The notes under the pieces: model-generated
Told to the model about the DNA's origin: nothing
The model's input: the letters and a program-made list of their open reading frames with translations, nothing else
Database searches by the model: none
Source: a virus
Lineage: Duplodnaviria; Heunggongvirae; Uroviricota; Caudoviricetes
IMG/VR virus record: IMGVR_UViG_3300037312_000757
Length of the DNA stretch: 64,000 nucleotides
Strand: one strand, 5' to 3'
Shown: positions 1 to 64,000 of the stretch, in pieces
How the letters are laid out: every line of letters begins with the position of its first letter
Numbering within the stretch: the stretch's first letter is position 1
Position numbers and translations under genes: made by a program

Positions 1-127
1 TGCAGAGCGTGCAACCCCGCAGAGAATACCAATTTTCATGTTTCACTCCAATACATTCAGTATTGTAGCGAACACGAACCATATTACCTAAATTCGTAAA
101 GAAGGCCAGATGGCCTTCTCATCCTGC

Positions 128-820
128 TTAGTAGGGCAGCAAACCTGCAAACTGCACCGCAAGCGTGAGCTGATATGGTGTTTCAAGTTCCTTGAATTCT
201 CGCCATTCATCGGGCGTACAAGCGGGACCATCACCATCAACTTCACCAGTTGCGTCGTCACCAGTGAAATATGGCTTCATCTTGTCGGTCACGTACTCGA
301 GAATATACTCGGGATCAGACCAGTTTTCCTTTTCACGTACACTATCGCCGATCTTCTTGTCGATCGTAGGGCCGTACTCTTCAAAGAAGAAATCAAAGGC
401 CGGGCGCGCCAGCTCAATAACTTCCTGGTGTTGTGCTGGGACCTCAATTTCATACCGCTTGAGACGCTCAGCGAGAGACAGCTCACCGCTGGTTTCTGCT
501 TTCTTAGCACGCCGGCTCGCGCGTTTCGCAGCCTTTTCCGCTGCGATTGCAGCCATCTGGTCCTTGAACGCTTGTTCCTGTCGTGCTCGAACGGATGAAG
601 GGTCATTGATAACGGGTCCTTTCCAACCTTTTCGGTACTTAACCTCTTGATCTTTCTCGAAACGGTCGAACGTATTGTCCGGATACATGACAAAGTGAAC
701 GCCTTGATTCTGGCCCACAGCAGCCACATCGTTACCGTTCACCACCTGTTCTTTGTAAATCTCACCGCCGATTTTCGTAAGGCGGTCGATGCGATCTTGT
801 ACGAGCGAATTAAAGTTCAT
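128..820 (-). CDS. hypothetical protein (230 aa)
   Basis: Long minus-strand ORF in the gene-dense run. Confidence 0.75.
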   Translation of the reverse strand: MNFNSLVQDRIDRLTKIGGEIYKEQVVNGNDVAAVGQNQGVHFVMYPDNTFDRFEKDQEVKYRKGWKGPVINDPSSVRARQEQAFKDQMAAIAAEKAAKRASRRAKKAETSGELSLAERLKRYEIEVPAQHQEVIELARPAFDFFFEEYGPTIDKKIGDSVREKENWSDPEYILEYVTDKMKPYFTGDDATGEVDGDGPACTPDEWREFKELETPYQLTLAVQFAGLLPY

Positions 821-874
821 TGTCTCTTGCTGTGGTGATTCTTGGTTGAGAAAATTATAACGAGTTGCGTTTGC

Positions 875-1321
875 TCAAGCAAACGTTCTTTTACGAGGAA
901 CTGCTAACCACGTACCATCACCGGATTTCCATGGCTTTGCATCTTTTACTCCCCATGCATAATCAATTGCATCTTCATTTACATATTGCATAAACCAGGG
1001 TTCACGTCCACATTCAAGACGCAATTGCGTTTTGATAGTGTGATCTGCCTCAAGCAACCCTTGATGCGTATGCCATCCACGCATCAAGTCCTTGTCGTCT
1101 AGAAGAGTACGCGGGAAGTTTGTCTCGACGAAGTGCAACATGTTCGCAACGATGTCTTGAATCGAATGAGGCCGCTTCAACATGGGGTGTGCGGCTCTGT
1201 ACGCGGTCTCGACGTCTTGAAACATGCATGCTGTGCTGAACGAACCTGGCTGCAATCCTAGAACGATCCACAACGCGAACGAATCGATCAGATCAAGTTG
1301 ATAGATGCGGCGATCAACCAT
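875..1321 (-). CDS. hypothetical protein
   Basis: ORF overlapping upstream stop codon. Confidence 0.7.
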   Translation of the reverse strand: MVDRRIYQLDLIDSFALWIVLGLQPGSFSTACMFQDVETAYRAAHPMLKRPHSIQDIVANMLHFVETNFPRTLLDDKDLMRGWHTHQGLLEADHTIKTQLRLECGREPWFMQYVNEDAIDYAWGVKDAKPWKSGDGTWLAVPRKRTFA

Positions 1322-1544
1322 TTACGTTCACCCGCATGCTTTCGTCCCAGCTAGGGTGGCCAAGGAAGTACCATTCGGCGAGATACCCGTAAGTCTTCAC
1401 GTACTGTTCAGCACGTTGTAAAAGGTTGTCACCGCTGAACAGCGCAAGCCTCAAACCTTTGTAGGTGACAATGAGGACATCGTACGGCTCCTTCGTCTTG
1501 TCATTGACACGTTGTTCAGCAACAAAGTCAAAAAGCGCGTTCAT
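1314..1544 (-). CDS. hypothetical protein
   Basis: GGAGG RBS upstream. Confidence 0.7.
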   Translation of the reverse strand: MNALFDFVAEQRVNDKTKEPYDVLIVTYKGLRLALFSGDNLLQRAEQYVKTYGYLAEWYFLGHPSWDESMRVNVNG

Positions 1545-1598
1545 AACATCCTCCTGTAAAAACCAAATGATACGAAATGGTCTTCAGTTAGTCAATGC

Positions 1599-1997
1599 TT
1601 AACGATAAGCGTAGGTGATTTCTGTCTTGCCATGCGGTGCCGGCTTGCCATCTTCGCCCAAGTTAACAAACACAATCTTATCAATTGATAGAATGGTCTG
1701 CTTGGTCATTTTGTTGCGAACCTCACAACGCATTGTGATCGATGTGCGACCAAAATGGGTTGCCACAATGCCAAGTTCGATAATGTCACCCTGTTTCGCG
1801 CTGCTGATAAAGTTGATTTCTGACATCAACTTGGTAACGATCTTTTGATTCTGCAGCTGAATCATGGCATAGACTGCTGCTTCTTCATCAATCCACGCAA
1901 GCAAACGACCACCGAAGAGTGAACCATTTGGATTCAAGTCTTCGGGTTTTACCCACTTGCGGGTGTGAAAGTTCATCGGGTTGGTTACTTCGATCAT
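1599..1997 (-). CDS. acyl-CoA thioesterase (hotdog fold, YciA-like)
   Basis: VKPEDLNPNGSLFGGRLLAWIDEEA hotdog motif. Confidence 0.88.
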   Translation of the reverse strand: MIEVTNPMNFHTRKWVKPEDLNPNGSLFGGRLLAWIDEEAAVYAMIQLQNQKIVTKLMSEINFISSAKQGDIIELGIVATHFGRTSITMRCEVRNKMTKQTILSIDKIVFVNLGEDGKPAPHGKTEITYAYR

Positions 1998-2001
1998 TTT
2001 C

Positions 2002-2436
2002 TTACCAGTCGAACGTAAAGCTGGCGATGTTATCAGCCAGAATTTCTTCCTTCAGAGCTTCGACAACCTCAGGTGTGTCTTCAAACTTTTCGGTGAACAT
2101 GTATGCCGCATCTTCACCTTCAGCAATAGCATTGAAATCTTCTTCGAGGTTTTCGACGAATTCGATCAAGTCGACTTCCTGGTGACGTTCACAACTATAG
2201 TCAGTATACCAGTTGAAATCACGGCCCAGAATTTTCGAATCCCACACATAACTCTGGTGTCCCTTCAAATCACTTGGCGCCTTGATGAACATATCCCAAC
2301 GATCATCAAGTGGAATGCTTTTGTCCGACATGATTTTCTTGAAGTCAACTCGCAACTGGTTCGCACGCTCTTTCAGTTTGCGGGATTCTTCTTGCATCTG
2401 ATCAATTGCCAGCTTGAGGTCAGCGATGTTTGCCAT
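2002..2436 (-). CDS. hypothetical protein
   Basis: ORF in operon-like run. Confidence 0.7.
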   Translation of the reverse strand: MANIADLKLAIDQMQEESRKLKERANQLRVDFKKIMSDKSIPLDDRWDMFIKAPSDLKGHQSYVWDSKILGRDFNWYTDYSCERHQEVDLIEFVENLEEDFNAIAEGEDAAYMFTEKFEDTPEVVEALKEEILADNIASFTFDW

Positions 2437-2504
2437 CTTATTGTTTTTATTATGGGCTAAAAAGGGAAGCCAATTGTGCTTTACAACTGGCTTCCAAGCA
2501 ACAC

Positions 2505-4085
2505 TTAGTTGGCTTTATTCAGCAAGAACTGAACGATCAGTGGAACAGGACGGCCAGTCGCAGCCTTGTTCTTACCACCAGTCGAAGCAGTACCAGCGAT
2601 GTCGAGGTGTGCCCAAACAGTGCCATCTTCGACGAAGCGACCCAGGAAGCAAGCAGCAGACGAACTACCACCATCGCGCCCACCGACGTTTGCTACGTCA
2701 GCATGATTCGTTGACAGCATGTCATCGTATTCCTTGTCCATCGGCATGCGCCACACTGTGTCCATTGCACCGTAGCCAGCGGCAATGAGATCTTTTGCCA
2801 GTGTGTCGTCCTTCGTGAACAGACCGCTATGCACTTCACCCAATGACACACAGATAGCACCAGTCAATGTTGCCATATCGATGATCAGTTCTGGTTTGAC
2901 GAGCAGGTTCTTTTGTGCGAATGTCAACGCGTCACAGAGAATCAAGCGACCTTCAGCGTCGGTGTTGTTGTTTTCGATCGTGATACCTGACATTGACGTA
3001 ACGATGTCGCCTGGCTTGACCGCATTGCCTGATGGCATGTTCTCGCAAGCAGGGATGATGCCGATCACGTTCTTCTTCAAGCCGATCTGTTGGATCGCCT
3101 TGATCGCACCCAGAACTGTACCAGCACCTAGCATGTCGTACTTCATTTCGTTCATGCCAGAAGATGGCTTGATCGAGATACCACCTGTGTCAAACGTGAT
3201 GCCTTTACCAACTAGCACAATTGGAGCTTCCATGCTGGCGTTAGGACCAATTGCTGAATCTTCCGCACCGCAGTATTGAATGACAATGAACTTAGGTTCT
3301 TGAACTGAACCTTGCGCAACGGAGAGGAACGAATTCATACCGAGCGACTTGATCTGTTCAAGACCCAGAACATTGACTGATGTCATAGGCTTACCAATAA
3401 CGTTCGTGTCAAGCTTCAGCGCTTCGTTTGCCAACCAAGTTGGTGTACACACATTAGCAGGCGTGTTGCCCAGATCTTTGGTGAATGCCATCCCAGCAGC
3501 AATTGCTTCACCAGTGTTCACTGCATCTTGCGCAAACGTGATGCTTTCGTCACCGTGAACCGTGACCGTAATGGATGCCGGGAAGTCAACCGGCTCAGCC
3601 TTGCTCTTGAATGCGTTGAACGAATACTGTGCGACGCGGAGCTTCATGGTAAGCTCACGAAGAGCATCGAGCGCACTTCCGTACTGGGTGTTGACTTGCT
3701 CAACCAAACGCACCAGAACGCTGGCAAACTTGCGGCCTTTGATAATTGAAGCAACTGCTTCTGCTGCCTTGTTGAACGCATGGCGATCGAACTTGGCTTG
3801 CTTGCCCAGACCGATCAATGCGATGCGAACGGCTCCCGAATCTTCCGTGTATGTGGTGCGCGGCTTGGTGTAGAACTCCGTGAACGTATTGCCCAGCTTG
3901 GGGGAGAAGTCACCATCAGCAATACGCTTGGCAATGAATCCGTTCAGTTCGAAATTGTACCGATAAGCAATGTCACCCATTTCTTCGTCATCGAACACAC
4001 CGATGACTACCATGTCTTCAACAGTCGCAGCGTCGTATGCGGGCTCCAGAACTACTTTGATATCCATATTGTTTTTATGATCCAA
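2505..4085 (-). CDS. pepA: M17 leucyl aminopeptidase
   Basis: VGKGITFDTGGISIKP, MKYDM and NTDAEGRL metal-binding motifs. Confidence 0.95.
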   Translation of the reverse strand: MDHKNNMDIKVVLEPAYDAATVEDMVVIGVFDDEEMGDIAYRYNFELNGFIAKRIADGDFSPKLGNTFTEFYTKPRTTYTEDSGAVRIALIGLGKQAKFDRHAFNKAAEAVASIIKGRKFASVLVRLVEQVNTQYGSALDALRELTMKLRVAQYSFNAFKSKAEPVDFPASITVTVHGDESITFAQDAVNTGEAIAAGMAFTKDLGNTPANVCTPTWLANEALKLDTNVIGKPMTSVNVLGLEQIKSLGMNSFLSVAQGSVQEPKFIVIQYCGAEDSAIGPNASMEAPIVLVGKGITFDTGGISIKPSSGMNEMKYDMLGAGTVLGAIKAIQQIGLKKNVIGIIPACENMPSGNAVKPGDIVTSMSGITIENNNTDAEGRLILCDALTFAQKNLLVKPELIIDMATLTGAICVSLGEVHSGLFTKDDTLAKDLIAAGYGAMDTVWRMPMDKEYDDMLSTNHADVANVGGRDGGSSSAACFLGRFVEDGTVWAHLDIAGTASTGGKNKAATGRPVPLIVQFLLNKAN

Positions 4086-4162
4086 ATGAAAAGGACCGCA
4101 TAGCGGTCCGAGAAATGAAACAGCTACCTTGCCAATTATACAACAAATGGCAAGGTTATGCG

Positions 4163-4561
4163 TTATGCGGAAGTGTGCGTTGTGGCGGGGATAACAACAG
4201 ACTCGAACGTGGTAACGATTTCGCCGTCAGCGTTGATGCCATACACTGGAATCTTCAACGCGCCTGCTGACTCGATCTCGTGCGTGACGCCTGTCGACTT
4301 GTCCCAGCCATCGAGCTCGAGAATAAACAGCGCGTCACTGCGTTCGAGCAGCTCGAGGCTGTAGTTCCTCCAGTATTCCCAGTCACCAGGCAAGTCGCAA
4401 TACTTGAGCATGAAATGCTTGTAAAGCGGCGACACAGTGCTGAACCCCTTCTTGATCAATACGGAATCGGTTCGACAAAACTGTTCCATTCGTTCTTCGA
4501 TCACACGCGGATCAGGGTCACTGTACGGCGCAGCGAGATACACAACCTTTCTTTCAAACAT
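4163..4561 (-). CDS. DUF1937 / nucleoside 2-deoxyribosyltransferase-like protein
   Basis: YLAAPYS start, GWDKSTGVTHEI motif. Confidence 0.65.
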   Translation of the reverse strand: MFERKVVYLAAPYSDPDPRVIEERMEQFCRTDSVLIKKGFSTVSPLYKHFMLKYCDLPGDWEYWRNYSLELLERSDALFILELDGWDKSTGVTHEIESAGALKIPVYGINADGEIVTTFESVVIPATTHTSA

Positions 4562-4572
4562 TGTCGTCTCCC

Positions 4573-4926
4573 TTAGAACGAATTACCCATCCGCTTCAAC
4601 TCTTCACTTTCGATTTCATCACGTATTTCAAAATACTTGCGAGTCCACTCTTCATCACCACGTTTGAATCCAAGGCTATTAACGTCGCAAGTATGCAACG
4701 TGCATATCGGTCGCAAATGCGGTTCCGCCGTGCAGCCATTTGGGCCCATCAACGGTAGCTTGGGATGGTCAGTGCGTTCGAGTGTTACTCCCCATTTGTC
4801 CTGCGCATACATGATTGTTGCTTCACAGTATTCGCCTGAGCAGCACGAATGAGGACAACGGCAGTTGGCACACTCGTCCTTCGTGTGCTCGTACATCGAA
4901 CGATACAAACGAATCAGGTGTTCCAT
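4573..4926 (-). CDS. Cys-rich hypothetical protein
   Basis: CxxCxCxxSCC pattern; start moved downstream of the tRNA. Confidence 0.65.
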   Translation of the reverse strand: MEHLIRLYRSMYEHTKDECANCRCPHSCCSGEYCEATIMYAQDKWGVTLERTDHPKLPLMGPNGCTAEPHLRPICTLHTCDVNSLGFKRGDEEWTRKYFEIRDEIESEELKRMGNSF

Positions 4927-4941
4927 CTCTACCTCAGAAAG

Positions 4942-5018
4942 TGGTGCGCCGTGAGGGATTCGAACCCCCGACACCAGGCTTAGAAGACCCGTACTCTAAT
5001 CCGCTGAGCTAACGGCGC
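4942..5018 (-). tRNA. tRNA-Arg(TCT)
   Basis: Cloverleaf, loop CTTCTAA, CCA encoded. Confidence 0.92.
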
Positions 5019-5047
5019 ATATCGCATACGATAACACCATTTGAACA

Positions 5048-5260
5048 TTAAATCAGCACGCCTTCACACGAATCGATCGTGACATAGAACGACACATCAT
5101 GAGGCCTGGACTGCGACTCGTAATGCACCATCACCTTTGTCATCGCTTCATCCGCGTCTTCAGCAAGCACCAAACGCCGCAGCTTATCGTGCTCAGGGTC
5201 ACTCATATAATGCACCGTTTGCAGCGTGAACTCGACCAGGAATAGGTTGGCGACTTCCAT
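5048..5260 (-). CDS. hypothetical protein
   Basis: TGATG coupling to upstream ORF. Confidence 0.6.
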   Translation of the reverse strand: MEVANLFLVEFTLQTVHYMSDPEHDKLRRLVLAEDADEAMTKVMVHYESQSRPHDVSFYVTIDSCEGVLI

Positions 5261-5574
5261 CAGAACGTCACCCATCGCGCTTCCTGCTCACGCTCTTCGT
5301 CCGACGCATCTTCAGGGTGAAAGAAAAGCGGCATACCTTTCGCCATCATGTGGTGGTTGATGACCGCCTGCATCTCTTCCCCATTCCGGTGCATCGCTTG
5401 GTGAATACGCGCCAACGAGTCAGGACAGAACACGACTGGTTTTACCTCGTCTAGGTCTTCGATATACACATCCTGACCAACAACCTTCACGTCGATCTGT
5501 TCGGTATGAGTATCGCGTATGATGGTGAGACCTTCCAGAACAATGACCGGCAAAACTTCTTCGATATGAAACAT
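5260..5574 (-). CDS. hypothetical protein
   Basis: ORF with RBS. Confidence 0.65.
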   Translation of the reverse strand: MFHIEEVLPVIVLEGLTIIRDTHTEQIDVKVVGQDVYIEDLDEVKPVVFCPDSLARIHQAMHRNGEEMQAVINHHMMAKGMPLFFHPEDASDEEREQEARWVTF

Positions 5575-5617
5575 ATGCCCTCCGGATGTCTAATTCTTAT
5601 ACAGCAAAAAGCGTGCT

Positions 5618-5944
5618 TTACAGTTTCGTAAGCAGCTTGAGCAGCAATGGTGATCCCTTCGGATTGTCTAGTTCTTTGGGTTCTCCCTGGCCGCCGACCA
5701 GGTTGTTGAACGTTTGCACGACAAACATGTCGTGCAAACTTGGACAATACGAGTCCAGAATGAGAACGTCTTCGAACTTGCTCGATGCTGGCAATTCGTT
5801 ATGCAGCTTTAACAACTGTCGATGGAGATTAACATCAGCCATCGACCCCGAATTGTCAGGAAGAATGCAATACAGATTCCGATCACGTTCAACACTTGAC
5901 AACGACGGTAATACCAAATCCAGTGTTCGCTTCGTGTCCATCAC
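5618..5944 (-). CDS. hypothetical protein
   Basis: ORF behind palindromic promoter. Confidence 0.65.
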   Translation of the reverse strand: MMDTKRTLDLVLPSLSSVERDRNLYCILPDNSGSMADVNLHRQLLKLHNELPASSKFEDVLILDSYCPSLHDMFVVQTFNNLVGGQGEPKELDNPKGSPLLLKLLTKL

Positions 5945-6002
5945 AACCCCCTTCGTCTACCATAACCAAATGGTACACTCATCTGGCTACGGAAACAAGC
6001 AC

Positions 6003-6188
6003 TTACAAGAAACCATCAGCCAACGCCTTGATACGAAAACACTCATCACGAAACGCTTCCAGTGCAGGAGTCATCAACTCACCCTCCGCCTCCAAATGCA
6101 CGTCAAACGCACGAAGACAACGACAATGCATCAGGTAATCATTCTCTTCTACCATCATCCCTCCTGCCCAATCTGCAACCCATGGCAA
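6003..6188 (-). CDS. hypothetical protein
   Basis: Short ORF, start uncertain. Confidence 0.5.
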   Translation of the reverse strand: MPWVADWAGGMMVEENDYLMHCRCLRAFDVHLEAEGELMTPALEAFRDECFRIKALADGFL

Positions 6189-6346
6189 AACGCCATGAAC
6201 ATGTACTCCGTCACACCAGGCAGACGCTTCTCCAACATAGCAATGTACGCAGGAGTAAACTCAATATCGAACTTCTCCTTTGCCTCAATGTGCGAATACT
6301 TCCCGACACGGTACGGTTCCTCTTGATCGTCCGCTATGTCACTCAT
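6155..6346 (-). CDS. hypothetical protein
   Basis: Short ORF downstream of triplicated element. Confidence 0.6.
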   Translation of the reverse strand: MSDIADDQEEPYRVGKYSHIEAKEKFDIEFTPAYIAMLEKRLPGVTEYMFMAFCHGLQIGQEG

Positions 6347-6393
6347 ACTCCTCTTCCCCTAAAGTCAATCAGTCTAGTATCTATTCCAGATAA

Positions 6394-6497
6394 CATTGTT
6401 CATTGAACAATTCATGGAGGTTATTAAGTATATCTAATGATAGCCATTAATCAATAGACTGATACTACCAAACCCAGGCAGAACTCTTCAAACTTGG
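6394..6497. repeat. triplicated ~100-bp intergenic element, copy 1
   Basis: ATTCATGGAGGTTA..TATCTAATGA..ATCAATAG..CAAACCCAGG shared with 50263 and 54165. Confidence 0.85.
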
Positions 6498-6767
6498 CTA
6501 CCGCTTTACGATGACTTGGTAGTTACCATCCGGCAGATCGCCAGTGTAATCGAGGTATGTGTTCACCATGCTGTCGGCTCCGCGGAAGCGTTCCACGGTC
6601 AATGTACCGACTTCGTTCTTCACGTCGAATGTCTCTTCGATCAACTCCATCGCGTCGATTGCAATGTCGGCACGTTCACCCCAATCAATCTCACCGGGCT
6701 GGCTAATCGCCTTCTGCCAGCGTGCAATCAATGCTTCGGCGCGTTGCTGCCGGGTTGGTTCGCTCAT
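6498..6767 (-). CDS. hypothetical protein
   Basis: AGGAG RBS, early-type promoter. Confidence 0.65.
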   Translation of the reverse strand: MSEPTRQQRAEALIARWQKAISQPGEIDWGERADIAIDAMELIEETFDVKNEVGTLTVERFRGADSMVNTYLDYTGDLPDGNYQVIVKR

Positions 6768-6791
6768 CTGCTTGCTCCTGTTGTTTACTGT

Positions 6792-6826
6792 ATTCAAATG
6801 ATAATTTCATTTGAATGGAGAAGCAA
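6792..6826 (-). promoter_or_regulatory. sigma70-like promoter with palindrome over -10
   Basis: TTGCTT-N17-TATCAT; ATTCAAATGA-N5-TCATTTGAAT inverted repeat. Confidence 0.75.
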
Positions 6827-6841
6827 GCACGGAATGAACGA

Positions 6842-6863
6842 AGGCGCCACTAAGTGGCGCCTT
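6842..6863 (-). terminator. intrinsic terminator hairpin
   Basis: aggcgccac-taa-gtggcgcct. Confidence 0.6.
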
Positions 6864-6876
6864 GCTTGCGTAACGC

Positions 6877-7254
6877 TTACGCGTTAGCTTTGAGAAACGT
6901 GATGATCTCGGCGATGATCTTCTTTTGCTCGTCGATTTCGACAAGTAAATCATCGTTCATGTATGCTTCTCGGTCCATCTTTACGATAAGATGTTTGCCT
7001 TGGAAACGCTTCATCACATCGTAAAGCGCAAAGATTGACTTGCTGTCACCATACCAGCGGCACGTACCACGCTTACCCGTACCATGCCAGCCATCGATGG
7101 AATACACAACTACGCCGTGTTTCTCGAAGTCCGTCTGGTACATTGCCGACGCAATTGAAGTCTTCTGCTTGTAGCCCTTCGACTTCATCAGCGCCAGGAT
7201 CTCCTTGCGACCAGCTTCGACAACTTCGTTCACTGCGGCGATTTGTGCATTCAT
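6877..7254 (-). CDS. hypothetical protein
   Basis: AGGAG RBS and promoter upstream. Confidence 0.7.
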   Translation of the reverse strand: MNAQIAAVNEVVEAGRKEILALMKSKGYKQKTSIASAMYQTDFEKHGVVVYSIDGWHGTGKRGTCRWYGDSKSIFALYDVMKRFQGKHLIVKMDREAYMNDDLLVEIDEQKKIIAEIITFLKANA

Positions 7255-7320
7255 TGTCTGCTCCTTGCTGTTGTCTACCATGTATCACATTCTACATTCA
7301 TTTGGTAGCCAGTCAAGCCG

Positions 7321-7425
7321 TTATTCGTTTGAAAACGTTCCTATTTTTGCCATCAGCATGACTACGCCGAACACGGCGACGATGACGATAGCGAAGATAC
7401 CGATGATTTGCAGGACGGGATGCAT
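7321..7425 (-). CDS. small membrane peptide (34 aa)
   Basis: MHPVLQIIGIFAIVIVAVFGVVMLMAKIGTFSNE, GGAG RBS. Confidence 0.5.
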   Translation of the reverse strand: MHPVLQIIGIFAIVIVAVFGVVMLMAKIGTFSNE

Positions 7426-7460
7426 TTGGTCTCCTTATGTCTAGTGACCAAATATTAGAC

Positions 7461-7664
7461 TCATCTAAGGGGAAAATCACCTAAAGATGGCAACCCTCTG
7501 CTTGTACGTTGGTGATATTCTTGCAGTTCAGGCTCGGTGTCAAACAAACGCTCTTTGACACCATCCGTCAGCACGTAACGGTAACCCAAGCGTTTGTCCT
7601 TGAAGCGATAAACTGAAGAAGAACCAACTTTGTAGAGAAACTCGCGTTGATGATTCACAGACAC
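7461..7664 (-). CDS. hypothetical protein
   Basis: AGGAGG RBS. Confidence 0.6.
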   Translation of the reverse strand: MSVNHQREFLYKVGSSSVYRFKDKRLGYRYVLTDGVKERLFDTEPELQEYHQRTSRGLPSLGDFPLR

Positions 7665-7804
7665 ACCTCCTGATTAACACGGTAGCTTCATGTGAATGTG
7701 AAGTCAAACGTCTTCGTCGTACGGCATACCGGGAACACAGCAGAAATCAAGCAGAGCTATGATCGAAACAACAACGATGATGCATACTGCTATGATGAAT
7801 GCTC

Positions 7805-8002
7805 TCATTGGTTGGTAACTGGAAAGATGTCAGGATGAGCACGTCGCGCAAGACGTGCCATTACTTGCCGCTGCAAGATGTGAATGTGGTGCGCGAATTC
7901 ATCACGGTCGTTTGGATGACTGTTTGATAAAGCCACAAACGCATTAAAAGCATCAGCAAGCTTCTCGACTACCGTGATCTCGTCTGGAGTCATCTCAGAC
8001 AT
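7805..8002 (-). CDS. hypothetical protein
   Basis: Short ORF. Confidence 0.6.
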   Translation of the reverse strand: MSEMTPDEITVVEKLADAFNAFVALSNSHPNDRDEFAHHIHILQRQVMARLARRAHPDIFPVTNQ

Positions 8003-8116
8003 GAAGAGCTGCCTTTACAATGTCCAGGAACTCATGCATCACAAAACCAATTTGCGACACAAAAAGGTAGATGAACGAACCCAGTAACAACCAGCCTAAA
8101 ATTGCTCGTTTGTTCA

Positions 8117-8473
8117 TTACCAACTCACCAGTAAGTAACTACCCTTGCTGTTAGCATGAGTGTAATAAACCACCTTCGCACCAAGATTCAACTCATGAAG
8201 ACGTGTGATGATTTTCTCTTGCATGGGAGTCAACCCATCGTCATTGTTGAGTTGATCGAAGCCAAATAGATAACATTTGGTATACGAAATCTGATCCTTC
8301 ATTCGTACAAACGCACGTTTCAAAATCTGATTTACGACTTCTTCTACCGCATTGTCTTTCTGACTTGCCAGTCTCTGCGCATAGTGTTCATTGTCTGCAC
8401 GAATAGCATTCGCTTTATGCACAGCATAAGTTTCGCTGAATACTGAACAGAATTTCGACCAAATATTCATCAC
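8117..8473 (-). CDS. hypothetical protein, paralog of 8470-8829
   Basis: LTPxQ.xII.RL..L.L.A.V..YL.VSW shared. Confidence 0.7.
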   Translation of the reverse strand: MMNIWSKFCSVFSETYAVHKANAIRADNEHYAQRLASQKDNAVEEVVNQILKRAFVRMKDQISYTKCYLFGFDQLNNDDGLTPMQEKIITRLHELNLGAKVVYYTHANSKGSYLLVSW

Positions 8474-8829
8474 CAGCTCACCACCAGATACCGTTCATCA
8501 TAGCTTTTCGATCGCGACCAATATTTCTTGGGCACATCCTTGACTTCAGCTTTTAGATCAAGTGCTTCAAGCCGCTCGATGATTCTTTTCTGGGCTGGCG
8601 TCAGCTCAGCTTGATACACATTGAAACCGTACGATTGCGTCCTGAAACTCGTATGACCTTTTGATTTCTCGACGTTTGCGGTACGCAACAGACTTAGTAC
8701 CGCGTTGTCGACTGTATCAGTGTTCTTCAACATGCCAGCAAGACGATTGATACGATCTTCGACAGGCATTGCCGGATCGATCCCTTCTTCAGGGTCTGGT
8801 GCGTGATTGAAAAAGTCAAAGATGGACAT
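8470..8829 (-). CDS. hypothetical protein, paralog of 8117-8473
   Basis: ATGA coupling, shared C-terminus. Confidence 0.7.
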   Translation of the reverse strand: MSIFDFFNHAPDPEEGIDPAMPVEDRINRLAGMLKNTDTVDNAVLSLLRTANVEKSKGHTSFRTQSYGFNVYQAELTPAQKRIIERLEALDLKAEVKDVPKKYWSRSKSYDERYLVVSW

Positions 8830-9323
8830 TATTTCCTCAGTGTTAATGCGTAGGGTTGCCATTCATGGTCGATCCATTCGTAACGTTCGAGTGGCCCATG
8901 CTTGACGAAACCAACTTTCTGGAAGAACGGTTCGACGATGGTGCGACCATACTCTGTGTGCGGAACCAGTTCGATCAATCGATTACGATCTGGGAAACGT
9001 TTCGAGCATTCGTCACGAACAAGCAACTCAAGTGCTTGACGTGCAACACCACCTTTGCGCAATCCGGGAACGACGCCAGTCCATCGCAAGTAAACGTCTG
9101 TGGGTCTTTCACCAAGACCGTCTTCCGGGTGGTCGTCACTCAAAAACAAACCAGTCGTACCGACTACTTGATCATCGAGAACGATCAAGTACACTTCACC
9201 TGTATGCGAATCTTCGGCTGATGCTTCGTGTGCAAACGTGTTGTACGGTTCCGGCCAGATCGTCTGGAGTTGCGGATACAGATCAAATGGACTGCCTTCC
9301 GCCGTTACTAGCTTGATGTTCAT
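8829..9323 (-). CDS. GNAT-family N-acetyltransferase
   Basis: LRWTGVVPGLRKGGVARQAL motif A; FFQKVGF. Confidence 0.75.
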   Translation of the reverse strand: MNIKLVTAEGSPFDLYPQLQTIWPEPYNTFAHEASAEDSHTGEVYLIVLDDQVVGTTGLFLSDDHPEDGLGERPTDVYLRWTGVVPGLRKGGVARQALELLVRDECSKRFPDRNRLIELVPHTEYGRTIVEPFFQKVGFVKHGPLERYEWIDHEWQPYALTLRK

Positions 9324-9544
9324 CGTTGTTCTTTAAGTGAAAGATATTGCCGTGCTACCCAATGCATGTTGTAGAAATCATCGTCAGCAAACATTCTCAC
9401 CATATGATCGAATTTGGCTTGCCCGTAATCAGGGTCACTGTATTCTGGGTATCTATTGAATACCTCTCTCAACTCTGCTTCGAGTTGTTCCAGCGTCTTA
9501 CCTTCTATGCGGGCGTAGTTTCTATTGCCGTAGTCGGGAGTCAT
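9320..9544 (-). CDS. hypothetical protein
   Basis: ATGA coupling. Confidence 0.6.
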   Translation of the reverse strand: MTPDYGNRNYARIEGKTLEQLEAELREVFNRYPEYSDPDYGQAKFDHMVRMFADDDFYNMHWVARQYLSLKEQR

Positions 9545-9747
9545 TTGTTGAACAGCTCGCACAGCTTGCCGTTCAATTCAGAATCTGAGCTGGCTGTGAA
9601 TGTTGCGACATGAGTTGAATTTGCTACGGTACCAATTCGTGCTTCGAAATCAACGTTATTGAACGACTCAACGATGACAACCGTGCTGTCATCAGTGTTG
9701 CGGAAGATCGCGAAATTTTGGTCTACTGCCATATCAAAGTGATACAT
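9541..9747 (-). CDS. hypothetical protein
   Basis: ATGA coupling, AAGGA RBS. Confidence 0.6.
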   Translation of the reverse strand: MYHFDMAVDQNFAIFRNTDDSTVVIVESFNNVDFEARIGTVANSTHVATFTASSDSELNGKLCELFNK

Positions 9748-9772
9748 TTTATTCCTTGTGAATCTGCGCAAA

Positions 9773-9988
9773 TTACAGCATTGATGGGTCAACCCTGCGG
9801 ACTTGAAGTGCATGCACGTGCGCGTTCCAGTTGCCTTGATCAACGCCCATCGTCTGCATGTAACAGTTGTTCAACGGATCAAATACGACACCACCAATTG
9901 GTTCCCACAGCAAGCCAATCATGTTGTTGACATTCTCTTCGAGAGTGTCTGTGTTGCTTGCTTTTACGATTCGATATTTTGCGTACAT
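9773..9988 (-). CDS. hypothetical protein
   Basis: Short ORF. Confidence 0.55.
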   Translation of the reverse strand: MYAKYRIVKASNTDTLEENVNNMIGLLWEPIGGVVFDPLNNCYMQTMGVDQGNWNAHVHALQVRRVDPSML

Positions 9989-10024
9989 ACCATCCCCCAG
10001 AGCAATAGTCTAGCGCGGAATGGC

Positions 10025-10053
10025 AAGAAAGCCACCTTAGGGTGGCTTTCTTT
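10025..10053. terminator. intrinsic terminator hairpin
   Basis: aagaaagccacc-tta-gggtggctttctt. Confidence 0.7.
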
Positions 10054-10083
10054 TAACTTAACTGGAATCTAATATTGACTTTA

Positions 10084-11055
10084 TTAGTCAAGGTCGATCC
10101 CATCCTCGTTCCTTGATCTAAAATATTTTCTTAGAGCGTCGCGGAGTTCTGGTTTATTACCAACCAAGAAAGGCATACCATCCTTGTCGAATGCAATGTC
10201 AGTGCGTGGGTCGAACTTAGTTTCAACCAATGTTGCCCAACGTTCAACATAGTAGCGCTTCTTCTTGCTGCCGTGCCAATGGTGCATGAGTGTACCTGGA
10301 ACATACCCTACGTCCTTTTGGATGTGAGTATCGCACAGTGCTTGGAATTCGGCCGCCTTTGTACGGTAACCGATACCCATTTGTCCGTGGACGCCACTCC
10401 AAATATCACCAACAAAAGCCCAGGCCATATGGTGATCCCCGGCACCCATGGGACACCAGTCAATGAATTTCTTGATACCGTCCATTGCATCACGACGGAT
10501 TGCCCATGCGTAGCCCGCATGCCAGTACTCACCACCATATTGTGACATTGGAGGAACACCTTCCACGTAGCATGACAGGAATGAACGTGCTGGTTTGCCT
10601 ACGAGCTCGTGGTTAGGACCGAGGTCAAGTGAGTGGCTCCATGGCTGAACCACTTTGTAATGCTGCAGAGCTTCGATTGTTTCTTCTGCCCAATCAGGAC
10701 GTGAAAACTCAACGTCTGCATCAATCCATGCCGCATACTTCCAATCAGGATACTTTTCGTACAAATGTTGGAAACCACGGTTCATCATTGGCTCTTTGAG
10801 CCACAGTTCATACTCAGGACCACCGCGTAGCTGAACATGGTCTGGGTTGTTCATGTCCGTCACATCAAAAGGACGGTCGCCGAACGCGTGTTCTACAGTA
10901 ATGAGTTTTACATTCTCATGCTCTGCCATACGAGCGGCAAATTCTTCGTAAAGGCGGATACGGCTATCGTAGCGGACTGGGTTGCTGATTACAGCGACGA
11001 CATAAAGGGTCCGGCCATTATGTCCTTGGCTAACTTTCTGATCTCGGTGACTCAT
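10084..11055 (-). CDS. putative glycosyltransferase (GT-A-like)
   Basis: WIDAD DxD motif, GAGDHHMA, HHWHG; late-type promoter. Confidence 0.55.
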   Translation of the reverse strand: MSHRDQKVSQGHNGRTLYVVAVISNPVRYDSRIRLYEEFAARMAEHENVKLITVEHAFGDRPFDVTDMNNPDHVQLRGGPEYELWLKEPMMNRGFQHLYEKYPDWKYAAWIDADVEFSRPDWAEETIEALQHYKVVQPWSHSLDLGPNHELVGKPARSFLSCYVEGVPPMSQYGGEYWHAGYAWAIRRDAMDGIKKFIDWCPMGAGDHHMAWAFVGDIWSGVHGQMGIGYRTKAAEFQALCDTHIQKDVGYVPGTLMHHWHGSKKKRYYVERWATLVETKFDPRTDIAFDKDGMPFLVGNKPELRDALRKYFRSRNEDGIDLD

Positions 11056-11103
11056 TATTCTTCTTCTTTTGGGATGGGATTGGCGAGACGGACGTCTCAA
11101 ACG

Positions 11104-11111
11104 TATTTATA
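11104..11111 (-). promoter_or_regulatory. T4 late-like promoter TATAAATA
   Basis: Exact match upstream of 10084-11055; variants at 16515, 27912, 35592, 41255 (minus) and 36321 (plus). Confidence 0.6.
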
Positions 11112-11256
11112 AACTATTCTTTTAATTTTCCGCTCAACCAAGTATTAGAATACAGAAAAATTGTTACCAATTCAACTTTTCTAATATTAAGTTTTTGTTA
11201 CCAACCCCTTGCACAGCCAGAAGGCATAAGGCACTTTTGTAGTGCCTTTCATTTGA

Positions 11257-12429
11257 TTAGTCTGGGTTATTGGCGATAAAGTTATTCATTGCATTGTATG
11301 GCAACTGATTGGGCGTGCCATTAATCACCAAACCCCATGTTGTGTCACCGCTATCGAGCTCGTAATACATGATCGAATCAATGTTGTCCGTCTTCCTGTT
11401 CGCATAGTAGGACGACATCTTCTGCGTGATGTAGTCGGCTCTTGCTTGCTGCGTGACTTCAGGGTTGGCATTCCATTCAGTCAGCATGAAGGGTACACCA
11501 TACTTCGCCTTGCAGTATGCTGGTAAGTCAAAACCAGGACCGGCACCATCTGTGCCAATGTTGAAGATATCACCGTACACCTGGTAATTGTGCCATGTCG
11601 TGATATCCCAGCGAACGGTAGGATGGCCCGTTGAACCATCGGGTTGTGTACCATTCCACAATGCATCACTTGCCCCGATATCAGCCACGCAGAAATTGAT
11701 ACCACACTGCGCAGTAGGTTGAACTGACTTGACACCAGCCATCATACCACGCATCAAGCCGCGCATCAATGGCCAGTTCGCATTATTGAAGTCTTGGACT
11801 TTGCTACCTGCTTCTGCGGAGTTGAGGATCATCTGTGGGCGTCGTGTGAGTTCGTTGCCACATTCATACATGGTCACACCAAGAAGAGCTAATGCCTTTG
11901 CGGTTGATGACCCCCAGTTATACCCTTCATTGTATGCGGCTTGTTCGTTCACCCACAGGTTACCGTTTGAATCAACATAGTTGGGGTCGATACAGACGAA
12001 CAAAGTCTTGTCAGTGCCCTGGAATGCTTTAGCTAGGTTAGCAACTGCGCCGAGTGAATTGGTCAGATTTTCAACAGTGACGCGATAAGTTGTACAGCCC
12101 AGAGCAGTCATCATCGAGATAACTTGAGCCGGCGTGTACGTGTAATCGAAGTGTCCGTTGACACCGTAGAAGATTTTCTTCTTAGTGATTGATGATGACC
12201 CATTCGATGTGTTTGAGCCATGCGAGTTGGTGTTTGTAGGGGATGGTGAATTAGCACTAGCTGCGGATGTCGCCGATGCTGCCGAAGCTGGCACGGCTGC
12301 TCCTGTACTGCCTGTGGTTGCGGAACCAGTGTTGCCTGGTTGTGTTGGATCAGAACCACCACCACAAGCGGCTAGAATAGCGGTACCGAAGATAGTACCT
12401 GCTGCTGCGAGGAAATTACGTCGTTTCAT
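11257..12429 (-). CDS. lipoprotein with glycoside hydrolase (clan A-like) domain
   Basis: KRRNFL Tat-like signal, LAAC lipobox, S/T linker, GNEL and TEWN catalytic-type motifs. Confidence 0.7.
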   Translation of the reverse strand: MKRRNFLAAAGTIFGTAILAACGGGSDPTQPGNTGSATTGSTGAAVPASAASATSAASANSPSPTNTNSHGSNTSNGSSSITKKKIFYGVNGHFDYTYTPAQVISMMTALGCTTYRVTVENLTNSLGAVANLAKAFQGTDKTLFVCIDPNYVDSNGNLWVNEQAAYNEGYNWGSSTAKALALLGVTMYECGNELTRRPQMILNSAEAGSKVQDFNNANWPLMRGLMRGMMAGVKSVQPTAQCGINFCVADIGASDALWNGTQPDGSTGHPTVRWDITTWHNYQVYGDIFNIGTDGAGPGFDLPAYCKAKYGVPFMLTEWNANPEVTQQARADYITQKMSSYYANRKTDNIDSIMYYELDSGDTTWGLVINGTPNQLPYNAMNNFIANNPD

Positions 12430-12526
12430 ATTTTACTCCATAAACGGCAAGCCAATTTTAATATGGCAATGGAGTGGCAAACAGAAACTTGGTTGACTTT
12501 TACATTTTGTTGCGCCGGATGGCACG

Positions 12527-12552
12527 ATAGCTCACCAAAAGGTGAGCTATCA
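12527..12552 (-). terminator. intrinsic terminator hairpin
   Basis: gatagctcacc-aaaa-ggtgagctatc. Confidence 0.6.
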
Positions 12553-12556
12553 TATT

Positions 12557-12636
12557 AGGGGGCCACGGTGGGACTCGAACCCACAACCAACCACTAGCAC
12601 ATAGTGGGTCTCTAGCCAGTTGAGTTACGCAGGCCC
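12557..12636 (-). pseudogene. degenerate tRNA (loop ATGTGCT, His-like)
   Basis: T arm intact, acceptor imperfect, no CCA. Confidence 0.5.
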
Positions 12637-12643
12637 ATTGAAA

Positions 12644-12907
12644 TCAATCGAGTGTTAGAAGCTCTTTTTCAACAAAACCTGCAGATAGCAATGCTTGCTT
12701 TGCTGCATCATCAGTATCGAATGTATGTTCGTACATCGATTCAGTCAACTCATAGAGGCCATCAGGCAATGCTGCCTCAGTGTCTTCGTCAAGACCGTCA
12801 CCATCAAGACATTCTTCGTGCTCCCAGAAGTCTTTGCTTGCGATTGCGATGCAAGTACCAAACATCGGGTCAGTGTAAAGTTGAAAATAACCAATTGTCA
12901 TGATCAA
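12644..12907 (-). CDS. acidic hypothetical protein
   Basis: ORF between tRNA-like genes. Confidence 0.6.
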   Translation of the reverse strand: MIMTIGYFQLYTDPMFGTCIAIASKDFWEHEECLDGDGLDEDTEAALPDGLYELTESMYEHTFDTDDAAKQALLSAGFVEKELLTLD

Positions 12908-12924
12908 TGTCTCGTTGAATAAAC

Positions 12925-13048
12925 TGGAGCGTGGGGCAGGAGTCGAACCTACACTGTTTAACGAGCGTCCCCGTTAACTGACAGCTTCCGGATTGCTATC
13001 AAACTGGCCTCAGCGACCAGTGCCTCTAACCTCTTGGGCTACCCACGC
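12925..13048 (-). ncRNA. 124-nt tRNA-like RNA with two extra hairpins (loop CGCTGAG)
   Basis: Acceptor GCGTGGG/CCCACGC-T-CCA, D and T arms, ~50-nt variable region. Confidence 0.75.
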
Positions 13049-13200
13049 ATAAAACTGTTTTAGGTGATGGGCCTTGATACCCACTGTTCGTCGATGTGCC
13101 ACACTTCATTACGATAAAGGAGTGACTAGTTCCAAGTGTGATATGACCATACGCCTCGTCGTCCGCCATTTCCGGTCAAGGCTGGTGGGACCGTGAACAC

Positions 13201-13410
13201 TTAGTCATTTCGTTGCCGGTCCATCCCGGCTGCACCTAATTCGATACGTCTTCGAAAACTTGATACTTCACTTTCTGGCATTGCTAGAGTAAACACTCGC
13301 GCATCACCATGATAGTGATTCGAGCAAAGACCATCGTGATACTCTCGAACCTTGCATTCGTTTGTCCGACCGTCATAGCAGACGTGAACGTCGATGATCT
13401 TTGCTTCCAT
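13201..13410 (-). CDS. hypothetical protein
   Basis: Short ORF. Confidence 0.55.
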   Translation of the reverse strand: MEAKIIDVHVCYDGRTNECKVREYHDGLCSNHYHGDARVFTLAMPESEVSSFRRRIELGAAGMDRQRND

Positions 13411-13425
13411 GGCTTTACTGGAGCC

Positions 13426-13821
13426 TCACAGACGCTCTGGTTTATCAGGGACGATGTCGGAAAGCTTCAACATGATACGGTACTGTTCCCACGCTTCCTT
13501 TACACCTTCATGATCGGAGAGCTTTGTTGGGACCAAATCCATCCAAACATGGTCCTCGATGATTCTAACTGGCCTGGTACCAAAGTTGCGCGGTTGATGC
13601 AACCGACCCGTGGTCCACAGTTCCAAGCCGACTTCCTGGCACTTTTCTTCGTCGAGGTCCATCAGATAATGCGGAACGTACATATATTCGGCGATGACGA
13701 ACTTCATGTCTTCGGGTTCGGTCATGCGAGTGCGGGTGATGATTGCAACCACATCATTGATGTCAACATCACCTTTAACAATGTCGCGAATACAGCGTCC
13801 GAATGAGAAACCAATCTTCAT
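13426..13821 (-). CDS. hypothetical protein
   Basis: ATGA coupling. Confidence 0.7.
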   Translation of the reverse strand: MKIGFSFGRCIRDIVKGDVDINDVVAIITRTRMTEPEDMKFVIAEYMYVPHYLMDLDEEKCQEVGLELWTTGRLHQPRNFGTRPVRIIEDHVWMDLVPTKLSDHEGVKEAWEQYRIMLKLSDIVPDKPERL

Positions 13822-13976
13822 TTTTTCTTGCTCTTTTTCTTTGCCGCTTTCATGCCAAGCTTGATATACTTCTTCAAGAGCTTGCCATGATGGACATTTT
13901 CCTTGACCGCCTGCAGACGAATCTTTACATCAAGTTCTTCTGGCAGGTGGACGATATTCAGAACTACGTTTGCCAT
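13818..13976 (-). CDS. putative ribbon-helix-helix DNA-binding protein (52 aa)
   Basis: MANVVLNIVHLPEELDVKIRLQAVKENVHHGKLLKKYIKLG, basic tail; not in ORF track. Confidence 0.5.
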   Translation of the reverse strand: MANVVLNIVHLPEELDVKIRLQAVKENVHHGKLLKKYIKLGMKAAKKKSKKK

Positions 13977-13977
13977 G

Positions 13978-14106
13978 TTAAACGAAGAAAACCAACACCA
14001 AAAGAATCAACGGTACATAGACTAAGTCCGCACCATGACCGCTTGCAATTGCACCACCGATCGCTGCTGCTATGCCTGCTACTGCAATACCCGTACCGAT
14101 TGTCAT
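13978..14106 (-). CDS. small membrane protein
   Basis: Hydrophobic 42-aa ORF. Confidence 0.55.
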   Translation of the reverse strand: MTIGTGIAVAGIAAAIGGAIASGHGADLVYVPLILLVLVFFV

Positions 14107-14123
14107 CGTTTCTCTTCTTTGTT

Positions 14124-14201
14124 TGGAGCACAGGGAGGGATTCGAACCCCCGGCTTTACGGCTTTGCAGGCCGTTACTTTGGACCACTCAGTCACCTGTG
14201 C
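14124..14201 (-). tRNA. tRNA-Cys(GCA)
   Basis: Loop CTGCAAA, U73-CCA. Confidence 0.92.
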
Positions 14202-14258
14202 ATTAATCTGGTCTACATCTTGTTGCCAATTCTACACGACTGGCAACTAGCGTCAAGC

Positions 14259-14501
14259 TTACGAAACCAGTTCGCTGTTTGCTTTTCTGAACGTTTCCGC
14301 CAGCTGCGCATCGTCGATGTAAATTCGCAATTCCACCAACGCACTCATGCCGGCTTTCATTTCGAGAAACCATACACCTTCGCGTGGTTCACCCAGAACA
14401 GAGTTCATGAATACGACTTTCTTGGCGATGTCACGTTCACTGATGTACGTGTTGAAGCCAAACTTCGCCTTGCGCGGCTTGAATTCACCGTAGAGTGCCA
14501 T
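14259..14501 (-). CDS. hypothetical protein
   Basis: AGGA RBS. Confidence 0.6.
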   Translation of the reverse strand: MALYGEFKPRKAKFGFNTYISERDIAKKVVFMNSVLGEPREGVWFLEMKAGMSALVELRIYIDDAQLAETFRKANSELVS

Positions 14502-14523
14502 TTGATTTTCCTGAGGTTGAGAA

Positions 14524-14985
14524 TTAGACGCCTTGTAGTGCGAGATGATTGACGTTGACGCAGTCAATCAATTCGTCCCAGTGAACATCAGGATCGAAAC
14601 CAGCTTTGTCATCCAGCAAAATGCTGAAATAAAACTTCTGATCGAAGCAGCCAGTCTTCGTGTTCTTCTCGTCTGGGTTCTCGTTGAAGTAATGAACGTT
14701 GATACCGTTTTCAGCCATGAAGTCGATAATGGCTGGCTTCTCGTGATCATGACACGACGACCACAGAATGATTTTGCTTTCAGGGAGACTGGCGATTGTA
14801 CGGAGACCTTCGCGGGCAGCGGCATTGATGAACTCATAGCCACCATTTTCGTAGTTCGACTTGAGGCAAACACCATGCAGGTCGATTGCCCAGTAGATCG
14901 TGTCCCACTTGCGCTCGATCATTACTTCATAAGCGCGATTGATTGCTTTTGCGATCATAGCCATTCCAAAAGAAAAGAGTGCCAT
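14524..14985 (-). CDS. HAD-like phage protein
   Basis: WAIDLHG, ILWSS, LLDDKAGF. Confidence 0.6.
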   Translation of the reverse strand: MALFSFGMAMIAKAINRAYEVMIERKWDTIYWAIDLHGVCLKSNYENGGYEFINAAAREGLRTIASLPESKIILWSSCHDHEKPAIIDFMAENGINVHYFNENPDEKNTKTGCFDQKFYFSILLDDKAGFDPDVHWDELIDCVNVNHLALQGV

Positions 14986-15026
14986 ATTGTAGCACTCTTT
15001 TAGGATTGGCAAAACCAGTTTATTGC

Positions 15027-15278
15027 CTAGTAATCACCCCGTTCGTCTTGACGACCCAGTTGGCGATATTCGGTTTTGATTTCGTCGATGTAGTCGTCCA
15101 ACGTCAGCACGTGGTACTTGATCGACATCGTCGTACCCGGAATGACCTTCGACATTTCAGCAGCTTTGGCTTCAGCCTCAGCTTTGTCAGTGTAGATATT
15201 TTCAGTATCACCACTGATGCCATCGTACTGGCTGTACGTGACAAGGATAAACAGATCGCTTGCTGATACCGTGCTCAT
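15027..15278 (-). CDS. hypothetical protein
   Basis: ATGA coupling. Confidence 0.6.
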   Translation of the reverse strand: MSTVSASDLFILVTYSQYDGISGDTENIYTDKAEAEAKAAEMSKVIPGTTMSIKYHVLTLDDYIDEIKTEYRQLGRQDERGDY

Positions 15279-15838
15279 TGAATCTCCTTCAACTTTTCGA
15301 TGACCTTGTCCCAATGCAGATCGTACCGATGACCACCATCTGCCGTTTCCGTCAGCGACTTTGCGAAGGGAATGTTGCGCTTTGCAACAACGGAATCAAG
15401 CACGTCATCGTCAGCAGCGAGAAAAAGATCGATCAGCCCGCCGTTTTGTCCGTTTTCGATTTCGGCCTTCATCGCCTTCCATTTGGCGAGGAATTCTTCT
15501 TCGACCACAAAATCTTTACCAGTCGAATAATTCTTGTTCACACCAAGGCGAGCAACCATCGTAACGTCGGGTTCCGTGCTCGGGTTAACCAGCACGCAAG
15601 GAGCATCGAACTTGGTGGAGAAATAGTGTGCGTAGAATCCGCCGAGACTGGTGCCAACAAACACGATCGGATAATCTTCGTTTTCGCGAATGATTGTACT
15701 CACCACTTCGATCACTGCGTCGGGATCAATGGGAAGATCAGGGCTGATCACATGATCGTCACCAAACACGGCTTTGAGCGCCTGAGACTTTGCGCTATTG
15801 CCCGAACTTCCAAAACCGTGTAAGTAGATGACCTTCAT
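15275..15838 (-). CDS. YqiA/YcfP-family alpha/beta esterase
   Basis: YLHGFGSS, GTSLGG nucleophile elbow, GGHRY. Confidence 0.85.
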   Translation of the reverse strand: MKVIYLHGFGSSGNSAKSQALKAVFGDDHVISPDLPIDPDAVIEVVSTIIRENEDYPIVFVGTSLGGFYAHYFSTKFDAPCVLVNPSTEPDVTMVARLGVNKNYSTGKDFVVEEEFLAKWKAMKAEIENGQNGGLIDLFLAADDDVLDSVVAKRNIPFAKSLTETADGGHRYDLHWDKVIEKLKEIQ

Positions 15839-15901
15839 GCTCGACTCCCTCTTCAATTTCACAGTTTCATTATATGAACAACTGCGAGCGACGTCAAACG
15901 A

Positions 15902-16489
15902 TTATTTGGGGAGCTTAATGTTACTTGGCAATGTGTGAAGATCGACACCTGAGGCCACCAGCTTGGCCGCTGTGTCCTTGTCGAGATTCACAAAACCGTA
16001 GATGATTTTCGTATGGCGGTGACCTGAGATGAGTCGATCGTAATGGTAACCATCAGGATCAAGCTCCAGAATCTCCTTACCAGTCAACACATTAGCCAAC
16101 GTGTTAGGTACTGGCTGAGCACCAGACTTCTTCATTACATTTTCAGCTGGACCGCTTACCTCAGCCCAAGCACGTTGACGTTCAACGTCTTCGTCCTTCA
16201 TAAGCATGTAGTCGCGTTTGCCACGGCTCGAGCCGTCAGTACCACTCGCAATACTCTTTCGACCGTTCTGGTCTTTGTATAGCATGGCCGCGAACACATG
16301 GTCATCGCGAACGCAGAGTTTCCAGAGACCAGTCTTCTGGATCAACTCCTGTATGTTAGCGGCCGTGTGGAAGCCGCCAAGTTTTTCGTAACTGCGGACC
16401 ATGATAGCCCAAACTTGGTCCGCGTATTTTTCTTTGGAATTTACGTCGAAGGCATTGACGTAATGTTCAAACAGTTCTGAATAGCGCAT
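15902..16489 (-). CDS. hypothetical protein, probably late
   Basis: CATAAATA at 16515-16522. Confidence 0.7.
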   Translation of the reverse strand: MRYSELFEHYVNAFDVNSKEKYADQVWAIMVRSYEKLGGFHTAANIQELIQKTGLWKLCVRDDHVFAAMLYKDQNGRKSIASGTDGSSRGKRDYMLMKDEDVERQRAWAEVSGPAENVMKKSGAQPVPNTLANVLTGKEILELDPDGYHYDRLISGHRHTKIIYGFVNLDKDTAAKLVASGVDLHTLPSNIKLPK

Positions 16490-16580
16490 AACCCGCCTTT
16501 ATGTTATAGACGGTTATTTATGCGCTGGGGAGCGTTGCACTCCCCAACTGTTCATGAGATGAAAGCCTCAGCTGGTTGAA

Positions 16581-17096
16581 TTAGCAAGTCCGCTTGAGAA
16601 CAGTGCGCCAAGTCGTGGTGAACGGTGCTTCGACGAAATTGTCCTTCGTCCAGATCAGCGCGTTATTGCACCAGAATTCGAGGTTGGGATCGTGGATGTT
16701 GGTGGGTTCTGCTGGGGCGTCATCACCGGTCCAGGCAGACACGAAGAAACTTTCGTTGGGATTGCGACCCTTGCGCAGCACTACCGTGATAAGCGGCGTC
16801 AACGACGGAACTGCAATAGCGCAACGTGAGGGACGCTTGCGGTTGTGGCGCAATGCAAACAAGGTGGGTTGATCAAGGTCGACTACCGTAGCGGACACCC
16901 TACCGTTCAGGCCAACACTGCGGCCCATGTCAACGGTCCCCTTCCAGAACTTTTTGCCGTCACGCGCAACTGTCATCATACCGAAAGCTTCATGAAGAAT
17001 TTCATCGGCAATCGGGTGAGCTTTCATGTGCTCAACACCGGATTCGGTGATGATGATGCGGTGGTTATTTCTGGCAGGGAAAATACCTTTTTGCAT
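16581..17096 (-). CDS. hypothetical protein
   Basis: GGAGG RBS downstream of tRNA-Leu. Confidence 0.7.
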   Translation of the reverse strand: MQKGIFPARNNHRIIITESGVEHMKAHPIADEILHEAFGMMTVARDGKKFWKGTVDMGRSVGLNGRVSATVVDLDQPTLFALRHNRKRPSRCAIAVPSLTPLITVVLRKGRNPNESFFVSAWTGDDAPAEPTNIHDPNLEFWCNNALIWTKDNFVEAPFTTTWRTVLKRTC

Positions 17097-17114
17097 TACG
17101 TCACCTCCATGTTG

Positions 17115-17201
17115 TGGTACGGGTGATGGGATTCGAACCCACAATCCTCAAGGGCGGCAGATTTTAAGTCTGCTGTGTATTGCCATTTCCACCACACCCG
17201 C
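17115..17201 (-). tRNA. tRNA-Leu(TAA)
   Basis: Loop CTTAAAA, long variable arm. Confidence 0.92.
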
Positions 17202-17207
17202 ATTGAA

Positions 17208-17477
17208 TTAGAATGTGCGCTGGATGAGCGCATATGCGTCTGCTGCGCCAGTAGTGTACGCGATATTCAACAGACTAACAATTTGTGCCACATTGTCCTC
17301 GTGATCTCGTATTTCACGAATCTCGGTGTCCATGTAATAGATGTAATACTTATCGCCAACTGCCTCCCGCAACCACGATGGCAATCGCGACGGTTTCAGC
17401 TTAAAACTGTAAGGCTTGCCCAACGCACGGAATGTTTCCAATACGTCAAGGGGCATTTTGACGATTTCGCTCATCAC
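17208..17477 (-). CDS. hypothetical protein
   Basis: GAGG RBS. Confidence 0.6.
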   Translation of the reverse strand: MMSEIVKMPLDVLETFRALGKPYSFKLKPSRLPSWLREAVGDKYYIYYMDTEIREIRDHEDNVAQIVSLLNIAYTTGAADAYALIQRTF

Positions 17478-17637
17478 ATCCTCTAAGGTTTAAAGACGTA
17501 TGATGGTACGTGTAACAATATACTACGTCAATGTTACATCGTTGTGTGGCTGAGATATTAAAGGCCGCAATTGCGGCCTTTACATTTTGCTAATTGCTTA
17601 GTCGTTGATAATAAGCATGCGCAGATTTGCAAGATGA

Positions 17638-17925
17638 CTACGTGCGCCACGCACACCTTCGGGGGGCAGGCTTCAGACGCCATCCTGCAACTTCACGATC
17701 TTCGCCTTGCCCGCTGTAGTCGATGCTATCGACCACGAACACGATTTTGTCACCCGTGCGCTCTGAGATCAGCGTGATGCCCTCGTCACAAGCGTCGTCA
17801 TAAACGCGCCCAAACACAGGGCGACGGCTGCCTTGGCTAAGCGTCGAGATCTCCACCGTGAACAGCTTGTCCTTGAACGAGAACAGATCCGTCGAAAACG
17901 TGTAAGGGGTCAGCAGCATGTTCAT
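17638..17925 (-). CDS. hypothetical protein
   Basis: AGGAG RBS, palindromic promoter. Confidence 0.65.
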   Translation of the reverse strand: MNMLLTPYTFSTDLFSFKDKLFTVEISTLSQGSRRPVFGRVYDDACDEGITLISERTGDKIVFVVDSIDYSGQGEDREVAGWRLKPAPRRCAWRT

Positions 17926-17947
17926 CTCTCCTTGTTGTCTACCATGT

Positions 17948-17981
17948 TTCAAATGATAGCTTCACTTGAAGGTGAATGCAA
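17948..17981 (-). promoter_or_regulatory. sigma70-like promoter with palindrome
   Basis: TTGCAT-N17-TATCAT; TTCAAGTGA-N5-TCATTTGAA. Confidence 0.75.
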
Positions 17982-18004
17982 GCACTATTTGACAACCAGA
18001 TCGG

Positions 18005-18271
18005 TTATGAAACTTGCTGATCTCTGCGCAGAGCAGTTGAACGACGCTTTGTCCAATTGTAGCCAGGTTCAACGTCACTTGCGCCCATCTTACCAACACA
18101 GTTCGGGTTCTCCGAAACCATACCGACGAACGCAATGCCTTCGCCTGCATGTTGGCGCTTGCGCAGGTCTTCCATGAACTTGAGCGCTTCGCTCATTTCG
18201 TTTGATTCAAAGCTTTCGCTTTTTGCTTCTACAGCCCCAGTCACATTCTGGGACCAATACACCATATACAT
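18005..18271 (-). CDS. hypothetical protein
   Basis: ORF. Confidence 0.65.
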   Translation of the reverse strand: MYMVYWSQNVTGAVEAKSESFESNEMSEALKFMEDLRKRQHAGEGIAFVGMVSENPNCVGKMGASDVEPGYNWTKRRSTALRRDQQVS

Positions 18272-18390
18272 ATTGATCTCTTTTTGTCTTTAGATATGTT
18301 CATTCTATTTAAACAATCACTTGAGATCAACAAGTATTTGAATGGCAAAAGAGGACCAAGCGGTCCTCTGTGCATCAGATGCAGTCGTGC

Positions 18391-18639
18391 TTAGTGACTG
18401 CTATCGGCTTCTTCGACGAACTGAATACGGATAATCATGTCATCCTGATCGAGATACGCGAATTTTTCCGCTTTGTTGAGCGTCAGGTTTTCCGTCACCG
18501 CGCCGACCATGTCAGTGTCACCATCGAAGAATGTGTCGAGGATCTCACCAACAACCTCGTCTGTGAGATCAGACCCGGTATCGATGTAATCAATCGCGGT
18601 TGCAGGCTTGCCAGGTGTAATCATTACAAAACGAAACAT
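18391..18639 (-). CDS. acidic hypothetical protein
   Basis: GGAGG RBS. Confidence 0.65.
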   Translation of the reverse strand: MFRFVMITPGKPATAIDYIDTGSDLTDEVVGEILDTFFDGDTDMVGAVTENLTLNKAEKFAYLDQDDMIIRIQFVEEADSSH

Positions 18640-18693
18640 TCTTACCTCCGTTGTTCACCAGGTCTCACACAATATGACAACATTTGCTTGAGG

Positions 18694-19053
18694 TCAACCT
18701 TTGTTTTCGCTGTTCTTTCCAATATGAAAACCGTCACAGCGCATACATTTGTAATTGCTGAAATAGACACCACGTTTCTTCGCCATAGCGGCGGCAGCTT
18801 TCTGCGCACTGGATTTTGAGCCATAGCTGATCTTTGGCTTACCATCTACGTTCTCATGCGATCGACGAGAAAGCAAACCGAAGACATGGCCCTTCAAAAG
18901 GTTACGGACTAGCCGACGCCACGGCAGCTGGTCCTTTAAAGCCAGGTAAATATTTTTGACTTTTAACAATGCAATACCTTGATAATGAAATCGTGAATCT
19001 GGGAGGCGTGAACGCAAGTCTCGCGATCCCAGTTGGATTCGTTGATAACCCAA
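18694..19053 (-). CDS. hypothetical protein (true start probably near 18970)
   Basis: C-terminal YKCxxCDGFHIG. Confidence 0.55.
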   Translation of the reverse strand: MGYQRIQLGSRDLRSRLPDSRFHYQGIALLKVKNIYLALKDQLPWRRLVRNLLKGHVFGLLSRRSHENVDGKPKISYGSKSSAQKAAAAMAKKRGVYFSNYKCMRCDGFHIGKNSENKG

Positions 19054-19211
19054 TCGCGGAAATCTTCAAATGTAGAAAACCAACCCATGAACGTTTCGAC
19101 TTCATCGTTGGAGATACCATTATCACCGGACGCAGCAACGTCAGCTTGCACACCGGCAACGCGATTAGCGATATACTCGAAAGCACGGGCTTGGATTTGC
19201 TTTTGGTTCAT
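18963..19211 (-). CDS. hypothetical protein
   Basis: AGGAG RBS. Confidence 0.65.
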   Translation of the reverse strand: MNQKQIQARAFEYIANRVAGVQADVAASGDNGISNDEVETFMGWFSTFEDFRDWVINESNWDRETCVHASQIHDFIIKVLHC

Positions 19212-19213
19212 GG

Positions 19214-19420
19214 TTATTCTCCTTGCTTGACGATGACGTCTTTGTACAATTCAATCACAGAAACAGTCTGATCGAAATCCCCATCGTACGGATCTCGTTT
19301 AGTTTCGACACCAGCATCGAGGATCACATCAAACAGATTGCCGTTGCCATCCTTGATCATGATCTCTTTGTCAAGGTAGCAGTTGCTTTGGATCAGATCG
19401 ATCAGTTCTTGTCCCGTCAT
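19214..19420 (-). CDS. hypothetical protein
   Basis: AGGAG RBS. Confidence 0.65.
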   Translation of the reverse strand: MTGQELIDLIQSNCYLDKEIMIKDGNGNLFDVILDAGVETKRDPYDGDFDQTVSVIELYKDVIVKQGE

Positions 19421-19535
19421 GTTTAGCTCCTAATGTTTACCATGTTTCATATGGTACTATAATTAGGCGATATTAGCAAGCATTTGAAAATAAAAAGGGC
19501 GCACATGGCGCCCTTTTACCAGCTTACTGCTTTGT

Positions 19536-19832
19536 TTAGCTGTACGTGCTTTCGTATGCGATTTCGCCGACCACGTTGCGTGCTTCTTCTTCGGTCTTGA
19601 ACGGACCGCGCCATTCACCACCACGGCTACCCGAAAACTTGCCGTAGTAACCAGGCTTGCTGGTGTACGTTTCCAGCGTCTCGAACGGGAACATACTCTC
19701 GACTGCTTCTTGCGTCTGGCCGCATAGCAACCAGCTATCGCGCAGTTTTTGCATGCGTTTGTTGTTGGAATTGACATCCGTCTTCTTCATGTCCGACGAG
19801 TGCTTGATCGTGATCGTGGGCATCTTCTTCAT
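19536..19832 (-). CDS. hypothetical protein
   Basis: AGGAG RBS, palindromic promoter ~19855. Confidence 0.65.
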   Translation of the reverse strand: MKKMPTITIKHSSDMKKTDVNSNNKRMQKLRDSWLLCGQTQEAVESMFPFETLETYTSKPGYYGKFSGSRGGEWRGPFKTEEEARNVVGEIAYESTYS

Positions 19833-19899
19833 CTTGCAGCTCCTTTGTGGTTTACCATGTTCAGATAATACATTCGCCTGAACATGGCTGCAAGCGTTT

Positions 19900-20286
19900 T
19901 TAGAACACGGTCGCAAGTGCGACACGACGGAGCTCATCACGGTCTGCTTGGAACAACGAAGCCGTAACGGGGCGGGTGGAAGGCCATGCGTACATAGTCG
20001 GCTCCGTCTTCATAAGTGAATACGGAATCGAGTACACATAATTCCACTGATTGTTGATGGTGTCCCACACGTGAACACGAGCGTGACACTGAAATGCGTT
20101 GGAGTCAGAGCTGATGTCATACTTCAGCTTTTGCACACGACCATCATTGTGCGTGTAGATTTCAATCTGGTTGAAATCCACGGTTTGCCGGCCTTTCGAA
20201 AGGGTGGTAGTTATCGGTTCAATCTTGGCGATTTTTGCATTGTCCATCATCATCGCCATTTTAATTAGTGACGTCGTGCGTGCCAT
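19900..20286 (-). CDS. hypothetical protein
   Basis: AGGAG RBS, palindromic promoter. Confidence 0.7.
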   Translation of the reverse strand: MARTTSLIKMAMMMDNAKIAKIEPITTTLSKGRQTVDFNQIEIYTHNDGRVQKLKYDISSDSNAFQCHARVHVWDTINNQWNYVYSIPYSLMKTEPTMYAWPSTRPVTASLFQADRDELRRVALATVF

Positions 20287-20311
20287 TTGATATCTCCTGT
20301 TGTTTACCGTG

Positions 20312-20345
20312 TTCAAATGATACATTCATTTGAATGTGGTTGCAA
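20312..20345 (-). promoter_or_regulatory. sigma70-like promoter with palindrome
   Basis: TTGCAA-N17-TATCAT; TTCAAATGA-N5-TCATTTGAA. Confidence 0.75.
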
Positions 20346-20351
20346 GAGATT

Positions 20352-20615
20352 TTAGATAGGCATCAACTCCACATTGTAGGCCGTAAGCGGTCTATTGGGT
20401 TTCCCGTCGGATCGCATAGGCTGTACCTTTGACGTCTGCGTCCAAAATGCATGCGCGGCCGTGGTCGATTCAAATGTCATTGCTTCTTTCACGTCAGTAG
20501 TGGTTGTGAGAAACCCTCGTCCCTTATGCGCGTCTGGGTCAAAGGTCTTGACAAATGTACCATCTACGCTTGTTCTATGCCCTGTAGCGTCGCCTACAAT
20601 ACGAATAACTATCAT
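20352..20615 (-). CDS. hypothetical protein
   Basis: GAGGGGG RBS. Confidence 0.6.
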   Translation of the reverse strand: MIVIRIVGDATGHRTSVDGTFVKTFDPDAHKGRGFLTTTTDVKEAMTFESTTAAHAFWTQTSKVQPMRSDGKPNRPLTAYNVELMPI

Positions 20616-20626
20616 TTGAATCCCCC

Positions 20627-21613
20627 TCATGGTCGCATACGAACACGATAGTCTTTTACAATCACGCCATGTTCTGATGTGCTGCGCATATGCGAGTGCC
20701 ACCAGAATATGCCTGACTTGCGTCGCTTGAAATGTCCAATAACAGAATGCAGCCTCGGCGGGCTTTTGAGCCACTGTTGAATAGCTGCTGCGCGCCTACC
20801 TCTACCGGACGGTATATCACGAATGCCGCCGAGAAATATATCAAGAACCTTGTACTCGAAAAAGGGCACTCTGCCGGCTTTACGGCGCTTTTTATTCAGT
20901 TTCTCGGAAGGCCGGACTGAAACCTCTTTTACGTTGCGGGCATTGAGCGCTAGTAACGCTGCTATCGTGACCGTTACTTCTTCATGACAGTCACGAGCCA
21001 AGGTATTAATATCAATACCTTGTTCCCTGTGGTCTCTAATAGAGTCAGGTAACAATGGTATAAAAGCTGTTTTGAACGATGAGCGTTCCCGCCCCTCAAG
21101 TATTACTGGTGTAATCTCGTTGTTACGTGGTACCCAAATCCCAATAGGTGAAGGCACCCAAATATCAACGTGATCATAATATGATATTGGTTGAAGCAGA
21201 ACGCCGTCAGTTGAATCGTCACCTGTTATCTGTTTTACTATCGGCTCAAGTACGTCAAGCGCTTCGCCGTCAGTAACAACAATCAATCGCTTGGACGAAG
21301 GTGATATTGTAGACGTACTGCTTCGCGTCCCATAAAATTCATCTGCGTTCGCTATAACCTTTTCGTCTATGGTGTTCACGGTTTCATACTCAAACACCAT
21401 GACTGGGTACGGGCACTTGGTGAGCTTGAACAGCTCAGCATCAATATGACTTACACCGACGCGTCCGTGCATGGGTAACAGAAACTTGACCCCGTAACGA
21501 AGTTGGTCGATGAGCAATTCGACCCCGAACGCATCACGCCGCGAATCAGGTTTCTTCGCGTAGGCTTTCTGCAGACGTTCCAACAACTCAATGGCTTCTG
21601 AAACGAAGTTCAT
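20627..21613 (-). CDS. hypothetical protein, R-x-H-x-V-x-G-H family (paralog of 33627-34643)
   Basis: C-terminal RLHSVIGHF..WW..H.R...G.I...Y.V. Confidence 0.75.
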   Translation of the reverse strand: MNFVSEAIELLERLQKAYAKKPDSRRDAFGVELLIDQLRYGVKFLLPMHGRVGVSHIDAELFKLTKCPYPVMVFEYETVNTIDEKVIANADEFYGTRSSTSTISPSSKRLIVVTDGEALDVLEPIVKQITGDDSTDGVLLQPISYYDHVDIWVPSPIGIWVPRNNEITPVILEGRERSSFKTAFIPLLPDSIRDHREQGIDINTLARDCHEEVTVTIAALLALNARNVKEVSVRPSEKLNKKRRKAGRVPFFEYKVLDIFLGGIRDIPSGRGRRAAAIQQWLKSPPRLHSVIGHFKRRKSGIFWWHSHMRSTSEHGVIVKDYRVRMRP

Positions 21614-21674
21614 TTGAAGCGCTCATATAATTGTCGTCAGTGTATGGTACAATCATATGAATACTACCGCAAGC

Positions 21675-21899
21675 TTAAACGCTTTCGGTCACAATCAAAG
21701 TGCGGGGAGGAAAACGAAGCGGTTGCTTGGAATCGTCGCAGTAGACTTTGCCGTTCTCGACGCGAGTAACGGTAATGATCTTGATGAGATGCAGGTCAGC
21801 ATGTCCGCCGCTGTATCCCTTCGCCAGCTTCGCGCCGACTTTGATCTCACGACCCAGCATGTCGATTGCATCCTTGCAATCTGCGCTAATGACGTTCAT
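21675..21899 (-). CDS. hypothetical protein
   Basis: AGGAG RBS, promoter. Confidence 0.65.
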   Translation of the reverse strand: MNVISADCKDAIDMLGREIKVGAKLAKGYSGGHADLHLIKIITVTRVENGKVYCDDSKQPLRFPPRTLIVTESV

Positions 21900-21982
21900 T
21901 TGCTTCTCCTGTTTGTTGTTCACCATGTATCACATGATACATTCATATGGTAAAAATACAAGAGACCCAATGAAGTAAAAGA

Positions 21983-22058
21983 TGGTCTGGGTGGTGGGGA
22001 TCGAACCCACGGCCTCCGCGTTCCGAACACGGCCGTCTACCGCTGACATTACACCCAG
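21983..22058 (-). tRNA. tRNA-Pro(CGG)
   Basis: Loop TTCGGAA. Confidence 0.9.
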
Positions 22059-22066
22059 ATAGAAGT

Positions 22067-22144
22067 TGGTAGGATAGGTCGGACTCGAACCGACAATCGA
22101 CTTATTTTGAGTAAGCCAGGTATTCCAATTCCCTTCACTATCCC
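22067..22144 (-). tRNA. tRNA-Leu(CAA), short variable loop
   Basis: Loop CTCAAAA, A73, 5-nt variable region. Confidence 0.85.
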
Positions 22145-22149
22145 ATTGT

Positions 22150-22225
22150 TGGTCACCCCTGACAGACTTGAACTGTCGCTCCATGATCCCAAATCACGTG
22201 TGCTTGCCGCTAACACTAAGGGGAG
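22150..22225 (-). tRNA. tRNA-Pro(TGG)
   Basis: Loop TTTGGGA. Confidence 0.85.
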
Positions 22226-22262
22226 ATATGACGATGAGCCTAAAGGCTCATGTAAAGAAAGA

Positions 22263-22350
22263 TGGTGCCCAAGAGGGGACTCGAACCCCTACGCCCTAAA
22301 CGGGCCACGGACTCTCAATCCGTGATGTCTACCAATTCCAACACCTGGGC
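22263..22350 (-). tRNA. tRNA-Leu(GAG)
   Basis: Loop TTGAGAG, long variable arm. Confidence 0.9.
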
Positions 22351-22401
22351 AAAACAAAAGAGCCACAGGACATGGCTCTCTTTTAAAACTTGTACTGCTA
22401 C

Positions 22402-22656
22402 TTACTGCGGAACACGCTGCACATGGAACGTGCGCAACACTTTGTTGGGACCGCACGCCATGACAACTTTAAAAATTGCTTGCTGCTTAGTACGCGTATT
22501 GCGGAAGTAGCCAAAACCACATTCAACAATAGTACCGGTGACAGTAACGCGATTTGCACGACTAGATTCAGACAGCTTGATGGTGAACTGCTGTCCAACA
22601 GCTTGGGCACCAATCCGGTTCGCCTTCTCCATCAGTGCTTGATCCGCTGCGTTCAT
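22402..22656 (-). CDS. hypothetical protein
   Basis: GGAG RBS, palindromic promoter. Confidence 0.65.
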   Translation of the reverse strand: MNAADQALMEKANRIGAQAVGQQFTIKLSESSRANRVTVTGTIVECGFGYFRNTRTKQQAIFKVVMACGPNKVLRTFHVQRVPQ

Positions 22657-22675
22657 CGTCTGCTCCGTTTGTTTA

Positions 22676-22714
22676 CCATGTTCAAATGATACATTCACTT
22701 GAACATGGTTGCAA
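22676..22714 (-). promoter_or_regulatory. sigma70-like promoter with long palindrome
   Basis: TTGCAA-N17-TATCAT; CCATGTTCAA..TTGAACATGG. Confidence 0.8.
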
Positions 22715-22720
22715 GAGCTC

Positions 22721-23230
22721 TTAACTATCCAGCACTTTGTTCAACGCAGCAACACGTTCATGCAGGAAGTCGCGTTCGATAACTCGGCTGTCGTATGACA
22801 GTGGGCGTTTGCCCGCTTTGATTGCTTCGATGCGAGCTTGTGCCCTGCGAATCTCTGCTTCCAGCTTTGCTATCTCGTCTGCATCCTCTTTGTCGCACTT
22901 TGCGAATGCTTCGTCGAACTTCTTCTGCAGATACTTGCGGATACCTGCTTCATTGGTTGTCAAGTTTCCGTAGAAACGAGTTCCGTTGCTAATGTCACCC
23001 CACTTACGTCCATCGCGTTGACCGTACAGTTTGCGCTGTTGTTCGTAGTCAAGGCTGAGACGTTTGCTAACGTCAAGCCCAGGGGCAGTGGTGAAGCAAT
23101 AGTCGTCGGCGCTCGTGACAACTTCTTTCTTGAAGAATTGCAGAGTCTGCTTGTAGTGATAGATGTTGTCCCACAGGTCGATGGATTCGAAATTGATCAC
23201 CACATCGCCTACGTTGAACTTGCGCGTCAT
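22721..23230 (-). CDS. hypothetical protein
   Basis: AGGAG RBS. Confidence 0.7.
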   Translation of the reverse strand: MTRKFNVGDVVINFESIDLWDNIYHYKQTLQFFKKEVVTSADDYCFTTAPGLDVSKRLSLDYEQQRKLYGQRDGRKWGDISNGTRFYGNLTTNEAGIRKYLQKKFDEAFAKCDKEDADEIAKLEAEIRRAQARIEAIKAGKRPLSYDSRVIERDFLHERVAALNKVLDS

Positions 23231-23294
23231 GTTGTTCTCCTTGTTTACCATACTCACATGATAAGTTCATATGAACTTGGTAGCAAGGTTTATT

Positions 23295-23380
23295 TGGTAC
23301 CCTGGGAGGGATTTGAACCCTCACGCCTAAAAGGCCACGCGTTCTGAGCACGTGATGTCTACCGGTTCCAACACCAGGGC
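23295..23380 (-). tRNA. tRNA-Leu(CAG)
   Basis: Loop CTCAGAA, long variable arm. Confidence 0.9.
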
Positions 23381-23387
23381 ATTAAAA

Positions 23388-23510
23388 CTATTTTGCGAAT
23401 CGCCAGCCTACACACCACAGGTCAAGTCGCACAAACCATGTTCCGTTGTGTTTGCCGAAACCAAATCGGAGCATACGGTTGTCTTTGTCAAGAGATATTT
23501 TTGTTATCAT
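23388..23510 (-). CDS. small hypothetical protein (40 aa)
   Basis: MITKISLDKDNRMLRFGFGKHNGTWFVRLDLWCVGWRFAK fills inter-tRNA gap. Confidence 0.5.
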   Translation of the reverse strand: MITKISLDKDNRMLRFGFGKHNGTWFVRLDLWCVGWRFAK

Positions 23511-23518
23511 TTTGTTAA

Positions 23519-23596
23519 TGGTGGGTAAGGTGGGATTCGAACCCACAGGCGACTGCTTCTGAGGCAATCAGGTATTCCAATTCCCTTCACTTACCC
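23519..23596 (-). tRNA. tRNA-Leu(CAG), short variable loop
   Basis: Loop CTCAGAA, A73. Confidence 0.85.
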
Positions 23597-23601
23597 GCTA
23601 A

Positions 23602-23678
23602 TGGTGGACCCCAAGGGAATCAAACCCTTCACAGACGCATTGCAAGTGCATCTCGCCACTCTTGGTACATGGGAGCCC
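23602..23678 (-). tRNA. tRNA-Ala(TGC)
   Basis: Loop CTTGCAA, G3:U70. Confidence 0.85.
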
Positions 23679-23686
23679 ATAAAACT

Positions 23687-23763
23687 TGGTCGGGATTGCA
23701 GGACTCGAACCTGCAGCCTCCGGTTTCCAGAACCGGCCGTCTACCAATTGACATTAAACCCCG
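23687..23763 (-). tRNA. tRNA-Pro(TGG), C33
   Basis: Loop TCTGGAA. Confidence 0.85.
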
Positions 23764-23772
23764 AATAAAACT

Positions 23773-23900
23773 TGGTGAGTTTGGGTGGATTCGAACCATC
23801 CTGAGCGCTTTCGTATCGCCTCTTACCATGACATTTCCCCGTGCCTGGACACACCATAAAGATGCAAGCGGGAGTCGAACCTGCTTATGCCTCAAACTCA
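23773..23900 (-). ncRNA. tRNA-like RNA with two T-loop hairpins
   Basis: Acceptor GAGTTTG/CAAACTC-A-CCA; TTCGACT and TTCGAAT hairpins. Confidence 0.75.
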
Positions 23901-23906
23901 TATCAG

Positions 23907-23984
23907 TGGTCGGTGTGGTGGGATTCGAACCCACAAGCATTTGGCTCTCGACCAAATAGGTATACCAATTCCCTTCACACACCG
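23907..23984 (-). tRNA. tRNA-Leu(GAG), short variable loop, C33
   Basis: Loop TCGAGAG, A73. Confidence 0.8.
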
Positions 23985-23992
23985 ATAAAACT

Positions 23993-24092
23993 TGGTGGAT
24001 ACGACGGGGTATTCTCCCGCACATGGGCCCCGCAGGGGCAGGCGCATATTTTGCCCGAGCCGATGTAGTTTTCAGGACTCCCTAACATACCC
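23993..24092 (-). ncRNA. tRNA-like RNA with non-canonical T loop
   Basis: Acceptor GGGTATG/CGTATCC-A-CCA; GCGGG-AGAATAC-CCCGT. Confidence 0.65.
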
Positions 24093-24100
24093 ATAAAACT

Positions 24101-24174
24101 TGGTACCCCAGCAAGGAATCGAACCTTGGTATGCGCCGTGTAAGGACGCCGTTCTACCATTGAACTACAGGGGT
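24101..24174 (-). tRNA. tRNA-Val(TAC)
   Basis: Loop CTTACAC. Confidence 0.9.
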
Positions 24175-24184
24175 GTTGAAAAAG

Positions 24185-24262
24185 TGGAGCGGGTAGGGAG
24201 AGTCGAACTCCGCGATCTTCAGCTTGGAAGGCTGCTGGACGCCCCTTGTCCTGTCTACCCGC
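24185..24262 (-). tRNA. tRNA-Gly(TCC), atypical D arm
   Basis: Loop CTTCCAA, U73. Confidence 0.8.
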
Positions 24263-24271
24263 ATTGAAACT

Positions 24272-24345
24272 TGGTGGGGGCGCTAGGGATTGAACCTAGA
24301 CCTGCTGAGTCAGAGTCAGCCACGCTGCCATTACGCCACGCCCCT
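24272..24345 (-). tRNA. tRNA-Gln(CTG)
   Basis: Loop CTCTGAC, 1:72 mismatch. Confidence 0.9.
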
Positions 24346-24354
24346 ATTAAAACA

Positions 24355-24475
24355 TGGTGCCTAGAACTGGGATCGAACCAGTGTCCTCGAAACAAACCAA
24401 GAACCACCGCGAGACGCAGGTGCGTACACCTGTACGGGTTCAGGATTTCGTGCTCTACCTCTGAGTTACCTAGGC
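24355..24475 (-). ncRNA. tRNA with ~53-nt anticodon loop
   Basis: Normal acceptor, D and T arms; stem CGAAA/TTTCG encloses long insert. Confidence 0.75.
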
Positions 24476-24482
24476 AAGGTAT

Positions 24483-24559
24483 TGGTGCCGCCCCGCGGAT
24501 TCGAACCGCGCTCTCCGGATTTTCAGTCCAGCGCTTTCACCAAGATTAGCTTGAGCGGC
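24483..24559 (-). tRNA. tRNA-Phe(GAA)
   Basis: Loop CTGAAAA. Confidence 0.9.
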
Positions 24560-24621
24560 ATTAAATTCTGTTTCCGGTTACGGGTTCCGGATGCTGCCCT
24601 ATCATTACAGCCGGTTTAAAA

Positions 24622-24696
24622 TGGTAGGTCGTAAGGGAGTCGAACCCCTGTCATCGCGTTCGTAGCACGATATTCTTTCCGTTGAACTAACGACCC
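24622..24696 (-). tRNA. tRNA-Arg(ACG)
   Basis: Loop CTACGAA. Confidence 0.9.
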
Positions 24697-24702
24697 ATTA
24701 AC

Positions 24703-24775
24703 TGGACCCACGTGGTGGAGTTGAACCACCGTAATTCGGCTTCGTAGACCAAACACCAGCTCCGCTGGACGTGAG
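24703..24775 (-). tRNA. tRNA-Arg(ACG), shortened D arm
   Basis: Loop CTACGAA; CCAGC-GGA-GCTGG D region. Confidence 0.7.
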
Positions 24776-24785
24776 ATTAAAAACT

Positions 24786-24861
24786 TGGGGTGACTAGTGG
24801 GAATCGAACCCACATCTCCGGATTCACAGTCCAGAACTCTAACCATTGAGCTATAGCCACC
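24786..24861 (-). tRNA. tRNA-His(GTG)
   Basis: Loop CTGTGAA, G-1/C73. Confidence 0.92.
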
Positions 24862-24883
24862 ATCGACTAAACAACCTTGAAAC

Positions 24884-25001
24884 TGGAGTGGGCGCCGGGA
24901 TTCGAACCCGGGTCTCGTCCTTGGAATGGAAGAATGATTGCTGAACGTTTCCTTGTCAGGAAAGCTTTTCTTACGCGTGCTAACCACTACACCACGCCCA
25001 C
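24884..25001 (-). ncRNA. CCA-ending tRNA body with CAGCAA handle hairpin replacing the anticodon
   Basis: GTGGGCG/CGCCCAC-T-CCA; insert GCTTTCC-TGACAA-GGAAACGTTCAGCAA. Confidence 0.8.
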
Positions 25002-25019
25002 ATTTAAAACTAAAATCAC

Positions 25020-25094
25020 TGGGGTGAGTTGGAGAATCGAACTCCAGTCGCCTGGTTCACAGCCAAGCATTCTAACCACTGAACTAATCTCACC
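25020..25094 (-). tRNA. tRNA-His(GTG)
   Basis: Loop CTGTGAA. Confidence 0.9.
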
Positions 25095-25104
25095 ATTGAA
25101 ACCG

Positions 25105-25434
25105 TTACAGCTTGTCAGGATATTGCGCATCGATATGATCGATGTACGCAAGCGGACTCATACCTGGTTCAAGGTCATGAACCTTGCTGAACCCGTTTTC
25201 CTTCGTGACAAGTGCATCCTCAGGCTTGACTGCACCAGCATACTTTCTGAAACCAGGCTTGTTCATCAACTTGCCTGTTGCTGGGTCAATCGACCCCCAA
25301 TCCGTCCAGTCAGTTTTGCTCTGACCGTCAATCGGTTCTACGAAATACGACTTACCAGTACGTTGACTTGTTACAATGAAGCGTCCGGTTTCGTCTGTAT
25401 TTGTGAGAAACCGTTTGCGTAGGTCGGGGTCCAT
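25105..25434 (-). CDS. hypothetical protein
   Basis: AAGGA RBS. Confidence 0.7.
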   Translation of the reverse strand: MDPDLRKRFLTNTDETGRFIVTSQRTGKSYFVEPIDGQSKTDWTDWGSIDPATGKLMNKPGFRKYAGAVKPEDALVTKENGFSKVHDLEPGMSPLAYIDHIDAQYPDKL

Positions 25435-25461
25435 ATTGGAATCCTTCTTGTTAGAGTTAAT

Positions 25462-25536
25462 TGGTGCCCTCGAGGTGAATTGAACACCTGTATCCGACAT
25501 ACCAAGTCGGCGTAATTGCCACTATACGACAAGGGC
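25462..25536 (-). tRNA. tRNA-Thr(GGT)
   Basis: Loop TTGGTAT. Confidence 0.88.
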
Positions 25537-25541
25537 GTTTC

Positions 25542-25952
25542 TTATTTCCAAGGAGTTGGTGGAGGAACAACAGCATTTTCTGGGGCTGGAACTCCAACAC
25601 TACCAAAGTCTGCTGGTGAACAAATCTCCAGGTACTCCATGTCAGGCGAGTAATCATACAAATAATGCACTAGCCCGGGAACTTGATGCACAACATCGCC
25701 TGCTTCAACAAGCGTAATTGTGTCGCCATACATGAACTTGGCCCAGCCTTTGTTCATGATGACAATTTGAAAATCTAAAACATGCTGATGCCAACCAGTA
25801 CCTTCTGTAGGTGGTTTGTTGGCTTTCACCAAGTGCGCAATAACCTTACCGTCAGTTGCGTCCTTGATACCTAAATCCTTGTACAGGAAAAAATCACGCA
25901 GTCCGTCACCTTTCCATTCAGTGTCGGCTGGTTTTACATGCGAAAATTTCAT
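25542..25952 (-). CDS. cupin-domain protein
   Basis: GWHQH..FQIVIM.KGW..F and H-x-L cupin motifs. Confidence 0.8.
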   Translation of the reverse strand: MKFSHVKPADTEWKGDGLRDFFLYKDLGIKDATDGKVIAHLVKANKPPTEGTGWHQHVLDFQIVIMNKGWAKFMYGDTITLVEAGDVVHQVPGLVHYLYDYSPDMEYLEICSPADFGSVGVPAPENAVVPPPTPWK

Positions 25953-26012
25953 GAGTTCTAACCTCAAAAAGTTAAATTATCATTATAAACTTCTTGGTTA
26001 GAACTACAATAT

Positions 26013-26087
26013 TGGCGCACCCTACAGGAATCGAACCTGTATCCAACTCTTAGGAGGAGCTGATTCTATCCGTTGAACTAAGGGCGC
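26013..26087 (-). tRNA. tRNA-Arg(CCT)
   Basis: Loop CTCCTAA. Confidence 0.9.
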
Positions 26088-26093
26088 GGCAGC

Positions 26094-26444
26094 TCAAACA
26101 ATCACTTGTTCAAGTTTATTCCACACATCATCGTACAATACGTAAAGCTTGCTTCCATCTACTTCGATTGGAATCGCTTTACTACCAAGACCAGCCATCC
26201 CCGCAACCTCACCAGGTATGACCATACGCCCTGTCACTTTGATGATGGCCGGCGCACGAATGATCCTGATAACATTGTCGATCACGTTACCATCAGCATC
26301 TTTTTTACACGCTGGGTGGTAGATTCCCACTCGTACTTGAATATCTTTCTTGGTCTTCCAGACCGTACCTTTCTTCAGTAATGAACGAATACTACCGGTC
26401 ATGATAAACCTCAAAGGAAAATCATATGATACGGTAGCATTCAT
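26094..26444 (-). CDS. hypothetical protein (start uncertain)
   Basis: ORF between tRNAs. Confidence 0.6.
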   Translation of the reverse strand: MNATVSYDFPLRFIMTGSIRSLLKKGTVWKTKKDIQVRVGIYHPACKKDADGNVIDNVIRIIRAPAIIKVTGRMVIPGEVAGMAGLGSKAIPIEVDGSKLYVLYDDVWNKLEQVIV

Positions 26445-26461
26445 TTAATGTCAAACAAAAC

Positions 26462-26536
26462 TGGTACCCGAAGTTGGAATCGAACCAACGACCTACGCGA
26501 TGTCAACGCGTTGCACTACCGCTGTGCTATCCGGGT
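26462..26536 (-). tRNA. tRNA-Val(GAC)
   Basis: Loop TTGACAT. Confidence 0.9.
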
Positions 26537-26543
26537 GTTGAAA

Positions 26544-26620
26544 CTGGAGCGTCATGAGAGGATCGAACTCCCGACCTGCTGGTTCGTAGCCAACTGCTCT
26601 GTCCACTGAGCTAATGACGC
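26544..26620 (-). tRNA. tRNA-Arg(ACG)
   Basis: Loop CTACGAA. Confidence 0.9.
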
Positions 26621-26628
26621 ATAAATCT

Positions 26629-26703
26629 TGGCATCTCGTATGGGAGTCGAACCCATCTCTGCAGATTGAAAGTCTACTGACCTAACCGATAGTCGAACGA
26701 GAT
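26629..26703 (-). tRNA. tRNA-Glu(TTC)
   Basis: Loop CTTTCAA. Confidence 0.9.
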
Positions 26704-26710
26704 ATAAAAC

Positions 26711-26785
26711 TGGAGTGCCATACGGGAGTTGAACCCGTCTTCCCACCTTGAAAGGGTGGTGTCCTAACCGATAGACGAATGACAC
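26711..26785 (-). tRNA. tRNA-Glu(TTC)
   Basis: Loop CTTTCAA. Confidence 0.9.
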
Positions 26786-26794
26786 ATAAAAATC

Positions 26795-26869
26795 TGGAGC
26801 CCCATGTGAGAATCGAACTCACATTTCTGGATTACGAAACCAGTGTTCTAGCCATTAAACTAAAGGGGC
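26795..26869 (-). tRNA. tRNA-Thr(CGT)
   Basis: Loop TTCGTAA, 31:39 mismatch. Confidence 0.75.
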
Positions 26870-26874
26870 AATTA

Positions 26875-27129
26875 TTACATATCAAAAAGAATATGACTCA
26901 CAAATGCGACAAGTTGTCCTTGTTGCAAGCCAGATCCTAATTTGTGACCAAAAACTGCTGAAAGATTCTTTATGGTTCCAGTTGTACTGCCAACCTGGAC
27001 TATACCATTATTTTGTGAAGCTTGCTGCAAATCGCTAAACACTTGGTCAATGCTAACCTGTTGTGTTGCGATTAACTCAAAGTGATTTCCTTGTTGCTGC
27101 GTTACTACGTTGGATGGAACTTGATACAT
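26875..27129 (-). CDS. hypothetical protein (Q-rich)
   Basis: AGGAG RBS. Confidence 0.65.
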   Translation of the reverse strand: MYQVPSNVVTQQQGNHFELIATQQVSIDQVFSDLQQASQNNGIVQVGSTTGTIKNLSAVFGHKLGSGLQQGQLVAFVSHILFDM

Positions 27130-27170
27130 AATTATCTCCTTTTGTGGAGATAATATACCAACCACCAATG

Positions 27171-27890
27171 TCAGTCAAATTTCATTTTTCTACCAACCTG
27201 CCATCCATTTTGCAGGTATGATTCTAAATCTGTTTTGGCAATCTTCTTTGCCGCTTTCTCTACGATTGAGAATATCCAACAAGACCCAAACTGAGAATTT
27301 TTCTCACCTTGCTGGTGTTTGTTTTTCTCAAACGTTTTTGTTCTTTTCAGCTTTGCTTCTGAAGTGTGTGCTTTCCTTGAAGCTTCAATTTGCCGCGTTC
27401 CGCCTTTAACAAACAGGGTGTGAGCAATTGTTCCGTCGGCATGTAAGTCAGTTAAACGCTTTGCTGACGCATCCAGATGCTCCTGGTAACGTTTGGTGTC
27501 TGATTTGAACTTCTGCATACGTGCAGGGCCACCGACCTTACCAGCGTCACTTGCGGTCTTTCTTTTAAGCTCTGGGTTTTCATTTATATGATCAAACCCA
27601 CCTTCCCCACCCACTTTTAAGTTCATACAAAGCGGATCAGTCAGTTGCTCTTCGCAAACTAACTCAGCTTCTCGAGCTTTCAAGGATTTGCGATCAGGTA
27701 AAAACTCTAGAATCTCACAAACATGATTATCTTTACCATGTTTGTTAATCGAATACCAAAGCCTTTTACCGGATCCCACGTAACCGTCATTAAGGTCATC
27801 TGTGGAATGCATACCGATGTAATACTTACCAGTTACTATACACGTTGTTTTGTATATGTAATGGTATTTTCTTCTTGCTGCTTGACGCAT
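27171..27890 (-). CDS. GIY-YIG homing endonuclease (Seg-like)
   Basis: YIYKTTCIVTGKYYIGMH..YVGSG, E..E, MNLKVGG; GCTAAATA upstream. Confidence 0.88.
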   Translation of the reverse strand: MRQAARRKYHYIYKTTCIVTGKYYIGMHSTDDLNDGYVGSGKRLWYSINKHGKDNHVCEILEFLPDRKSLKAREAELVCEEQLTDPLCMNLKVGGEGGFDHINENPELKRKTASDAGKVGGPARMQKFKSDTKRYQEHLDASAKRLTDLHADGTIAHTLFVKGGTRQIEASRKAHTSEAKLKRTKTFEKNKHQQGEKNSQFGSCWIFSIVEKAAKKIAKTDLESYLQNGWQVGRKMKFD

Positions 27891-27942
27891 TTGCCAAATC
27901 TCCTTTCGGAGTATTTAGCGGAAATGCGTTGATTTTGTTCAG

Positions 27943-28017
27943 TGGCGTCCGATACGGGAGTCGAACCCGTCTTTCCAGGTTGAAAGCCTAGCGACCTAAC
28001 CGATAGTCGAATCGGAC
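27943..28017 (-). tRNA. tRNA-Glu(TTC)
   Basis: Loop CTTTCAA. Confidence 0.9.
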
Positions 28018-28026
28018 ATGAAATCT

Positions 28027-28102
28027 TGGTACTGTCAGTGGGACTTGAACCCAACATTTGCTGATTGAAAGTCAGCGGTCCTAACCTTTAGACGATGACA
28101 GT
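28027..28102 (-). tRNA. tRNA-Glu(TTC)
   Basis: Loop CTTTCAA. Confidence 0.88.
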
Positions 28103-28107
28103 ATTAA

Positions 28108-28229
28108 CAGGATGGTATTTTTTACGTGCTCCCATTACACCACAGCGGGACCCTACCCCACTGCCGGGACTCGAACCCGGACCTTTCTTTTTTCCAGAAG
28201 AATAAAATAAATTTGCTGAAACCATCCAA
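28108..28229 (-). ncRNA. circularly permuted tRNA mimic with CAGCAA handle
   Basis: GGATGGTTTCAGCAA, then T arm, closed acceptor CAGTGGG/CCCGCTG, D arm, then ACCATCCTG. Confidence 0.85.
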
Positions 28230-28235
28230 GGGTTC

Positions 28236-28325
28236 TGGCAGTGGGAATGGGATTCGAACCCATGGGGCTTTTTAGGACCCGACGCCTTTCCAAGACGTTG
28301 CAATAGACCGCTCTGCCATCCCACT
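28236..28325 (-). tRNA. tRNA-Ser(GGA)
   Basis: Loop TTGGAAA, long variable arm, G73. Confidence 0.9.
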
Positions 28326-28360
28326 ATAAATTCAAATCACCAAGCCACGAAGAAAGGCGA

Positions 28361-28552
28361 TTACGATTGTGCTGCGAAACCTTCTTCACGTGCGAATGCC
28401 ACGACGCCACGGACTGCTTCGAGTGCGAACTCACCATGGAGTCGCTCCACGCGTTCTGCGGGGGTGGTCTCACGTCCAAGAGTCTCAGGGCGAGCCAGTA
28501 CGAGCGTATGCAACGGCAGTGCGGAAACGCGTGCAAATGTCAGCGTCGTCAT
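28361..28552 (-). CDS. hypothetical protein
   Basis: AGGAG RBS. Confidence 0.5.
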   Translation of the reverse strand: MTTLTFARVSALPLHTLVLARPETLGRETTPAERVERLHGEFALEAVRGVVAFAREEGFAAQS

Positions 28553-28595
28553 GATTGCTCTCCTTGAGAAAATGGTTAAAAGGTACTACGTTAAT

Positions 28596-28687
28596 TGGCG
28601 GTAGCGGAAGGATTTGAACCTTCGGGGCTTTTTAGGACCCGCTAGTTTTCGAGGCTAGTGCAATAAACCGGACTCTGCCACGCTACC
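28596..28687 (-). tRNA. tRNA-Ser(CGA)
   Basis: Loop CTCGAAA. Confidence 0.9.
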
Positions 28688-28694
28688 ATAAAAC

Positions 28695-28895
28695 TTACTT
28701 GGTGTCTTTCGATTGCTCTTCGCGCTGTGCGCTAATGAAAATGCAACCTTCAGCACCACATCCACAGACGATATGTCGTTCACGTACAATCTTGTCTGCG
28801 TCTTTGATTTCACCACGGTTACGAAGTGAATTGAAAACTTCCGTTGTATGGCGTGCTGCTGCCATATCTTTCTGCGATAAGCGTCTTCCGCTCAT
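28695..28895 (-). CDS. hypothetical protein (CGCG..GC)
   Basis: ORF between Ser tRNAs. Confidence 0.55.
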   Translation of the reverse strand: MSGRRLSQKDMAAARHTTEVFNSLRNRGEIKDADKIVRERHIVCGCGAEGCIFISAQREEQSKDTK

Positions 28896-28912
28896 ATCGT
28901 TCTCGTTATTAG

Positions 28913-29002
28913 TGGAGGAAGGTAAGGGATTCGAACCCTTGGGGCTTTTTAGGACCCGACTGTTTAGCAAACAGTTACAATAGACCGCTCTGCCAACCTT
29001 CC
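28913..29002 (-). tRNA. tRNA-Ser(GCT)
   Basis: Loop TTGCTAA. Confidence 0.9.
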
Positions 29003-29012
29003 ATTTAAAACT

Positions 29013-29108
29013 TGGTAGTCCCCCAGGGATTCGAACCCTGCCGTCGCAGCCCATCTAGCCGCTCTCCCGAGGATATAAATCTCAGCCGCTCAACCAGAGC
29101 TAAGGACC
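29013..29108 (-). tRNA. tRNA-Ile(TAT)-like with long variable arm
   Basis: GGTCCTT acceptor, A73, loop TTTATAT. Confidence 0.65.
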
Positions 29109-29119
29109 ACTGCAAAAAT

Positions 29120-29197
29120 TGGAGCTCCGAGCTAGATTCGAACTAGCGGTTTTACTGCTTTGCAGGCAGTTGCCTTGGACCTCTCGGCCATCGGAGC
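29120..29197 (-). tRNA. tRNA-Cys(GCA)
   Basis: Loop CTGCAAA. Confidence 0.9.
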
Positions 29198-29206
29198 GTT
29201 GAAAAC

Positions 29207-29282
29207 TGGAGCGGGTAACGGGGTTCGAACCCGTGACGTCTTGCTTGGCAAGCAAGTACTCTACCAACTGAGCTACACCCGC
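29207..29282 (-). tRNA. tRNA-Gly(GCC)
   Basis: Loop TTGCCAA, U73. Confidence 0.92.
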
Positions 29283-29293
29283 ATGGTGTATAA

Positions 29294-29356
29294 CTGGATG
29301 CACTTTAACGAGGTCAGATTAACGGTCTGGTGTTTGAAGTTGCTGTAGGCATCCAA
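29294..29356 (-). ncRNA. minimal CAGCAA-handle RNA
   Basis: GGATGCCTACAGCAA..GTGCATCCAG. Confidence 0.8.
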
Positions 29357-29362
29357 AACTGA

Positions 29363-29414
29363 CAGGAAGCACTTAGTCATGTAAGAAATGAGTAAGATTG
29401 CTGTAGGCTTCCTA
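29363..29414 (-). ncRNA. minimal CAGCAA-handle RNA
   Basis: GGAAGCCTACAGCAA..GTGCTTCCTG (compensatory change). Confidence 0.8.
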
Positions 29415-29426
29415 AAACTTGAATTC

Positions 29427-29681
29427 TTATAACAATCAGCACTAGGTTTGCAGTTTACCGCAGTGGAGGAATTAACTCACGGTGATCAAGCCGTTACTTC
29501 ATTCCATTCTCACGACCAAACTCAGGACCAAACAAGGAGGCGCGTCGGGGGCTCCCGAAACTCGTAAGCGGCTTAACTTCAGTGTGATACACTGTCCACA
29601 CATACCTACCCTTGCCCTCTGAGCGCTTTACCACTTGCACTGCAAAAACGGCCAGTTACTTCCTAACGCTGACTGCTATAA
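29427..29681 (-). ncRNA. ~255-nt structured RNA with 20-bp closing stem
   Basis: TTATAGCAGTCAGCGTTAGG pairs with CCTAGTGCTGATTGTTATAA; promoter TTGCAT-N16-TATCAT at 29687-29714. Confidence 0.7.
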
Positions 29682-29722
29682 AAACTATGATACACTTTGT
29701 TGCCATTTATGCAACAGAAAAC

Positions 29723-29814
29723 TGGCAGAGCTGCAAGGAATCGAACCCTATTGACTACCACCCACCGATTATTAAAGTCGCTGGTTTTGGAGACCAGTAG
29801 CGGGGAACAGCTCT
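29723..29814 (-). tRNA. tRNA-Trp(CCA) lacking D arm, expanded variable region
   Basis: AGAGCTG/CAGCTCT-G-CCA; loop CTCCAAA; only 10 nt between acceptor and anticodon stem. Confidence 0.75.
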
Positions 29815-29840
29815 GTTGAAAACTTGATACTACTAAAACT

Positions 29841-29917
29841 TGGTAGGGGCGGAGAGATTCGAACTCTCGACTTCCTGATTAAGAGTCAGGCACTCTGGCC
29901 AACTGAGTTACACCCCC
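29841..29917 (-). tRNA. tRNA-Lys(CTT)
   Basis: Loop CTCTTAA. Confidence 0.9.
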
Positions 29918-29924
29918 ATTGAAA

Positions 29925-30055
29925 TACCATTTGATGTGATCCCCATCACATCACCTGTTGAACACGATTCTGAAGCTACTTGCACATATAACGCTGAGTA
30001 GGCGTCACGTGCTTTTACTTACCGTGGGTGATCAGGTTAACCATATCAAATGGTA
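29925..30055 (-). ncRNA. ~130-nt stem-closed RNA
   Basis: TACCATTTGAT terminal inverted repeat. Confidence 0.55.
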
Positions 30056-30067
30056 CTTACGGAAACT

Positions 30068-30144
30068 TGGTGGGGGCACTGGGATTCGAACCCAAGCCTG
30101 ACGGATTAAAAGTCCGCTGTGCTAACCGCTAACACCATACCCCC
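30068..30144 (-). tRNA. tRNA-Lys(TTT)
   Basis: Loop CTTTTAA. Confidence 0.9.
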
Positions 30145-30150
30145 ATTGAC

Positions 30151-30225
30151 TGGTTGGGGCAGTGGGGATCGAACCCACGACCTTGAGATTAAGAGTCTCA
30201 TGCTCTACCGCTGAGCTATACCCCA
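30151..30225 (-). tRNA. tRNA-Lys(CTT)
   Basis: Loop CTCTTAA. Confidence 0.9.
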
Positions 30226-30245
30226 GTAAACTGGACTACAGAATC

Positions 30246-30380
30246 AGTAAGCTGGTACTTTCAATCAAGTACAGTGTACAGCTTACGACTCCCATGACTA
30301 CATTTTTGTCTGGGAGTCGTCGAACTTAATCTGCTACGACTCCCAGAAGTTTCGATGATTTTCGTTTCATCACAAACTCC
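30246..30380 (-). promoter_or_regulatory. leader-peptide RNA switch (MKRKSSKLLGVVAD, 30326-30370)
   Basis: AGGAG RBS; mutually exclusive 1:2, 2:3 and 3:4 helices. Confidence 0.65.
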
Positions 30381-30571
30381 TAAAGAGAAAATTAAATTAA
30401 AGTGTCCGAAAAATGTACACAAATTTCGGACAAAACCAACAACAAAGCCTGCATTTCCATCAGAGCACTTGCAAAAGCAAATGGTGATTCACGCAACTAG
30501 ACGTGATGGACTGGTTTAGCTCAAAGGCCAACCTAGGAGTATCAGGTCCCACCTATGGTTATTGGTAAACT

Positions 30572-30648
30572 TGGTTGCGCGAAGCAGGAGTCGAACCTGA
30601 TATCACCAGCTTATGAGACTGGTATGTAAACCGTTTCACTCTCGCGCG
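30572..30648 (-). tRNA. tRNA-Met(CAT), initiator-like C1:A72
   Basis: Loop CTCATAA. Confidence 0.8.
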
Positions 30649-30656
30649 AAACTTGT

Positions 30657-30737
30657 TGGTACCCCGCAAGAGATTCGAACTCTCACCCGAAGACCGGAAC
30701 CTAAATCCGGCGCGTCTACCAATTTCGCCAACGGGGC
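30657..30737 (-). tRNA. tRNA-Leu(TAG)
   Basis: Loop TTTAGGT. Confidence 0.9.
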
Positions 30738-30772
30738 ATCAATGCAGACCTACTAACGTCTGCACGAAATAC

Positions 30773-30850
30773 TGGTTGCGGAGAGATGGATTCGAACCAT
30801 CGACCTCCAGCTTATGAGGCTGGCGAGCTACCGGGCTGCTCTATCCCGCA
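30773..30850 (-). tRNA. tRNA-Met(CAT), fMet-like D arm
   Basis: AGAGCAGCCCGGTAGCTCG; loop CTCATAA. Confidence 0.85.
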
Positions 30851-30859
30851 ATTGAATTC

Positions 30860-30935
30860 TGGTTGTCAGTACTGGACTTGAACCAGTGACCTATCGCTTA
30901 TCAAGCGAGTGCTCTACCAACTGAGCTAACCGACA
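30860..30935 (-). tRNA. tRNA-Ile(GAT)
   Basis: Loop TTGATAA. Confidence 0.9.
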
Positions 30936-30939
30936 ATTG

Positions 30940-31168
30940 TCGCATCGCACTCGCTAAGGGCAACATTAAGCATCCACGCGCTAGAACAAGTTCCTGGCGT
31001 ATTCTCCGAATGTCATCCCTTACCAGCCATCATGCGCTGCAATGCATTTGCGCATAATGGACGAGATGCTACGTCCCTAACTGTAACCAAGTCTATTACC
31101 AACAAAACGTAGCAATACTGTTGGCACACATTGGCTCTGTTACAGCCCAGCAAGTTACCCTGCTAGTT
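30940..31168 (-). ncRNA. putative ~230-nt multi-hairpin RNA
   Basis: Promoter TTGCAA-N16-TACAAT (31175-31202), no ORF, several hairpins. Confidence 0.45.
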
Positions 31169-31210
31169 TGTTGCATTGTACAGCTTTTGCCATACTTTGC
31201 AAACACAACA

Positions 31211-31284
31211 TGGTTGTTCCAGAAAGAATCGAACTTTCGTTAATGGCTTATCAAGCCACCGTTCTACCATTGAACTATGGAACA
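31211..31284 (-). tRNA. tRNA-Ile(GAT)
   Basis: Loop TTGATAA. Confidence 0.88.
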
Positions 31285-31294
31285 ATTGAATTCT

Positions 31295-31369
31295 TGGTGG
31301 TTATAGATGGAGTCGAACCATCATTACCGGCTTATGAGACCAGTGTCCTAGCCATTGAACGATATAACC
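31295..31369 (-). tRNA. tRNA(CAT), elongator Met or Ile2
   Basis: Loop CTCATAA, G1:C72. Confidence 0.8.
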
Positions 31370-31373
31370 ATAA

Positions 31374-31429
31374 CTGGATGCACTTACGTTTTCACCGAAA
31401 GAAAGTATAAGATTGCTGTAGGCATCCAA
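31374..31429 (-). ncRNA. minimal CAGCAA-handle RNA
   Basis: GGATGCCTACAGCAA..GTGCATCCAG. Confidence 0.8.
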
Positions 31430-31449
31430 AACGGGTATTCGACATCAAA

Positions 31450-31557
31450 CTACCAAAAGTAGCGATACAACCAACCACTTTCTTGTTTATCAGTCATACA
31501 TTCGATTGGCGCTAATTCCCACACATCATTTTCAGTTCTGCGTCGAAATAACTGCAT
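31450..31557 (-). CDS. small protein (35 aa)
   Basis: AGGAG RBS; MQLFRRRTENDVWELAPIECMTDKQESGWLYRYFW. Confidence 0.5.
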   Translation of the reverse strand: MQLFRRRTENDVWELAPIECMTDKQESGWLYRYFW

Positions 31558-31575
31558 ACCAATCTCTCCTAAATG

Positions 31576-31650
31576 TGGCTCCAGAACCAGGGATCGAACC
31601 TGGGACCAACGCATTAACAGTGCGCTGCTCTACCGCTGAGCTATTCTGGA
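31576..31650 (-). tRNA. tRNA-Asn(GTT)
   Basis: Loop CTGTTAA. Confidence 0.92.
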
Positions 31651-31751
31651 ATTGAAACAGGACTGCATCGCGTACTCAGGCATTCGACACATTCAAATGC
31701 TTTCCTTTCCTTACTCTGCGGAATACCGCTAGAGATGATGCAGCAAAAACT

Positions 31752-31830
31752 TGGCTCCGCACACTGGGATCGAACCAGTCTAGCCACTGATTAACAGTCA
31801 GGTCCATGCACCTTGCTCGGATTCTGCGGA
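31752..31830 (-). tRNA. tRNA-Asn(GTT), atypical D arm
   Basis: Loop CTGTTAA. Confidence 0.82.
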
Positions 31831-31849
31831 ACTGTCATACAACAAAACT

Positions 31850-31925
31850 TGGTGCCTGGAGACGGAATCGAACCGCCGACACCCTGATCTTCAGTCAAGT
31901 GCTCTACCAACTGAGCTACCCAGGC
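31850..31925 (-). tRNA. tRNA-Phe(GAA), G37
   Basis: Loop CTGAAGA. Confidence 0.9.
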
Positions 31926-31996
31926 AAAGACCATAACGATGAGAACCTAACACACGCCTTAGCAGTGCGTACCCGCTCAACGTTACGATCAAAATT

Positions 31997-32071
31997 TGGC
32001 GATGCGTAGGGGATTCGAACCCCTGACTCCCGGCTAGACAGGCCAGTACTCTACCGCTGAGTTAACGCACC
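31997..32071 (-). tRNA. tRNA-Asp(GTC), U37
   Basis: Loop CTGTCTA. Confidence 0.88.
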
Positions 32072-32128
32072 ATGCGGGAGCAGCTTCTACTCCCCGCGCC
32101 CTGCTGTCGAAACAACAGGACTAAAACT

Positions 32129-32203
32129 TGGCGACCCTACGGAGAATCGAACTCCGTTCCCCAGATAGACAGTCTAGGATAATAACCAATATAAGATAGG
32201 GCC
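32129..32203 (-). tRNA. tRNA-Asp(GTC), U37
   Basis: Loop CTGTCTA. Confidence 0.85.
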
Positions 32204-32211
32204 GTGAAACT

Positions 32212-32299
32212 TGGTGAAGTGTGAAGGAATCGAACCTAATAACCAACCACCCCAGTATCATGGTAACGGGTTTACAATCCGCTCTGGGGAACACACTCC
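32212..32299 (-). tRNA. tRNA-Tyr(GTA) lacking D arm
   Basis: GGAGTGT/ACACTTC-A-CCA; loop TTGTAAA; GTTCCCCAGA replaces D arm. Confidence 0.75.
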
Positions 32300-32315
32300 A
32301 TTAAAACTTGTGCAA

Positions 32316-32468
32316 TTTGCTTTGCTCATCCGGGTGGGATCGAACCACCTTTTTATCCTCGAACATTTAGGCGCATTCGATAGCAACACGCTGGAATTAC
32401 GCTACCTTTAGCAGTCTTCTTCTGCGCTTCGGCCGAATAACCTGCGCAGTGCGGATGATAAAAGCAAA
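32316..32468 (-). ncRNA. ~155-nt RNA with T arm and extended acceptor-like stem, no CCA
   Basis: TCATCCG/CGGATGA; GGTGG-TTCGATC-CCACC. Confidence 0.65.
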
Positions 32469-32479
32469 CTACTGAAACT

Positions 32480-32563
32480 TGGTGGAGGATCCAGGATTCG
32501 AACCTGGGAACCCGAAGGAACGGATTTACAGTCCGCCGGCTTTAACCACTCACCCAACCCTCC
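32480..32563 (-). tRNA. tRNA-Tyr(GTA)
   Basis: Loop CTGTAAA, long variable arm. Confidence 0.92.
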
Positions 32564-32632
32564 ATTGCAACTTTACAACAAATGAAACACAAGTGCCTGC
32601 ATAGCTGTTATCCTCTTGTTTCATTTTACATC

Positions 32633-32722
32633 TGGCGGAAGCGGTGAGATTCGAACTCACGGACCTTTTTAGGGATCGACGGTTTTCAAGACCGCTGCCT
32701 TAACCCACTCAGCCACGCTTCC
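32633..32722 (-). tRNA. tRNA-Ser(TGA)
   Basis: Loop CTTGAAA. Confidence 0.92.
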
Positions 32723-32730
32723 ATTAATTC

Positions 32731-32804
32731 TGGCAGGAGCGCCAGGGTTCGAACCTGAACTACGTGAGTCAAAGTCACGGGTGCTACCATTACACTACGC
32801 TCCA
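32731..32804 (-). tRNA. tRNA-Gln(TTG)
   Basis: Loop CTTTGAC. Confidence 0.9.
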
Positions 32805-33067
32805 ACAGCGCTTACAAAGCTGATTACAACCACGGGTTTGAACCGCGATCAACTTAGTAAGCAACCTGCACAACGGTTCAGCACAAACATCATGCTGCTG
32901 CGTCATGCAGTTGTGTCTAGGCCTAATTGCCCTAGACTGACGGATTTTATACATTCGTTTGCAAACGAATCTTCATCCTCGCCGCCGCCCATTTAGCCAG
33001 TTTTTACGTGCGCGCCTGGGATCTCGTTTCCCGTCTACACGTTACTACAAAGAACATTGATGCCTTA

Positions 33068-33154
33068 AAACACGAAACCCCGGAAACTTTCGTTTACCGG
33101 GGTGCCTTGTTGTTGAGACTGCGCTAACTTATGCGCTGCCTCCTTGGCACCCCT
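33068..33154 (-). terminator. attenuator: terminator with overlapping antiterminator
   Basis: CCCCGG-TAAACGAAAGTTT-CCGGGG-TTTCGTGTTTT; GGGGTGCC in leader pairs with GGCACCCC. Confidence 0.85.
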
Positions 33155-33269
33155 TCCAATCTGACAGACTAATGCTATTCTTCTCACCATTACCGAGCCA
33201 ATAAGCTACAGGCATGGACGCTTTCTGTCCTTGCTGCTGCTCTGGTCGATAAAAGTTAAATGAATGCAT
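33129..33269 (-). CDS. attenuator leader peptide (46 aa)
   Basis: GAGG RBS; MHSFNFYRPEQQQGQKASMPVAYWLGNGEKNSISLSDWKGCQGGSA. Confidence 0.75.
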   Translation of the reverse strand: MHSFNFYRPEQQQGQKASMPVAYWLGNGEKNSISLSDWKGCQGGSA

Positions 33270-33327
33270 TTCGTCCTCAAAAAGGAAGTTAGTTAAACAA
33301 CACGCCGTTCATTACAGCGTGCATCGT

Positions 33328-33356
33328 ACTCTAAATCTACTGCTTTGCGAAGTCAA
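33328..33356 (-). promoter_or_regulatory. sigma70 promoter of leader/tRNA array
   Basis: TTGACT-N17-TAGAGT. Confidence 0.75.
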
Positions 33357-33423
33357 CAACTTTTTGTGACAACGCGGAAATCTTTTTGTTGCGCGCAACA
33401 CTGTTCGCTGCAACATGTTTCAC

Positions 33424-33539
33424 ATTCTATTTAGCAAACTATGGCAAGTCAATAACTTTTTAACCATCTTGCTAAACTTTTTGCAAACGCTGCATCAGCA
33501 ACGTGTTCACATTCTATTTAGCAAACTGACATCAGTTAA
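33424..33539 (-). promoter_or_regulatory. two repeated sigma70 promoters overlapping GCTAAATA
   Basis: TTGACT-N17-TAGAAT and TTAACT-N17-TAGAAT; 20-bp direct repeat cacattctatttagcaaact. Confidence 0.7.
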
Positions 33540-33626
33540 TAACTTTGTTGCCACTTTTTGCTGCACTGCTCTGTTCCGCAGCGCATGTTCGTACTATACG
33601 GCATGCCATTCCAGGCGTCAAATATA

Positions 33627-34643
33627 TTATTCTGTAACCTGGTAATGACTTGTGACAATGCCCTTCTCTTCATGCCCTCTCTTGTGCTCAGTACGCCACC
33701 AGCGCACTCCGCCACACTTGAGCTTGCATTCCCAATGCAAGGGCTTCGTCTCTTCCCATTCATGCAAGCAACCGCTGAAACGCGCTTCCTTGTTATGACA
33801 GAAGTGCCCACGCACATCATGTAGTCTACGGAAAACACCCACACCTGCTATAAGTTTTCGCAAACGTGGTATTGGGTTCAGCTTGATCTTGATGACACTG
33901 TGCTTGAGCAGCGGTGCAGCACGTCTTCCTATCATGGTCTGTGCGCGCCCAACCTCTGTTGTATATATGTCCTTGCTCGCTCTATTAAGGAAGAGCAGAA
34001 TCGCAATAATGTTGCGCAGATCACCAGCTAGGCTTCCCGCCATCGCAGTGACTAGTTCTTCTTCATATTCCTTAGTGCATTGCAACTTGATTGAATGATT
34101 GCGACGAAGTGCGCGAAGACCTTCCTTATCATGTTCTTCAATTAGCTGGTTAGCCGCAGCACCCCAGAACATTTGATCAAGCCCCAAACGCGAGATATGG
34201 GCCTTGTGACAGAAATCAAGTTCCTCTTGAGGAGTCCACGGTTGAAACAAACGGTACTCGAATTGAATGCAGACTGGGTTTTCATTTGCTTCGCTCGGAT
34301 TGCCAGCTACTACTCGCGCAACGGGACCAGCAATCAGATATCCCACTCGCTCATCACTGTTACTGGCCGAAGGTTCACCAGTCACGACTTCGTATAAGAG
34401 GCGAGCATTGAACTCGATCCAAGTTTGCTTGAAGGGTGGGATTGCGAAGTCTTGAGCATCCGCAATGATGCGGGGCATTGTGCGTATGAGTTCGCCAATG
34501 TAGCGAACAGCGTCGTCATCAAGTACGAATCGGTGAGCCTGACGAATGTGATCGCACGTGGTTTGCACGAAGTGCGGCGCATCAATGCGCGTCTTCTTAG
34601 CAGTCGCGAGATAAAAGTCTGCGAGTAACGGCTGTCGCTTCAC
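33627..34643 (-). CDS. hypothetical protein, R-x-H-x-V-x-G-H family (paralog of 20627-21613)
   Basis: RLHDVRGHF..WW..EHKRG..EKGIV...YQV. Confidence 0.75.
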   Translation of the reverse strand: MKRQPLLADFYLATAKKTRIDAPHFVQTTCDHIRQAHRFVLDDDAVRYIGELIRTMPRIIADAQDFAIPPFKQTWIEFNARLLYEVVTGEPSASNSDERVGYLIAGPVARVVAGNPSEANENPVCIQFEYRLFQPWTPQEELDFCHKAHISRLGLDQMFWGAAANQLIEEHDKEGLRALRRNHSIKLQCTKEYEEELVTAMAGSLAGDLRNIIAILLFLNRASKDIYTTEVGRAQTMIGRRAAPLLKHSVIKIKLNPIPRLRKLIAGVGVFRRLHDVRGHFCHNKEARFSGCLHEWEETKPLHWECKLKCGGVRWWRTEHKRGHEEKGIVTSHYQVTE

Positions 34644-34756
34644 CGGAGACTCCGCTCATATGATTACTCATTGTAACTTCATATGAGCGGAAAGTCTAGC
34701 GTTAGATTTTAAAAAGAACATGATCTAACGTAGAATCAACATACAACTATAAGAAC

Positions 34757-35386
34757 GTGGCCAAAGCCACGCATATCATGACTAGAGAAGAAAAAAGACT
34801 ACGAGCAGTAGCCAATGCTCAAAAGAAAGCCGACGAATTGGCCGCATACCTGGCTAACCCAAAGCTTTGTCGAAACTGTAAAGTTCAGATTGATTTCAAG
34901 AAGCGCAACACAAATGAATATTGCTCAAGTAGGTGCTCTTCTGCAGTCAACAGCTCATTGCGATCAACACGTATCAAGGCAAATAAGAAATCTTTCGAAT
35001 GCATTAATTGCGGAACCTTAAAAGTATATAAGAGTGAAAAACCTGGTAGGTATTGCTCAAATACCTGCCAACATCAATACCAAGAAAAGCAGCAGTTCGC
35101 ATTAGTTGAAGCTGGTAAAGCTAGTAACTCCGGTCAAGTCAAACGATATCTGTTAGCAAAATACGGCAATATTTGTATGGACTCTGAATGCTGCTGGAAT
35201 CAATCGAAGCGCCCAGTAGTAGTTGAGCTCGAACACCAGGATGGTAATTCAGATAACAACACTCTCGAAAATTGCATCTTGTTGTGCCCAAACTGCCACA
35301 GCTTGACGCCAACATACAAGAACAAAAACATGGGAAATGGTAGAGCGTATCGCAGAGCACGATACGCAGAAGGAAAGAGCTACTGA
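34757..35386 (+). CDS. HNH endonuclease with Zn-finger repeats
   Basis: LEHQDGNSDNNTLENCILLCPNCHS; inverted relative to neighbours. Confidence 0.88.
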   Translation: MAKATHIMTREEKRLRAVANAQKKADELAAYLANPKLCRNCKVQIDFKKRNTNEYCSSRCSSAVNSSLRSTRIKANKKSFECINCGTLKVYKSEKPGRYCSNTCQHQYQEKQQFALVEAGKASNSGQVKRYLLAKYGNICMDSECCWNQSKRPVVVELEHQDGNSDNNTLENCILLCPNCHSLTPTYKNKNMGNGRAYRRARYAEGKSY

Positions 35387-35433
35387 AAATGACGATGAGC
35401 AGCCTAGGCTGCTCATCTAAATTCGCAAATCAG

Positions 35434-35518
35434 TGGTGCCGGCTGTGAGACTCGAACTCACGATGGGTTTCCCCGCCGGATTACAAATCCGGTGCAATAG
35501 CCACTATGCGAAACCGGC
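35434..35518 (-). tRNA. tRNA-Thr(TGT) with long variable arm
   Basis: Loop TTTGTAA. Confidence 0.85.
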
Positions 35519-35631
35519 TTACTTGAATACAACAGTTTGTTCGACTGGATAACAACTACTGCCCAGCTCACCAACAAACTTACTACAAATCTATTTAGCA
35601 AATCAACAACGTTCGCTAACTTAGCTTCAAA

Positions 35632-35926
35632 CAGGATGGTTTGTGCATGCAGGTTTGAAAGTTATCGTTCAGTCTACATAGCAGGTTGCCTTATCTTCAC
35701 GTGCTCATGTAATTTTCATTACACAAGGGAAGCCTTATCAACAAGCGTACACCCACTGAACTATCACGTATTCTACGTGCCTATCTTGTTTGTTCTCGTC
35801 TACAAGCTGACGCCACATTCTTCGCTGCGGACGCTATCTAGCCTAGCATGTTTTACCAGTGCGCTTTCGCACACTGCACGCGTACTAGCACAATCATTTA
35901 GATTTGATATTGCTGTACCCATCCAA
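35632..35926 (-). ncRNA. ~295-nt CAGCAA-handle RNA
   Basis: GGATGGGTACAGCAA..AACCATCCTG enclosing several hairpins. Confidence 0.7.
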
Positions 35927-35963
35927 AACGCCAACTATCCAAAAGCCAGCGCTTCGAAACTAA

Positions 35964-36139
35964 CAGGATTGTGGTCTCCCTACACTCTTTACCGGGCCAG
36001 GATCTTCCCGGAGAGCTCGTTTCTACGAGAAATAGCTGCATCTCACACCGCAGGCACTCTTTCGAGTTCGACATCTAAGTCAGCTTACGGATTATGCAGC
36101 ACGCCATAGTTGTAAAGTATGGTTGCTGTAACAATCCTA
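35964..36139 (-). ncRNA. ~175-nt CAGCAA-handle RNA
   Basis: GGATTGTTACAGCAA..CACAATCCTG; starts just after promoter 36148-36175. Confidence 0.75.
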
Positions 36140-36147
36140 AGACTGCA

Positions 36148-36267
36148 ATTCTAACAAATCTACCAAACAAGTCAATAAATTTGTTGAAACTTTTCTACTT
36201 CGGCGCTGCTTTCGCTGCGTCGTCTACATCATATGCCAATTATGCATGCCTGCTGGCAACACGTCAA
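36148..36267 (-). promoter_or_regulatory. two sigma70 promoters
   Basis: TTGACT-N16-TAGAAT and TTGACG-N17-CATAAT. Confidence 0.65.
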
Positions 36268-36370
36268 CAATTAATTTACCACTTCTGCGTTATGCTGGCT
36301 GTTTAGCTGTACGTTTTCCCGATAAATATTAAGTCACGTGATTTTTCGCGCGACATAAGGAGAAAAACAT

Positions 36371-38185
36371 ATGGCTAATGTAAAAAACTTTGGCTTGGAA
36401 GGCGTAGCTTCCTCAGTTCAACTGGGTAAGGGCGGCGCTACTCTGCAAGGTTCAGCTTCAAGCGTGGCGGTGAAGACAGCTGATGGTTCAGCTCTCGTAA
36501 ACCTGCAGGCGGCTGATCCTGTTGCAGCACAAGACGTAGTCACAAAGGGTGTTTTCGACGCTCTGAACGGCGGTACTGTTCAATTGGGTAATCCACAAGA
36601 CGGCACATTGAACGATGGCGCTGTGCAGTTGACAACTTCAACAACAGTCACTACCGCAGTTGACAAGCTGAACGAGATCCTCGGTAAGCTGGTTCCAACC
36701 GCTCCAGCCAACTTCCCTGGCGGTCAAACACTGTCACTGTCAGGCGCAGGCACAGCTCTGCTGGCTAGCGGTTCAGTTGCTGACAACACAGGCGGTGGCA
36801 CGCTTCCAGTTACAGCAGGTAGTTCAGTCACACGTGTGACAGCAGCAACAGTTTCATCAACAACCATTGGTGACAACGGTTCAACAGGCTTCGTTGGTCC
36901 AGGTGACAGTGGCACAGTTCAAGCAGTGGTTAACGGCGCAGTCGTTGACTCACAGGCAATGAGTGGTGGTGTTGCTAAGAGCACAGGTGTTCTGCGTATC
37001 AGCAATGATACAGCGTACCCAGCAGCCACACCAGGTTTCTGGTACAGCTTCCGCGCAAGCATCAGCGGTGCTTCAGCCACACAAGGCTGGAACCGTATTG
37101 CACTGAATGACACAGCATCAGGTGCAACAGCAACAAACGATGTCTACTTCGTTCGTGACAACTTGACAGCTAACCCAGTAGTTTCATCGGGCACAGTTGT
37201 TCAAGGTACAGCTGGCACACTTGCTTATTCATCAAGCGTTCCACACTATAACACAGGCGCAACACTGACAGTTGGCTTCACAGCGACAAACATCGCAGGT
37301 GAAACATACTCATCAGGTAACATCCTGTCAGTAGCAGGCTCAAACGGTATTCTGTCAACTGTTGGTTATGCTGCCGGTTCCGGTGGTTTGTCAAGCCCAG
37401 TTGCTCGCCAAACACTAAGCTTCACAGCATCAGGTCTGAGCATTCCAGTTAGCGGCACTAACGTATTCGCATCAGGTCAGATCACAGCAACAGCAACAAA
37501 CCCAAATGGTTCAGGCAACGCAACATTCGGTCCAAACATCCTGGTGATGAATGGTACAGCTTCAAGCAAACTGTATGAAATGAATGTTCCAGTTACAGTC
37601 GCAGTGAACGGTGGCCCATCCGGCAACTCAACACGTGTGACAATGAGCAACGGTGACAATCCAAGCGACGACAAGTCTTCACTGACTACCGGCGACTGGA
37701 ATTCATCATCAGCTTTGCAAGTATGGGATGCAACAGTGGTTGCAGGTGTTCTGAAGAACGACTTGACAGACTACAGCACTTATCTGCCAGCAGGTCCAAA
37801 CCTGACAACACAAAACGCAACACAGTACGTGACATTCATGTTCCGCCGTACAGCCGTGTCCAAGTTTGACATTGCAGTAACAGGTACATATGCTGGTATG
37901 TGGATTAAGGCAGTTGGTCTGACCGAACAGTACACAGCTTCAGCAAATGGTTGGTACTCAATGTCAGCATCATATGCTGGTTCAGGTTTCCCAGGCGACC
38001 AGGCAGGTGCTAACGGTTCACTGGGTTGCGCATTGGGCGGTACAGCAAGTGGCAGTGGTTCATTCACAGCCACACTGGGCACACTGAGCTCAACAAACGC
38101 GACAAACAACATCATCATGGTACGTTTCAAGCTGACAGCAGGCCAGTCAATCACTGCCCTGAGCTTTGTACCAGCTACACACTAA
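36371..38185 (+). CDS. probable virion structural protein (604 aa, G/S/T-rich)
   Basis: Beta-rich composition, GATAAATA upstream, strong AGGAG RBS. Confidence 0.7.
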   Translation: MANVKNFGLEGVASSVQLGKGGATLQGSASSVAVKTADGSALVNLQAADPVAAQDVVTKGVFDALNGGTVQLGNPQDGTLNDGAVQLTTSTTVTTAVDKLNEILGKLVPTAPANFPGGQTLSLSGAGTALLASGSVADNTGGGTLPVTAGSSVTRVTAATVSSTTIGDNGSTGFVGPGDSGTVQAVVNGAVVDSQAMSGGVAKSTGVLRISNDTAYPAATPGFWYSFRASISGASATQGWNRIALNDTASGATATNDVYFVRDNLTANPVVSSGTVVQGTAGTLAYSSSVPHYNTGATLTVGFTATNIAGETYSSGNILSVAGSNGILSTVGYAAGSGGLSSPVARQTLSFTASGLSIPVSGTNVFASGQITATATNPNGSGNATFGPNILVMNGTASSKLYEMNVPVTVAVNGGPSGNSTRVTMSNGDNPSDDKSSLTTGDWNSSSALQVWDATVVAGVLKNDLTDYSTYLPAGPNLTTQNATQYVTFMFRRTAVSKFDIAVTGTYAGMWIKAVGLTEQYTASANGWYSMSASYAGSGFPGDQAGANGSLGCALGGTASGSGSFTATLGTLSSTNATNNIIMVRFKLTAGQSITALSFVPATH

Positions 38186-38199
38186 TCGGGAGATTTTAA

Positions 38200-39222
38200 A
38201 TGGCTATTTCTGACTCAAGCAAAGTCGACCTGATGTGGAAGAAGCTGGTTTACGGCGTTTCCAAGACAGATACATCATCAGCAAAGAGCGGTTCAAATGA
38301 AACAGTGTCATCACCACTGCCAGTTTACGCTAACAGCATTTGGGCACAAGCAGGCAGCATTCCAGCAACTCCACCAGCTTCAACAACATCAGTTGTTAAG
38401 CTGCTGACAGGTGCTAATCGTGTTGCAGCCACAGAAGATACAACAGCAACACTGAACGCAACATGGAAGACAGGCCAAACAAACTGGATTCCAGCGTCAT
38501 TCGGTGCAAACTACACCGTTAAGGTGTATGTTGGCGATCCACAGACAACAGGCGTTCAGATCTTCCCAGACACAAGCGGTACCGAATACACATTCGACTA
38601 CAATGCTGGTGTTCTGAACTTCCCAAATAGCTTGCCAGCTAACATTGCAAACGGCATCTACGTCGTCGGTTACCAATACATTGGTACACTGGGTCTGACA
38701 GGTACAGGTGCTGGTGCAAAGAGTGCAGTAGTCGCTGACATCACAGCTCGTAACGCAATCACAGGTCAAGCAGTTGGTGACATTGTGTTCGTTACCGATG
38801 CTTCAGGCATCCCTACTGACGCTAACCCAGGTCAGTATGCAGTGTACATGTGGACAGGTTCCGCTTGGACTGTGATTGCAACACAAGACTCAGGCGAAGC
38901 AGACGACAAGGTTAACTCAGTTGCTTTGACATCAGCTTCAACTGGCACAATTGCTCTGAGCACAGCTCGCGCTGGTGCTACAGTGACATCAGTTCAAATC
39001 AACGTAACAACAGCATTTGACGGTGCGTTCGCAATCTCAGTTGGTACATCAGCAAACAATGCATTGCTGGTTGCATCATCAGAGAACGACATGCAAACAG
39101 CTGGTGTTTACCAATTGAACATGTCCCTGATGGTTTCTCCAACAGCAGCAACAGCAGTCAATATCTACGTGACTGGAACAGCTACGGTTGGCGCAGCAAA
39201 CGTAACGATCACTTATGCTTGA
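38200..39222 (+). CDS. probable virion structural protein (340 aa)
   Basis: Co-transcribed; FDYNAGVLNF motif; similar composition. Confidence 0.7.
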   Translation: MAISDSSKVDLMWKKLVYGVSKTDTSSAKSGSNETVSSPLPVYANSIWAQAGSIPATPPASTTSVVKLLTGANRVAATEDTTATLNATWKTGQTNWIPASFGANYTVKVYVGDPQTTGVQIFPDTSGTEYTFDYNAGVLNFPNSLPANIANGIYVVGYQYIGTLGLTGTGAGAKSAVVADITARNAITGQAVGDIVFVTDASGIPTDANPGQYAVYMWTGSAWTVIATQDSGEADDKVNSVALTSASTGTIALSTARAGATVTSVQINVTTAFDGAFAISVGTSANNALLVASSENDMQTAGVYQLNMSLMVSPTAATAVNIYVTGTATVGAANVTITYA

Positions 39223-39239
39223 TAGGTAAGTGAGTTGGC

Positions 39240-39270
39240 AAAAGGCCCCACAATGTGGGGCCTTTTCTTT
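39240..39270. terminator. bidirectional terminator
   Basis: aaaaggcccca-caatg-tggggcctttt. Confidence 0.8.
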
Positions 39271-39284
39271 GGGCTTGTGAAAGC

Positions 39285-40073
39285 TTAGATCTTGATTTCG
39301 TGCGAGCCGAACGAGATGCGCGAAACCCAGTCGATGAACTTACGGGACACGAAGATCACCTTGTCCACCAGCACAGTCAGCACGCGCGAGAAGAGCGTCG
39401 ACAGAATCGTGATCGGCCATTCGAACACAGCAGAGGCCAGGATCGTCTTGCCTTGCAACGTGCGCGGCGGAAACAGTTCGGCCATCTTCTTCGCGATCAT
39501 GGCTTGCATGTCTTCGATCATCTCGTATTGACGCAGCGTCCACGTATCGAAACTAGTGTTCACCTTGTATGCGTAACCGAAGATCGTTTGCTTGTTGCTC
39601 GTTGCGAGGTCAAGCTGCAGAACCTGGCGTACGAAGTCGTCCGTGAGATCAGTGTCAGCGAATTGCACCTTGCGTTGATCGTTCATCTGTTTCAGAATGT
39701 TTGCACGGTAGTTGGCAAATTTTTCCGAGTCCATGAGATACGGCAAAACGAGGTTTCGATAACGTGTCTTCACGTGCATACAGTAAAGCACCCAGTTCGC
39801 GAACGAAACGACCACGCCGATCAGCAAGTAGACAACAATTGGCAACAGCACAGCATGCGCAATTGCACTTGGCTGTCGAATCAGATCGAAGACCGGCACA
39901 TGAGCGAACACGCCGATCGAAACGAACATCGCGACCATGGTGACGAACGAAACGCCGTAATGCTCGTTCGAATAAACCGCGATCGATACGACCAGTAACA
40001 CGAGCGCCGCCGCAACAGCAATCCACTCAATCAGAGTGAAAGCCACCGCTCCGGCCATCAGAGCTGCAAACAT
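39285..40073 (-). CDS. multi-pass membrane protein
   Basis: Several hydrophobic segments. Confidence 0.7.
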   Translation of the reverse strand: MFAALMAGAVAFTLIEWIAVAAALVLLVVSIAVYSNEHYGVSFVTMVAMFVSIGVFAHVPVFDLIRQPSAIAHAVLLPIVVYLLIGVVVSFANWVLYCMHVKTRYRNLVLPYLMDSEKFANYRANILKQMNDQRKVQFADTDLTDDFVRQVLQLDLATSNKQTIFGYAYKVNTSFDTWTLRQYEMIEDMQAMIAKKMAELFPPRTLQGKTILASAVFEWPITILSTLFSRVLTVLVDKVIFVSRKFIDWVSRISFGSHEIKI

Positions 40074-40299
40074 GTAAGGAACCTCTTGAAATTGTTATGA
40101 AAGGAAACAGCGCTGCCATTCTGCAATGGCACGCCATTTCATTCAAGCGTTCGTTACCATCTTAAAACTGAAGCGCCAAATGCCTAGACGCCCCACATGA
40201 ATCTAGTCCATGCAGGGCGTTTTCGGCAGGTAAACAACTTCAGGAGGTGAAGTGTTAAGTGTTAGATTACACCCGTCTCAGGATGCAGTCAAGCACTTT

Positions 40300-41130
40300 T
40301 TAGAACAGGATCAGCGAAGTGCCGCATTCACTGCAGAACTTGGCTGTCGCCTTGTTCGTTCTACCGCAAGTTTCGCACTTAGGCTTGGCCTTCACCGTCA
40401 CAGGTGCTTCGACCTTCTTCCCTTCTGGGCTTTCACCCAACAGCTTGAGCGCGATGACGTGTTTCGTGCTCTCTACAGGGAACCAAGCCGCAGTCTTAAA
40501 TGATTGCGAGCTGTGGGCGCCAGGTACGGTGATACCAACTTCATTTTGCACCGCAGCTTGAGCGGTGTATGCGGTGTTCACTGCATTTGTTGCCACTGAC
40601 GCAGACGCAACTGATGCGGTTGCGTTAAGAGTGGCGCCACGCAAGATACCCTTTGTAACGGGTTCTCCAGCAGTGGTTGAAGTGGTGAAGGTAACGTCGT
40701 TACCGTAGAAAGTACCATCATACAGACCTGGTGACTTGTAGACCCAGCCATTGTTGTTCCAAGTGTTGACTTGTGGGTAAAGATATTCGAACTGATATTC
40801 GACACGGATGAACCCGTCATCAACTTTGGAACCACGGTGATTTTCAATCTCGGCAGTGCGTTCGATGAACTTAAACTTGTTACCTTCCTTCAGGTTCCCG
40901 TTCTTGATGAAACGCTCGAACTCAATCTCGCTATGAGCTTCGATTACGAGTGCGGTGCCTTCTGTTGCATCAGTACCATCAACATGAACCTTGACCTGAA
41001 CACGACGTGAGTCCATGTTTTTGATCAGAATGCTGTAGTGGGAGCCAAATGGGATGTAGCAAGTGTCCTTTACTTCGCGCAGAACTTTGCCATTCGCCTT
41101 GACGGCGACGATGAGATTTTGATTGAACAT
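40300..41130 (-). CDS. hypothetical protein with C-terminal zinc ribbon
   Basis: CETCG..KFCSECGT. Confidence 0.75.
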   Translation of the reverse strand: MFNQNLIVAVKANGKVLREVKDTCYIPFGSHYSILIKNMDSRRVQVKVHVDGTDATEGTALVIEAHSEIEFERFIKNGNLKEGNKFKFIERTAEIENHRGSKVDDGFIRVEYQFEYLYPQVNTWNNNGWVYKSPGLYDGTFYGNDVTFTTSTTAGEPVTKGILRGATLNATASVASASVATNAVNTAYTAQAAVQNEVGITVPGAHSSQSFKTAAWFPVESTKHVIALKLLGESPEGKKVEAPVTVKAKPKCETCGRTNKATAKFCSECGTSLILF

Positions 41131-41134
41131 GGTG

Positions 41135-41262
41135 TGGTTTCCTTATTGTACGGCCTACGGAGTAAAGGCCTTATGTTTTAACTCCGTTTCAGGTGTTGAG
41201 TTGTTCGTCTCAACGGTTTCAACTATAGGCTATTGCCAACCTATAGTCAAAATCTATTTAGT
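41135..41262 (-). promoter_or_regulatory. structured 5' leader with putative pseudoknot
   Basis: ACTAAATA, two hairpins, GGAGT/ACTCC pairing into loop of GGCCT/AGGCC. Confidence 0.5.
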
Positions 41263-41263
41263 A

Positions 41264-41737
41264 TCAAGCATCGACAATCGATTCAAGCATGACATCGAGG
41301 CTTTCATACATCTTGACACCGAAGCGATTACACACGATGTCCACGTTACCCTTGCGCCAAAAGCCTTCTGGGCAGCATACGTGCAGTTTTTCTGGATAAC
41401 GAGCAGCGACGATACCGAGCTCGAGCAGCGTAATGGGTGATTTTGTACCTGGTGCAAAGTACATGATGACAATGTCCGCTTTATCGATGTGATCGAGCTC
41501 CCAGTTCACCTGTGTGTTGAAGTTGGGCTCGTCAATCTCTTGACGCCATGATGAGTCCCAGTCCGAACGACGTGGATTGTAGATTACACTGGCGAAACGG
41601 TCGAGCTTGCCGATGGCATATGTTTGCCAGTCTTCGGACGCACCCATTTCGATCGTCCCCGCCAGAAACACGGATGGCGCTTCCAAGAGCGCTGGCTTGT
41701 TGAAAAAGCACGGTGGGTATTTTACGATTGCAGTCAT
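41264..41737 (-). CDS. nucleoside 2-deoxyribosyltransferase-like protein
   Basis: VFLAGTIEMG..DWQ, NPRR, QVNWEL, SPITLLELG. Confidence 0.8.
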   Translation of the reverse strand: MTAIVKYPPCFFNKPALLEAPSVFLAGTIEMGASEDWQTYAIGKLDRFASVIYNPRRSDWDSSWRQEIDEPNFNTQVNWELDHIDKADIVIMYFAPGTKSPITLLELGIVAARYPEKLHVCCPEGFWRKGNVDIVCNRFGVKMYESLDVMLESIVDA

Positions 41738-41840
41738 TTTATTTTTCTTGTTAGCAGACTGTGGAACGACTAAGGGCTCCCGTAAGGGAGCCCGTCGCCG
41801 ATGGTAACAACCTACAGGAGGAACTACATGGTAAAACCAA

Positions 41841-41973
41841 CAGGATCCCTTTACATGTCTAGCGCGTATACCAATTTCGCCACAATCCACTTTTAAGGGT
41901 GGATTAGAAGGGTTCGAACCTTCACGTCTTTCGACACCAGATTTCCGATAGTTTGTTTGCTGTACGGATCCTA
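41841..41973 (-). ncRNA. circularly permuted Leu-type tRNA mimic with CAGCAA handle
   Basis: GGATCCGTACAGCAA, variable arm + T arm, closed acceptor, GGCGAAATTGGTATACGC D arm, GGGATCCTG. Confidence 0.85.
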
Positions 41974-42014
41974 AAATCTACCACCAGTAATACTTCGCTG
42001 GTGGGAAAAACTAA

Positions 42015-42071
42015 CTGGATGCACACTTGGTTTCTTAGCAAAAGAAGAGTGTGGTTGCTGTAGGCATCCAA
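42015..42071 (-). ncRNA. minimal CAGCAA-handle RNA
   Basis: GGATGCCTACAGCAA..GTGCATCCAG. Confidence 0.8.
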
Positions 42072-42129
42072 AACCTTAAATTCTTCCAGTGTTCGTGTTT
42101 AACACAAAGAGAACACTGGCAACCTTTGC

Positions 42130-42225
42130 GTTAAGTCCCAGCTCGTTGAGCGCTGAAACACTAGGCCTTTTAACTCTCACTCGACACTAGCTTCTAACAT
42201 CTAGTGCAGACCTAACTACCTTAAC
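42130..42225 (-). ncRNA. ~95-nt stem-closed RNA
   Basis: GTTAAG/CTTAAC and TAGGTCT/AGGCCTA; promoter TTGACG-N17-TAGAAT at 42229-42257. Confidence 0.5.
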
Positions 42226-42281
42226 TCTATTCTACTGCTATGGCAACCTAACGTCAAGCATTTTGTTGCCACTTCATTTAA

Positions 42282-42414
42282 CAGGATGGGACTACTTTAA
42301 GGCCGCTGCTCTGCCAACTGAGCTAACCATGCTTACCAATTTCTTAGTAATCATAGTGCAGGACTCGAACCTGCGACCCGCGGCTTGGATTTAGTGATTG
42401 CTGAATCCATCCTA
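42282..42414 (-). ncRNA. circularly permuted Lys-type tRNA mimic with CAGCAA handle
   Basis: GGATGGATTCAGCAA, GCCGC + T arm, acceptor closed by GAAA hairpin, D arm + GCGGC, CCCATCCTG. Confidence 0.85.
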
Positions 42415-42422
42415 AAACTTGT

Positions 42423-42563
42423 GCTTTATGGGAAAGGGCTGAGGTGATCTTCAGCTTGCGGCGGCCTTATTCTCCGTGTTCCGCTGTACGACAGGATCCC
42501 TGCACATTCGCGAACAGGTTGCCCACTAGCGCATCACCATTGCGCATTCCCTTCCCATAAAGC
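42423..42563 (-). ncRNA. ~140-nt stem-closed RNA
   Basis: GCTTTATGGGAA terminal inverted repeat. Confidence 0.55.
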
Positions 42564-42569
42564 TTTTGG

Positions 42570-42688
42570 AAGGCTCACCGATTTCTTAGGTGTTCGGCGC
42601 TTGTGAGGGCTACCTCTTTATCAATCAGCACGCTGACCAATGTAAGGGTTCTTCACAGCTAAGTTCACCCATCTCGTCGGTGAGTCTT
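42570..42688 (-). ncRNA. ~120-nt stem-closed RNA
   Basis: AAGACTCACCGA/TCGGTGAGCCTT; promoter TTGACT-N17-TATGCT at 42711-42739. Confidence 0.55.
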
Positions 42689-42779
42689 ACAAAAGCTTCA
42701 CCTTACATAAAGCATAGCAAATGAATCATTTCAAGTCAAGCACTTAATTCATCTGCTATGCTCTCACATAGCCACCAAA

Positions 42780-42930
42780 TTGCCATAGCAGGAGTGATGC
42801 TGCTACGCGTTACCAGGTCGCTGGACACTGTGACTAGACATCCGGTGGTTTGTTATGCCCAAGGACTGTTACGCCCCCACCGCATTTGCCATTCTGCAGT
42901 CACCAATGACCAGCGTCAAGCATCAATTAC
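42780..42930 (-). ncRNA. rod-like structured RNA
   Basis: Nested TGATGCT/AGCATCA, GGTC/GACC, TGACT/AGTCA, CGGTGG/CCACCG. Confidence 0.5.
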
Positions 42931-42943
42931 CACCTAAAATGAC

Positions 42944-43213
42944 TCATGCATCGTTGTCATAGTAGACGATGAGCTTCGCACCGACAGCTTGCAGTTCCTT
43001 TTCGACACACGCACGGAAGTCGAAACGGCCATCAGCGTAGAGCGCGTAATCATCCTCTTCAGCTTTCTTCACTTGTTCATGAAGCATTCGAGCTTGGGCA
43101 TCAGCTTCGCTGGGAGAAAGCCACGTATTGGGCTCTGCTACAACCGTAACACCGTTGAATGCCTGAAAATCAAGCACCATAAGCGTCTTCGCGTAACCGC
43201 TGCTATTCGACAT
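42944..43213 (-). CDS. hypothetical protein
   Basis: GGGGAAG RBS. Confidence 0.65.
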   Translation of the reverse strand: MSNSSGYAKTLMVLDFQAFNGVTVVAEPNTWLSPSEADAQARMLHEQVKKAEEDDYALYADGRFDFRACVEKELQAVGAKLIVYYDNDA

Positions 43214-43285
43214 TCTCTTCCCCGGTGAGTTATCGTATTCATATGGTAAACGAAGCACAGTTGCCAGTCAAGGTTCTTTGGCACA

Positions 43286-43316
43286 AAAAAGATGCCAGAG
43301 TGCTTGGCACTCTGGC
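43286..43316 (-). terminator. intrinsic terminator
   Basis: gccagagtgc-caa-gcactctggc followed by U tract. Confidence 0.75.
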
Positions 43317-43337
43317 CGCCAATATTTGGCTGTTTTC

Positions 43338-43415
43338 ACGTCTCATCATGAAGAGCCTACCAAGAGGGGGAACAGATGGCAGGTTAACGCTACATCGAGG
43401 AGGGTGATGAGGCGT
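43338..43415 (-). ncRNA. putative sRNA with C-rich loops
   Basis: ACGCCTCATCA/TGATGAGACGT stem; CCCTCCT and TCCCCCTCT single-stranded. Confidence 0.4.
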
Positions 43416-43491
43416 CCCAGTCAGTATGCTACATGCCTTAAATAGGTGCAAACTGCTGACATTTTGATTCTTACAGATGCATTAAAAGTGT

Positions 43492-43593
43492 TTAAACACT
43501 TTTCTTTTTCCTCCAGGACGAAACAGTGAGCGAAAATGCAGAAGCACCAACGACTGCCGTTGCCAACCAAGCAATTGTGATTTTTAGTAACAT
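43492..43593 (-). CDS. small single-TM peptide (33 aa)
   Basis: MLLKITIAWLATAVVGASAFSLTVSSWRKKKSV. Confidence 0.45.
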   Translation of the reverse strand: MLLKITIAWLATAVVGASAFSLTVSSWRKKKSV

Positions 43594-43791
43594 GGCTAAT
43601 AGTTGAATTCTAAGTAATTTCTACATAAACCAGCTTGGAATTATACTTAGAAATTACTGTTTTATGCGTTTTAACGTCAGCCATTGGTAACACTATGTTA
43701 CATAAACGCTTTACGTAACTTTTGCACAACTAAGCAGCCAGTCATAGCGAAGCCGCACTTTTTACAGTGCGGCTGTCAAACAACCGTTTGT

Positions 43792-44013
43792 CTACTTGTG
43801 ACGGAATGTAATGCGACCACGTGACATGTCGTAGGGCGAAATGTCGATCGTGACTTTGTCACCTGGGAGGATGCGGATGTAATTCTGACGAATTCTGCCG
43901 GATACATGACCCAACACAACATGCCCATTCTCGAGCTTCACACGGAACGTAGCATTAGGGAGGTTTTCCACAATCTCACCTTGCATTTGAATCACATCAT
44001 CTTGTTTCGGCAT
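43792..44013 (-). CDS. infA: translation initiation factor IF-1
   Basis: [39 protein letters not shown]. Confidence 0.95.
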
Positions 44014-44033
44014 TTGTCCTCAGAATGAAAAAT

Positions 44034-44111
44034 TGGAGCGTGTGACAGGATTCGAACCTATGGTTTTACTGCTTTGCAGGCAGTTGCCTTGGACCACTCG
44101 GCCACACACGC
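44034..44111 (-). tRNA. tRNA-Cys(GCA)
   Basis: Loop CTGCAAA. Confidence 0.9.
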
Positions 44112-44201
44112 ATCGTGAACTGCTATTATGAATCTTTGTTGCCACTAAGTCAACTACTTTTGTGCAGCCAAGCTATTAACCTGGCTGCACTTGGTTACTG
44201 C

Positions 44202-45275
44202 TTAGAACGCGCCGTAGTCGAAATACTTCGGCTGAACACGCTTCATCAGCAACTTGTATTCGCCGTCGCCGAACAAGAACGTTCCAGCTTGAGCATCAAC
44301 CTTCAGCAGGTTCGATTGGTTGAACTCAACGCACTCCCATTCCCAGTCGTCACGGTCATCGCTGCCCTTGTCGTCGTAGAAGTTGATCGAGATGTCATCT
44401 TCCGGCGACAGCGGGTTGCCGTTCCATTCCTTGCCGTGAATGCGATCGTCCGGCACTTCCTTGTCACCACGGAACAGCTTGACATCGAACTTCGAACCAC
44501 CGTCGAATTCCGGCGAAGCGTTCAGCATACGCAGCGCTTCTTGCGGTGTTTCACCGTAGCGGTTCATTTCTTCGACCAGTGCCTTCAGCATGTCGAAGTT
44601 GAATTCGCGGAACAGTGCTGCGATCTCGCAAATCTTGTTGATGAACTGCTTGTTCTGCAGGTTGTCCTGGCAGTATTCCGTGATGAAGTCTGCACCCAGG
44701 CCCTTGAAGTTCAACATGTAGTAGATACGACCCGGACGGTTGCGCATGTGGCTGTCAACACGGAACTTGTCATTGCACGTGAGCACGAACAGCTTCTTGC
44801 TAGGGAATACTCCGTCCAGCAGCGTCAGGATTTCTTCCTGATCATCGCGATCATACACTTTCTCGAACTCGTCGAACAGCACCATGCAAGGCTGGCTGAT
44901 GTCTTGCAGGAACTTATTGAAGGCATCACCCTTCCAAGGCGTGTTGATCACGATCGTCGGAATGTCCAGGGCCGCACATTCGATCGACAGCGTCTTCGCG
45001 AGCAGCGACTTGCCAGAACCCTTTTCACCAGCAAGCATGACGCCAGTGCTGACCGTGCGTTCACGGAACGTATTGATGATACGACCAGCATTCTTAGTCG
45101 TATCGCCGTACAGCTTCTTGAGCGGCGTGAAGCCGTCGATCATCTCGAGATACAGCGCACCAGTCATCGGGTTTTGCTTGATGATGTAGTTGCCGGCGGG
45201 CAGCTTCTCGTGAATGTCCAGGGAATTCGAATCAGAAACGTTGAACGTGTTGCCGTTACGGATGAAATATGACAT
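44202..45275 (-). CDS. AAA+ ATPase
   Basis: GEKGSGKS Walker A, VLFDEFEK Walker B, RPGR. Confidence 0.88.
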   Translation of the reverse strand: MSYFIRNGNTFNVSDSNSLDIHEKLPAGNYIIKQNPMTGALYLEMIDGFTPLKKLYGDTTKNAGRIINTFRERTVSTGVMLAGEKGSGKSLLAKTLSIECAALDIPTIVINTPWKGDAFNKFLQDISQPCMVLFDEFEKVYDRDDQEEILTLLDGVFPSKKLFVLTCNDKFRVDSHMRNRPGRIYYMLNFKGLGADFITEYCQDNLQNKQFINKICEIAALFREFNFDMLKALVEEMNRYGETPQEALRMLNASPEFDGGSKFDVKLFRGDKEVPDDRIHGKEWNGNPLSPEDDISINFYDDKGSDDRDDWEWECVEFNQSNLLKVDAQAGTFLFGDGEYKLLMKRVQPKYFDYGAF

Positions 45276-45340
45276 TTCGTTATAGTTGTGTTGTTTGCGA
45301 CGAGTCACATTGTACGTATGGCAACCTTGCTGTAAAGCCT

Positions 45341-45523
45341 TTATTGCCACTTTGTTGTAAACGTGGCAACCTGCTTCTTTATACGAATGACGATCTCGCC
45401 CGATTCTTCAGTGACTCGCATGTCGACTTTCATATTCACTTTGATGCCAAACTGTTCGCACACTTGTCGAGGAATACGTAGAGCTAGGCTGTTTCCCCAT
45501 TGACGAATGAACGATGAGAACAT
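45341..45523 (-). CDS. AbrB/MazE-like DNA-binding protein (orphan antitoxin-like)
   Basis: IRQWGNSLALRIP... Confidence 0.8.
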   Translation of the reverse strand: MFSSFIRQWGNSLALRIPRQVCEQFGIKVNMKVDMRVTEESGEIVIRIKKQVATFTTKWQ

Positions 45524-45640
45524 TTGCACTCCCTGGTTGAATGTAAGAGTCATGGTAAGCCTTCCATGGTACATTCAACACTAGGCTCAGATGCAGAAAG
45601 AGCACCGCTTGGGTGCTCTTTGGTGACGCGTTATGAACGC

Positions 45641-45964
45641 TTACAGATAATCGCGGCGCGTTGACGATCTGATAAAACCACGAACAGGAGCGCCCTGATT
45701 GAATCGATAATTTGCAACTCGCCAACGTGCAGCCGCATTCTTGGGACCATGATCCCATGCGAAATGCAAAGCACCGTGAAACCTGATCTTGAACTGTGCA
45801 TTCAATGGCAACACTTTGCCAGTTCTCAAATCAGTGTGTAAACGTGATTTGTGCCGATCTCTGACGTTACTGTAATAATATCGAACAATCCCATTGGCTC
45901 TAGCTAATGAGATGCGATACCTAGTGCTCTTCGAACACCCGTCAGGCCTCAGGTACTTACTCAC
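45641..45964 (-). CDS. hypothetical protein
   Basis: ATGA-type overlap with upstream ORF. Confidence 0.55.
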   Translation of the reverse strand: MSKYLRPDGCSKSTRYRISLARANGIVRYYYSNVRDRHKSRLHTDLRTGKVLPLNAQFKIRFHGALHFAWDHGPKNAAARWRVANYRFNQGAPVRGFIRSSTRRDYL

Positions 45965-46281
45965 AGTTCACCCTTGAAATCGAAATACAGATCAGTTGGA
46001 TCAGGTTTCTTCCAGTTCAAGATCTGGCCTATTTCAATGTCAATGACAAACCGTACATAGTCGCCACCACCCAGATTGATGCCATGCATCATGCCGTTAG
46101 TTTCGCTGCGCATCACTTCCCGACCATCAGCATCCTTGCCGATGATCGTCGCCATATCGCTGCATTTGGCATTGATGGTAAGCGTCTTGATGGTTGCAGC
46201 TTTGTTGCGGCCATCGACTTCTTCATCAGCTTGCAATTCTTCACCACGCTCTTCATCAAAATCGTTTTCAAACATTCCCAT
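45961..46281 (-). CDS. hypothetical protein
   Basis: GGGDYV.F.ID..GQI.NW phage motif. Confidence 0.7.
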   Translation of the reverse strand: MGMFENDFDEERGEELQADEEVDGRNKAATIKTLTINAKCSDMATIIGKDADGREVMRSETNGMMHGINLGGGDYVRFVIDIEIGQILNWKKPDPTDLYFDFKGEL

Positions 46282-46283
46282 GA

Positions 46284-47939
46284 TTACCCCACGTGTTCAG
46301 CCATCTTGTCCAGGTCGATCAGTGCAACCTGCAGATCGCCATTATATGACAAACGGATCTGCACGCCCGTCGCAATGTCTTTCACTGCGAATGCAACTTG
46401 CAAATCGCCCTTACCGCGCTTGATGTCAGCCTTGTCGATGCTTGCTACTGCTTCATCAATCTCGGCTTTTTCGTTTGCCAGCAGTTCACCATCCCAATCA
46501 CGATCGTCCTTGTTGAAGACGACCACCGCGGTGAATTCTTCCAGCTTTTTCTTCTTCTCGAGATCCGAATACACTTGGCGAACACCACTGCCATACTTCA
46601 CAGTCAATTCACGCAGTGACCATGAACGCTTGAGCGAATTGACAAGGTCAATCTTGCGAACCACTTGCTTGGTCGTTTTGTCAATCTCGTGAATCTCCCA
46701 CGTATCAGGAATGTCAAACTTCTTCGGACCACCAGTGTAATAGTTGTCGTATCGATCGTTACCTGGCAGATTGTGGTAGTACCCGCTCCATTCCATCACT
46801 GCACGACGCACGTCAGCAAGACGCTTCCAGTTCTTGCAGCCCTTCGGGCCTTTGTTTGAATATTCTATCGAATACTGCCAGGTATAATACTGCCCGCTCA
46901 GGACATGTTCTGCACCGTCGCTCTTGTAATACTTCTGCGTAGCAGTATCGAAAATGTAGTAGACCGGAATCACGTCCTTCGGATCGATGTTCACCGTGCC
47001 ATCTGCATTGGTGGTCGGTTGAGCAGTCAGAATGCGTTCGACTTTGCCATTCACATCAGACAGTCGTGCCCATTTCTGGTTAATGCCGTCGAACTTGATT
47101 CTGCACCAGATACCTTTTGTCCAACCAGGACCATACGTTCCAGCCTTTTCTTCCATCTTGAATTCGGTACCAACAGGAATCACATCACCGAGATCATCTT
47201 CGATAGTCGTGACTGGATAGACGTGGCCATGCGGGTTGGTCACTTGCTTGGTGGTGATTTTCGGCAGCTTGATTTCGGTCGTGACTTTCCACGTGGTGCC
47301 TGGAACGAACACTTGACGGAACGTGGGACCCTTGCTCGTGGACTCCTTGCGTGCTTTTGGTGCATCCGCCTTCTCGATGTCATCTACGTGAACAGCTTTC
47401 AGACCATCCGCGTAACGGAAATACAGGCCAAGCTTTGCTCCCACTGGTGCTTCGTGGCCAAGAACAAACCAGCTTGCCGTCTTGCCCTTGTACTTGCGTG
47501 CTACTTTCGTCACATTGATACGATCTTTGTGATTAAACAAATCGTATGCGTTGTTGTACCAATTGGGATTGGTTTCGACGTACTCAAGCAACAGCCCACC
47601 AGCTTCGACTTCAAAATGCTCGTCGTCTTGAATGTCGGTGCCGTCCGGCCATTTGGCCGTTTCTGATACTACTTGGTTGTTGATGAAGTAGATGTACTTG
47701 TCACCAGTCGCCGCCGAACGTCGACACCAGCGCATGTCAAGTGGAACGGAACTTTTGATGATCGCTTGCAGGTTGCGCGGGATCTGATGTTCGCGATACT
47801 GGTCACGATATTCAAGCACCATGTCTTCCTGCAGAGTTTCCGCAGTCCAAGTGCAAGTGTGAAGACCATAGTTACTTGCGTCAGCCACAAAGACAACCGA
47901 ACCAGCGGGAAGCTTCATGACTTGAATCGTGGCGCCCAT
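46284..47939 (-). CDS. hypothetical protein (551 aa)
   Basis: Long ORF, GGAG RBS. Confidence 0.8.
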   Translation of the reverse strand: MGATIQVMKLPAGSVVFVADASNYGLHTCTWTAETLQEDMVLEYRDQYREHQIPRNLQAIIKSSVPLDMRWCRRSAATGDKYIYFINNQVVSETAKWPDGTDIQDDEHFEVEAGGLLLEYVETNPNWYNNAYDLFNHKDRINVTKVARKYKGKTASWFVLGHEAPVGAKLGLYFRYADGLKAVHVDDIEKADAPKARKESTSKGPTFRQVFVPGTTWKVTTEIKLPKITTKQVTNPHGHVYPVTTIEDDLGDVIPVGTEFKMEEKAGTYGPGWTKGIWCRIKFDGINQKWARLSDVNGKVERILTAQPTTNADGTVNIDPKDVIPVYYIFDTATQKYYKSDGAEHVLSGQYYTWQYSIEYSNKGPKGCKNWKRLADVRRAVMEWSGYYHNLPGNDRYDNYYTGGPKKFDIPDTWEIHEIDKTTKQVVRKIDLVNSLKRSWSLRELTVKYGSGVRQVYSDLEKKKKLEEFTAVVVFNKDDRDWDGELLANEKAEIDEAVASIDKADIKRGKGDLQVAFAVKDIATGVQIRLSYNGDLQVALIDLDKMAEHVG

Positions 47940-48012
47940 GCATTCTCTCCGTGCATTGAAAACGCCATTTTACAACCTTTTGGTTCCACGAGTGCCACAA
48001 AGTGGCAAATAC

Positions 48013-48282
48013 CTACATCTCAGTTGAAAGCTTGATTACACGCTGCCCAAGATCTGCTAGAACGACCATGCGAAACGTACTGTTAGCATTCGCTTGATAC
48101 TTGGTGACACTTTTCTCGCTATCATGTGTCTTGTAATCAAATCGAAACTCTTTACATATGATACGATCCAAACTGTTCATGACATCCAGAAACTGCTGCG
48201 TCGTATCGAAGTACCATACAACGGACTGCATACTGGAACACTGTGGCATGCAGGTGATACGCTTTGTTATCTTCCCCAACAT
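48013..48282 (-). CDS. hypothetical protein, possible degenerate FKL-family member
   Basis: Ends MVVLADLGQRVIKL. Confidence 0.4.
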   Translation of the reverse strand: MLGKITKRITCMPQCSSMQSVVWYFDTTQQFLDVMNSLDRIICKEFRFDYKTHDSEKSVTKYQANANSTFRMVVLADLGQRVIKLSTEM

Positions 48283-48416
48283 TGGTCCCTCCGCTCAGTA
48301 ATTTGTACGTTAGCGCACTTATTTTACAGTCATACTAAAGTAAATGTGTTGCATAAACGCAAAAAGGTTTTACCTATTAACTCAAAAAAGCCAATAGGTA
48401 AAACCTTTCTATTTTC

Positions 48417-48818
48417 TTACCAAGCGCTGCTAACCAACTTAAACGCCACCGCGTCCACATCATTATCGATCTGCACAATCACGCGCATCATCTTGCATCC
48501 AATGTTGATGAGTTTATTGTTGTCCCTATTCATCAACTGTATCTGTGCTGATGCATCGATCCAGAACAGCTTTGCACCGTCGTAAATGTTGCTTGCTATA
48601 TGGTTGTAACGCAAGTTTGTGTATTTGGAATGGTCAAAATAACCATCCATTTGGTCAAATGCTTCTTTCTGGTTCCGACACGGTGACCAAATACGTTCGC
48701 ATTCGGTGTAATTTGAATCAAGCCATGTTACTGCTTCTTCAAACAACTTGCTCAAATACTCTTCTTGTTGAACCTGCGAGCCATTCGCTTTAAAGGTGAA
48801 CAGATTCGGTGCCGTCAT
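48417..48818 (-). CDS. FKL-family paralog 1
   Basis: WLDSN; VIVQIDNDVDAVAFKL. Confidence 0.8.
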   Translation of the reverse strand: MTAPNLFTFKANGSQVQQEEYLSKLFEEAVTWLDSNYTECERIWSPCRNQKEAFDQMDGYFDHSKYTNLRYNHIASNIYDGAKLFWIDASAQIQLMNRDNNKLINIGCKMMRVIVQIDNDVDAVAFKLVSSAW

Positions 48819-49176
48819 AACTGAGTTTAAAAAGAACCGCGTCTTCGCTATTTGGAAATTCAATCACCACATCATAATAGGTGTCATCACGAATGATGAA
48901 TTCATTCGTTCGTTGGGTGTTCCAAACATTGTAATTATTGCCTCGATTGACTTCTAAGAAAACAATCTCTCCTTCCAAGTTCAATCCCTTTGAGATTTCA
49001 TGAAACTCGGATAGTAATGAATAATATATATTTTTCTGCGAAGATCTGGCTCCCCAGATTCCAGGGTCAACACGACCATACTGTTCACCCAACTTTTTCA
49101 AGGTGAAATTCAGAAAATCTGAATGAATCCTGTTTTCTTTAGGATACTCATGTGTATAGCAAACTACATTTCTCAT
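48790..49176 (-). CDS. FKL-family paralog 2
   Basis: VVIEFPNSEDAVLFKL. Confidence 0.8.
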   Translation of the reverse strand: MRNVVCYTHEYPKENRIHSDFLNFTLKKLGEQYGRVDPGIWGARSSQKNIYYSLLSEFHEISKGLNLEGEIVFLEVNRGNNYNVWNTQRTNEFIIRDDTYYDVVIEFPNSEDAVLFKLSYDGTESVHL

Positions 49177-49535
49177 AGTGCTAACTTCAATGCCACCCCG
49201 TTGCTGACATCCTTTACTTCAATAATGATCAGTCGCTCACGCGACTTACTCTTCCCGCCATAACCTTGCAACCATAGCATCCGCCATTCTTCATTGTTGC
49301 CGGTAACACAAGTGATATGATCAACAGTAACATCATCGAAGTCCTGCGGTATCTGAAGAATATGCTTCAACATGATATCGTAATACAACGAATGAAACTT
49401 CAACTTCTCGTTGTCATCATCAAAATACGCATATGCCTGCACGTTGTCATTCATCGGCGAAACATTGGTAGTAAGCCACTCCCGAGCAGCGTACCAAATA
49501 TCCAGGTTGGTATTCTCAATTATTATTCTATTCAT
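49173..49535 (-). CDS. FKL-family paralog 3
   Basis: WLTTN; IIIEVKDVSNGVALKL. Confidence 0.8.
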   Translation of the reverse strand: MNRIIIENTNLDIWYAAREWLTTNVSPMNDNVQAYAYFDDDNEKLKFHSLYYDIMLKHILQIPQDFDDVTVDHITCVTGNNEEWRMLWLQGYGGKSKSRERLIIIEVKDVSNGVALKLAL

Positions 49536-49924
49536 AATACGCTCAACTTGAATGCTACCGCATTTGTGTCATCGTAAATGATGGCAATGACATGGTAAAA
49601 GTCCTTCATGTACCCCGTACATGTATAACGACCATAATGTTCAACGTCCCATCGTTCAAACTTCTCACGATACTCAACGTACCACAACTCCCCATCACCA
49701 CTGCTTATTTTCGTACAATGCCATATTGTAACACCATCGTTGAATCTATCCTGGTACTCTGCAGCCACTTCACGAACATTCGGTGTATCCTGTGGTCGAT
49801 ACTGATAATCAACATCCCATCTGCGATCATCATATGACCCATTGGCAATGAACCACTCATGACCATTCTTGAAGAGCGGATACACATCCGTCACTGCCTC
49901 ACTCTTCAGATTGATTACTTCCAT
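49532..49924 (-). CDS. FKL-family paralog 4
   Basis: IAIIYDDTNAVAFKL. Confidence 0.8.
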   Translation of the reverse strand: MEVINLKSEAVTDVYPLFKNGHEWFIANGSYDDRRWDVDYQYRPQDTPNVREVAAEYQDRFNDGVTIWHCTKISSGDGELWYVEYREKFERWDVEHYGRYTCTGYMKDFYHVIAIIYDDTNAVAFKLSVL

Positions 49925-50265
49925 GAAATTTTAGGTAACTCGAATTCACTACTGATTAACTTGAATCGAACTAATTCAATCTCAGAACCATATACGTAAA
50001 TCCGGCGAAAGAACTGGTTAGGAACACCATTCGGTTCCTTCTGCTTACTGATCACTCGCCATACTTCAATGTCACCACATCGAAATCCCATACAGTCGGA
50101 TGGTTTCCAATAGTCAGGTAAATCAGATATCTTGCTCAATGGGAATTCAGTTTGCATTAGATCCACACACTTACCATCACCATGCTCCCTGTACCAATCT
50201 TCAGCCATTAAGAAGAAGAACATGGTCCGTGTACCAGTCTCAAATCCAATTTCGATCTTGTCCAT
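49915..50265 (-). CDS. FKL-family paralog 5
   Basis: IYVYGSEIELVRFKL. Confidence 0.75.
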   Translation of the reverse strand: MDKIEIGFETGTRTMFFFLMAEDWYREHGDGKCVDLMQTEFPLSKISDLPDYWKPSDCMGFRCGDIEVWRVISKQKEPNGVPNQFFRRIYVYGSEIELVRFKLISSEFELPKISWK

Positions 50266-50369
50266 TATTTCAACGAATAATTCATGGAGGTTAATTACTT
50301 TTATCTAATGACTACCTGGGATCAATAGAGGAAAGTAATCAAACCCAGGTAGAACTCTACGAACTTGCC
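50263..50369. repeat. triplicated intergenic element, copy 2
   Basis: Matches 6394 and 54165. Confidence 0.85.
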
Positions 50370-50704
50370 AACTTATACATCACAGCATCAACATCATTCT
50401 GGAATAGCAGAACGGCACGATACTTGAACATTGGGTTACTACCTTGGTAATAGTATGTGACCTTTAATACTCGATACTCTTCACCTTCCCATAACGAAAT
50501 CAAGAAAGCGTTATCTGTGGGGATGCCACTATCGTTCAGCTTCTGCATCATCTCCCCAGTGTTGAATCCCGACAGATCGTCGTTATGCGTATTGCACCAT
50601 TTTTCTTTTGATAGAACGTATTGACGATGTAGATATTCGAGCCATTCACTTAGCGTGTGTTCAACAGCACTACTGTCTTCCGCGTGGCACTCGAATCTTT
50701 TCAT
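50357..50704 (-). CDS. FKL-family paralog 6
   Basis: VLLFQNDVDAVMYKL. Confidence 0.8.
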   Translation of the reverse strand: MKRFECHAEDSSAVEHTLSEWLEYLHRQYVLSKEKWCNTHNDDLSGFNTGEMMQKLNDSGIPTDNAFLISLWEGEEYRVLKVTYYYQGSNPMFKYRAVLLFQNDVDAVMYKLASS

Positions 50705-51045
50705 GGCATCATCAACTTAAAAGCGACCGCATCAGCATCTGAGATGGGAAACTTGAACTGAACAATAAACGGATATGCGGTTTTATAGGTGATTTCGTTC
50801 TCGAGGTTGTACAGCAGAATTTGCCATTTATCAGCGTCTAGCACATAAACACTCGTGATGCGCATATCTGGGTCAGATGGTAAGAACGATTTGTATTTGT
50901 CAAGTCGCATCTGAGCGTGAGCATCAAACGTGAATCTCGAATATGAATATTCTTGTGTATGCGCACCATACGCATCAGTCAATAGGCTCAATGCCTTTTG
51001 TGCTTTCTCTTGTGCTAGAACAGCGTCTGGAAAGTAAATTCTCAC
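50701..51045 (-). CDS. FKL-family paralog 7
   Basis: FPISDADAVAFKL. Confidence 0.8.
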   Translation of the reverse strand: MRIYFPDAVLAQEKAQKALSLLTDAYGAHTQEYSYSRFTFDAHAQMRLDKYKSFLPSDPDMRITSVYVLDADKWQILLYNLENEITYKTAYPFIVQFKFPISDADAVAFKLMMP

Positions 51046-51443
51046 AGCATCTCCAGCTTGCAGAGAATCGCCAGTTGTTCATCATCAATCACAACAAACA
51101 CATGATTGTGGTAAGACCGACCATTACCATCACCTCTATCTTTGATAACGTATCGCTCCCACCCAGGAGCCGAATCGTAGATTACCGTATGCAGCTTTGC
51201 AAAGTCGTAGTCGTCATCAGCAATGACGGGACGCAGCTTGTCTACGACCGTTTTGAAGTCGGTTTGAGTGCCTTCACCAATGAAAGAATATCGTTCCTTC
51301 TTGGGCTCGTACGCGTGAAAATAGCATTCATTCCGGTGGTTGAACTTGTAATAACCCTTACCCTCACTGATGTTGGTATAGAGCCACTGATCCAGATCTG
51401 TCAGCAGGGTATTGGTGCCTTTTTGGAATACAATCTTATTCAT
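51042..51443 (-). CDS. FKL-family paralog 8
   Basis: WLYTN, APGW, VVIDDEQLAILCKL. Confidence 0.8.
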   Translation of the reverse strand: MNKIVFQKGTNTLLTDLDQWLYTNISEGKGYYKFNHRNECYFHAYEPKKERYSFIGEGTQTDFKTVVDKLRPVIADDDYDFAKLHTVIYDSAPGWERYVIKDRGDGNGRSYHNHVFVVIDDEQLAILCKLEML

Positions 51444-51912
51444 TTGCCATCAGCTTGAATGCCACCGCGTCGCTCGGATCATCAAACGCAATCATGATGC
51501 GATACATATCACGTCTGTAATTGTCAAAACGGAGTTCTGAGCTTTCATTTTCGTTATAGACAAGTATGAGACGACGCCATTTGGTCGTAATGTCGTGACC
51601 TATATAGTACACGCTTTCGAGCCAGTTGTCTTTGGCATCTTGATAATAATGGCAAACTTCATCCTCTAGCACTTGCCATTCCACCAATGATTCTTCTGGT
51701 GTCTTTTGGACATCAAGTTCCTTGAAATCCTCATCACGCCCAAGACGTTGTTTGTACTGGGTGTAACGTATTTCGCCATCAACTTTGTTCAGCAGATAAT
51801 ACGTATCGGTTGAGTCGAGTTGAAGCAGCAAATTCTCCAACCTTTCCAATGCATCACGGAACTCGAAAACATCACGATACTCATACTTGATTGCGTATGG
51901 TTTGTACATCAC
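51436..51912 (-). CDS. FKL-family paralog 9
   Basis: MIAFDDPSDAVAFKL. Confidence 0.8.
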   Translation of the reverse strand: MMYKPYAIKYEYRDVFEFRDALERLENLLLQLDSTDTYYLLNKVDGEIRYTQYKQRLGRDEDFKELDVQKTPEESLVEWQVLEDEVCHYYQDAKDNWLESVYYIGHDITTKWRRLILVYNENESSELRFDNYRRDMYRIMIAFDDPSDAVAFKLMANE

Positions 51913-52334
51913 ATCCTCAACTTAAATTCGATTGCGTCGAGTTCGTTGTCGAACTCGTATACCACGTATGCTAGACCTTCACCTGTATTCTTGCAAAACC
52001 AGTATCGTTGCCACCCGGGTCCGTTGTCATACATCATGTCGTTGAATTCACAAAACTGACTAAGATGTTCACCAACCAATGCCAAACATCTATTGCTAAA
52101 TTCAACCGCATCAGCATCTGTTGTTAGAGCGACTTCTGATCGAAGGGTAGCGTCGATAATGGTGTTTGAGTCTGGTTCAATCTTGTAGGTGCAAAACCGT
52201 GAACTATCCATGTAACGAAGAACTATACGAGTATGGCCTACTGCAAAAAGCACTTTGTCAGACCTGCGGATTTCTTTCCACATTTCGTTATTGGCGAAAT
52301 GGCCGTCGAATGTCTTTACGATTTTTGTTGTCAC
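51909..52334 (-). CDS. FKL-family paralog 10
   Basis: GPGW, YEFDNELDAIEFKL. Confidence 0.8.
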   Translation of the reverse strand: MTTKIVKTFDGHFANNEMWKEIRRSDKVLFAVGHTRIVLRYMDSSRFCTYKIEPDSNTIIDATLRSEVALTTDADAVEFSNRCLALVGEHLSQFCEFNDMMYDNGPGWQRYWFCKNTGEGLAYVVYEFDNELDAIEFKLRM

Positions 52335-52774
52335 AGCATCAACCTCATAGCCACAGCATCAGTTGCTTCTTTCATCCAGATAAAGACGTCAGACATGATT
52401 TCATTATCTTGTTGTGTCCCAACGATCCAACGTTCCCATCCAGGCCCAGTGTCCAGACCGAACAACAAGTATTCACCATGATCAGCATTCATGTACGACT
52501 CAACCTTATTGATCATCATGTCAGAAAATGCTTTGGCTGATATGAACGAAGTCACTACGCTTTCAGCGTGCAAACCCTCGCGCCGATACGAATATGGCAT
52601 GCCTGGGAGAGCCATAGCCATTTCAAATTCTGTTGGGTAGTGCGAGAACAGATAAATACCATCGTGCCCATGGTGCTCCAACAAATAGTCAGAGGTCTTG
52701 TCCACCATGTCTGCGTACTCATCTGAGTATGTTTCGAAATTGTAATGAAGATGAAGCTTAGTATAGTCTTTCAT
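52331..52774 (-). CDS. FKL-family paralog 11
   Basis: GPGW, IWMKEATDAVAMRL. Confidence 0.8.
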   Translation of the reverse strand: MKDYTKLHLHYNFETYSDEYADMVDKTSDYLLEHHGHDGIYLFSHYPTEFEMAMALPGMPYSYRREGLHAESVVTSFISAKAFSDMMINKVESYMNADHGEYLLFGLDTGPGWERWIVGTQQDNEIMSDVFIWMKEATDAVAMRLML

Positions 52775-53103
52775 TGTAATAATTTGAACTCCACAGCGAG
52801 TAGATCATTATCAATTTCAACAACCAGACAACCCCGTTCTGCATATGGTAAATTACTATTTTTACGCTTGACGAAATACAGGCTTGCCATTTTCCACCCT
52901 TTACCTCTGATTACTCTACCGAAATAATACTCACAGCTATATTCCTGTGCAGTCTGAACAATGAAATCTCGATAAAGTTCAAATGTGGTATCAGTTGATG
53001 ATACACCATTGATACGATAGCCCACACGTTCCGCAAGCCATTCTACGGTTTTGTTGGCTACGCTCTTGTTGTCATAGTCGAACTGAATAACAATGCGATT
53101 CAT
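52771..53103 (-). CDS. FKL-family paralog 12
   Basis: GKGW, VEIDNDLLAVEFKL. Confidence 0.8.
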   Translation of the reverse strand: MNRIVIQFDYDNKSVANKTVEWLAERVGYRINGVSSTDTTFELYRDFIVQTAQEYSCEYYFGRVIRGKGWKMASLYFVKRKNSNLPYAERGCLVVEIDNDLLAVEFKLLQ

Positions 53104-53453
53104 GATGTCATCAACTTGAACGCAACCGCGTCAGTGTCGTCCTTGATCTCAACAATAAAACCCACATAGGACATCAAACCAGGTATCCAAGTATCAATCG
53201 TATAAGACTTATACGAATCACATTCTGCTATGCAAGCACGAGAGAAATTGGAGATGTCGAATTCTTCAAATGTGATCTGCTTAATTGCCTTCTCTTCTGG
53301 CGAATCTACCTTTCCGCTGACCCAAGGTGCATGCTGTACTGTGCGGTTAGTGACTTCACCACGTTCTATCTGCTTGAGAATCTCTGCCCACTCCCTCATT
53401 GCATTCTGGTCTTCATCCTCTTCCAGATACAAGCTGAATCGATTATTTGCCAT
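53100..53453 (-). CDS. FKL-family paralog 13
   Basis: VEIKDDTDAVAFKL. Confidence 0.8.
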   Translation of the reverse strand: MANNRFSLYLEEDEDQNAMREWAEILKQIERGEVTNRTVQHAPWVSGKVDSPEEKAIKQITFEEFDISNFSRACIAECDSYKSYTIDTWIPGLMSYVGFIVEIKDDTDAVAFKLMTS

Positions 53454-53829
53454 TCATATACTCCGAATACGTTAATTTGAATTGCAGAGCTAACATCTCA
53501 TCCTCAATGCCAATATCCAACACAAATGGCGACACTTCAAATACGGTAGGATACGCTCTGTTCTGCGTTGCGAAAAGTTCCCATCCATCACCAACCGTAT
53601 GAGTGATACAACCAATGGCAGAAAAAATCTGGCAGAAATTGAAATGCAAAACACATATCTCGGTAAACCGTTTATTGTCAACATCAAACGATTTTACTGA
53701 CGACCGTTCAAACGGATTAAACACTGACTCAGAACTCTTGATCGGTCCAATTTCATCAATAAGCCAATCAAACACCGACAAGAAATGCTTGTCATCAGTC
53801 CGGTGTCCAATTAATCGAAACTTGTTCAT
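53443..53829 (-). CDS. FKL-family paralog 14
   Basis: GDGW, IGIEDEMLALQFKL. Confidence 0.8.
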   Translation of the reverse strand: MNKFRLIGHRTDDKHFLSVFDWLIDEIGPIKSSESVFNPFERSSVKSFDVDNKRFTEICVLHFNFCQIFSAIGCITHTVGDGWELFATQNRAYPTVFEVSPFVLDIGIEDEMLALQFKLTYSEYMNGK

Positions 53830-54167
53830 ATCACCGCCAACTTGCACTGAACAGCTAATACATCATCTTCAATGCTGAGGAAATAACCAATTCCAAAACC
53901 AACACCAGACTGCTTAAAAATGTAATATTCAACAACAATCATCTCCCACCCAGGACCCTTTGAATGGCGAATCCAGTCAGGATCCATATCAGAAGGAATC
54001 CAGTCTGCATATCCAGTATTCAATCTATGCAAACACACTTGATAATCAGTATTGATCTTGGTGGCAGTGTAACTACTATCAGGCCAACCAATATTCGTCT
54101 CAAGCCATGCACTAATGGCTTGTATATCCTTACTCGTTACATTGGACGTCTTCGCTATCACTGCCAT
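53826..54167 (-). CDS. FKL-family paralog 15
   Basis: WLETN, GPGW, LSIEDDVLAVQCKL. Confidence 0.8.
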   Translation of the reverse strand: MAVIAKTSNVTSKDIQAISAWLETNIGWPDSSYTATKINTDYQVCLHRLNTGYADWIPSDMDPDWIRHSKGPGWEMIVVEYYIFKQSGVGFGIGYFLSIEDDVLAVQCKLAVI

Positions 54168-54258
54168 TATTTCAACGAATAATTCATGGATGTTATTAAG
54201 TTTATCTAATGATCTCTTCTTATCAATAGGTTGAAACTACCAAACCCAGGTAGAAGTC
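54165..54258. repeat. triplicated intergenic element, copy 3
   Basis: Matches 6394 and 50263. Confidence 0.85.
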
Positions 54259-54265
54259 ACCACTT

Positions 54266-54679
54266 TTACAATACGGTCAGTTTCAGTTGGATCAAATCCA
54301 GTTCATTGTACGTCATGAACAAGAAGTGATTTTCCAAGTAGCCATCCAGGTTGTAATGCCAAAACGCAAACACTGCCCATCCATCACCCACAGCTCTTGC
54401 AGATGCTTTCGTATGCCACAGACCACTCCACACTTCATCCGCCATCATCATGTAGTGGGCAACGACGTTATCGAATTTTGGATTATGCTCCCTCAGATAT
54501 CTCAATGCTGTTGGGTTCGATTGAATCTTCGTTGAACGCATTCTCTTTCTGGCATACTGCCCTATTTGCTTGCACTCAGAAACATTCTCCGACAACCATT
54601 CGACCGCCAGATCGAACAGAGCAAGTACCTCAGGTTCTCTAAGTTGCGCGTCAATTCTGTGAGTCATTTGGTACATCAA
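54266..54679 (-). CDS. FKL-family paralog 16
   Basis: WLSEN, GDGW, MTYNELDLIQLKL. Confidence 0.8.
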   Translation of the reverse strand: MMYQMTHRIDAQLREPEVLALFDLAVEWLSENVSECKQIGQYARKRMRSTKIQSNPTALRYLREHNPKFDNVVAHYMMMADEVWSGLWHTKASARAVGDGWAVFAFWHYNLDGYLENHFLFMTYNELDLIQLKLTVL

Positions 54680-55074
54680 AGCATCTCCAGCTTGAATAGC
54701 AAGCCAAGAGTTTCATCATGGAAGTCGAATGTGAAATGGCACACACCAAGGTGCGACCGGTCACTGTTAAACCGATACGTGGTTTCATACATCGTGCAGC
54801 CTTCAAACTGATATGTCCAGCAGCATTCAATATCCCAGGGCTCACATTCGATGCCTTGAATTGCAATTATTGGATCAGCGTATTCCTTCATTTCTGGCCA
54901 TTGTACCGCCAGCTTGTTTCGACCTTCATGCGGAACAACATCACCCCAACTATTGCCATCTGGAGGGTTGGGAATGAACCAGTCCCCAACAGAGTTGATA
55001 AACTCTAGCCCCTTGTGCCAAACGTTGTTCTGGCCGTATCCAAAACCGGTAATGACGTGATGTAGTCGATGCAT
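54676..55074 (-). CDS. FKL-family paralog 17
   Basis: FDFHDETLGLLFKL. Confidence 0.8.
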   Translation of the reverse strand: MHRLHHVITGFGYGQNNVWHKGLEFINSVGDWFIPNPPDGNSWGDVVPHEGRNKLAVQWPEMKEYADPIIAIQGIECEPWDIECCWTYQFEGCTMYETTYRFNSDRSHLGVCHFTFDFHDETLGLLFKLEML

Positions 55075-55076
55075 GA

Positions 55077-55463
55077 TTATCCGTACAGCAGTTTGAGTTC
55101 TGTTGCCTCTAAGAGATCATCGATCAACACCAAGTACGTGTATGAGATACAACGGATATCGTCGTAATGATCTCCCTCTGGATCATCTTTACTCACAACC
55201 GGTGGTGGGTCGATTGAACGAACGCAAATGATTTCCCATCCTTCGGCTACGGATCGCATAACCGTGCTCAAAAATTGTGTATCAAACCAAGGATCGAGAT
55301 TGACAATTCGTTCGCGTAGATCGTCAGGGAGGTCTTTCCAGTCGTACTTTTGTTGACTGAATGGGCGTCCGAGATTCGTTACCCATTCACACAATTCACG
55401 CGACTTATTATCATAACCACGATAGTCGTTGTTTTCGTCAAACCGATACTTGATGAGATGCAT
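55077..55463 (-). CDS. FKL-family paralog 18
   Basis: AEGW, VLIDDLLEATELKL. Confidence 0.8.
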   Translation of the reverse strand: MHLIKYRFDENNDYRGYDNKSRELCEWVTNLGRPFSQQKYDWKDLPDDLRERIVNLDPWFDTQFLSTVMRSVAEGWEIICVRSIDPPPVVSKDDPEGDHYDDIRCISYTYLVLIDDLLEATELKLLYG

Positions 55464-55996
55464 TAGAGTGGCAATGTTACGTTATGCTTTTTGGCCAGTG
55501 CGAGCAACGCTTCGGCGTTACCGATCGCATCGTTCACCGGGTTGTGGTCGTGCTTGGTTGTTCGCAGCTTCTTCCAGTTGTTTGCTGCCTTGTAATTGCC
55601 TTCAAGGCCAGCAGCAAAGTCACCGATACGACGTGACGAGAAGCCAAACGGATTTTCACCTGCGAACTTGTGCAGGTAATAGCACATGAACATCCAGTCG
55701 AAGCCATTGTTGTCCGACACGAACACGGCATGGCTATCACCTTTGTTCTGTTTGACAAAGTCGACCGCTTGTGGCATAACGATGTTTGGTGCCAGGAACG
55801 TGTGCGTCTCTTCACGGGTATGACCGCTGACTGCTAGAGCCTCAGGCAGCCAATAATCACTAACCGGAGCTACTTTACCATAGAAGGTAGGCGCCGCACT
55901 CAAGTCTTCTTGCACCTTCACGATACCAAACGAGATCATCGAATAGTCGCCTGGGTATGGACCGTCGGCTTCGACGTCAACAATAAACAATGCCAT
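55463..55996 (-). CDS. DEDDh 3'-5' exonuclease
   Basis: VDVEADG, DNNGFDW, HNPVNDA. Confidence 0.85.
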   Translation of the reverse strand: MALFIVDVEADGPYPGDYSMISFGIVKVQEDLSAAPTFYGKVAPVSDYWLPEALAVSGHTREETHTFLAPNIVMPQAVDFVKQNKGDSHAVFVSDNNGFDWMFMCYYLHKFAGENPFGFSSRRIGDFAAGLEGNYKAANNWKKLRTTKHDHNPVNDAIGNAEALLALAKKHNVTLPL

Positions 55997-56281
55997 AGTT
56001 AGCCTCACAATAATGTGCCAATTGTAGCAATGAATAGAAGTCAATATTGTGTTTAAAAACCAAGATTGGCAATCTGCCAATACAGCATCAGCCATGCTGA
56101 ACGATCGAATGATCCGTCATTACGTCTACGGTTAATTTGGCGGGGGCTGGTGGTGTTGGCTCGACTAACTATAGCACGGGTAGATGCTCGAGCAAATGAG
56201 CGCTTGGTGGCTCTTTGGTGACGTCTATGAGATGGGTTGATGAATATGAATCATCAACCCAGACTGTTAAGCGATAATAGC

Positions 56282-56599
56282 TTAATATGAACGGTAGTAA
56301 CCGGGATACACTGGTGCAGGCTGAACGATGACCGGTTGTGGTGCGACGTAAACGGGCGCTTGCTGGTAGATGACTGGAGGCGGTGGGGCGACATAGGTCG
56401 GTTGTGACATTGCACCAACTACCGCACCCGCAACCAGACCACCTACGATAGCAGGTCCAACCCAGTGACCTCCGCCGTAGTATCCGTGCCCGTAACCGTG
56501 ATGGTAGTAACAACCATAACAACCAGCGAATGAAGCGCTGCTGGATGCAAGGCCCACTGCCACGAGCAATGTTGCTAAAAGCTTCTTCATGTTTGTCAT
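56282..56599 (-). CDS. secreted glycine-zipper / proline-rich protein
   Basis: Signal peptide, GGLVAGAVVGA, YVAPPP repeats. Confidence 0.65.
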   Translation of the reverse strand: MTNMKKLLATLLVAVGLASSSASFAGCYGCYYHHGYGHGYYGGGHWVGPAIVGGLVAGAVVGAMSQPTYVAPPPPVIYQQAPVYVAPQPVIVQPAPVYPGYYRSY

Positions 56600-56685
56600 T
56601 CTCCTTGTTATAGATTGACGCTAAATGATAACACAAATGGCATGTTCATCTGTTACGGCTGCCATTCTTTTGTAACCAAAAACAA

Positions 56686-56710
56686 CGAAGGCCCCTTTAC
56701 GGGGCCTTCA
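56686..56710 (-). terminator. intrinsic terminator
   Basis: aaggcccc-ttta-cggggcctt. Confidence 0.6.
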
Positions 56711-56729
56711 AACTTTACATCAGATCAGC

Positions 56730-58229
56730 TTAGAACTGGTAGCCTGCGCCGATCACTGCACCGAAGTCACCACGGCTGTTGCCAGTCACTGCGCCCTTCA
56801 CAACCCAGGGGCCTTGCACCGTCGAAACACCGATCGCGTAACCCGTTGCACCGTGATACGTGCTTGCTGCTGCCGACATCATCGAACGGTGATTGCCAGT
56901 CGGTTGCGGAAGACCTGCCACTGCCAGTGCGCTGCTCACACCACCGTACATGTCTTGACGCACACTGTTGATGTCTGCTTCAGCTTGGTTGAAGCGTTGG
57001 TCCGTGTACTGGTTTGCCGCCCCCAACGTTGCTTGCGACGATTGATCCATGTACTTGGCCACCGCACGACCCATGCTGTTCAGCGAGCTGTCCGTGTAGT
57101 CGTTTGCCGACTTCAGCGTAGCCGCATCACCAGCATCAGCATGTGCGTTCGCACTTTGCAGCGTCTGTGCCGACGATTGATCCGTGTACGACTTTGCCGA
57201 GGTCAGCGTCTGTTGTGCCGTCTGCTGGACTTCCGTATGCGTTGCGCTGTTCGTCTGCAGAGTCTGGATGTTCTGCGCGTTCGTTGCAATGTTGGTCGTA
57301 TTGGTCGTCACTTGCTTCTGCACTGCACCGACTTGTTGATCGGTGTATTGATTTGCCGCCACACCGACACCGTCAGCATACGTATTCGCTTGAGACAGAC
57401 CACTAGCCACTTGCTTGTCAGTGTACGTTTGCGCAGCGTTTGCCGCATCGCTCACTTCCTGATGAGTTGCGCCGTTGACTTGCAGTGCATTGATGTCCGA
57501 CGTGTTCTTGCCTTGCTGCGTTTGCAGATCGGTGATCGCTTGCGTATTCGTGCCAACTGTCGTCTTCAGTCCTGAGATATCGGACGTATTGGTCGTAACT
57601 TGAGTCTGCACCTTGCCGACTTGTTGATCGGTGTAACCGTTTGCCGTCGTGACCGCGCCAGTGGCTGCATTCGTGACTTCAGCATGCGTTGCCGAGTTTG
57701 TCGTCAGACTGTCGATCGCTTTGCCTTGCGCCGTGCTTTGATCTTTCAGGCTCGAGATATCCGCCGTGTTCGTCGATTGCTGCGTCTGGAGCGCCGTGAT
57801 AGCTTGCGTGTTCTGGCTGACGTTGCCAGCATTCGTAGTCACTTGCGATTGAACACCTGCCAGATCGCTGGATGTCGCCAGACCTGTTACCGTTCCAGTC
57901 ACAGACTTGCCGTTCGAGAGAGTTGATGTCACGGTCGATCCAGAAATCGAAACGCCCGTCACCGACGCGCCATCAGCACCAGTTGCGCCCGTAGCACCTT
58001 TCAGCGATGGGTTATTTGTGATCGCCGTCGCAATTGCACTGTCCGTGTATGCGTTGGCAGCCGTCAACGTATTTGTTGCACTGGTACTCACCGCGTTGTC
58101 AACATAGCCTTGCGTGGCACTTTGGCAATCATGCGGGTTGCCGACGCACGCGTCGGCAAATGCCGGTGCAGTGATCGTTCCCATCACTGCGGCTGCAAGG
58201 AGCGAACGCACAAGAATACTTTTCTTCAT
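56730..58229 (-). CDS. YadA-like trimeric autotransporter adhesin
   Basis: Signal peptide, ANxYTD stalk repeats, YadA anchor ending GAGYQF. Confidence 0.88.
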   Translation of the reverse strand: MKKSILVRSLLAAAVMGTITAPAFADACVGNPHDCQSATQGYVDNAVSTSATNTLTAANAYTDSAIATAITNNPSLKGATGATGADGASVTGVSISGSTVTSTLSNGKSVTGTVTGLATSSDLAGVQSQVTTNAGNVSQNTQAITALQTQQSTNTADISSLKDQSTAQGKAIDSLTTNSATHAEVTNAATGAVTTANGYTDQQVGKVQTQVTTNTSDISGLKTTVGTNTQAITDLQTQQGKNTSDINALQVNGATHQEVSDAANAAQTYTDKQVASGLSQANTYADGVGVAANQYTDQQVGAVQKQVTTNTTNIATNAQNIQTLQTNSATHTEVQQTAQQTLTSAKSYTDQSSAQTLQSANAHADAGDAATLKSANDYTDSSLNSMGRAVAKYMDQSSQATLGAANQYTDQRFNQAEADINSVRQDMYGGVSSALAVAGLPQPTGNHRSMMSAAASTYHGATGYAIGVSTVQGPWVVKGAVTGNSRGDFGAVIGAGYQF

Positions 58230-58321
58230 CTAAACCCCCTTCTAAGTTGTTTAACTGTTTACTTGCCACATTCAAATGATACGTTCACCTAACAATGGCA
58301 GCAAGCGTTTTATTGAATGTT

Positions 58322-58735
58322 TTACCAACGCCCCCGCCGCCAACGTATTGCATCAATGGCTAGTTGCGTTGCCTTTTGTACATCAGGATGGTAGACAGGC
58401 AAATTCAGCTTCTGTGCTTGATACCTGGCCTCACGCTTGAAGTGCAGTTTGTCACGAGCCTTCACGTCCTTCTTGGGGACCTTCTGAGCTTTGGACAACT
58501 GCTTGCGATATTGATACCGATCACGTACTTCAGCCTCAGTCAAGCCAGTACGAGCCATGATGCGGCGCAGTTCTTTGCCTTCATTCTTGTTTGGCGCATG
58601 CGGCGCACCATCAGGAATGTTCTCATACGTGCGCTCACGAACTCTCACGTATTCCTGATCATCCTCGTCCCATTCACGAGTCACCGTAACGTAGCTACGT
58701 TTGGCGGCACGAACTTGATTCTTATTCATTTTCAC
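58322..58735 (-). CDS. basic hypothetical protein
   Basis: ORF. Confidence 0.65.
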   Translation of the reverse strand: MKMNKNQVRAAKRSYVTVTREWDEDDQEYVRVRERTYENIPDGAPHAPNKNEGKELRRIMARTGLTEAEVRDRYQYRKQLSKAQKVPKKDVKARDKLHFKREARYQAQKLNLPVYHPDVQKATQLAIDAIRWRRGRW

Positions 58736-58841
58736 TCGCGAATTGGTAATGAGTGCGATTATAGCAAAGAACTATTGCTAAATCGTTGTTAATTGGCACG
58801 AAGCCGCCTAATTGGCGGCTTCCGTTTGCTGCGGAACTTGC

Positions 58842-59213
58842 TCAGATGTACATGCTAGTTTCTGCGTTGCGGGCACGCGTTTCTTCGAGATCGAACTTGT
58901 GGTTGCGCCAGCAGAACGTGTAAACGTCCAGACGATGCTTCTTTTCGTTGCTCGAACCCTTGTAAGCGATGATTGTCACCGTCTTGTCGGTGATTGACTC
59001 GATCACACCGGTGTATGACAGGTTGAAGCTGTCATACTCGGCGATGTCGCCGATTTCGAACTTGCGTGCAATGGTGACTTGATTAGAGCGTTCGACGAAG
59101 ATCTGAATGCTCTTGTTCTTCTCGATGACAGCCAGGTATTCGCTTTCCTTCGGCTCGTAATGCTTGCGTGCTTTGGTCATCACGCGCTTCGCATTCTTGA
59201 TCGCTTCGAGCAT
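58842..59213 (-). CDS. hypothetical protein
   Basis: AGGAG RBS, palindromic promoter 59243-59275. Confidence 0.7.
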   Translation of the reverse strand: MLEAIKNAKRVMTKARKHYEPKESEYLAVIEKNKSIQIFVERSNQVTIARKFEIGDIAEYDSFNLSYTGVIESITDKTVTIIAYKGSSNEKKHRLDVYTFCWRNHKFDLEETRARNAETSMYI

Positions 59214-59332
59214 TTGTTTCTCCTGTTTGTTGTTCACCATGTACCAAATGATACATTCATTTGGTTATTAGTCAACACTTGAATGAATGATGGCTCCCAC
59301 AAAGTGGGAGCCATCATGTAATGCGTTGATGC

Positions 59333-59683
59333 TTACGCGAAGAGCAGCGGATCGATCAGTGCTTGGAAGATGGCGTTCCGCATGTGGCCAGTGCCGCCAG
59401 TGATGAATGCGCTCATGATCTTTTGCGAGTGATCTTTGAACAGCTTGGCGTAGATGTCGTTATGCGCGAACTTCAGCTGAATGCGTTCCTGATCGGCTTT
59501 TGTCTTCTGGCTGAGAATCACACGATCTTCTGCGGTGACGATCAAGTCTTGGATGCCCGCATCCAGACCCTTGCGCCCGCTGTCCATGAACTTGAAGAAA
59601 AGATGCTCGACGAAAAAGTCCGTCAACTCGTGAACATTGTTCTCGTTTACCGGCTTGTCGTTGATTGCAACAAAACGTGGCAT
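59333..59683 (-). CDS. hypothetical protein
   Basis: AGGAGG RBS, palindromic promoter 59711-59731. Confidence 0.7.
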   Translation of the reverse strand: MPRFVAINDKPVNENNVHELTDFFVEHLFFKFMDSGRKGLDAGIQDLIVTAEDRVILSQKTKADQERIQLKFAHNDIYAKLFKDHSQKIMSAFITGGTGHMRNAIFQALIDPLLFA

Positions 59684-59829
59684 ATCACCTCCTATGTTTA
59701 CCGAATCATTCCAAATGATATGCTCACTTGGCTACCGAATCAACTACAGATTCGGGTCAACATTCAGCACGTAGTGAAACATAGGGCCAAGCGAAGCAAG
59801 ACAAAACGCGATGAGTAGAATTTGATCCA

Positions 59830-60177
59830 TCATGCTTCCTTGCCGTTGTATTCAGAATAGACCCACGTCCATGTTCCACGCGACGGACCCTTGTCCTGGA
59901 ACGGTTTGCGCTGATACGGCTTGCCTTTAGCCTGTGCAGCAGCTTCGGCCGCATCTTGCCCAGCTTCGTGACGTGCGACATCCTTTTCACGGTTGTAATA
60001 CGAGTACTTGAACACCAAGTACATGCGGATATTACCGACCGCATACTGGGGATACCGCTCGTTTTCGTCTTCTGACAGTTGCGGCAGCGCCGTCGAATAA
60101 TCGTGGTTATGCGGTGACGGCGCGGCGAACAGTTCGTAGACACCAGTTGCACCGGGTCGGCTACTCTTGACCTTCAT
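59830..60177 (-). CDS. hypothetical protein
   Basis: AAGGA RBS. Confidence 0.65.
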   Translation of the reverse strand: MKVKSSRPGATGVYELFAAPSPHNHDYSTALPQLSEDENERYPQYAVGNIRMYLVFKYSYYNREKDVARHEAGQDAAEAAAQAKGKPYQRKPFQDKGPSRGTWTWVYSEYNGKEA

Positions 60178-60185
60178 GTTGTTCC

Positions 60186-60812
60186 TTATCGTTGACGAAA
60201 TGCCTTCAGCCAAAAGGTAGCGACAGCATCAGAAATCACTTCTTCAGGCATATTCTCGGCGGCTTCTAACAGCTTGCGCAGCCATGCCATTTGATTTCGG
60301 TCTTGCGTCGCATCAGGCAAACTGGTGTATTGTAGCATGCCAGTATGCTCACTGCGTGGTTCCATTGCCTGCTTGATGAGGTTGATGTACATCTGGCGTG
60401 CAGTCAACGGGCCTTCCTGCGTAACTTCAGGCTCGAACTGTTTGTAGTAGCGCACCTTGACACGTTTGCAGTTCTCGTCGGCCACATCTTGTATGTTGAA
60501 GAGGCTCAGTTCGTAGAATTGAACCTTGTGCGCGTACTGCTTGGGCAGCTGATACAGAACTTCGGCTATAGTCGGGTAGTCTTCATGATGCTTGAAGTAG
60601 ACCCATTCTTCACCTAGCTCAACCAGCTCTTCGTCGCGATAGAGATGAAATGACAGCTTGAAGAACTCGGCAAGGTTGCCAGAATACATCGAGATCTGGC
60701 CAAGGTCATAAGCATTGAAACCTCCGCCGCGTCGACGATCCACATACTTGATCCGCTCGACGAGCTCCTTCGCGTCAGATTTCGAAATCTTGTCCCACTT
60801 GCTGTACGCCAT
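60186..60812 (-). CDS. hypothetical protein
   Basis: GGAGG RBS. Confidence 0.7.
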   Translation of the reverse strand: MAYSKWDKISKSDAKELVERIKYVDRRRGGGFNAYDLGQISMYSGNLAEFFKLSFHLYRDEELVELGEEWVYFKHHEDYPTIAEVLYQLPKQYAHKVQFYELSLFNIQDVADENCKRVKVRYYKQFEPEVTQEGPLTARQMYINLIKQAMEPRSEHTGMLQYTSLPDATQDRNQMAWLRKLLEAAENMPEEVISDAVATFWLKAFRQR

Positions 60813-60813
60813 G

Positions 60814-61263
60814 TTATTCCTCCCCGAAACGGGCCTGAAGGCCCTTGAGATTGCGATCGACATAACCAGCTTCGTTGAGATCGTCCAAGATCATCATAAG
60901 ACGTTCACGTGCGATGGCTTCGTTGTAACCGTACACTTCCATGTGAGTGACCGTGTACACCAGATCGATGCGTTCTTTTACGTACGACTGTTGTGTCGTT
61001 GCATCGATCACAGTGGGACGACACGGGTATGCGTTGATATCACCAGTGAGGAAATTGTAATGCACATACTTGGTGAAGTGTTGAGCAAAACGCCCGACCA
61101 CAGGTTTCTCTACCACGATGCAGGTTTCATTAACACCCTGCGAACGATCATATGAGTTGACAGCATCCTTCAACTTTATCGCAGCAACCCTGTCATCGAA
61201 GGTTCCCAAGCTTTCCTCGTCATCTGTTGATGTACCGCACAGCACCTCCCAGACTTGGCTCAT
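60814..61263 (-). CDS. hypothetical protein
   Basis: GAGG RBS, palindromic promoter 61285-61311. Confidence 0.7.
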   Translation of the reverse strand: MSQVWEVLCGTSTDDEESLGTFDDRVAAIKLKDAVNSYDRSQGVNETCIVVEKPVVGRFAQHFTKYVHYNFLTGDINAYPCRPTVIDATTQQSYVKERIDLVYTVTHMEVYGYNEAIARERLMMILDDLNEAGYVDRNLKGLQARFGEE

Positions 61264-61308
61264 AATCCTCTACCCAATGAATGATAGCCAGATGGTACAC
61301 TCATCTGG

Positions 61309-61587
61309 CTACTTTGTAAAGGTCTCGGCAAACTTTAGTGCAAACGCTACCAGTAAGGTGTCATCATGAATTGTGATGACAACCGAACCGGACAATATTC
61401 GTTTTCGGTGGTGAAATGAGACACCAGGTAAACTTATATTGCGTTCGTCCAACACACAGTCCAGCTGATTTGCGTTCTCAGGGAAATGGTTTTTGAACCA
61501 GTCGACCACTTCAGTCAGTTTCGATTTCCATTGCTTATCAGTACTCTGGCAATGGATCATGTAATTACGTTGATCGACTTGTTTCAT
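61309..61587 (-). CDS. dispersed FKL-family-like protein
   Basis: WFKNH; VITIHDDTLLVAFALKF. Confidence 0.65.
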   Translation of the reverse strand: MKQVDQRNYMIHCQSTDKQWKSKLTEVVDWFKNHFPENANQLDCVLDERNISLPGVSFHHRKRILSGSVVITIHDDTLLVAFALKFAETFTK

Positions 61588-61886
61588 TTCTCAACGTTTG
61601 TGCAATAGCCATAAACCTGATTGAGCGATGTCCAACCGTTTGTCCCACCCCTATTATTACCGATCAGAACTCGCTTACCGTCCACCGCTTTGACAAGATG
61701 CAGATATTGATTACCCATCACCTTGCATAAAACGATGTCGCCCTTTTCGGGTTCGCGATCACCGCGTGGTTCAACCGTGACAAGCTCTCCATCATTGACA
61801 AGCCCAGTCATCGAATGACCGCGTGGGCGAAACTTGACAGTCTCGCCTTGAAGCAGCTTGTTGATATAAACGGTTGCCCAGCCCAT
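61584..61886 (-). CDS. S24/S26 peptidase-like protein
   Basis: RGHSMTGL..DG, YLHLVK, IGNN. Confidence 0.6.
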   Translation of the reverse strand: MGWATVYINKLLQGETVKFRPRGHSMTGLVNDGELVTVEPRGDREPEKGDIVLCKVMGNQYLHLVKAVDGKRVLIGNNRGGTNGWTSLNQVYGYCTNVEK

Positions 61887-62194
61887 TATTGCTCATCCTT
61901 CTTGGGATACGAAAACAACTCGTTGTCGAAATTATGCGGATTGGCCAAGGCCAGCAGAATATCAGCGTGACATGGCTGCGGATGGCACCAGCATGCGAGC
62001 GTCTTTCCAGTCAACTCTGGTAGTTGTGCCAGCAGCTCGTGATTCGACATCAAGTAGTCCTTGTACTTGGCGATTATTTGACTGCGAGTTCCATGTTCAC
62101 CAATGACAAATGGGTTTCCCCATTTACTGGGTCTTCCGACGTACACGTCATAGAATTCCTTCTTGACGTGTACGACTTTGGGCGTGTTTGCCAT
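61886..62194 (-). CDS. DUF4326-like protein
   Basis: YVGRPSKWGNPF, LACWCHPQPCHAD. Confidence 0.8.
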   Translation of the reverse strand: MANTPKVVHVKKEFYDVYVGRPSKWGNPFVIGEHGTRSQIIAKYKDYLMSNHELLAQLPELTGKTLACWCHPQPCHADILLALANPHNFDNELFSYPKKDEQ

Positions 62195-62195
62195 G

Positions 62196-63317
62196 TTATT
62201 TCTTCGGAGCGAATTCCTTGCGGAGTTCGTCGCGCATGTCAGCAATCAACTTCACAGCCTCAGCACGTTCCTTCTTGCCTGCTTCGATATGCGTTGCAGC
62301 AGTGCGGCTAGATTCGATCAACGACTTCTGCGTGTACTTCATCGTCTCGATGTCATAGCTTGAACGTTGGCTCAACTTGGCAGCAGCAATTGCATTCTTG
62401 CCGTTGAGATCAGCCAGCTTGCGTTGCATTTCGTTAGTCTTGTCCATGATTGTATTGCCAAGCTCCAAACGTTCCTGCAGAGCTTGACCCATCGACGCAA
62501 GACTCATCAGCTTCTTCCAAGCAGGCAACGTCTGCTCGCGAATGACTGTGAGGTTGTCAATGCTGTCCATGTTGCCGTTCTGGATGCGGCGAATTTCAGG
62601 TGCAGTCAGATAGGCCATGTGCTGTGAACGACGCAGACGATCAGCTTGCTTGTCGATCTTGTTCACAAAGTCTTCTTGATCGCTGATCTTCTGCACTTGC
62701 ATTGGTGTAGGATCTTTGATCGACTTCATGTCGTTCAGAATTGCTTCTTGTTCAGCCTTGAACGTGTCAAGTGCTTCAACAGTGTAGCCAAGTTCTTCGT
62801 ATTCACGAAGGTTAGCTTCGTACATGTTCTCGAGGAACACATTCTGTTCTTCAGCCGCCTTGACATTTTCTTCCAGCTTGTCACTGATCTCGGCAATCTG
62901 ATCAGACACCGTCTTGAAGTGTGACATGACTTCGTTCTTCGACTTCTTGAACATGCCAGTCATCTTACCCATCAGACCCTTGCTCTTATCGAGGTTCAAG
63001 TCATCAGGATCAACACTGTCAGTCAAGTTGATGATCGACGTCAACTGTTTGCCAAACTCACCCATGTGAGACACGGTCGTGAGTTCCAGCACTTCATCAC
63101 TCAGGCGCGCTGTCTCTTCGGCATGATTCGCACCAAAACTGCTCACTGTCAAGCGGTTAACGCTTCTGAGCGCTTCCATTTGACGTTGGACTTCCGGGCG
63201 TCGAACAGCAACGGCAGACGTTTTGGTGGGCATTGCCACGATATTTGCGGCTTGCGGTTGACCAAGATCAGGCAATGCCTGTTTGGTTTTCGAAACCGGC
63301 TCAAACGTAATTTTCAT
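62196..63317 (-). CDS. TelA-like toxic anion resistance protein
   Basis: Helical protein; LTAPEIRRIQ..N, QTLPAWK pattern. Confidence 0.75.
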   Translation of the reverse strand: MKITFEPVSKTKQALPDLGQPQAANIVAMPTKTSAVAVRRPEVQRQMEALRSVNRLTVSSFGANHAEETARLSDEVLELTTVSHMGEFGKQLTSIINLTDSVDPDDLNLDKSKGLMGKMTGMFKKSKNEVMSHFKTVSDQIAEISDKLEENVKAAEEQNVFLENMYEANLREYEELGYTVEALDTFKAEQEAILNDMKSIKDPTPMQVQKISDQEDFVNKIDKQADRLRRSQHMAYLTAPEIRRIQNGNMDSIDNLTVIREQTLPAWKKLMSLASMGQALQERLELGNTIMDKTNEMQRKLADLNGKNAIAAAKLSQRSSYDIETMKYTQKSLIESSRTAATHIEAGKKERAEAVKLIADMRDELRKEFAPKK

Positions 63318-63991
63318 TTTTGTTCTTTTAACTGTTTAGCAGCTTCTACCAACGAATTGCAAAGCTTGGCATCAACTTCCTGATGCGAGCAGCGTTTCAA
63401 CATAATCTCAATGCTGATCGACTGCCATGTAGGCATCATCGTGTTCTGCAGGTCATTCACAGAATCAATGAAGCTTTCAATGGTCTGCTTTGCAGTGTCA
63501 AGCTGATTGATTCCTGCTTCGTGCAAGCCACGCGTTTGATTGATCGCAATCGTACGCTTATTAACCCAGTCATCATCAGCTACACGTCCGAGCAAATATT
63601 CTTCGCACACTGCAAGCTCATCCAATTGCTTAGTGATACTTGGCATGCCATCGATCAAGTGCTCAAACTTTTTGTTCAGGAATTTCGCATCGTTCACACA
63701 GATCTTTGCAGAGGACATCAGATCGTCAAACACGTCACGAACTTCCTGCACTGATGGAACTTCAACATTGCGACCCAACACACGATCAAGAATTGATCGT
63801 TGTGGTGGCAATACCGTTTCAAACACGTGACTGATCTTCAGCTTCAATTCACTAAAACGACTGGAGACTTTTTCGAGATCAATCACCGCATCCTGAATGG
63901 CATCAACTTGCTGACGTACAAGGTCGGTCACAGGTCTACCAAGACTTGCAACCGACTCGCGATCTTTTAGGTCGATGTCACCGATGTGCAA
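63314..63991 (-). CDS. helical protein coupled to telA (may start beyond window)
   Basis: ATGA overlap; TMMPTWQ resembles TelA motif. Confidence 0.6.
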   Translation of the reverse strand: MHIGDIDLKDRESVASLGRPVTDLVRQQVDAIQDAVIDLEKVSSRFSELKLKISHVFETVLPPQRSILDRVLGRNVEVPSVQEVRDVFDDLMSSAKICVNDAKFLNKKFEHLIDGMPSITKQLDELAVCEEYLLGRVADDDWVNKRTIAINQTRGLHEAGINQLDTAKQTIESFIDSVNDLQNTMMPTWQSISIEIMLKRCSHQEVDAKLCNSLVEAAKQLKEQK

Positions 63992-64000
63992 GTCAATGCG

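What the first reader, a model, noticed from the sequence alone, without database searches (positions are those of the whole stretch)
28108..42414. Three independently derived circularly permuted tRNA mimics
In each RNA the order is T arm, then acceptor stem sealed by a loop, then D arm. The donors differ: a Leu-type body with variable arm (41841), a Lys-type body (42282) and a third type (28108). The acceptors are closed (GAAA-capped extension in 42282) and the anticodons are degenerate, so they look like elbow mimics rather than precursors. Established analogues are YrlA Y RNAs and the spliced permuted tRNA genes of Cyanidioschyzon and some archaea.
Basis: partly seen in the sequence, partly recalled or inferred. 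Interest (0 to 1): 0.85.

Follow-up and report, generated by a model that had tools for sequence, protein, structure and literature searches.

The report
Phage Y-RNA-like permuted tRNA mimics
Three small RNAs in a 524-kb phage's tRNA array are tRNA look-alikes with a sealed acceptor end and no anticodon, and they belong to a large, apparently uncatalogued family of phage RNAs that share a 'CAGCAA handle' and travel with a divergent Ro60-like RNA-binding protein, so they are best read as phage Y RNAs.

Summary
On the minus strand at 28106-28232, 41839-41976 and 42280-42417 lie three RNAs ordered T arm, closed acceptor hairpin, D arm. No anticodon loop is present.

This is the architecture of YrlA, the bacterial tRNA-like Y RNA. 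Rfam's YrlA model matches only the tRNA-like core, below threshold.

All three share a terminal 7-bp helix, a 5'-side bulge NUNCAGCAA and a 3' G(UU). Seven more RNAs in the window carry the same handle with other cargo. At least 263 distinct handle RNAs occur in other phages.

The gene most often next to them is a ~470-aa DUF2828/DUF7788 protein. Its predicted fold matches Ro60 over its whole length. This phage encodes one about 100 kb away. In cultured phages of E. coli, Cronobacter, Mycobacterium, Listeria, Staphylococcus, Campylobacter and Bacillus, handle RNAs flank that gene.

Best reading: Y-RNA-like ligands of a phage Ro60-like protein, with the tRNA-like body acting as adaptor or decoy. 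Binding and expression are untested.

'Independently derived' and 'Lys-type' are not supported. Precursors of mature tRNAs are unlikely.

Novelty: a new variant of the Ro60/Y RNA system.

The parts
42280..42417 (-). Element C, a handle RNA with permuted tRNA-like cargo. Handle 5' strand AGGAUGG at 42413-42407; bulge AUUCAGCAA at 42406-42398; tRNA-like core at 42382-42304; handle 3' strand CCAUCCU at 42289-42283; GUU at 42282-42280.
41839..41976 (-). Element B, a handle RNA with a class-II (Leu-like) permuted tRNA body. Handle AGGAUCC at 41972-41966; bulge GUACAGCAA at 41965-41957; variable-arm hairpin; T arm; 8-bp acceptor hairpin; D arm; handle 3' strand GGAUCCU at 41848-41842; GUU at 41841-41839.
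28106..28232 (-). Element A, a handle RNA with a permuted tRNA body. Handle UGGAUGG at 28228-28222; bulge UUUCAGCAA at 28221-28213; T arm at 28180-28164; 9-bp acceptor hairpin; D arm; handle 3' strand CCAUCCU at 28115-28109; GUU at 28108-28106. It lies between tRNA-Ser(GGA) and tRNA-Glu.
42012..42075 (-). Short handle RNA with a hairpin cargo of 32 nt, lying between C and B.
35962..36142 (-). Handle RNA with a 151-nt structured cargo that has no tRNA arms (handle AGGAUUG/CAAUCCU).
35630..35929 (-). Handle RNA with a 270-nt structured cargo, directly upstream of tRNA-Thr(UGU).
31371..31433 (-). Short handle RNA. The cargo is a hairpin with a 7-nt loop. It lies directly upstream of tRNA-Met.
29291..29418 (-). 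Two adjacent short handle RNAs (29360-29418 and 29291-29360). Their cargo resembles anticodon stem-loops, with 7-nt loops UUCUUAC and CCGUUAA. They lie upstream of tRNA-Gly.
24884..25001 (-). CCA-ending tRNA-like RNA in which the anticodon loop is replaced by the same handle in inverted order (3' strand, loop GACA, 5' strand, then GUUCAGCAA). It is the circular permutation of elements A-C.
   Evidence: Two equivalents occur next to the Ro-like gene of Cronobacter phage S13.

Best explanation
The three RNAs are YrlA-type, Y-RNA-like non-coding RNAs of a huge phage. Each has two modules.

Module 1 is a conserved 'handle'. The 5' and 3' ends pair in a 7-bp helix. On the 5' strand this is followed at once by a single-stranded NUNCAGCAA bulge. 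On the 3' strand an A-rich linker precedes the helix and a G (usually GUU) follows it.

Module 2 is a tRNA body whose acceptor stem is sealed into a hairpin and whose anticodon loop is replaced by the handle.

I infer that the handle is the docking site for the phage's Ro60-like ring protein. This is a DUF2828/DUF7788 protein with a vWA domain, 467 aa, at G000:C1:281171-282571, outside the window. The layout parallels the terminal stem plus (G)NCGAA bulge of canonical Y RNAs, which binds Ro60.

I also infer that the L-shaped tRNA elbow is an effector module. It would either tether the Ro-like ring to proteins that recognise tRNA, or act as a decoy for them. Candidates are modification and processing enzymes, the phage's own Rnl1/kinase/CCA repair set, and host tRNA-directed nucleases. 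Sibling RNAs on the same handle present other cargo: anticodon-stem-loop look-alikes, unpermuted tRNA bodies, and larger folds.

The RNAs are probably released from the tRNA-array transcript by the same processing that frees their tRNA neighbours. They start 1-10 nt after an upstream CCA and end a few nt before the next tRNA.

Shown: the anatomy, family membership, helix covariation, co-occurrence and synteny with the Ro-like gene, and the Ro60-like predicted fold.
Inferred: binding, expression, and the biological role.
For: 1. Anatomy. All three elements have the T arm / closed acceptor / D arm order with canonical T and D loops. ARAGORN accepts them once un-permuted. Rfam YrlA matches the core of C at 33.9 bits, and a sister RNA, L078:539-648, at 49.9 bits.

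2. Shared handle. Nine RNAs plus one inverted copy occur in the genome, all on the tRNA strand and all within 382-400 kb.

3. Family. A search pattern that specified only the 5' side found more than 118 IMG/VR loci. In 112 of 127 matches the exact 6-nt complement lay within 400 nt, against about 9% expected by chance, and it was followed by UGUU although that was not part of the pattern. In all, 263 distinct handle RNAs were collected.

4. Covariation. On 73 short members the handle helix is 99% paired, and 4 of 7 pairs change on both sides (for example GC 39, CG 24, AU 8, UA 2). The covariation score is 0.41 against 0.11 in shuffles, with 0 of 500 shuffles as high, and at most 0.10 when the partners are slid.

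5. Partner gene. The top ORF cluster near the RNAs, in 67 of 118 loci, is DUF2828+DUF7788.

6. Reciprocal test. Of 79 loci picked by the protein, 66 hold at least one handle RNA within 10 kb. There are 93 on the gene's strand against 1 opposite, and 0 in reversed-sequence controls. Twenty-six end no more than 100 nt upstream of the gene.

7. Presence in the genomes. G000 has the gene. So do both of the >=90%-complete contigs tested where the gene was not in the flank.

8. Fold. The AlphaFold2 model has pLDDT 79. The 13 best PDB hits are all Ro60/TROVE proteins: phage phiLo, Xenopus, D. radiodurans and human, at E 8e-10 to 1e-6 and TM 0.35-0.62 (0.5 or more for 11 of the 13), over about 500 alignment columns. 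Swiss-Prot hits 1-5 are Ro60. The MIDAS residues are invariant. One Atlas cluster mixes TROVE and DUF2828 annotations.

9. Cultured phages. 710 records carry the protein, and some annotate it 'Ro-like RNA binding protein'. Handle RNAs flank it in phages of seven host genera. The helix sequence is clade-specific, while CAGCAA and the 3' G are constant.

10. Literature. Phage Ro60 proteins with adjacent Y-like RNAs are known (PMC4201824; PMC12135203). In Bas63, gp130 is Ro60-like, counters the Ppl defence, and its authors guessed that some downstream 'tRNAs' are Y RNAs (bioRxiv 10.1101/2024.10.10.617714).
Against: - No binding, expression or end-mapping data exist.
- In G000 the Ro-like gene is about 100 kb from the RNAs and has no handle RNA beside it.
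- Pfam TROVE does not match anything in the genome. The canonical Ro60-binding motif GNCGAAN0-1G is absent from the handle.
- YrlA scores are below Rfam's gathering score. B is not matched at all.
- Thirteen of 79 protein-ascertained loci, and the Ochrobactrum phage, showed no handle within the fetched flanks.
- Part of the covariation set was selected for pairing, which inflates 'percent paired'.
- The handle's position right after a CCA, and its G-UU tail, would also fit a plain processing signal.
Confidence: 0.7

Rival explanations
1. Free-standing decoys. The RNAs act without the Ro-like protein, as competitive inhibitors or baits for host tRNA-targeting defence nucleases or tRNA-binding sensors. 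On this reading the handle only stabilises the ends.
For: - The cargo repertoire is made of tRNA parts: elbows without anticodons, anticodon-stem-loop look-alikes with loops such as CUUUUAA, CUUCUAA and CUUGUAA, and bodies without acceptor ends.
- The RNAs sit in a 52-tRNA array of the kind thought to offset host attacks on tRNA (PMC7824862).
Against: - The bulge NUNCAGCAA and the 3' G stay invariant while the helix sequence drifts between phage clades. An end clamp would not need that.
- The strand-specific linkage to the Ro-like gene is tight, and it also holds outside tRNA arrays: Listeria, Staphylococcus, Campylobacter and Mycobacterium phages.
- The handle also occurs as an internal hairpin inside CCA-ending tRNAs, where it closes no ends.
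Confidence: 0.12
2. Processing or stability cassettes. The handle is a cis-acting signal, an acceptor-stem look-alike cut by RNase P and RNase Z or by RNase E, that punctuates the tRNA-array transcript. The cargo would be evolutionary filler.
For: - Family members typically begin 1-2 nt after an upstream tRNA's CCA with UUUU. They end in a 7-bp helix plus G plus UU, a few nt before the next tRNA.
- That layout resembles a 7-bp acceptor stem with a discriminator and a U-rich trailer. This comparison rests on my own knowledge of RNase Z determinants.
Against: - Cargo classes are conserved across many phages: the ~140-nt and ~215-235-nt classes, the permuted bodies and the normal-order bodies.
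- Many members lie beside the Ro-like gene with no tRNA nearby.
- The inverted handles have no free ends.
Confidence: 0.1
3. True permuted tRNA genes. The transcripts are circularised at the handle and reopened at the acceptor loop to give functional, chargeable tRNAs, as in Cyanidioschyzon.
For: - The 3' half lies upstream of the 5' half.
- The phage encodes Rnl1- and Rnl2-type RNA ligases and a CCA-adding enzyme.
- M. smegmatis YrlA is cut by RNase P and receives CCA in vivo (PMC4201824).
Against: - Joining the ends could not rebuild a 7-nt anticodon loop. The junction carries 12-22 nt per side, including the conserved CAGCAA.
- The acceptor helices run on without a break for 8-14 bp, with no discriminator-CCA.
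- The same handle carries non-tRNA cargo.
- There is no RtcB.
- The array already supplies anticodons for 19 of the 20 amino acids; none for Ala or Trp were called within the window.
Confidence: 0.03
4. Decayed tRNA pseudogenes or rearrangement debris in a recombining tRNA array.
For: tRNA arrays duplicate and shuffle, and several odd tRNA-like sequences lie nearby.
Against: - Stems, T and D loops, and the handle pairing are all intact.
- The same architecture recurs in unrelated phages with compensatory changes.
Confidence: 0.02

Closest known systems
YrlA (Rfam RF02553), the tRNA-like Y RNA of bacteria and some phages that partners Ro60/Rsr (Chen et al. 2014, PMC4201824)
   Same: - The 5' and 3' ends pair in a stem.
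- A conserved bulge motif sits on the 5' strand next to that stem.
- The distal module is a tRNA mimic ordered T arm, closed acceptor-like stem-loop, D arm, with the 'anticodon stem' leading to the protein-binding stem.
- The RNA is encoded in the same genomes as, and in relatives next to, a Ro60-fold ring-plus-vWA protein.
   Different: - The handle bulge is NUNCAGCAA, not GNCGAAN0-1G.
- Only model positions 23-85 align, and scores of 33.9, 17.5 and none fall under the gathering score of 69.
- The partner is the DUF2828/DUF7788 branch, which Pfam's TROVE model does not detect.
- The same handle carries many other cargo types.
- The genes are embedded in a tRNA array.
Thermus phage phiLo Ro60 with Yrl1/Yrl2 (PMC12135203), and Bas63 gp130 (bioRxiv 10.1101/2024.10.10.617714)
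   Same: - Both are phage-encoded Ro60-fold proteins.
- In phiLo, Y-like RNAs with a terminal stem plus a bulge motif lie upstream of the gene.
- The Bas63 protein is a Felixounavirus relative of the protein found here. It lies upstream of the tRNA array and counters a host defence (Ppl).
   Different: - phiLo uses a TROVE-type protein and a CGAA motif.
- For Bas63 the RNAs were only guessed at, not identified.
- Here the RNAs are defined, and they show the CAGCAA signature.
Dictyostelium Class I RNAs (Rfam RF01414; Kjellin et al. 2021, PMC7919456)
   Same: [quoted passage not shown]
- It is followed at once by the single-stranded motif CCUUACAGCAA, whose invariant positions U, C, C, A, A coincide with the handle's.
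- A variable interior and a 3' CUGU tail follow.
- A short phage member scores 30.2 bits on RF01414.
   Different: - They are eukaryotic, made from their own DUSE promoters, and 42-65 nt long. Their known binder is an RRM protein.
- The score is below the gathering score of 41.5.
- I could not test whether dictyostelids encode a DUF2828/DUF7788 protein.
- The likeness may be convergent or due to chance.
Permuted tRNA genes of Cyanidioschyzon merolae and split or permuted archaeal tRNAs
   Same: The 3' half of a tRNA is encoded upstream of the 5' half, with the acceptor strands joined by a linker.
   Different: - There is no bulge-helix-bulge junction.
- No anticodon loop can be recovered.
- The acceptor has no processing sites or CCA.
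- The setting is bacterial-virus.
- The same flanks enclose non-tRNA cargo.

Membership tests
YrlA (RF02553) | tRNA-like domain ordered T arm, acceptor-like stem-loop, D arm, closed by a stem | tested here: met
   The YrlA consensus structure aligns to C over positions 23-85. A and B show the same order by direct parsing.
YrlA (RF02553) | Score at or above Rfam's gathering score (69 bits) | tested here: not met
   C scores 33.9 bits, A scores 17.5 bits, and B has no hit.
YrlA (RF02553) | Ro60-binding stem with the GNCGAAN0-1G motif on the 5' strand | tested here: not met
   The handle carries NUNCAGCAA instead. The flanks do not fit the model (mismatch marks). The motif definition is from PMC4201824.
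YrlA (RF02553) | Encoded with a Ro60 (TROVE) orthologue | tested here: inconclusive
   Pfam TROVE is absent from the genome. A Ro60-fold DUF2828/DUF7788 protein is present and lies adjacent to handle RNAs in relatives.
YrlA (RF02553) | Bound by Ro60, and modified by tRNA enzymes (TruB, DusA) | not testable with these tools
   Needs biochemistry.
CAGCAA-handle RNAs (family proposed here; no Rfam entry found) | A 7-bp helix joining the two ends, followed directly on the 5' strand by NNNCAGCAA and on the 3' strand by G | tested here: met
   A, B and C all have it. Covariation is shown.
CAGCAA-handle RNAs (family proposed here; no Rfam entry found) | Genome also encodes a DUF2828/DUF7788 Ro60-like protein | tested here: met
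   for G000. for relatives.
Permuted tRNA genes (Cyanidioschyzon type) | The junction of the ends rebuilds an anticodon loop at a bulge-helix-bulge splice motif | tested here: not met
   The junction is a 7-bp helix plus a large asymmetric loop holding CAGCAA. No 7-nt anticodon loop can be derived from it.
Permuted tRNA genes (Cyanidioschyzon type) | The acceptor linker can be removed to leave a 7-bp stem with a discriminator and CCA (encoded or added) | tested here: inconclusive
   The helices run unbroken for 8, 9 and 14 bp with small loops and no CCA. RNase P cleavage, as seen for M. smegmatis YrlA, cannot be excluded in silico.
Permuted tRNA genes (Cyanidioschyzon type) | RtcB-type ligase or splicing endonuclease available | tested here: not met
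   No RtcB in the phage. The endonuclease was not searched for. Rnl1 and Rnl2 are present.
Dictyostelium Class I RNA (RF01414) | Terminal stem plus the 11-nt CCUUACAGCAA motif, at or above the gathering score of 41.5 bits | tested here: not met
   14.9 bits on B. 30.2 bits on the short member L064:40-94. The signature is shared, but the scores are below threshold.

The most novel reading that the evidence does not exclude
The terminal stem plus NNNCAGCAA bulge plus 3' G(U) would be the universal recognition element of the whole DUF2828/DUF7788 branch of Ro60-like proteins. That branch is found in hundreds of phages, in giant viruses and in eukaryotes. The handle would make a programmable RNP in which swappable cargo directs one ring protein to different targets. 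The cargo includes tRNA elbows, anticodon stem-loops, whole CCA-ending tRNAs and large folds. On this reading the long-orphan Class I RNAs of dictyostelid amoebae, which share the same stem, the CCUUACAGCAA motif and a CUGU tail, would be the eukaryotic Y RNAs of this branch.
Probability: 0.2. Interest if true: 0.92.

Novelty: new variant of a known kind. Interest (0 to 1): 0.72.

Why it matters
Ro60/Y RNA particles are conserved from bacteria to humans, but their logic is only partly understood. This finding offers four things.

1. A defined RNA signature for a large, unannotated branch of Ro60-like proteins. That branch is in 710 cultured phage genomes, including Felix O1-like phages of E. 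coli K-12 and Listeria, Staphylococcus and Mycobacterium phages, and in at least 575 viral contigs.

2. A possible explanation for many unannotated gaps in phage tRNA arrays, and for at least the two oversized or 'tRNA-OTHER' calls examined (Cronobacter phage S13).

3. A modular design of one handle with many kinds of tRNA-derived cargo. This makes the idea that Y RNAs act as adaptors directly testable.

4. A link to a reported counter-defence phenotype (Bas63 gp130 against Ppl), so genetics is available.

If the Dictyostelium link holds, it would also give a function-bearing partner to an RNA class that has been unexplained for some twenty years.

Tried and rejected
- Pfam TROVE and RtcB were searched in the whole phage. 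Both are absent. The TROVE result nearly led me to drop the Ro60 idea, until ORF clustering and fold search found the DUF2828/DUF7788 protein.
- Rfam, all 8 searches. No family covers the handle. There were only sub-threshold YrlA core hits, a mascRNA-like hit on A's T arm, and sub-threshold Dictyostelium Class I hits.
- A profile of the Ro-like family against PDB sequences gave only E 0.18 to TROVE proteins. The fold search was needed.
- Minimum-free-energy z-scores are not informative for A and B.
- A generic 'CAGCAA plus any 7-nt complement' scan is swamped by chance hits: 81 and 63 in the genome, against about 20 per strand in shuffles. Only the WGGAWSS subset is real.
- The neighbourhood of the G000 Ro-like gene holds no handle RNA, no tRNA and no informative domain.
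- Ideas considered and dropped for lack of matching features: self-cleaving ribozymes, CRISPR repeat mimics, ToxI-like antitoxins, CsrA sponges, MITE-like inverted repeats, and two neighbouring intron-bearing tRNAs mimicking a permuted gene.
- I could not find out whether Dictyostelium encodes a DUF2828 protein. AlphaFold DB rows hide the organisms, and the Atlas is mostly viral.
- Burroughs & Aravind 2016 (PMC5062991) and Avesson et al. 2011 are not held in the library.

Full report
CONTEXT. The window is the minus strand of positions 360517-424516 of a 523,836-bp IMG/VR virus record. The record has direct terminal repeats and is rated complete. It is therefore a huge phage. ARAGORN finds 52 tRNA genes in the window, all on the minus strand. 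Rfam confirms 50 of them.

THE OBSERVATION. The three elements lie on the minus strand at 28106-28232 (A), 41839-41976 (B) and 42280-42417 (C). Read as RNA, each runs in this order:
- a 5' helix strand;
- a bulge ending in CAGCAA;
- a linker;
- the 3' strand of an anticodon-type stem;
- a variable region (a GUC-GAAA-GAC hairpin in B and a longer hairpin in A);
- a canonical T arm with loop UUCGAGU or UUCGAAC;
- an acceptor helix closed into a hairpin (9 bp in A, 8 bp in B, and 13 of 14 positions paired with a GAAA cap in C);
- two nucleotides at positions 8-9;
- a D arm with A14 and G18-G19;
- the 5' strand of the anticodon-type stem;
- an A-rich linker;
- the 3' helix strand and GUU.

None has an anticodon loop. 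When I joined the halves in the normal order with a placeholder loop, ARAGORN called all three as tRNAs.

Rfam's YrlA model has the consensus structure stem / T arm / stem-loop / D arm / stem. It matches the core of C at 33.9 bits, with E 2.7e-6 against the whole genome, and matches A weakly at 17.5 bits. Both scores are far below the gathering score of 69, and only model positions 23-85 fit. B is missed by that model. Its D arm is identical at 20 of 21 positions to the phage's own tRNA-Leu(UAG).

'Leu-type with variable arm' is reasonable for B. 'Lys-type' for C is not supported: its best matches among the phage's own tRNAs are Arg, Ile, Phe and Pro.

THE SHARED HANDLE. All three begin (U)UUU-[A/U]GGAUSS-NUNCAGCAA and end SSAUCCU-GUU, and the two SS dinucleotides are complementary. 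The same frame encloses six more RNAs in the window:
- four short hairpins;
- one RNA with a 151-nt cargo;
- one RNA with a 270-nt cargo.

It also occurs once in inverted order inside a CCA-ending tRNA at 24884-25001. There the order is 3' strand, loop GACA, 5' strand, then GUUCAGCAA. All copies are on the tRNA strand, within genome coordinates 382-400 kb.

THE FAMILY ELSEWHERE. In 112 of 127 matches the exact complement of the 6-nt helix lay within 400 nt. About 9% would be expected by chance. The complement was followed by U-G-U-U at 95, 100, 93 and 89%, although these bases were not in the pattern. Members usually start one or two bases after the CCA of an upstream tRNA.

With a looser definition I collected 263 distinct handle RNAs. 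On 73 short members aligned by MAFFT:
- the handle helix is 99% paired;
- four of its seven pairs change on both sides (for example GC 39, CG 24, AU 8, UA 2);
- the whole-structure covariation score is 0.41, against 0.11 in shuffles (0 of 500 as high) and at most 0.10 when the partners are slid.

That set was partly selected for pairing. The result from the 5'-side-only search is therefore the cleaner test.

By a rough regular-expression classification of the 263 RNAs, the cargo classes are:
- about 20 permuted T..D bodies like A-C;
- about 20 bodies in the normal D-anticodon-T order but without an acceptor end;
- 26 with only a T arm;
- 29 short hairpins that look like anticodon stem-loops, with 5 bp plus 7-nt loops such as CUUUUAA, CUUGUAA and CUUCUAA;
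- 62 other short hairpins;
- about 106 longer folds, including conserved classes of ~140 nt and ~215-235 nt.

A 15-sequence alignment of permuted members shows the same architecture with different stems. L097 carries a Leu-type body like B. The three RNAs are therefore members of an inherited, widespread class, not three local inventions.

THE PARTNER. I clustered all ORFs of the 118 handle loci. The top cluster, present in 67 loci, is a ~472-aa protein with Pfam DUF2828 and DUF7788 plus a weak vWA signal. Next come a dual-specificity-phosphatase-like protein (44 loci), a calcineurin-like phosphoesterase (41 loci) and an AAA_33 kinase (31 loci).

G000 encodes one such protein: 467 aa, at G000:C1:281171-282571, about 100 kb from the array. 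An AlphaFold2 model built on a 33-sequence alignment has pLDDT 79 and pTM 0.73. It matches Ro60 structures over essentially its whole length. The 13 best PDB hits are Thermus phage phiLo Ro60, Xenopus Ro, D. radiodurans Rsr and human Ro60, with E 8e-10 to 1e-6 and TM 0.35-0.62 (0.5 or more for 11 of the 13). After them come only vWA domains. Swiss-Prot hits 1-5 are Ro60 proteins, and hit 6 is a telomerase TROVE protein. The MIDAS residues are invariant. One Atlas cluster mixes TROVE, DUF7788 and DUF2828 annotations.

For the reciprocal test I ascertained loci by the protein. At least 575 viral contigs encode a relative. Of the 79 fetched with 10-kb flanks, 66 contain at least one handle RNA. 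There are 93 copies on the gene's strand against 1 opposite, and none in reversed-sequence controls. Twenty-six end within 100 nt upstream of the gene, and a ~215-235-nt class lies downstream of it. Of five large handle-bearing contigs whose fetched flank lacked the gene, three have it elsewhere, including both contigs that are at least 90% complete.

CULTURED PHAGES. tblastn finds the protein in 710 cultured phage records. Annotations include 'Ro-like RNA binding protein' (mycobacteriophages), 'putative Ro sixty-related protein', 'RNA-binding protein' and 'vWFA protein'. Handle RNAs flank the gene in these phages:
- E. coli phage momo (Felixounavirus), four copies, one with a permuted tRNA body;
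- Cronobacter phage S13;
- Mycobacterium phage Netyap, three copies just downstream;
- Listeria phage cka8, three copies just upstream;
- Staphylococcus phage S-CoN_Ph16;
- Campylobacter phage CP8;
- Bacillus phage vB_BcoS-136, eight copies in its tRNA array, with both permuted and normal-order bodies.

The Vibrio phage D480 locus also held one handle RNA, near its tRNAs and about 4 kb upstream of the gene. Between clades the helix sequence changes completely (AGGAUSS, AGACCRW, UGGACGC, AAGACAC and others). The adjoining NNNCAGCAA and the G after the 3' strand do not change. That is the pattern expected of a protein-recognition site, not of a mere clamp.

In phage S13 the records' 121-nt 'tRNA-Ser' and 113-nt 'tRNA-OTHER' are CCA-ending tRNAs with the inverted handle in the anticodon position, like 24884-25001 here. 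The handle therefore works as a module whether or not it closes the RNA's ends.

LITERATURE.
- Chen et al. 2014 (PMC4201824) defined YrlA. [quoted passage not shown] It is modified by TruB and DusA. In M. smegmatis it is cut by RNase P and extended with CCA. It is found next to Ro60 in more than 250 bacteria and phages.
- Thermus phage phiLo Ro60 binds two upstream Y-like RNAs that have a stem and a CGAA bulge, and it assembles with host PNPase (PMC12135203).
- A comparative study of jumbo phages notes ROT/TROVE proteins in a small subset of them, as part of RNA-repair provisioning (PMC7824862).
- The PhageMaP preprint reports that Bas63 gp130 is structurally Ro60-like, sits just upstream of the tRNA genes and counters the Ppl defence. 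Its authors speculate that some annotated tRNAs are Y RNAs.
- I found no paper or Rfam family that defines the CAGCAA handle or its modular cargo.

MECHANISM. The best reading is that A-C are Y-RNA-like ligands of the phage's Ro60-like protein. The handle docks on the ring. The tRNA elbow is the effector module, acting either as a tether to proteins that recognise tRNA or as a decoy for them. Sibling RNAs present other tRNA parts.

The phage also carries Rnl1- and Rnl2-type ligases, an AAA_33 kinase and a CCA-adding enzyme, but no RtcB. In relatives, end-healing enzymes cluster with the Ro-like gene. This points to a role in tRNA surveillance or repair, or in countering host attacks on tRNA. 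Binding, expression and role are all inferences.

RIVALS.
- Free-standing decoys. This leaves unexplained why the bulge is invariant and why the gene linkage is so tight.
- Cis-acting processing cassettes. Conserved cargo classes, members far from any tRNA, and internal inverted handles argue against this.
- True permuted tRNA genes. No anticodon loop can be rebuilt, the acceptor helices are unbroken, and there is no RtcB.
- Pseudogene debris. The intact, covarying structure argues against this.

A SIDE LEAD. Rfam's Dictyostelium Class I RNA model gave sub-threshold hits: 14.9 bits on B, and 30.2 bits on a short member against a gathering score of 41.5. Class I RNAs have a 6-bp terminal stem with compensatory changes. 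Next to it is the single-stranded 11-nt motif CCUUACAGCAA, in which U3, C6, C9, A10 and A11 are near-invariant. They also have a variable interior and a transcribed 3' CUGU (PMC7919456). This is the handle signature. DUF7788 proteins exist in eukaryotes, for example an AlphaFold DB hit named 'Plant/T31B5-30 protein', and in giant viruses. I could not test whether dictyostelids have one, so this remains a lead and not a finding.

VERDICT. The feature is real. It is a new variant of the Ro60/Y RNA system. The tRNA-mimic module is of the known YrlA kind. The recognition handle, the protein branch and the swappable cargo appear to be undescribed.

Noticed in passing
window 24884-25001 (-): A CCA-ending tRNA-like RNA whose anticodon loop is replaced by the handle in inverted order (UUUCCU-GACA-AGGAAAC-GUUCAGCAA). 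Two equivalents in Cronobacter phage S13 are annotated as a 121-nt tRNA-Ser and a 113-nt 'tRNA-OTHER' (L217:7890-8132).
   Followed up: partly
window 24358-24475 (-): A 118-nt match to Rfam tRNA (42.4 bits) that ARAGORN does not call. It has an acceptor stem with ACCA, normal D and T arms, and about 45 extra nt in the anticodon/variable region. It has no CAGCAA motif.
   Followed up: no
window 29726-29815 (-) and 32215-32300 (-): Two tRNA-like RNAs with 9-bp terminal stems and T arms. They give weak tRNA-Sec hits (27 and 24 bits; gathering score 47). They are not called as tRNAs and do not carry the handle.
   Followed up: no
window 35537-36109 (+), ORF of 190 aa: This ORF, with a weak DUF7729 hit at E 4e-4, lies antisense to the two large handle RNAs (35630-35929 and 35962-36142). 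It is probably not a gene.
   Followed up: no
window 42478-42505 (-): The sequence CAGGGAUCCUGUCGUACAGCGG looks like a small inverted handle hairpin followed by a degenerate GUACAGCGG. It lies in an ORF-free stretch (42430-42940) upstream of element C that has promoter-like sites at 42739-42711 and 42919-42891.
   Followed up: no
window 41264-41890 (-), ORF of 208 aa: This is a nucleoside 2-deoxyribosyltransferase-like gene. The Pfam domain starts at residue 72 and the listed GTG start overlaps element B, so the true start is probably further downstream.
   Followed up: no
related loci L016-L133 (representatives L038:5728-6216, L099:3363-3962, L080:12500-12964): A dual-specificity-phosphatase-like protein, a calcineurin-like phosphoesterase and an AAA_33 kinase recur near the Ro-like gene and handle RNAs, in 44, 41 and 31 of 118 loci. 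They may form an RNA-end-healing set.
   Followed up: partly
related loci, downstream of the Ro-like gene (e.g. L144:2941-3190, L153:11566-11817): A conserved class of handle RNAs with ~215-235-nt cargo lies downstream of the Ro-like gene (most of the 27 downstream copies found, in up to 27 of the 79 loci). Another conserved ~125-146-nt class occurs, for example at L019 and L037. Both folds are unknown and have no Rfam match.
   Followed up: no

Follow-up and report, generated by a model that had tools for sequence, protein, structure and literature searches.

The window analysed here, a stretch of 64,000 nucleotides, is part of a complete phage genome of 523,836 bp, which carries direct repeats at its termini and encodes a T4-like capsid protein. 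By that capsid protein, its closest cultured relatives are Sinorhizobium phage Phosso (80% identity) and Agrobacterium phage Atu_ph07 (70% identity). About 50 tRNA genes form an array on the minus strand at 21983-35518 of the window. Three of them, all read from the minus strand, follow in the order given by an earlier note on this DNA: tRNA-Lys(CUU) at 30225-30151, tRNA-Lys(UUU) at 30144-30068 and another tRNA-Lys(CUU) at 29917-29841. The first is the gene that we propose to be directly gated by the leader in front of it. For the third tRNA-Lys(CUU) no evidence of gating was found, its leader lock amounting to only -0.8 kcal/mol. It is separated from tRNA-Lys(UUU) by a 150-nt spacer (29918-30067, minus strand) that folds into one long irregular hairpin (-47.6 kcal/mol). 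The spacer is kept in the related contigs L308 (134 identities), L306 and L310, which suggests an unannotated structured RNA or a processing signal.

The genome carries RNA ligases of the T4 Rnl1 type and of the Rnl2 type (G000:C1:54078-54683 and 447080-447535, respectively); RtcB was not found in it. A permuted tmRNA lies at G000:C1:182959-183462 and a tRNA with anticodon UCA at 190515-190591. In the window, four tRNA-like genes with large insertions or remodelled arms (24355-24475, 24884-25001, 29726-29815 and 32215-32300) were detected by Rfam models and missed by ARAGORN. Directly upstream of the tRNA array, at 33269-33068 (minus strand), a 46-codon ORF led by a Shine-Dalgarno sequence is followed by a GC-rich hairpin with a U-rich tail; this looks like a conventional leader-peptide attenuator serving the whole array. 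At 5018-5040 (minus strand), a strong hairpin in the leader of an isolated tRNA-Arg(UCU) covers the 5' strand of the tRNA (-10.4 kcal/mol); it sits directly after the stop of a normal gene with no leader peptide in sight. No homologues were found for a neighbouring protein of 63 aa.

The leader ORF and its pairing segments

The first tRNA-Lys is preceded on the minus strand by a leader ORF of 14 codons (30326-30370), with its Shine-Dalgarno sequence at 30381-30377, its ATG at 30370 and a TAA at codon 15 (30328-30326). As the earlier note had described, codons 2, 4 and 7 (30367-65, 30361-59 and 30352-50) are AAA. The lysine content is modest at 3/13 codons (P about 0.03, or about 0.01 when real genes, whose starts are Lys-rich, serve as the background); AAA is the minor Lys codon of the phage genome, with a 32% share against 68% for AAG. 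No sigma-70 promoter was found in front of the leader. Just upstream of its ribosome-binding site, 30432-30403 (minus strand) forms a 9-bp hairpin followed by an A/U-rich stretch; the hairpin is conserved in the relative L433, with changes in the loop only.

The segments that pair within the element all lie on the minus strand. Segment 0 (30361-30387) holds the Shine-Dalgarno sequence and start region and pairs with codons 4-10. The resulting helix 0:1 (-19.3 kcal/mol) buries the Shine-Dalgarno sequence and the start codon, occupies the first half of segment 1 and is predicted to represent the state without a ribosome. Segment 1 (30336-30347, codons 8-12) starts right after the last Lys codon. 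Segment 2 (30309-30320) has either segment 1 or segment 3 as its partner, while segment 3 with its extension (30279-30296; core 30294-30285, extension 30286-30279) can pair with segment 2 or, over its full length, with segment 4, an anti-D-arm strand at 30254-30240 that the earlier note had drawn as 30254-30247. Helix 1:2 is 12 bp long, one more than was first given, and contributes -21.9 kcal/mol, with helices 2:3 and 3:4 at -21.0 and -22.3 kcal/mol. The core of 3:4 coexists with 2:3 in the minimum-energy fold, so that exclusion between these two helices is confined to the outer part of 3:4.

The fold of the element has a z-score of -5.0, with 0/200 shuffled sequences as stable. Furthermore, a direct repeat of at least 10 nt with its reverse complement in between occurs in just 2 of 10,474 genome windows of 150 nt, both of which cover the element. 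The element is real and selected; its ORF, its helices, the lock complementarity described below and their conservation are directly observed. Rfam returned no match on 30226-30400, either at the gathering score or at E values up to 10. The stretch from segment 3 to 30232 was also considered as a CCA-ending tRNA-like RNA and rejected, having no acceptor partner and uncompensated changes in L433.

In agreement with the earlier note, no U-tract intrinsic terminator was found at the element, and no U run follows 3:4. Rho-dependent termination, which that note had offered as a possible output, finds no footing in the sequence: the 100 nt after the leader stop are highly structured and contain 21 C vs 22 G, with no C-over-G bias and none of the C-rich, unstructured character of a rut region.

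The antisense lock and its modelled response to the ribosome

When the tRNA is included in the fold, the lock strand at 30241-30231 pairs with the first ten bases of tRNA-Lys(CUU), and 30248-30243 can extend the pairing into the D arm. This anti-acceptor lock spans 30248-30216 (minus strand) and at -10.6 kcal/mol is locally the joint strongest among the 59 tRNA leaders of the genome. The acceptor-stem probability of tRNA-Lys(CUU) is 0.94 for the tRNA alone and 0.00 with its own 30-nt leader. The earlier note had named RNA processing as its other possible output. Of its alternatives this comes closest, but the antisense lock on the 5' strand of the tRNA was absent from the note, as was hairpin 0:1; bases 30248-30231 lie partly outside the region that it described (30246-30380).

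The lock strand is the end of a longer block (30231-30275, minus strand) that aligns as a degenerate antisense copy of the 5' two-thirds of the tRNA. Its duplex with the first 48 tRNA bases is worth -28.6 kcal/mol, and 20/1000 shuffles are as good. The anti-anticodon part (30266-30257) lies inside a 6-bp hairpin of the block, and the distal part of the block taken alone is marginal in the window (52/1000 shuffles as good). In L433, where the first tRNA has the anticodon UUU, the antisense duplex reaches -33.2 kcal/mol and is equalled by 1 of 1000 shuffles; the antisense strand fits the UUU version of the tRNA better than the CUU version of the window. Once the 3' acceptor strand of the first tRNA is freed, the 5' strand of the neighbouring tRNA-Lys(UUU) can in turn pair with it. 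This possible knock-on lock of the second tRNA appears in unrestricted folding and is not seen with a span limit.

The effect of translation was modelled by holding the bases under the ribosome unpaired (assumed footprints of 11-15 nt) and computing the cost of forming the acceptor stem, the modelled states being secondary-structure equilibria. In local folding the cost behaves as a step function of the A-site codon: 0.5-0.7 kcal/mol at codons 2-6, 2.5 kcal/mol at Lys7 and 3.0-5.7 kcal/mol beyond it, from codon 9 to the stop. Lys2 and Lys4 are the codons that matter in the model, Lys7 lying on the flip point. The cost likewise steps at or just after the second Lys in L433, L308 and L306. In local folding, a ribosome at Lys2/Lys4 gives a modelled acceptor probability of about 0.55, which falls to 0.03 or less once the ribosome has read through or when none is loaded. 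With pairing spans of 80-100, the window element gives 0.55-0.57 for a ribosome at Lys4, no more than 0.02 for one at codon 10 and 0.01 for one at the stop (0.006 with no ribosome); for the three ribosome positions the values for L433 are 0.92, at most 0.01 and 0.04. A long footprint at the stop codon lowers the cost (2.3 kcal/mol in the window, 0.7 kcal/mol in L433).

At span 90, the switch is abolished when pairing is forbidden to segment 1, segment 2, the 5' part of segment 3 or the lock, and is left intact when it is forbidden to the linker; as modelled, this dissection traces a chain running through 1, 2, 3 and 4 to the lock. Forbidding segment 1 pairing abolishes the modelled switch under every setting. 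With no span limit, the relay effect is only 1.4-2.1 kcal/mol, the acceptor stem is mostly unformed in both states (0.014 vs 0.000), and the switch survives a block on segment 2 or on the 5' part of segment 3. The response is specific to the tRNA: placed behind the window leader, 0/56 other tRNAs switch as much (2.1 kcal/mol vs a median of 0.0). Swap tests between leaders and tRNAs, in which the first 10 tRNA nucleotides were used, gave no significant result (P 0.3-0.6).

On these grounds we consider it fairly probable that the element is a ribosome-sensing switch for Lys-tRNA shortage, predicted to gate the folding and maturation of pre-tRNA-Lys and not its transcription. The folding model predicts three states and their polarity; translation of the leader, stalling, RNase P dependence, decay and the trigger are what we infer around it. 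With no ribosome loaded, 0:1 would hide the start and take up part of segment 1, 2:3 would form and the tRNA would be locked. With Lys-tRNA working, a ribosome reading through would strip segment 1, allowing 2:3 to form and blocking the outer part of 3:4, whereupon the antisense strand 30248-30231 would zip onto the acceptor 5' strand and the D arm. The locked precursor would misfold, presumably remain uncut by RNase P and then be degraded. RNase P needs a folded acceptor/T arm in its substrate, which is why the locked precursor might escape it. Should AAA decoding fail, through starvation or cleavage of the host tRNA-Lys(UUU), the ribosome would wait at Lys2/Lys4. Helix 1:2 could then form, segment 3 would fold over segment 4, the lock would weaken and the cloverleaf would be free to form.

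The sensor codons are AAA, yet the directly gated tRNA-Lys(CUU) of the window reads AAG only. This mismatch may reflect a recent anticodon exchange or a knock-on lock of the neighbouring UUU tRNA. A gated AAG-reading tRNA may also be useful in itself, because 68% of the phage Lys codons are AAG.

Syntenic relatives and the proposed polarity of the switch

Relatives were recovered using two neighbouring proteins as anchors, and not by the leader pattern. Six of them (L306, L308, L309, L310, L311 and L429) have a leader of exactly 14 codons, with its stop at codon 15, before a tRNA-Lys(UUU). In all six, a Lys-x-x-Lys lies directly before segment 1, with the Lys pair at codons 5 and 8; the pair is invariant and the flanking codons vary. 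Across these six, the window and L433, 15/16 codons of the Lys-x-x-Lys are AAA, compared with the 32% share of AAA in the genome. Helices 0:1, 1:2 and 2:3 of the six relatives are within about 6 kcal/mol of each other and are built from different letters, and helix 0:1 (-18 to -25 kcal/mol) is found in 7/7 of the other 14-codon leaders. The part of the earlier proposal in which a Lys-codon leader with exclusive helices controls tRNA-Lys is supported by this retention of leader length, Lys-x-x-Lys and helices.

The relatives bear on the possibility that the element senses the general state of the ribosome (slow initiation or early elongation, or any stall) and not lysine, the AAA codons being there because A-rich unstructured starts favour initiation. 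AAA is indeed enriched at codons 2-7 of the ordinary genes of the phage (5.4% vs 1.7%), and in the model a stall at any of codons 2-6 opens the lock. However, the Lys pair is invariant amid differing flanking codons, and such leaders were found before tRNA-Lys and not before other tRNAs. We regard this general sensor as distinctly unlikely, and a lysine-specific one as the better description.

The relatives also speak to polarity. In 5/6 of them segment 3 is itself the 5' strand of tRNA-Lys(UUU), paired with segment 2 over 12-15 bp; in L311 this pairing to the tRNA is weaker and partly indirect. Since segment 3 is the 5' end of the tRNA in these relatives, helix 2:3 corresponds to the locked OFF state and helix 1:2 to the free ON state. 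This runs against the classic trp-type attenuator logic of the earlier note, as there is no terminator, the relatives' 2:3 buries the tRNA 5' end and the modelled ON state is 1:2. A trp-like reading would have a stall at Lys7 favour 2:3 (ON), and full translation favour 3:4 followed by Rho-dependent termination or a nuclease cut. The geometry does resemble trpL, in that the leader has 14 codons and ends in segment 1; Lys7 adjoins this segment, and a ribosome that has reached the stop can overlap the beginning of segment 2. Besides the lack of a U-tract or a C-rich unstructured rut region, however, 2:3 coexists with the core of 3:4, and in the model 2:3 strengthens the lock. A trp-like polarity thus strikes us as very unlikely. 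The earlier note identified the sensor and the target correctly; its account of the output and the polarity was wrong or incomplete, the polarity having probably been inverted.

The window element shares synteny, the stop at codon 15, the Lys-x-x-Lys and helices 0:1, 1:2 and 2:3 with the 14-codon leaders. Its segment 3 lies 77 nt from the ATG, compared with 81-85 nt for the tRNA 5' end in the five direct-lock relatives. It departs from the direct-lock type in that segment 2 pairs with segment 3 while a separate antisense strand locks the tRNA; after segment 3 come the antisense block and then an additional tRNA-Lys. The tRNA-Lys(UUU) at 30144-30068, second of the three, is identical at 77/77 positions to the directly locked tRNA of L308 and L309. 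The element is most likely a derived relay variant of the 14-codon tRNA-Lys lock leaders.

L433 has the same long (relay) form, being identical at 152/156 nt, with neighbouring genes 68-78% identical. Its Lys7 codon is AAG in place of AAA, which keeps the lysine and, through a G-U pair, helix 0:1. It is the only homologue of the relay form, and two of its four differences weaken the lock; with one homologue and four differences, the relay form has no covariation support. A comparison of 30225-30068 with L433:20534-20691 revealed a reciprocal exchange of anticodons, the first tRNA being CUU in the window vs UUU in L433 and the second UUU vs CUU. The first tRNA differs between the two at 2/75 positions, including the wobble base.

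The differences in L433 also bear on a second ORF of 19 codons (30295-30236) that runs through segments 3 and 4 and which, if translated by coupling, might remove or cover the lock. The window and L433 both keep this frame open, and among the four differences between them one changes stop to stop. Against this, the ORF has no Shine-Dalgarno sequence, its start is buried in 2:3, it is absent from all direct-lock relatives and another of the differences is non-synonymous; we consider its involvement highly improbable.

A further reading is that the relay is vestigial or leaky, the switch having been inherited from direct-lock ancestors. After a 70-nt antisense insertion and the anticodon exchange, the lock would have become near-constitutive or be overcome by tertiary folding of the tRNA, so that translation matters little. 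The weak coupling and ambiguous dissection in unrestricted folding would fit this, as would the mismatch between sensor codon and gated anticodon. The region moreover looks mosaic, given the identity of the second tRNA to the first of L308, and the high identity to L433 could stem from recent exchange. Yet the switch is specific to its own tRNA, matches in size the median for the direct six-codon leaders discussed below (2.05 kcal/mol), is sharp in local folding and is stronger in L433, where the anticodon matches. We therefore hold a vestigial relay to be unlikely, though less so than the other alternatives, and retain the ribosome-sensing lock as the more probable reading.

In L430, L432 and L434-L438 the site is absent or beyond the end of the sequence. 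The regions of Phosso and Atu_ph07 that were covered show no such leader, and tRNA calling in the Atu_ph07 stretch gave no tRNA-Lys. Named phage records gave matches to tRNA bodies only. Exact-pattern scans for the element returned one unrelated match or none, and a pattern scan of metagenomes yielded only chance matches among the matches listed.

Comparison with known leader-peptide controls

Leader-peptide transcription attenuators include trpL, hisL, pheL, thrL and pheM of pheST. Translational attenuators are exemplified by ermCL-ermC and cat, and Rho-dependent leader-peptide controls by tnaC and mgtL. The pheL attenuator is described in PMC3082878. Like the trpL type, the element has a short Shine-Dalgarno-led ORF with cognate codons and exclusive helices 1:2, 2:3 and 3:4 that overlap the ORF end and are set by ribosome position, is OFF by default without translation, and would feed back on the supply of the cognate aminoacyl-tRNA. 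Unlike that type, it has no U-tract terminator, it would act by base pairing to the 5' strand of the tRNA itself, and its target is a tRNA and not an enzyme operon. Its polarity, as modelled, is also reversed: an early stall would keep 1:2 and hence the ON state, and a stall at the cognate codons would not favour 2:3 and read-through.

As with ermCL-ermC and cat, stalling on the leader would decide whether a downstream functional strand is sequestered, with no stop to transcription. The sequestered strand here is an acceptor stem and not a ribosome-binding site, and the signal would be a codon and not antibiotic-peptide arrest. In ermC a stall covering segment 1 switches on, whereas in the element a stall upstream of segment 1 would do so. 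With tnaC and mgtL the element shares a leader ORF and the absence of an intrinsic terminator; it differs from them in having no C-rich, unstructured rut-like stretch and in possessing a specific antisense lock.

Cleavage of tRNA-Lys(UUU) by PrrC and its repair by T4 Rnl1 are described in PMC10264068. The element resembles the phage tRNAs that counter anticodon nucleases in tRNA species, in the likely conflict and in the presence of an Rnl1-type ligase, which fits a tRNA conflict. In the passages covered, PMC10264068 treats what phage tRNAs do, while the element would be a sensor gating the tRNA. The earlier note's link to PrrC serves as context only: this nuclease cleaves tRNA-Lys(UUU) (PMC10264068), and nothing ties the element to PrrC specifically.

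Six-codon leaders of the form Met-Lys-Arg-x-Lys-Leu/Arg, from uncultured phages, precede tRNA-Lys in 48/51 viral contigs. The pattern used to find them itself fixes the peptide and most of the Lys codons, so that only tRNA-Lys adjacency and the fold count as results. Of 44 such leaders, 39 model the same polarity as the window and none the reverse; covariation in the lock of this family rests on one pair in 8/37 sequences, probably a single event. Like the window element, the six-codon leaders place a Lys-x-x-Lys immediately ahead of segment 1, lock tRNA-Lys with an anti-acceptor strand and model with the same polarity; most of them also agree with it in gene order (Lys(CUU), then Lys(UUU)). 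The two differ in that the window leader has 14 codons and two extra relay steps. R1, the covariance model of the six-codon family, matches L284 at 94.9 bits and does not match the window element, and the six-codon type is therefore an analogue or a very distant relative.

The literature covered, which leaves out most subscription papers, gave no account of a leader peptide controlling how a tRNA folds, and a lock whose output is tRNA folding is apparently unpublished. More broadly, giant phages may possess a class of switches that sense codons and act on pre-tRNA folding, a post-transcriptional feedback loop releasing tRNA-Lys only on failed Lys decoding as an inducible reserve against tRNA-cleaving defences. 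Here, a three-helix lock would have grown into a cascade of four steps, in which an antisense copy of the tRNA, roughly 45 nt long, is folded away and two tandem tRNAs may be clamped. We judge the case for this wider proposal to be evenly balanced. The reason for phage tRNAs has been debated for decades, and codon compensation and counter-defence predict different regulation. If the proposal is true, release of tRNA-Lys only on failed AAA decoding would speak for tRNAs that stand in, on demand, for host tRNA that has been destroyed or depleted, and the question would become testable on a construct of 230 nt. tRNA maturation would be a third output of leader-peptide control beside termination and translation initiation, and a single tRNA in a long polycistronic array would be regulated alone, with about 35 downstream tRNAs still transcribed.

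Other ORFs adjoining tRNA-Lys genes were observed. In the cultured Xanthomonas phage Xoo-sp13 (L440, MN047793.1; about 417-570), an unannotated tRNA-Lys(CUU) follows a 14-codon Lys/Tyr-rich ORF with no clear Shine-Dalgarno sequence; a hairpin there is able to bury the tRNA 5' end, and the modelled switch is weak (1.6 kcal/mol at the stop). In unrelated phages, Lys/Arg-rich ORFs of 43-48 codons run up to or into tRNA-Lys(UUU) (L017:4873, L020:8549 and L042 at about 4470-4582, the latter partly read), possibly another coupling of Lys decoding to this tRNA. At L307:11045-11141 a 21-codon ORF runs through a single hairpin that buries the 5' end of a tRNA-Lys, and at L431:1190-1242 a 7-codon leader with a direct lock precedes a tRNA-Lys. 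Additionally, a Lys/Arg-rich ORF in L278 (about 14870-14720, minus strand) reads into a tRNA-Lys-like gene.

Follow-up and report, generated by a model that had tools for sequence, protein, structure and literature searches.

The tRNA array of a huge phage is preceded by what is probably a leader-peptide (ribosome-mediated) attenuator, which would couple transcription of the tRNA genes to decoding speed; for the locus in the window (the whole 64,000-nt stretch of DNA that was analysed) we put the probability of this reading at roughly 0.7. An attenuator cassette was also found before 13 tRNA blocks in five related huge phages (both arrays of G002 and 11 blocks in G004-G007), and our confidence in this class of attenuator is higher for the relatives than for the window locus. 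Taken alone, the window locus is a well-formed attenuator-like structure with predicted translation; for this locus we infer that the ORF is translated, which way the switch works, how it behaves without a ribosome and what triggers it in nature. A sequence-only reading of the locus had proposed that the position of the ribosome on the leader picks antiterminator or terminator, and this core is supported by the anatomy of the locus and by the 13 cassettes of the relatives, with their match between leader codons and tRNAs.

The window corresponds to minus-strand sequence of an IMG/VR virus record of 523,836 bp that has direct terminal repeats, and the DNA sequencing runs that bear it are rhizosphere and soil metagenomes. 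It contains 52 tRNA genes, all on the minus strand, as called by ARAGORN and in agreement with Rfam. A dense array (21983-32804, minus strand) holds 46 ARAGORN tRNAs with 31 anticodons, which together decode 49 of the 61 codons; it begins with Gln-UUG (32804-32731, minus strand, ARAGORN). An Rfam search of the region returned tRNAs only, other families being absent even at E-values up to 1. No relatives were found for the upstream 338-aa protein, and no tRNAs near the relatives of the neighbouring 604-aa protein.

The sequence-only reading had described a promoter, a ribosome-binding site, a 46-codon leader, an intrinsic terminator and the tRNA array, and all of these are present in that order on the minus strand, at the coordinates given here. 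Three tandem promoter-like sites, all sigma-70-like, precede the leader: P1 (TTAACT-17-TAGAAT, 33511-33539), which is the first of the three copies and has a repeat motif in common with P2; P2 (TTGACT-17-TAGAAT, 33424-33452); and P3 (TTGACT-17-TAGAGT, 33328-33356), the site that had been named before. A soil-metagenome contig from a related strain, ~95% identical to 33187-33341, links 33341 to 33447 via 9 other letters, so this strain seems, from its sequence, to be without one of the tandem promoter copies. A 9-bp hairpin (33300-33322) is predicted at the 5' end of the P3 transcript. The leader ORF (33129-33269, minus strand) comprises 46 codons and a TAA stop codon, and a Shine-Dalgarno (SD) sequence, GAGGA, lies 4 nt 5' of its ATG (33274-33278).

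Most of the ORF is predicted to fold into a long imperfect hairpin of ~135 nt (33153-33287, -55 kcal/mol), which joins the half of the ORF with the SD and AUG to the 3' half and abuts the 5' arm of the antiterminator, into which it may reach by 3 bp. In the predicted fold, the SD and AUG are buried when this hairpin is complete. Analogous hairpins are present in the leaders of the relatives. As to its role we can only speculate: it could act as a pause, as an anti-antiterminator, or as a limit on loading to one pioneering ribosome.

The claimed complementarity between the end of the leader and the terminator is borne out. GGGGUGCC in codons 39-42 (33146-33153, minus strand) can pair with GGCACCCC (33099-33106), which overlaps the 5' arm of the terminator by 5 nt, so that antiterminator and terminator are predicted to be mutually exclusive. 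Enclosed by the antiterminator is an inner hairpin (33115-33142; 33142-33133 pairing with 33124-33115), with one mismatch and one G-U pair, which holds the TAA stop codon (33131-33129) in its loop. The intrinsic terminator (33067-33103, minus strand) consists of a hairpin (33103-33077) with a GAAA-capped tip and a bulged U (-16.7 to -20.8 kcal/mol), followed by a U-tract (33076-33067) in UUUCGUGUUUU. A simple scanner overlooked it, owing to its bulge and long loop. The fold of the 291-nt region has a z-score of -6.99, none of 200 shuffles being as stable, and the antiterminator duplex was equalled by 3 of 200 shuffles. Between the terminator and the first tRNA lies a spacer of 262 nt (32805-33066, minus strand) with moderate structure (z = -2.4), in which no promoter-like site was found on the minus strand (33066-32805) and no Rfam family was matched. 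The spacer contains a T-arm-like stem-loop, CGCGG-UUCAAAC-CCGUG (window 32831-32847, minus strand), at which neither ARAGORN nor Rfam calls a tRNA.

We propose the following switch. Transcription would start at the three tandem promoters, and a ribosome would load on the 46-codon leader as RNA polymerase advances. In classical terms, the long hairpin would be formed by segments 1 and 2, with GGGGUGCC as segment 2 at its foot, GGCACCCC as segment 3, and the 3' arm of the terminator as segment 4. With smooth decoding, the ribosome would reach the last codons and the stop codon, inside the antiterminator, and cover the 5' arm (33153-33146); the terminator hairpin (33103-33077) could then fold, and transcription would halt before the tRNAs. 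When cognate charged tRNAs are scarce, the ribosome would lag within the first ~35 codons, and the free 5' arm would pair with 33106-33099, blocking the terminator and letting the polymerase enter the tRNA array. The newly made tRNAs would relieve the stall, closing a feedback loop.

Predicted folds were compared with this scheme. The two end states of 33160-33067 are nearly iso-energetic (-35.5 against -37.4 kcal/mol), and therefore folding order and ribosome position should decide between them. The antiterminator (2:3) is the best fold for as long as segment 4 is still unmade. Masking the footprint of a ribosome at the stop codon (33146-33117) gave the terminator fold, and masking that of a ribosome with its A site at codon 34 melted the foot of the long hairpin and made the antiterminator the best fold. 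With the A site at codons 4-30, the full-length equilibrium fold was still the terminator. Since the full-length leader thus favours the terminator at equilibrium in most masked states, the model rests on co-transcriptional kinetics: that fast decoding would lead to termination, and slow decoding in about the first 35 codons to read-through, is suggested by the folding order during transcription and not by the full-length equilibrium folds. The ribosome-free state is ambiguous, the prefix fold giving read-through and the full-length equilibrium fold, in which 3 bp of the long hairpin intrude into segment 2, giving termination.

The composition of the window leader does not by itself mark it as a sensor. 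Its peptide does contain 19 of the 20 amino acids, lacking only Thr, as had been counted in the sequence-only reading; as a signal, however, this count fails, being matched by 8-10% of random or real 46-residue stretches (P 0.08-0.10). Its codons cover 24 of the 31 array anticodons, compared with 20.0 ± 2.6 in gene windows (P = 0.078), and 40 of the 46 are readable by array tRNAs, compared with a background of 39.0 ± 3.2. Because the array reads 49 of the 61 codons, leader composition cannot discriminate in the window. In an RNA-library contig from a related strain, codon 32 of the leader is changed from AGC (Ser) to ACA (Thr) (window 33174-33175), and the Thr gained there is the sole amino acid missing from the window leader.

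Homologs of the window leader were sought at several levels. Among 5.8 billion proteins, the leader peptide matched none but itself; blastn against phage records gave no relatives, and an exact-pattern scan of viral contigs gave no match. Comparison of the five related phage records with the window gave matches at the level of tRNAs only and no relative of the leader. Scans of viral and metagenome sequences with terminator patterns returned nothing beyond G002 itself and generic terminators in unrelated contigs, one of which sits behind a 5S-like sequence. No close relative of the window leader was thus found, and there is therefore no covariation for that exact sequence. In the related phages, the leader codons of 13 blocks match the tRNAs that follow.

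The relatives were found with the large terminase (TerL, L024:1285-2865), and five records were examined (G002 and G004-G007). They are 415-608 kb in length, with TerL 60-69% identical to that of the window phage (69% for G002), and each carries ~50-70 tRNAs. Both arrays of G002 are preceded by a cassette like that in the window and unrelated to it in sequence, in the order promoter, SD, ORF of 36 or 42 codons, antiterminator, terminator, tRNAs; the promoter shares the motif TTTGCTAAATAGA. The 3' arm of the G002 antiterminator again overlaps the 5' arm of the terminator, the arms being divergent in sequence yet complementary, and in both leaders the stop codon lies in a small hairpin loop, as in the window. 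One of the leaders (L114:11987-12097) is rich in Ser (TCG for 4 of 5 Ser codons), Tyr, Glu, Gly and Cys; the tRNAs that follow are Ser(CGA), Tyr, Glu, Tyr, Glu, Glu, Gly, Gly and Cys. The other (L116:2801-2929) starts K-P-F-F-H-Q-P-V-V-K and is without Glu, Tyr and Cys, and is followed by tRNAs for Pro, Val, Gln, His, Phe, Gln, Lys and more. The first tRNA of the window array is homologous to the third tRNA of this second G002 array, and therefore the window leader is the positional counterpart of L116:2801-2929.

In G004-G007, 11 blocks are equipped with a promoter and SD, a short ORF and a strong terminator. The tRNAs of these more distant relatives are grouped in amino-acid-specific blocks with their own specialised leaders, whereas the window phage and G002 have mixed arrays with generalist leaders. 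For example, a leader with the sensor RRLATLRLKTLRLKW (L118:6949-7050) stands before three Arg, five Leu, one Ile, four Lys and one Trp tRNA; one with SSYSYCYSSHCSSS (L120:8877-8972) before four Ser tRNAs, Tyr, one uncalled tRNA and His; one with NLLQQLQL (L126:7220-7282) before Gln and Leu tRNAs; one with SDEREED (L125:5723-5794) before Asp and three Glu tRNAs; and one with LYPMPCYP (L128:5801-5887) before Tyr, Pro, Leu, Pro, Met, Cys, Pro and Cys. At several of the relatives' loci the gap between the terminator and the first tRNA is 26-48 nt, which leaves no room for a separate promoter, and the tRNAs must therefore be reached by read-through. Pairs of strong tandem terminators before the tRNAs were observed at L123 (6813-6900) and L132 (5814-5878) and, on the minus strand, at L126:7120-7191 and L129:11385-11486.

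Leader-to-tRNA matching was evaluated statistically. Single-locus binomial tests against the amino-acid background of the phage gave P values of 1e-4 to 1e-7. In a re-pairing test on 14 leader/array pairs from six phages, in which the permissiveness of each array was subtracted and the match summed over the 14 pairs, the true match was ~6 SD above random re-pairings, and 0 of 100,000 re-pairings reached it, at both the amino-acid and the codon level; this test is conservative, because G004 and G006 share three homologous pairs. The codon match to downstream tRNAs is strong in the 13 related leaders, whereas in the window it is at background level. A stalled ribosome must leave the 5' arm of the antiterminator free, and sensor codons are therefore expected upstream of it. 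Over the ten specialised leaders, the downstream tRNA set is matched by 157 of the 200 residues that precede the arm (79%), as against 33 of 116 (28%) from the arm onward (Fisher P = 2e-18).

When the 3' arm of the terminator was withheld, its 5' arm paired with the last third of the ORF at nearly every locus, and the energies of the antiterminator duplexes, compared with shuffles, gave a combined P of 6e-9 (6e-8 with one leader per homologous family). The homologous leaders L118 and L129, of the Arg/Leu/Lys type, have kept their sensor codons despite three synonymous changes and the insertion of 3 nt in frame; they also differ by one Asn-to-Thr change and by the replacement of one antiterminator pair, C-G by U-A, and their tails are divergent.

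Other explanations of the window locus were weighed against these results. A constitutive, partly leaky terminator could set the tRNA level or insulate the array, the 46-codon frame being incidental and unsensed. It would account for a leader whose composition and codon match are at background and for a terminator that is favoured at equilibrium, and such ORFs often arise by chance (58 with 30 aa or more in 5 kb). We nevertheless consider it unlikely, as it leaves unexplained why the tRNA sets of the relatives are reflected in their leaders, why the matching codons lie upstream of the antiterminator arm, why a complementary arm surrounds the stop codon in three unrelated sequences, and why evolution has preserved the frame. 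Translation is likewise incidental if the ~135-nt hairpin and terminator form a structured non-coding RNA, either a small RNA or an element for the processing or stability of the tRNA precursor, with the frame as a by-product. The SD at correct spacing and the absence of any Rfam match even at E = 1 speak against this, as do the comparable hairpins of the relatives, which surround clearly codon-selected frames, so that structure and translation coexist there; despite the very stable fold (z = -7), the pairing between the two halves of the ORF, and the restriction of RNA-library contigs to leader and terminator, a non-coding RNA seems to us distinctly improbable.

A micro-protein gene of the ordinary kind, ending at a terminator of its own and only incidentally read through into the tRNAs, appears more improbable still: promoter, SD, ORF and terminator are arranged as in any small gene, but a search of 5.8 billion proteins gave the peptide no homolog, the relatives' peptides are unconserved beyond the sensor codons, and the tRNAs have no separate promoter, the gap behind the terminator being only 26-48 nt in relatives. 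Two further candidates were rejected. For a T-box riboswitch (Stem I specifier, T-box), neither the gathering threshold nor a cut-off relaxed to E = 1 gave an Rfam match. For an rrn-type boxA/Nus leader, the match at 33302-33290 has 3 mismatches, and such matches occur at chance rate (26 observed, 22.8 expected).

The extent of control by the proposed attenuator was then considered. Gating of the entire array, as claimed in the sequence-only reading, is more weakly supported: promoter-like sites lie inside the array on the minus strand, at 27178 (10/12) and 26454 (11/12), beside small protein ORFs. No strong internal terminator was seen within the array. Most safely, the leader would govern the promoter-proximal ~23 tRNAs (32804 to about 27943). 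Outside the window, a Val-Ala-Pro cluster of the same phage (G000:C1:337620-338110) has the P1/P2 promoter motif (GTTGTTGACT ... CTAAATAGAATGTGAAAC) ~50 nt from its first tRNA, without a leader ORF or terminator; attenuator control is therefore not universal in this phage. Within the array, one weak candidate for a second codon-matched leader was found (30370-30326, p = 0.03 against the next six tRNAs). This 14-codon ORF (30326-30370, minus strand) is preceded by a good SD, encodes Lys at three of its first seven positions, and lies 100 nt before three Lys tRNAs; a terminator-like hairpin (30432-30403) is located upstream of it, not behind.

Two RNA-library contigs fall in the leader/terminator region and none on the adjacent gene. 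The first, an adapter-flanked insert over 33265-33136, has 5 differences, and the second (33122-32986) spans the terminator with 0 differences; positions outside these contigs are uninformative. They come from two rhizosphere libraries of different studies, each represented by one shallow contig that carries no information on strand, ends or levels. They give at most a weak hint of leader expression, with carry-over of DNA as a possible source.

The proposed attenuator can be compared with known systems. The enterobacterial leader-peptide attenuators of amino-acid operons (trpL, hisL, leuL, pheL and the multivalent thrL and ilvL) likewise consist of a promoter, a short translated leader with regulatory codons, and a mutually exclusive antiterminator and terminator; ribosome position decides, and the multivalent leaders sense several amino acids together. 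The targets in the phage, however, are tRNAs instead of biosynthetic enzymes, which would allow the product to relieve the stall directly; the stop codon is placed within the antiterminator, in the loop of a small hairpin; and, in this textbook comparison, the window leader samples 19 amino acids in place of a single-residue run and has no sequence relationship to those leaders. Attenuation of the pheST type, in an aminoacyl-tRNA synthetase operon, also places a leader-peptide attenuator on a gene of the translation apparatus and not of biosynthesis; its target is a protein enzyme and its signal a single amino acid, whereas the phage targets are RNA genes in arrays. An attenuator-like leader has reportedly been described at the E. 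coli tRNA genes pheV and pheU. T-boxes resemble the phage locus in making read-through depend on the state of one specific tRNA by a choice between antiterminator and terminator, but they bind uncharged tRNA directly, have no ORF and carry conserved motifs, and the phage locus has no Rfam T-box match.

The trn operon of Anabaena sp. PCC 7120, which had been offered as a conceptual analogue, is a long tRNA array induced by translational stress, and the description of it as repressor-controlled is accurate: the RHH repressor TrcR binds to direct repeats that span the -10 box and the transcription start (PMC8421152, PMC10272220). It shares with the phage locus a long accessory tRNA array and, if our reading is right, increased expression when translation is impaired; its control is by repression and not attenuation, and neither a leader peptide nor a terminator is mentioned (PMC8421152, PMC10272220). 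vmlR and yxjB of B. subtilis are reported to have antibiotic-sensing leader-ORF attenuators, in which a ribosome stalled in a short leader ORF blocks the terminator and thus serves as a sensor of translation stress (PMC9226507, PMC6851288). Stalling there reportedly depends on the drug and the nascent peptide, whereas the phage relatives point to codon/tRNA supply. No description of attenuation of tRNA genes was found in the full-text literature searched; older reports in subscription journals may exist.

Phage tRNA genes are usually viewed either as constitutively expressed aids to codon usage or as a reserve against tRNA-cleaving host defences, and to our knowledge the control of their expression is largely unknown. 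We tentatively hypothesize, at somewhat less than even odds, that huge phages possess a modular tRNA homeostat working as a closed loop, in which blocks are autoregulated by leaders made of their own codons and sense which decoding capacities are missing, the window phage having a fused generalist leader. The phage would then transcribe just those tRNAs that the infected cell lacks, whether through codon-usage mismatch, starvation or host anticodon nucleases acting as a defence, and the generalist leader with its 19 amino acids would open a near-complete array under any elongation slowdown. Host tRNA cleavage may be a trigger, as had been proposed. If true, textbook leader-peptide attenuation would extend to a new target class, tRNA genes; tRNA supply would be self-regulating, and phages would gain a direct sensor of host decoding capacity. 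The cassettes, which are short and modular, occur in the relatives as natural specificity variants for Arg/Leu/Lys, Ser/Tyr/Cys/His, Asp/Glu and Gln/Leu. Such cassettes also offer an annotation rule for the "empty" DNA before phage tRNA arrays.

Two further sequence features were observed. The same 16-nt tail, GGGGTTTCGTGTTTTA, stands behind the leader terminators of the window and of G002 and recurs behind GC-rich hairpins in unrelated metagenome contigs (L139-L147); by its distribution, it looks like a common terminator ending and not a marker of this phage group. A tRNA with a UCA anticodon (labelled SeC by ARAGORN) is present in the window's phage (G000:C1:190515-190591), one with a CUA anticodon (labelled Pyl) in G007 (L135, oriented position 13230), and one that ARAGORN gives a four-base anticodon in G002 (L116:15231-15318); these may be suppressor or recoding tRNAs.
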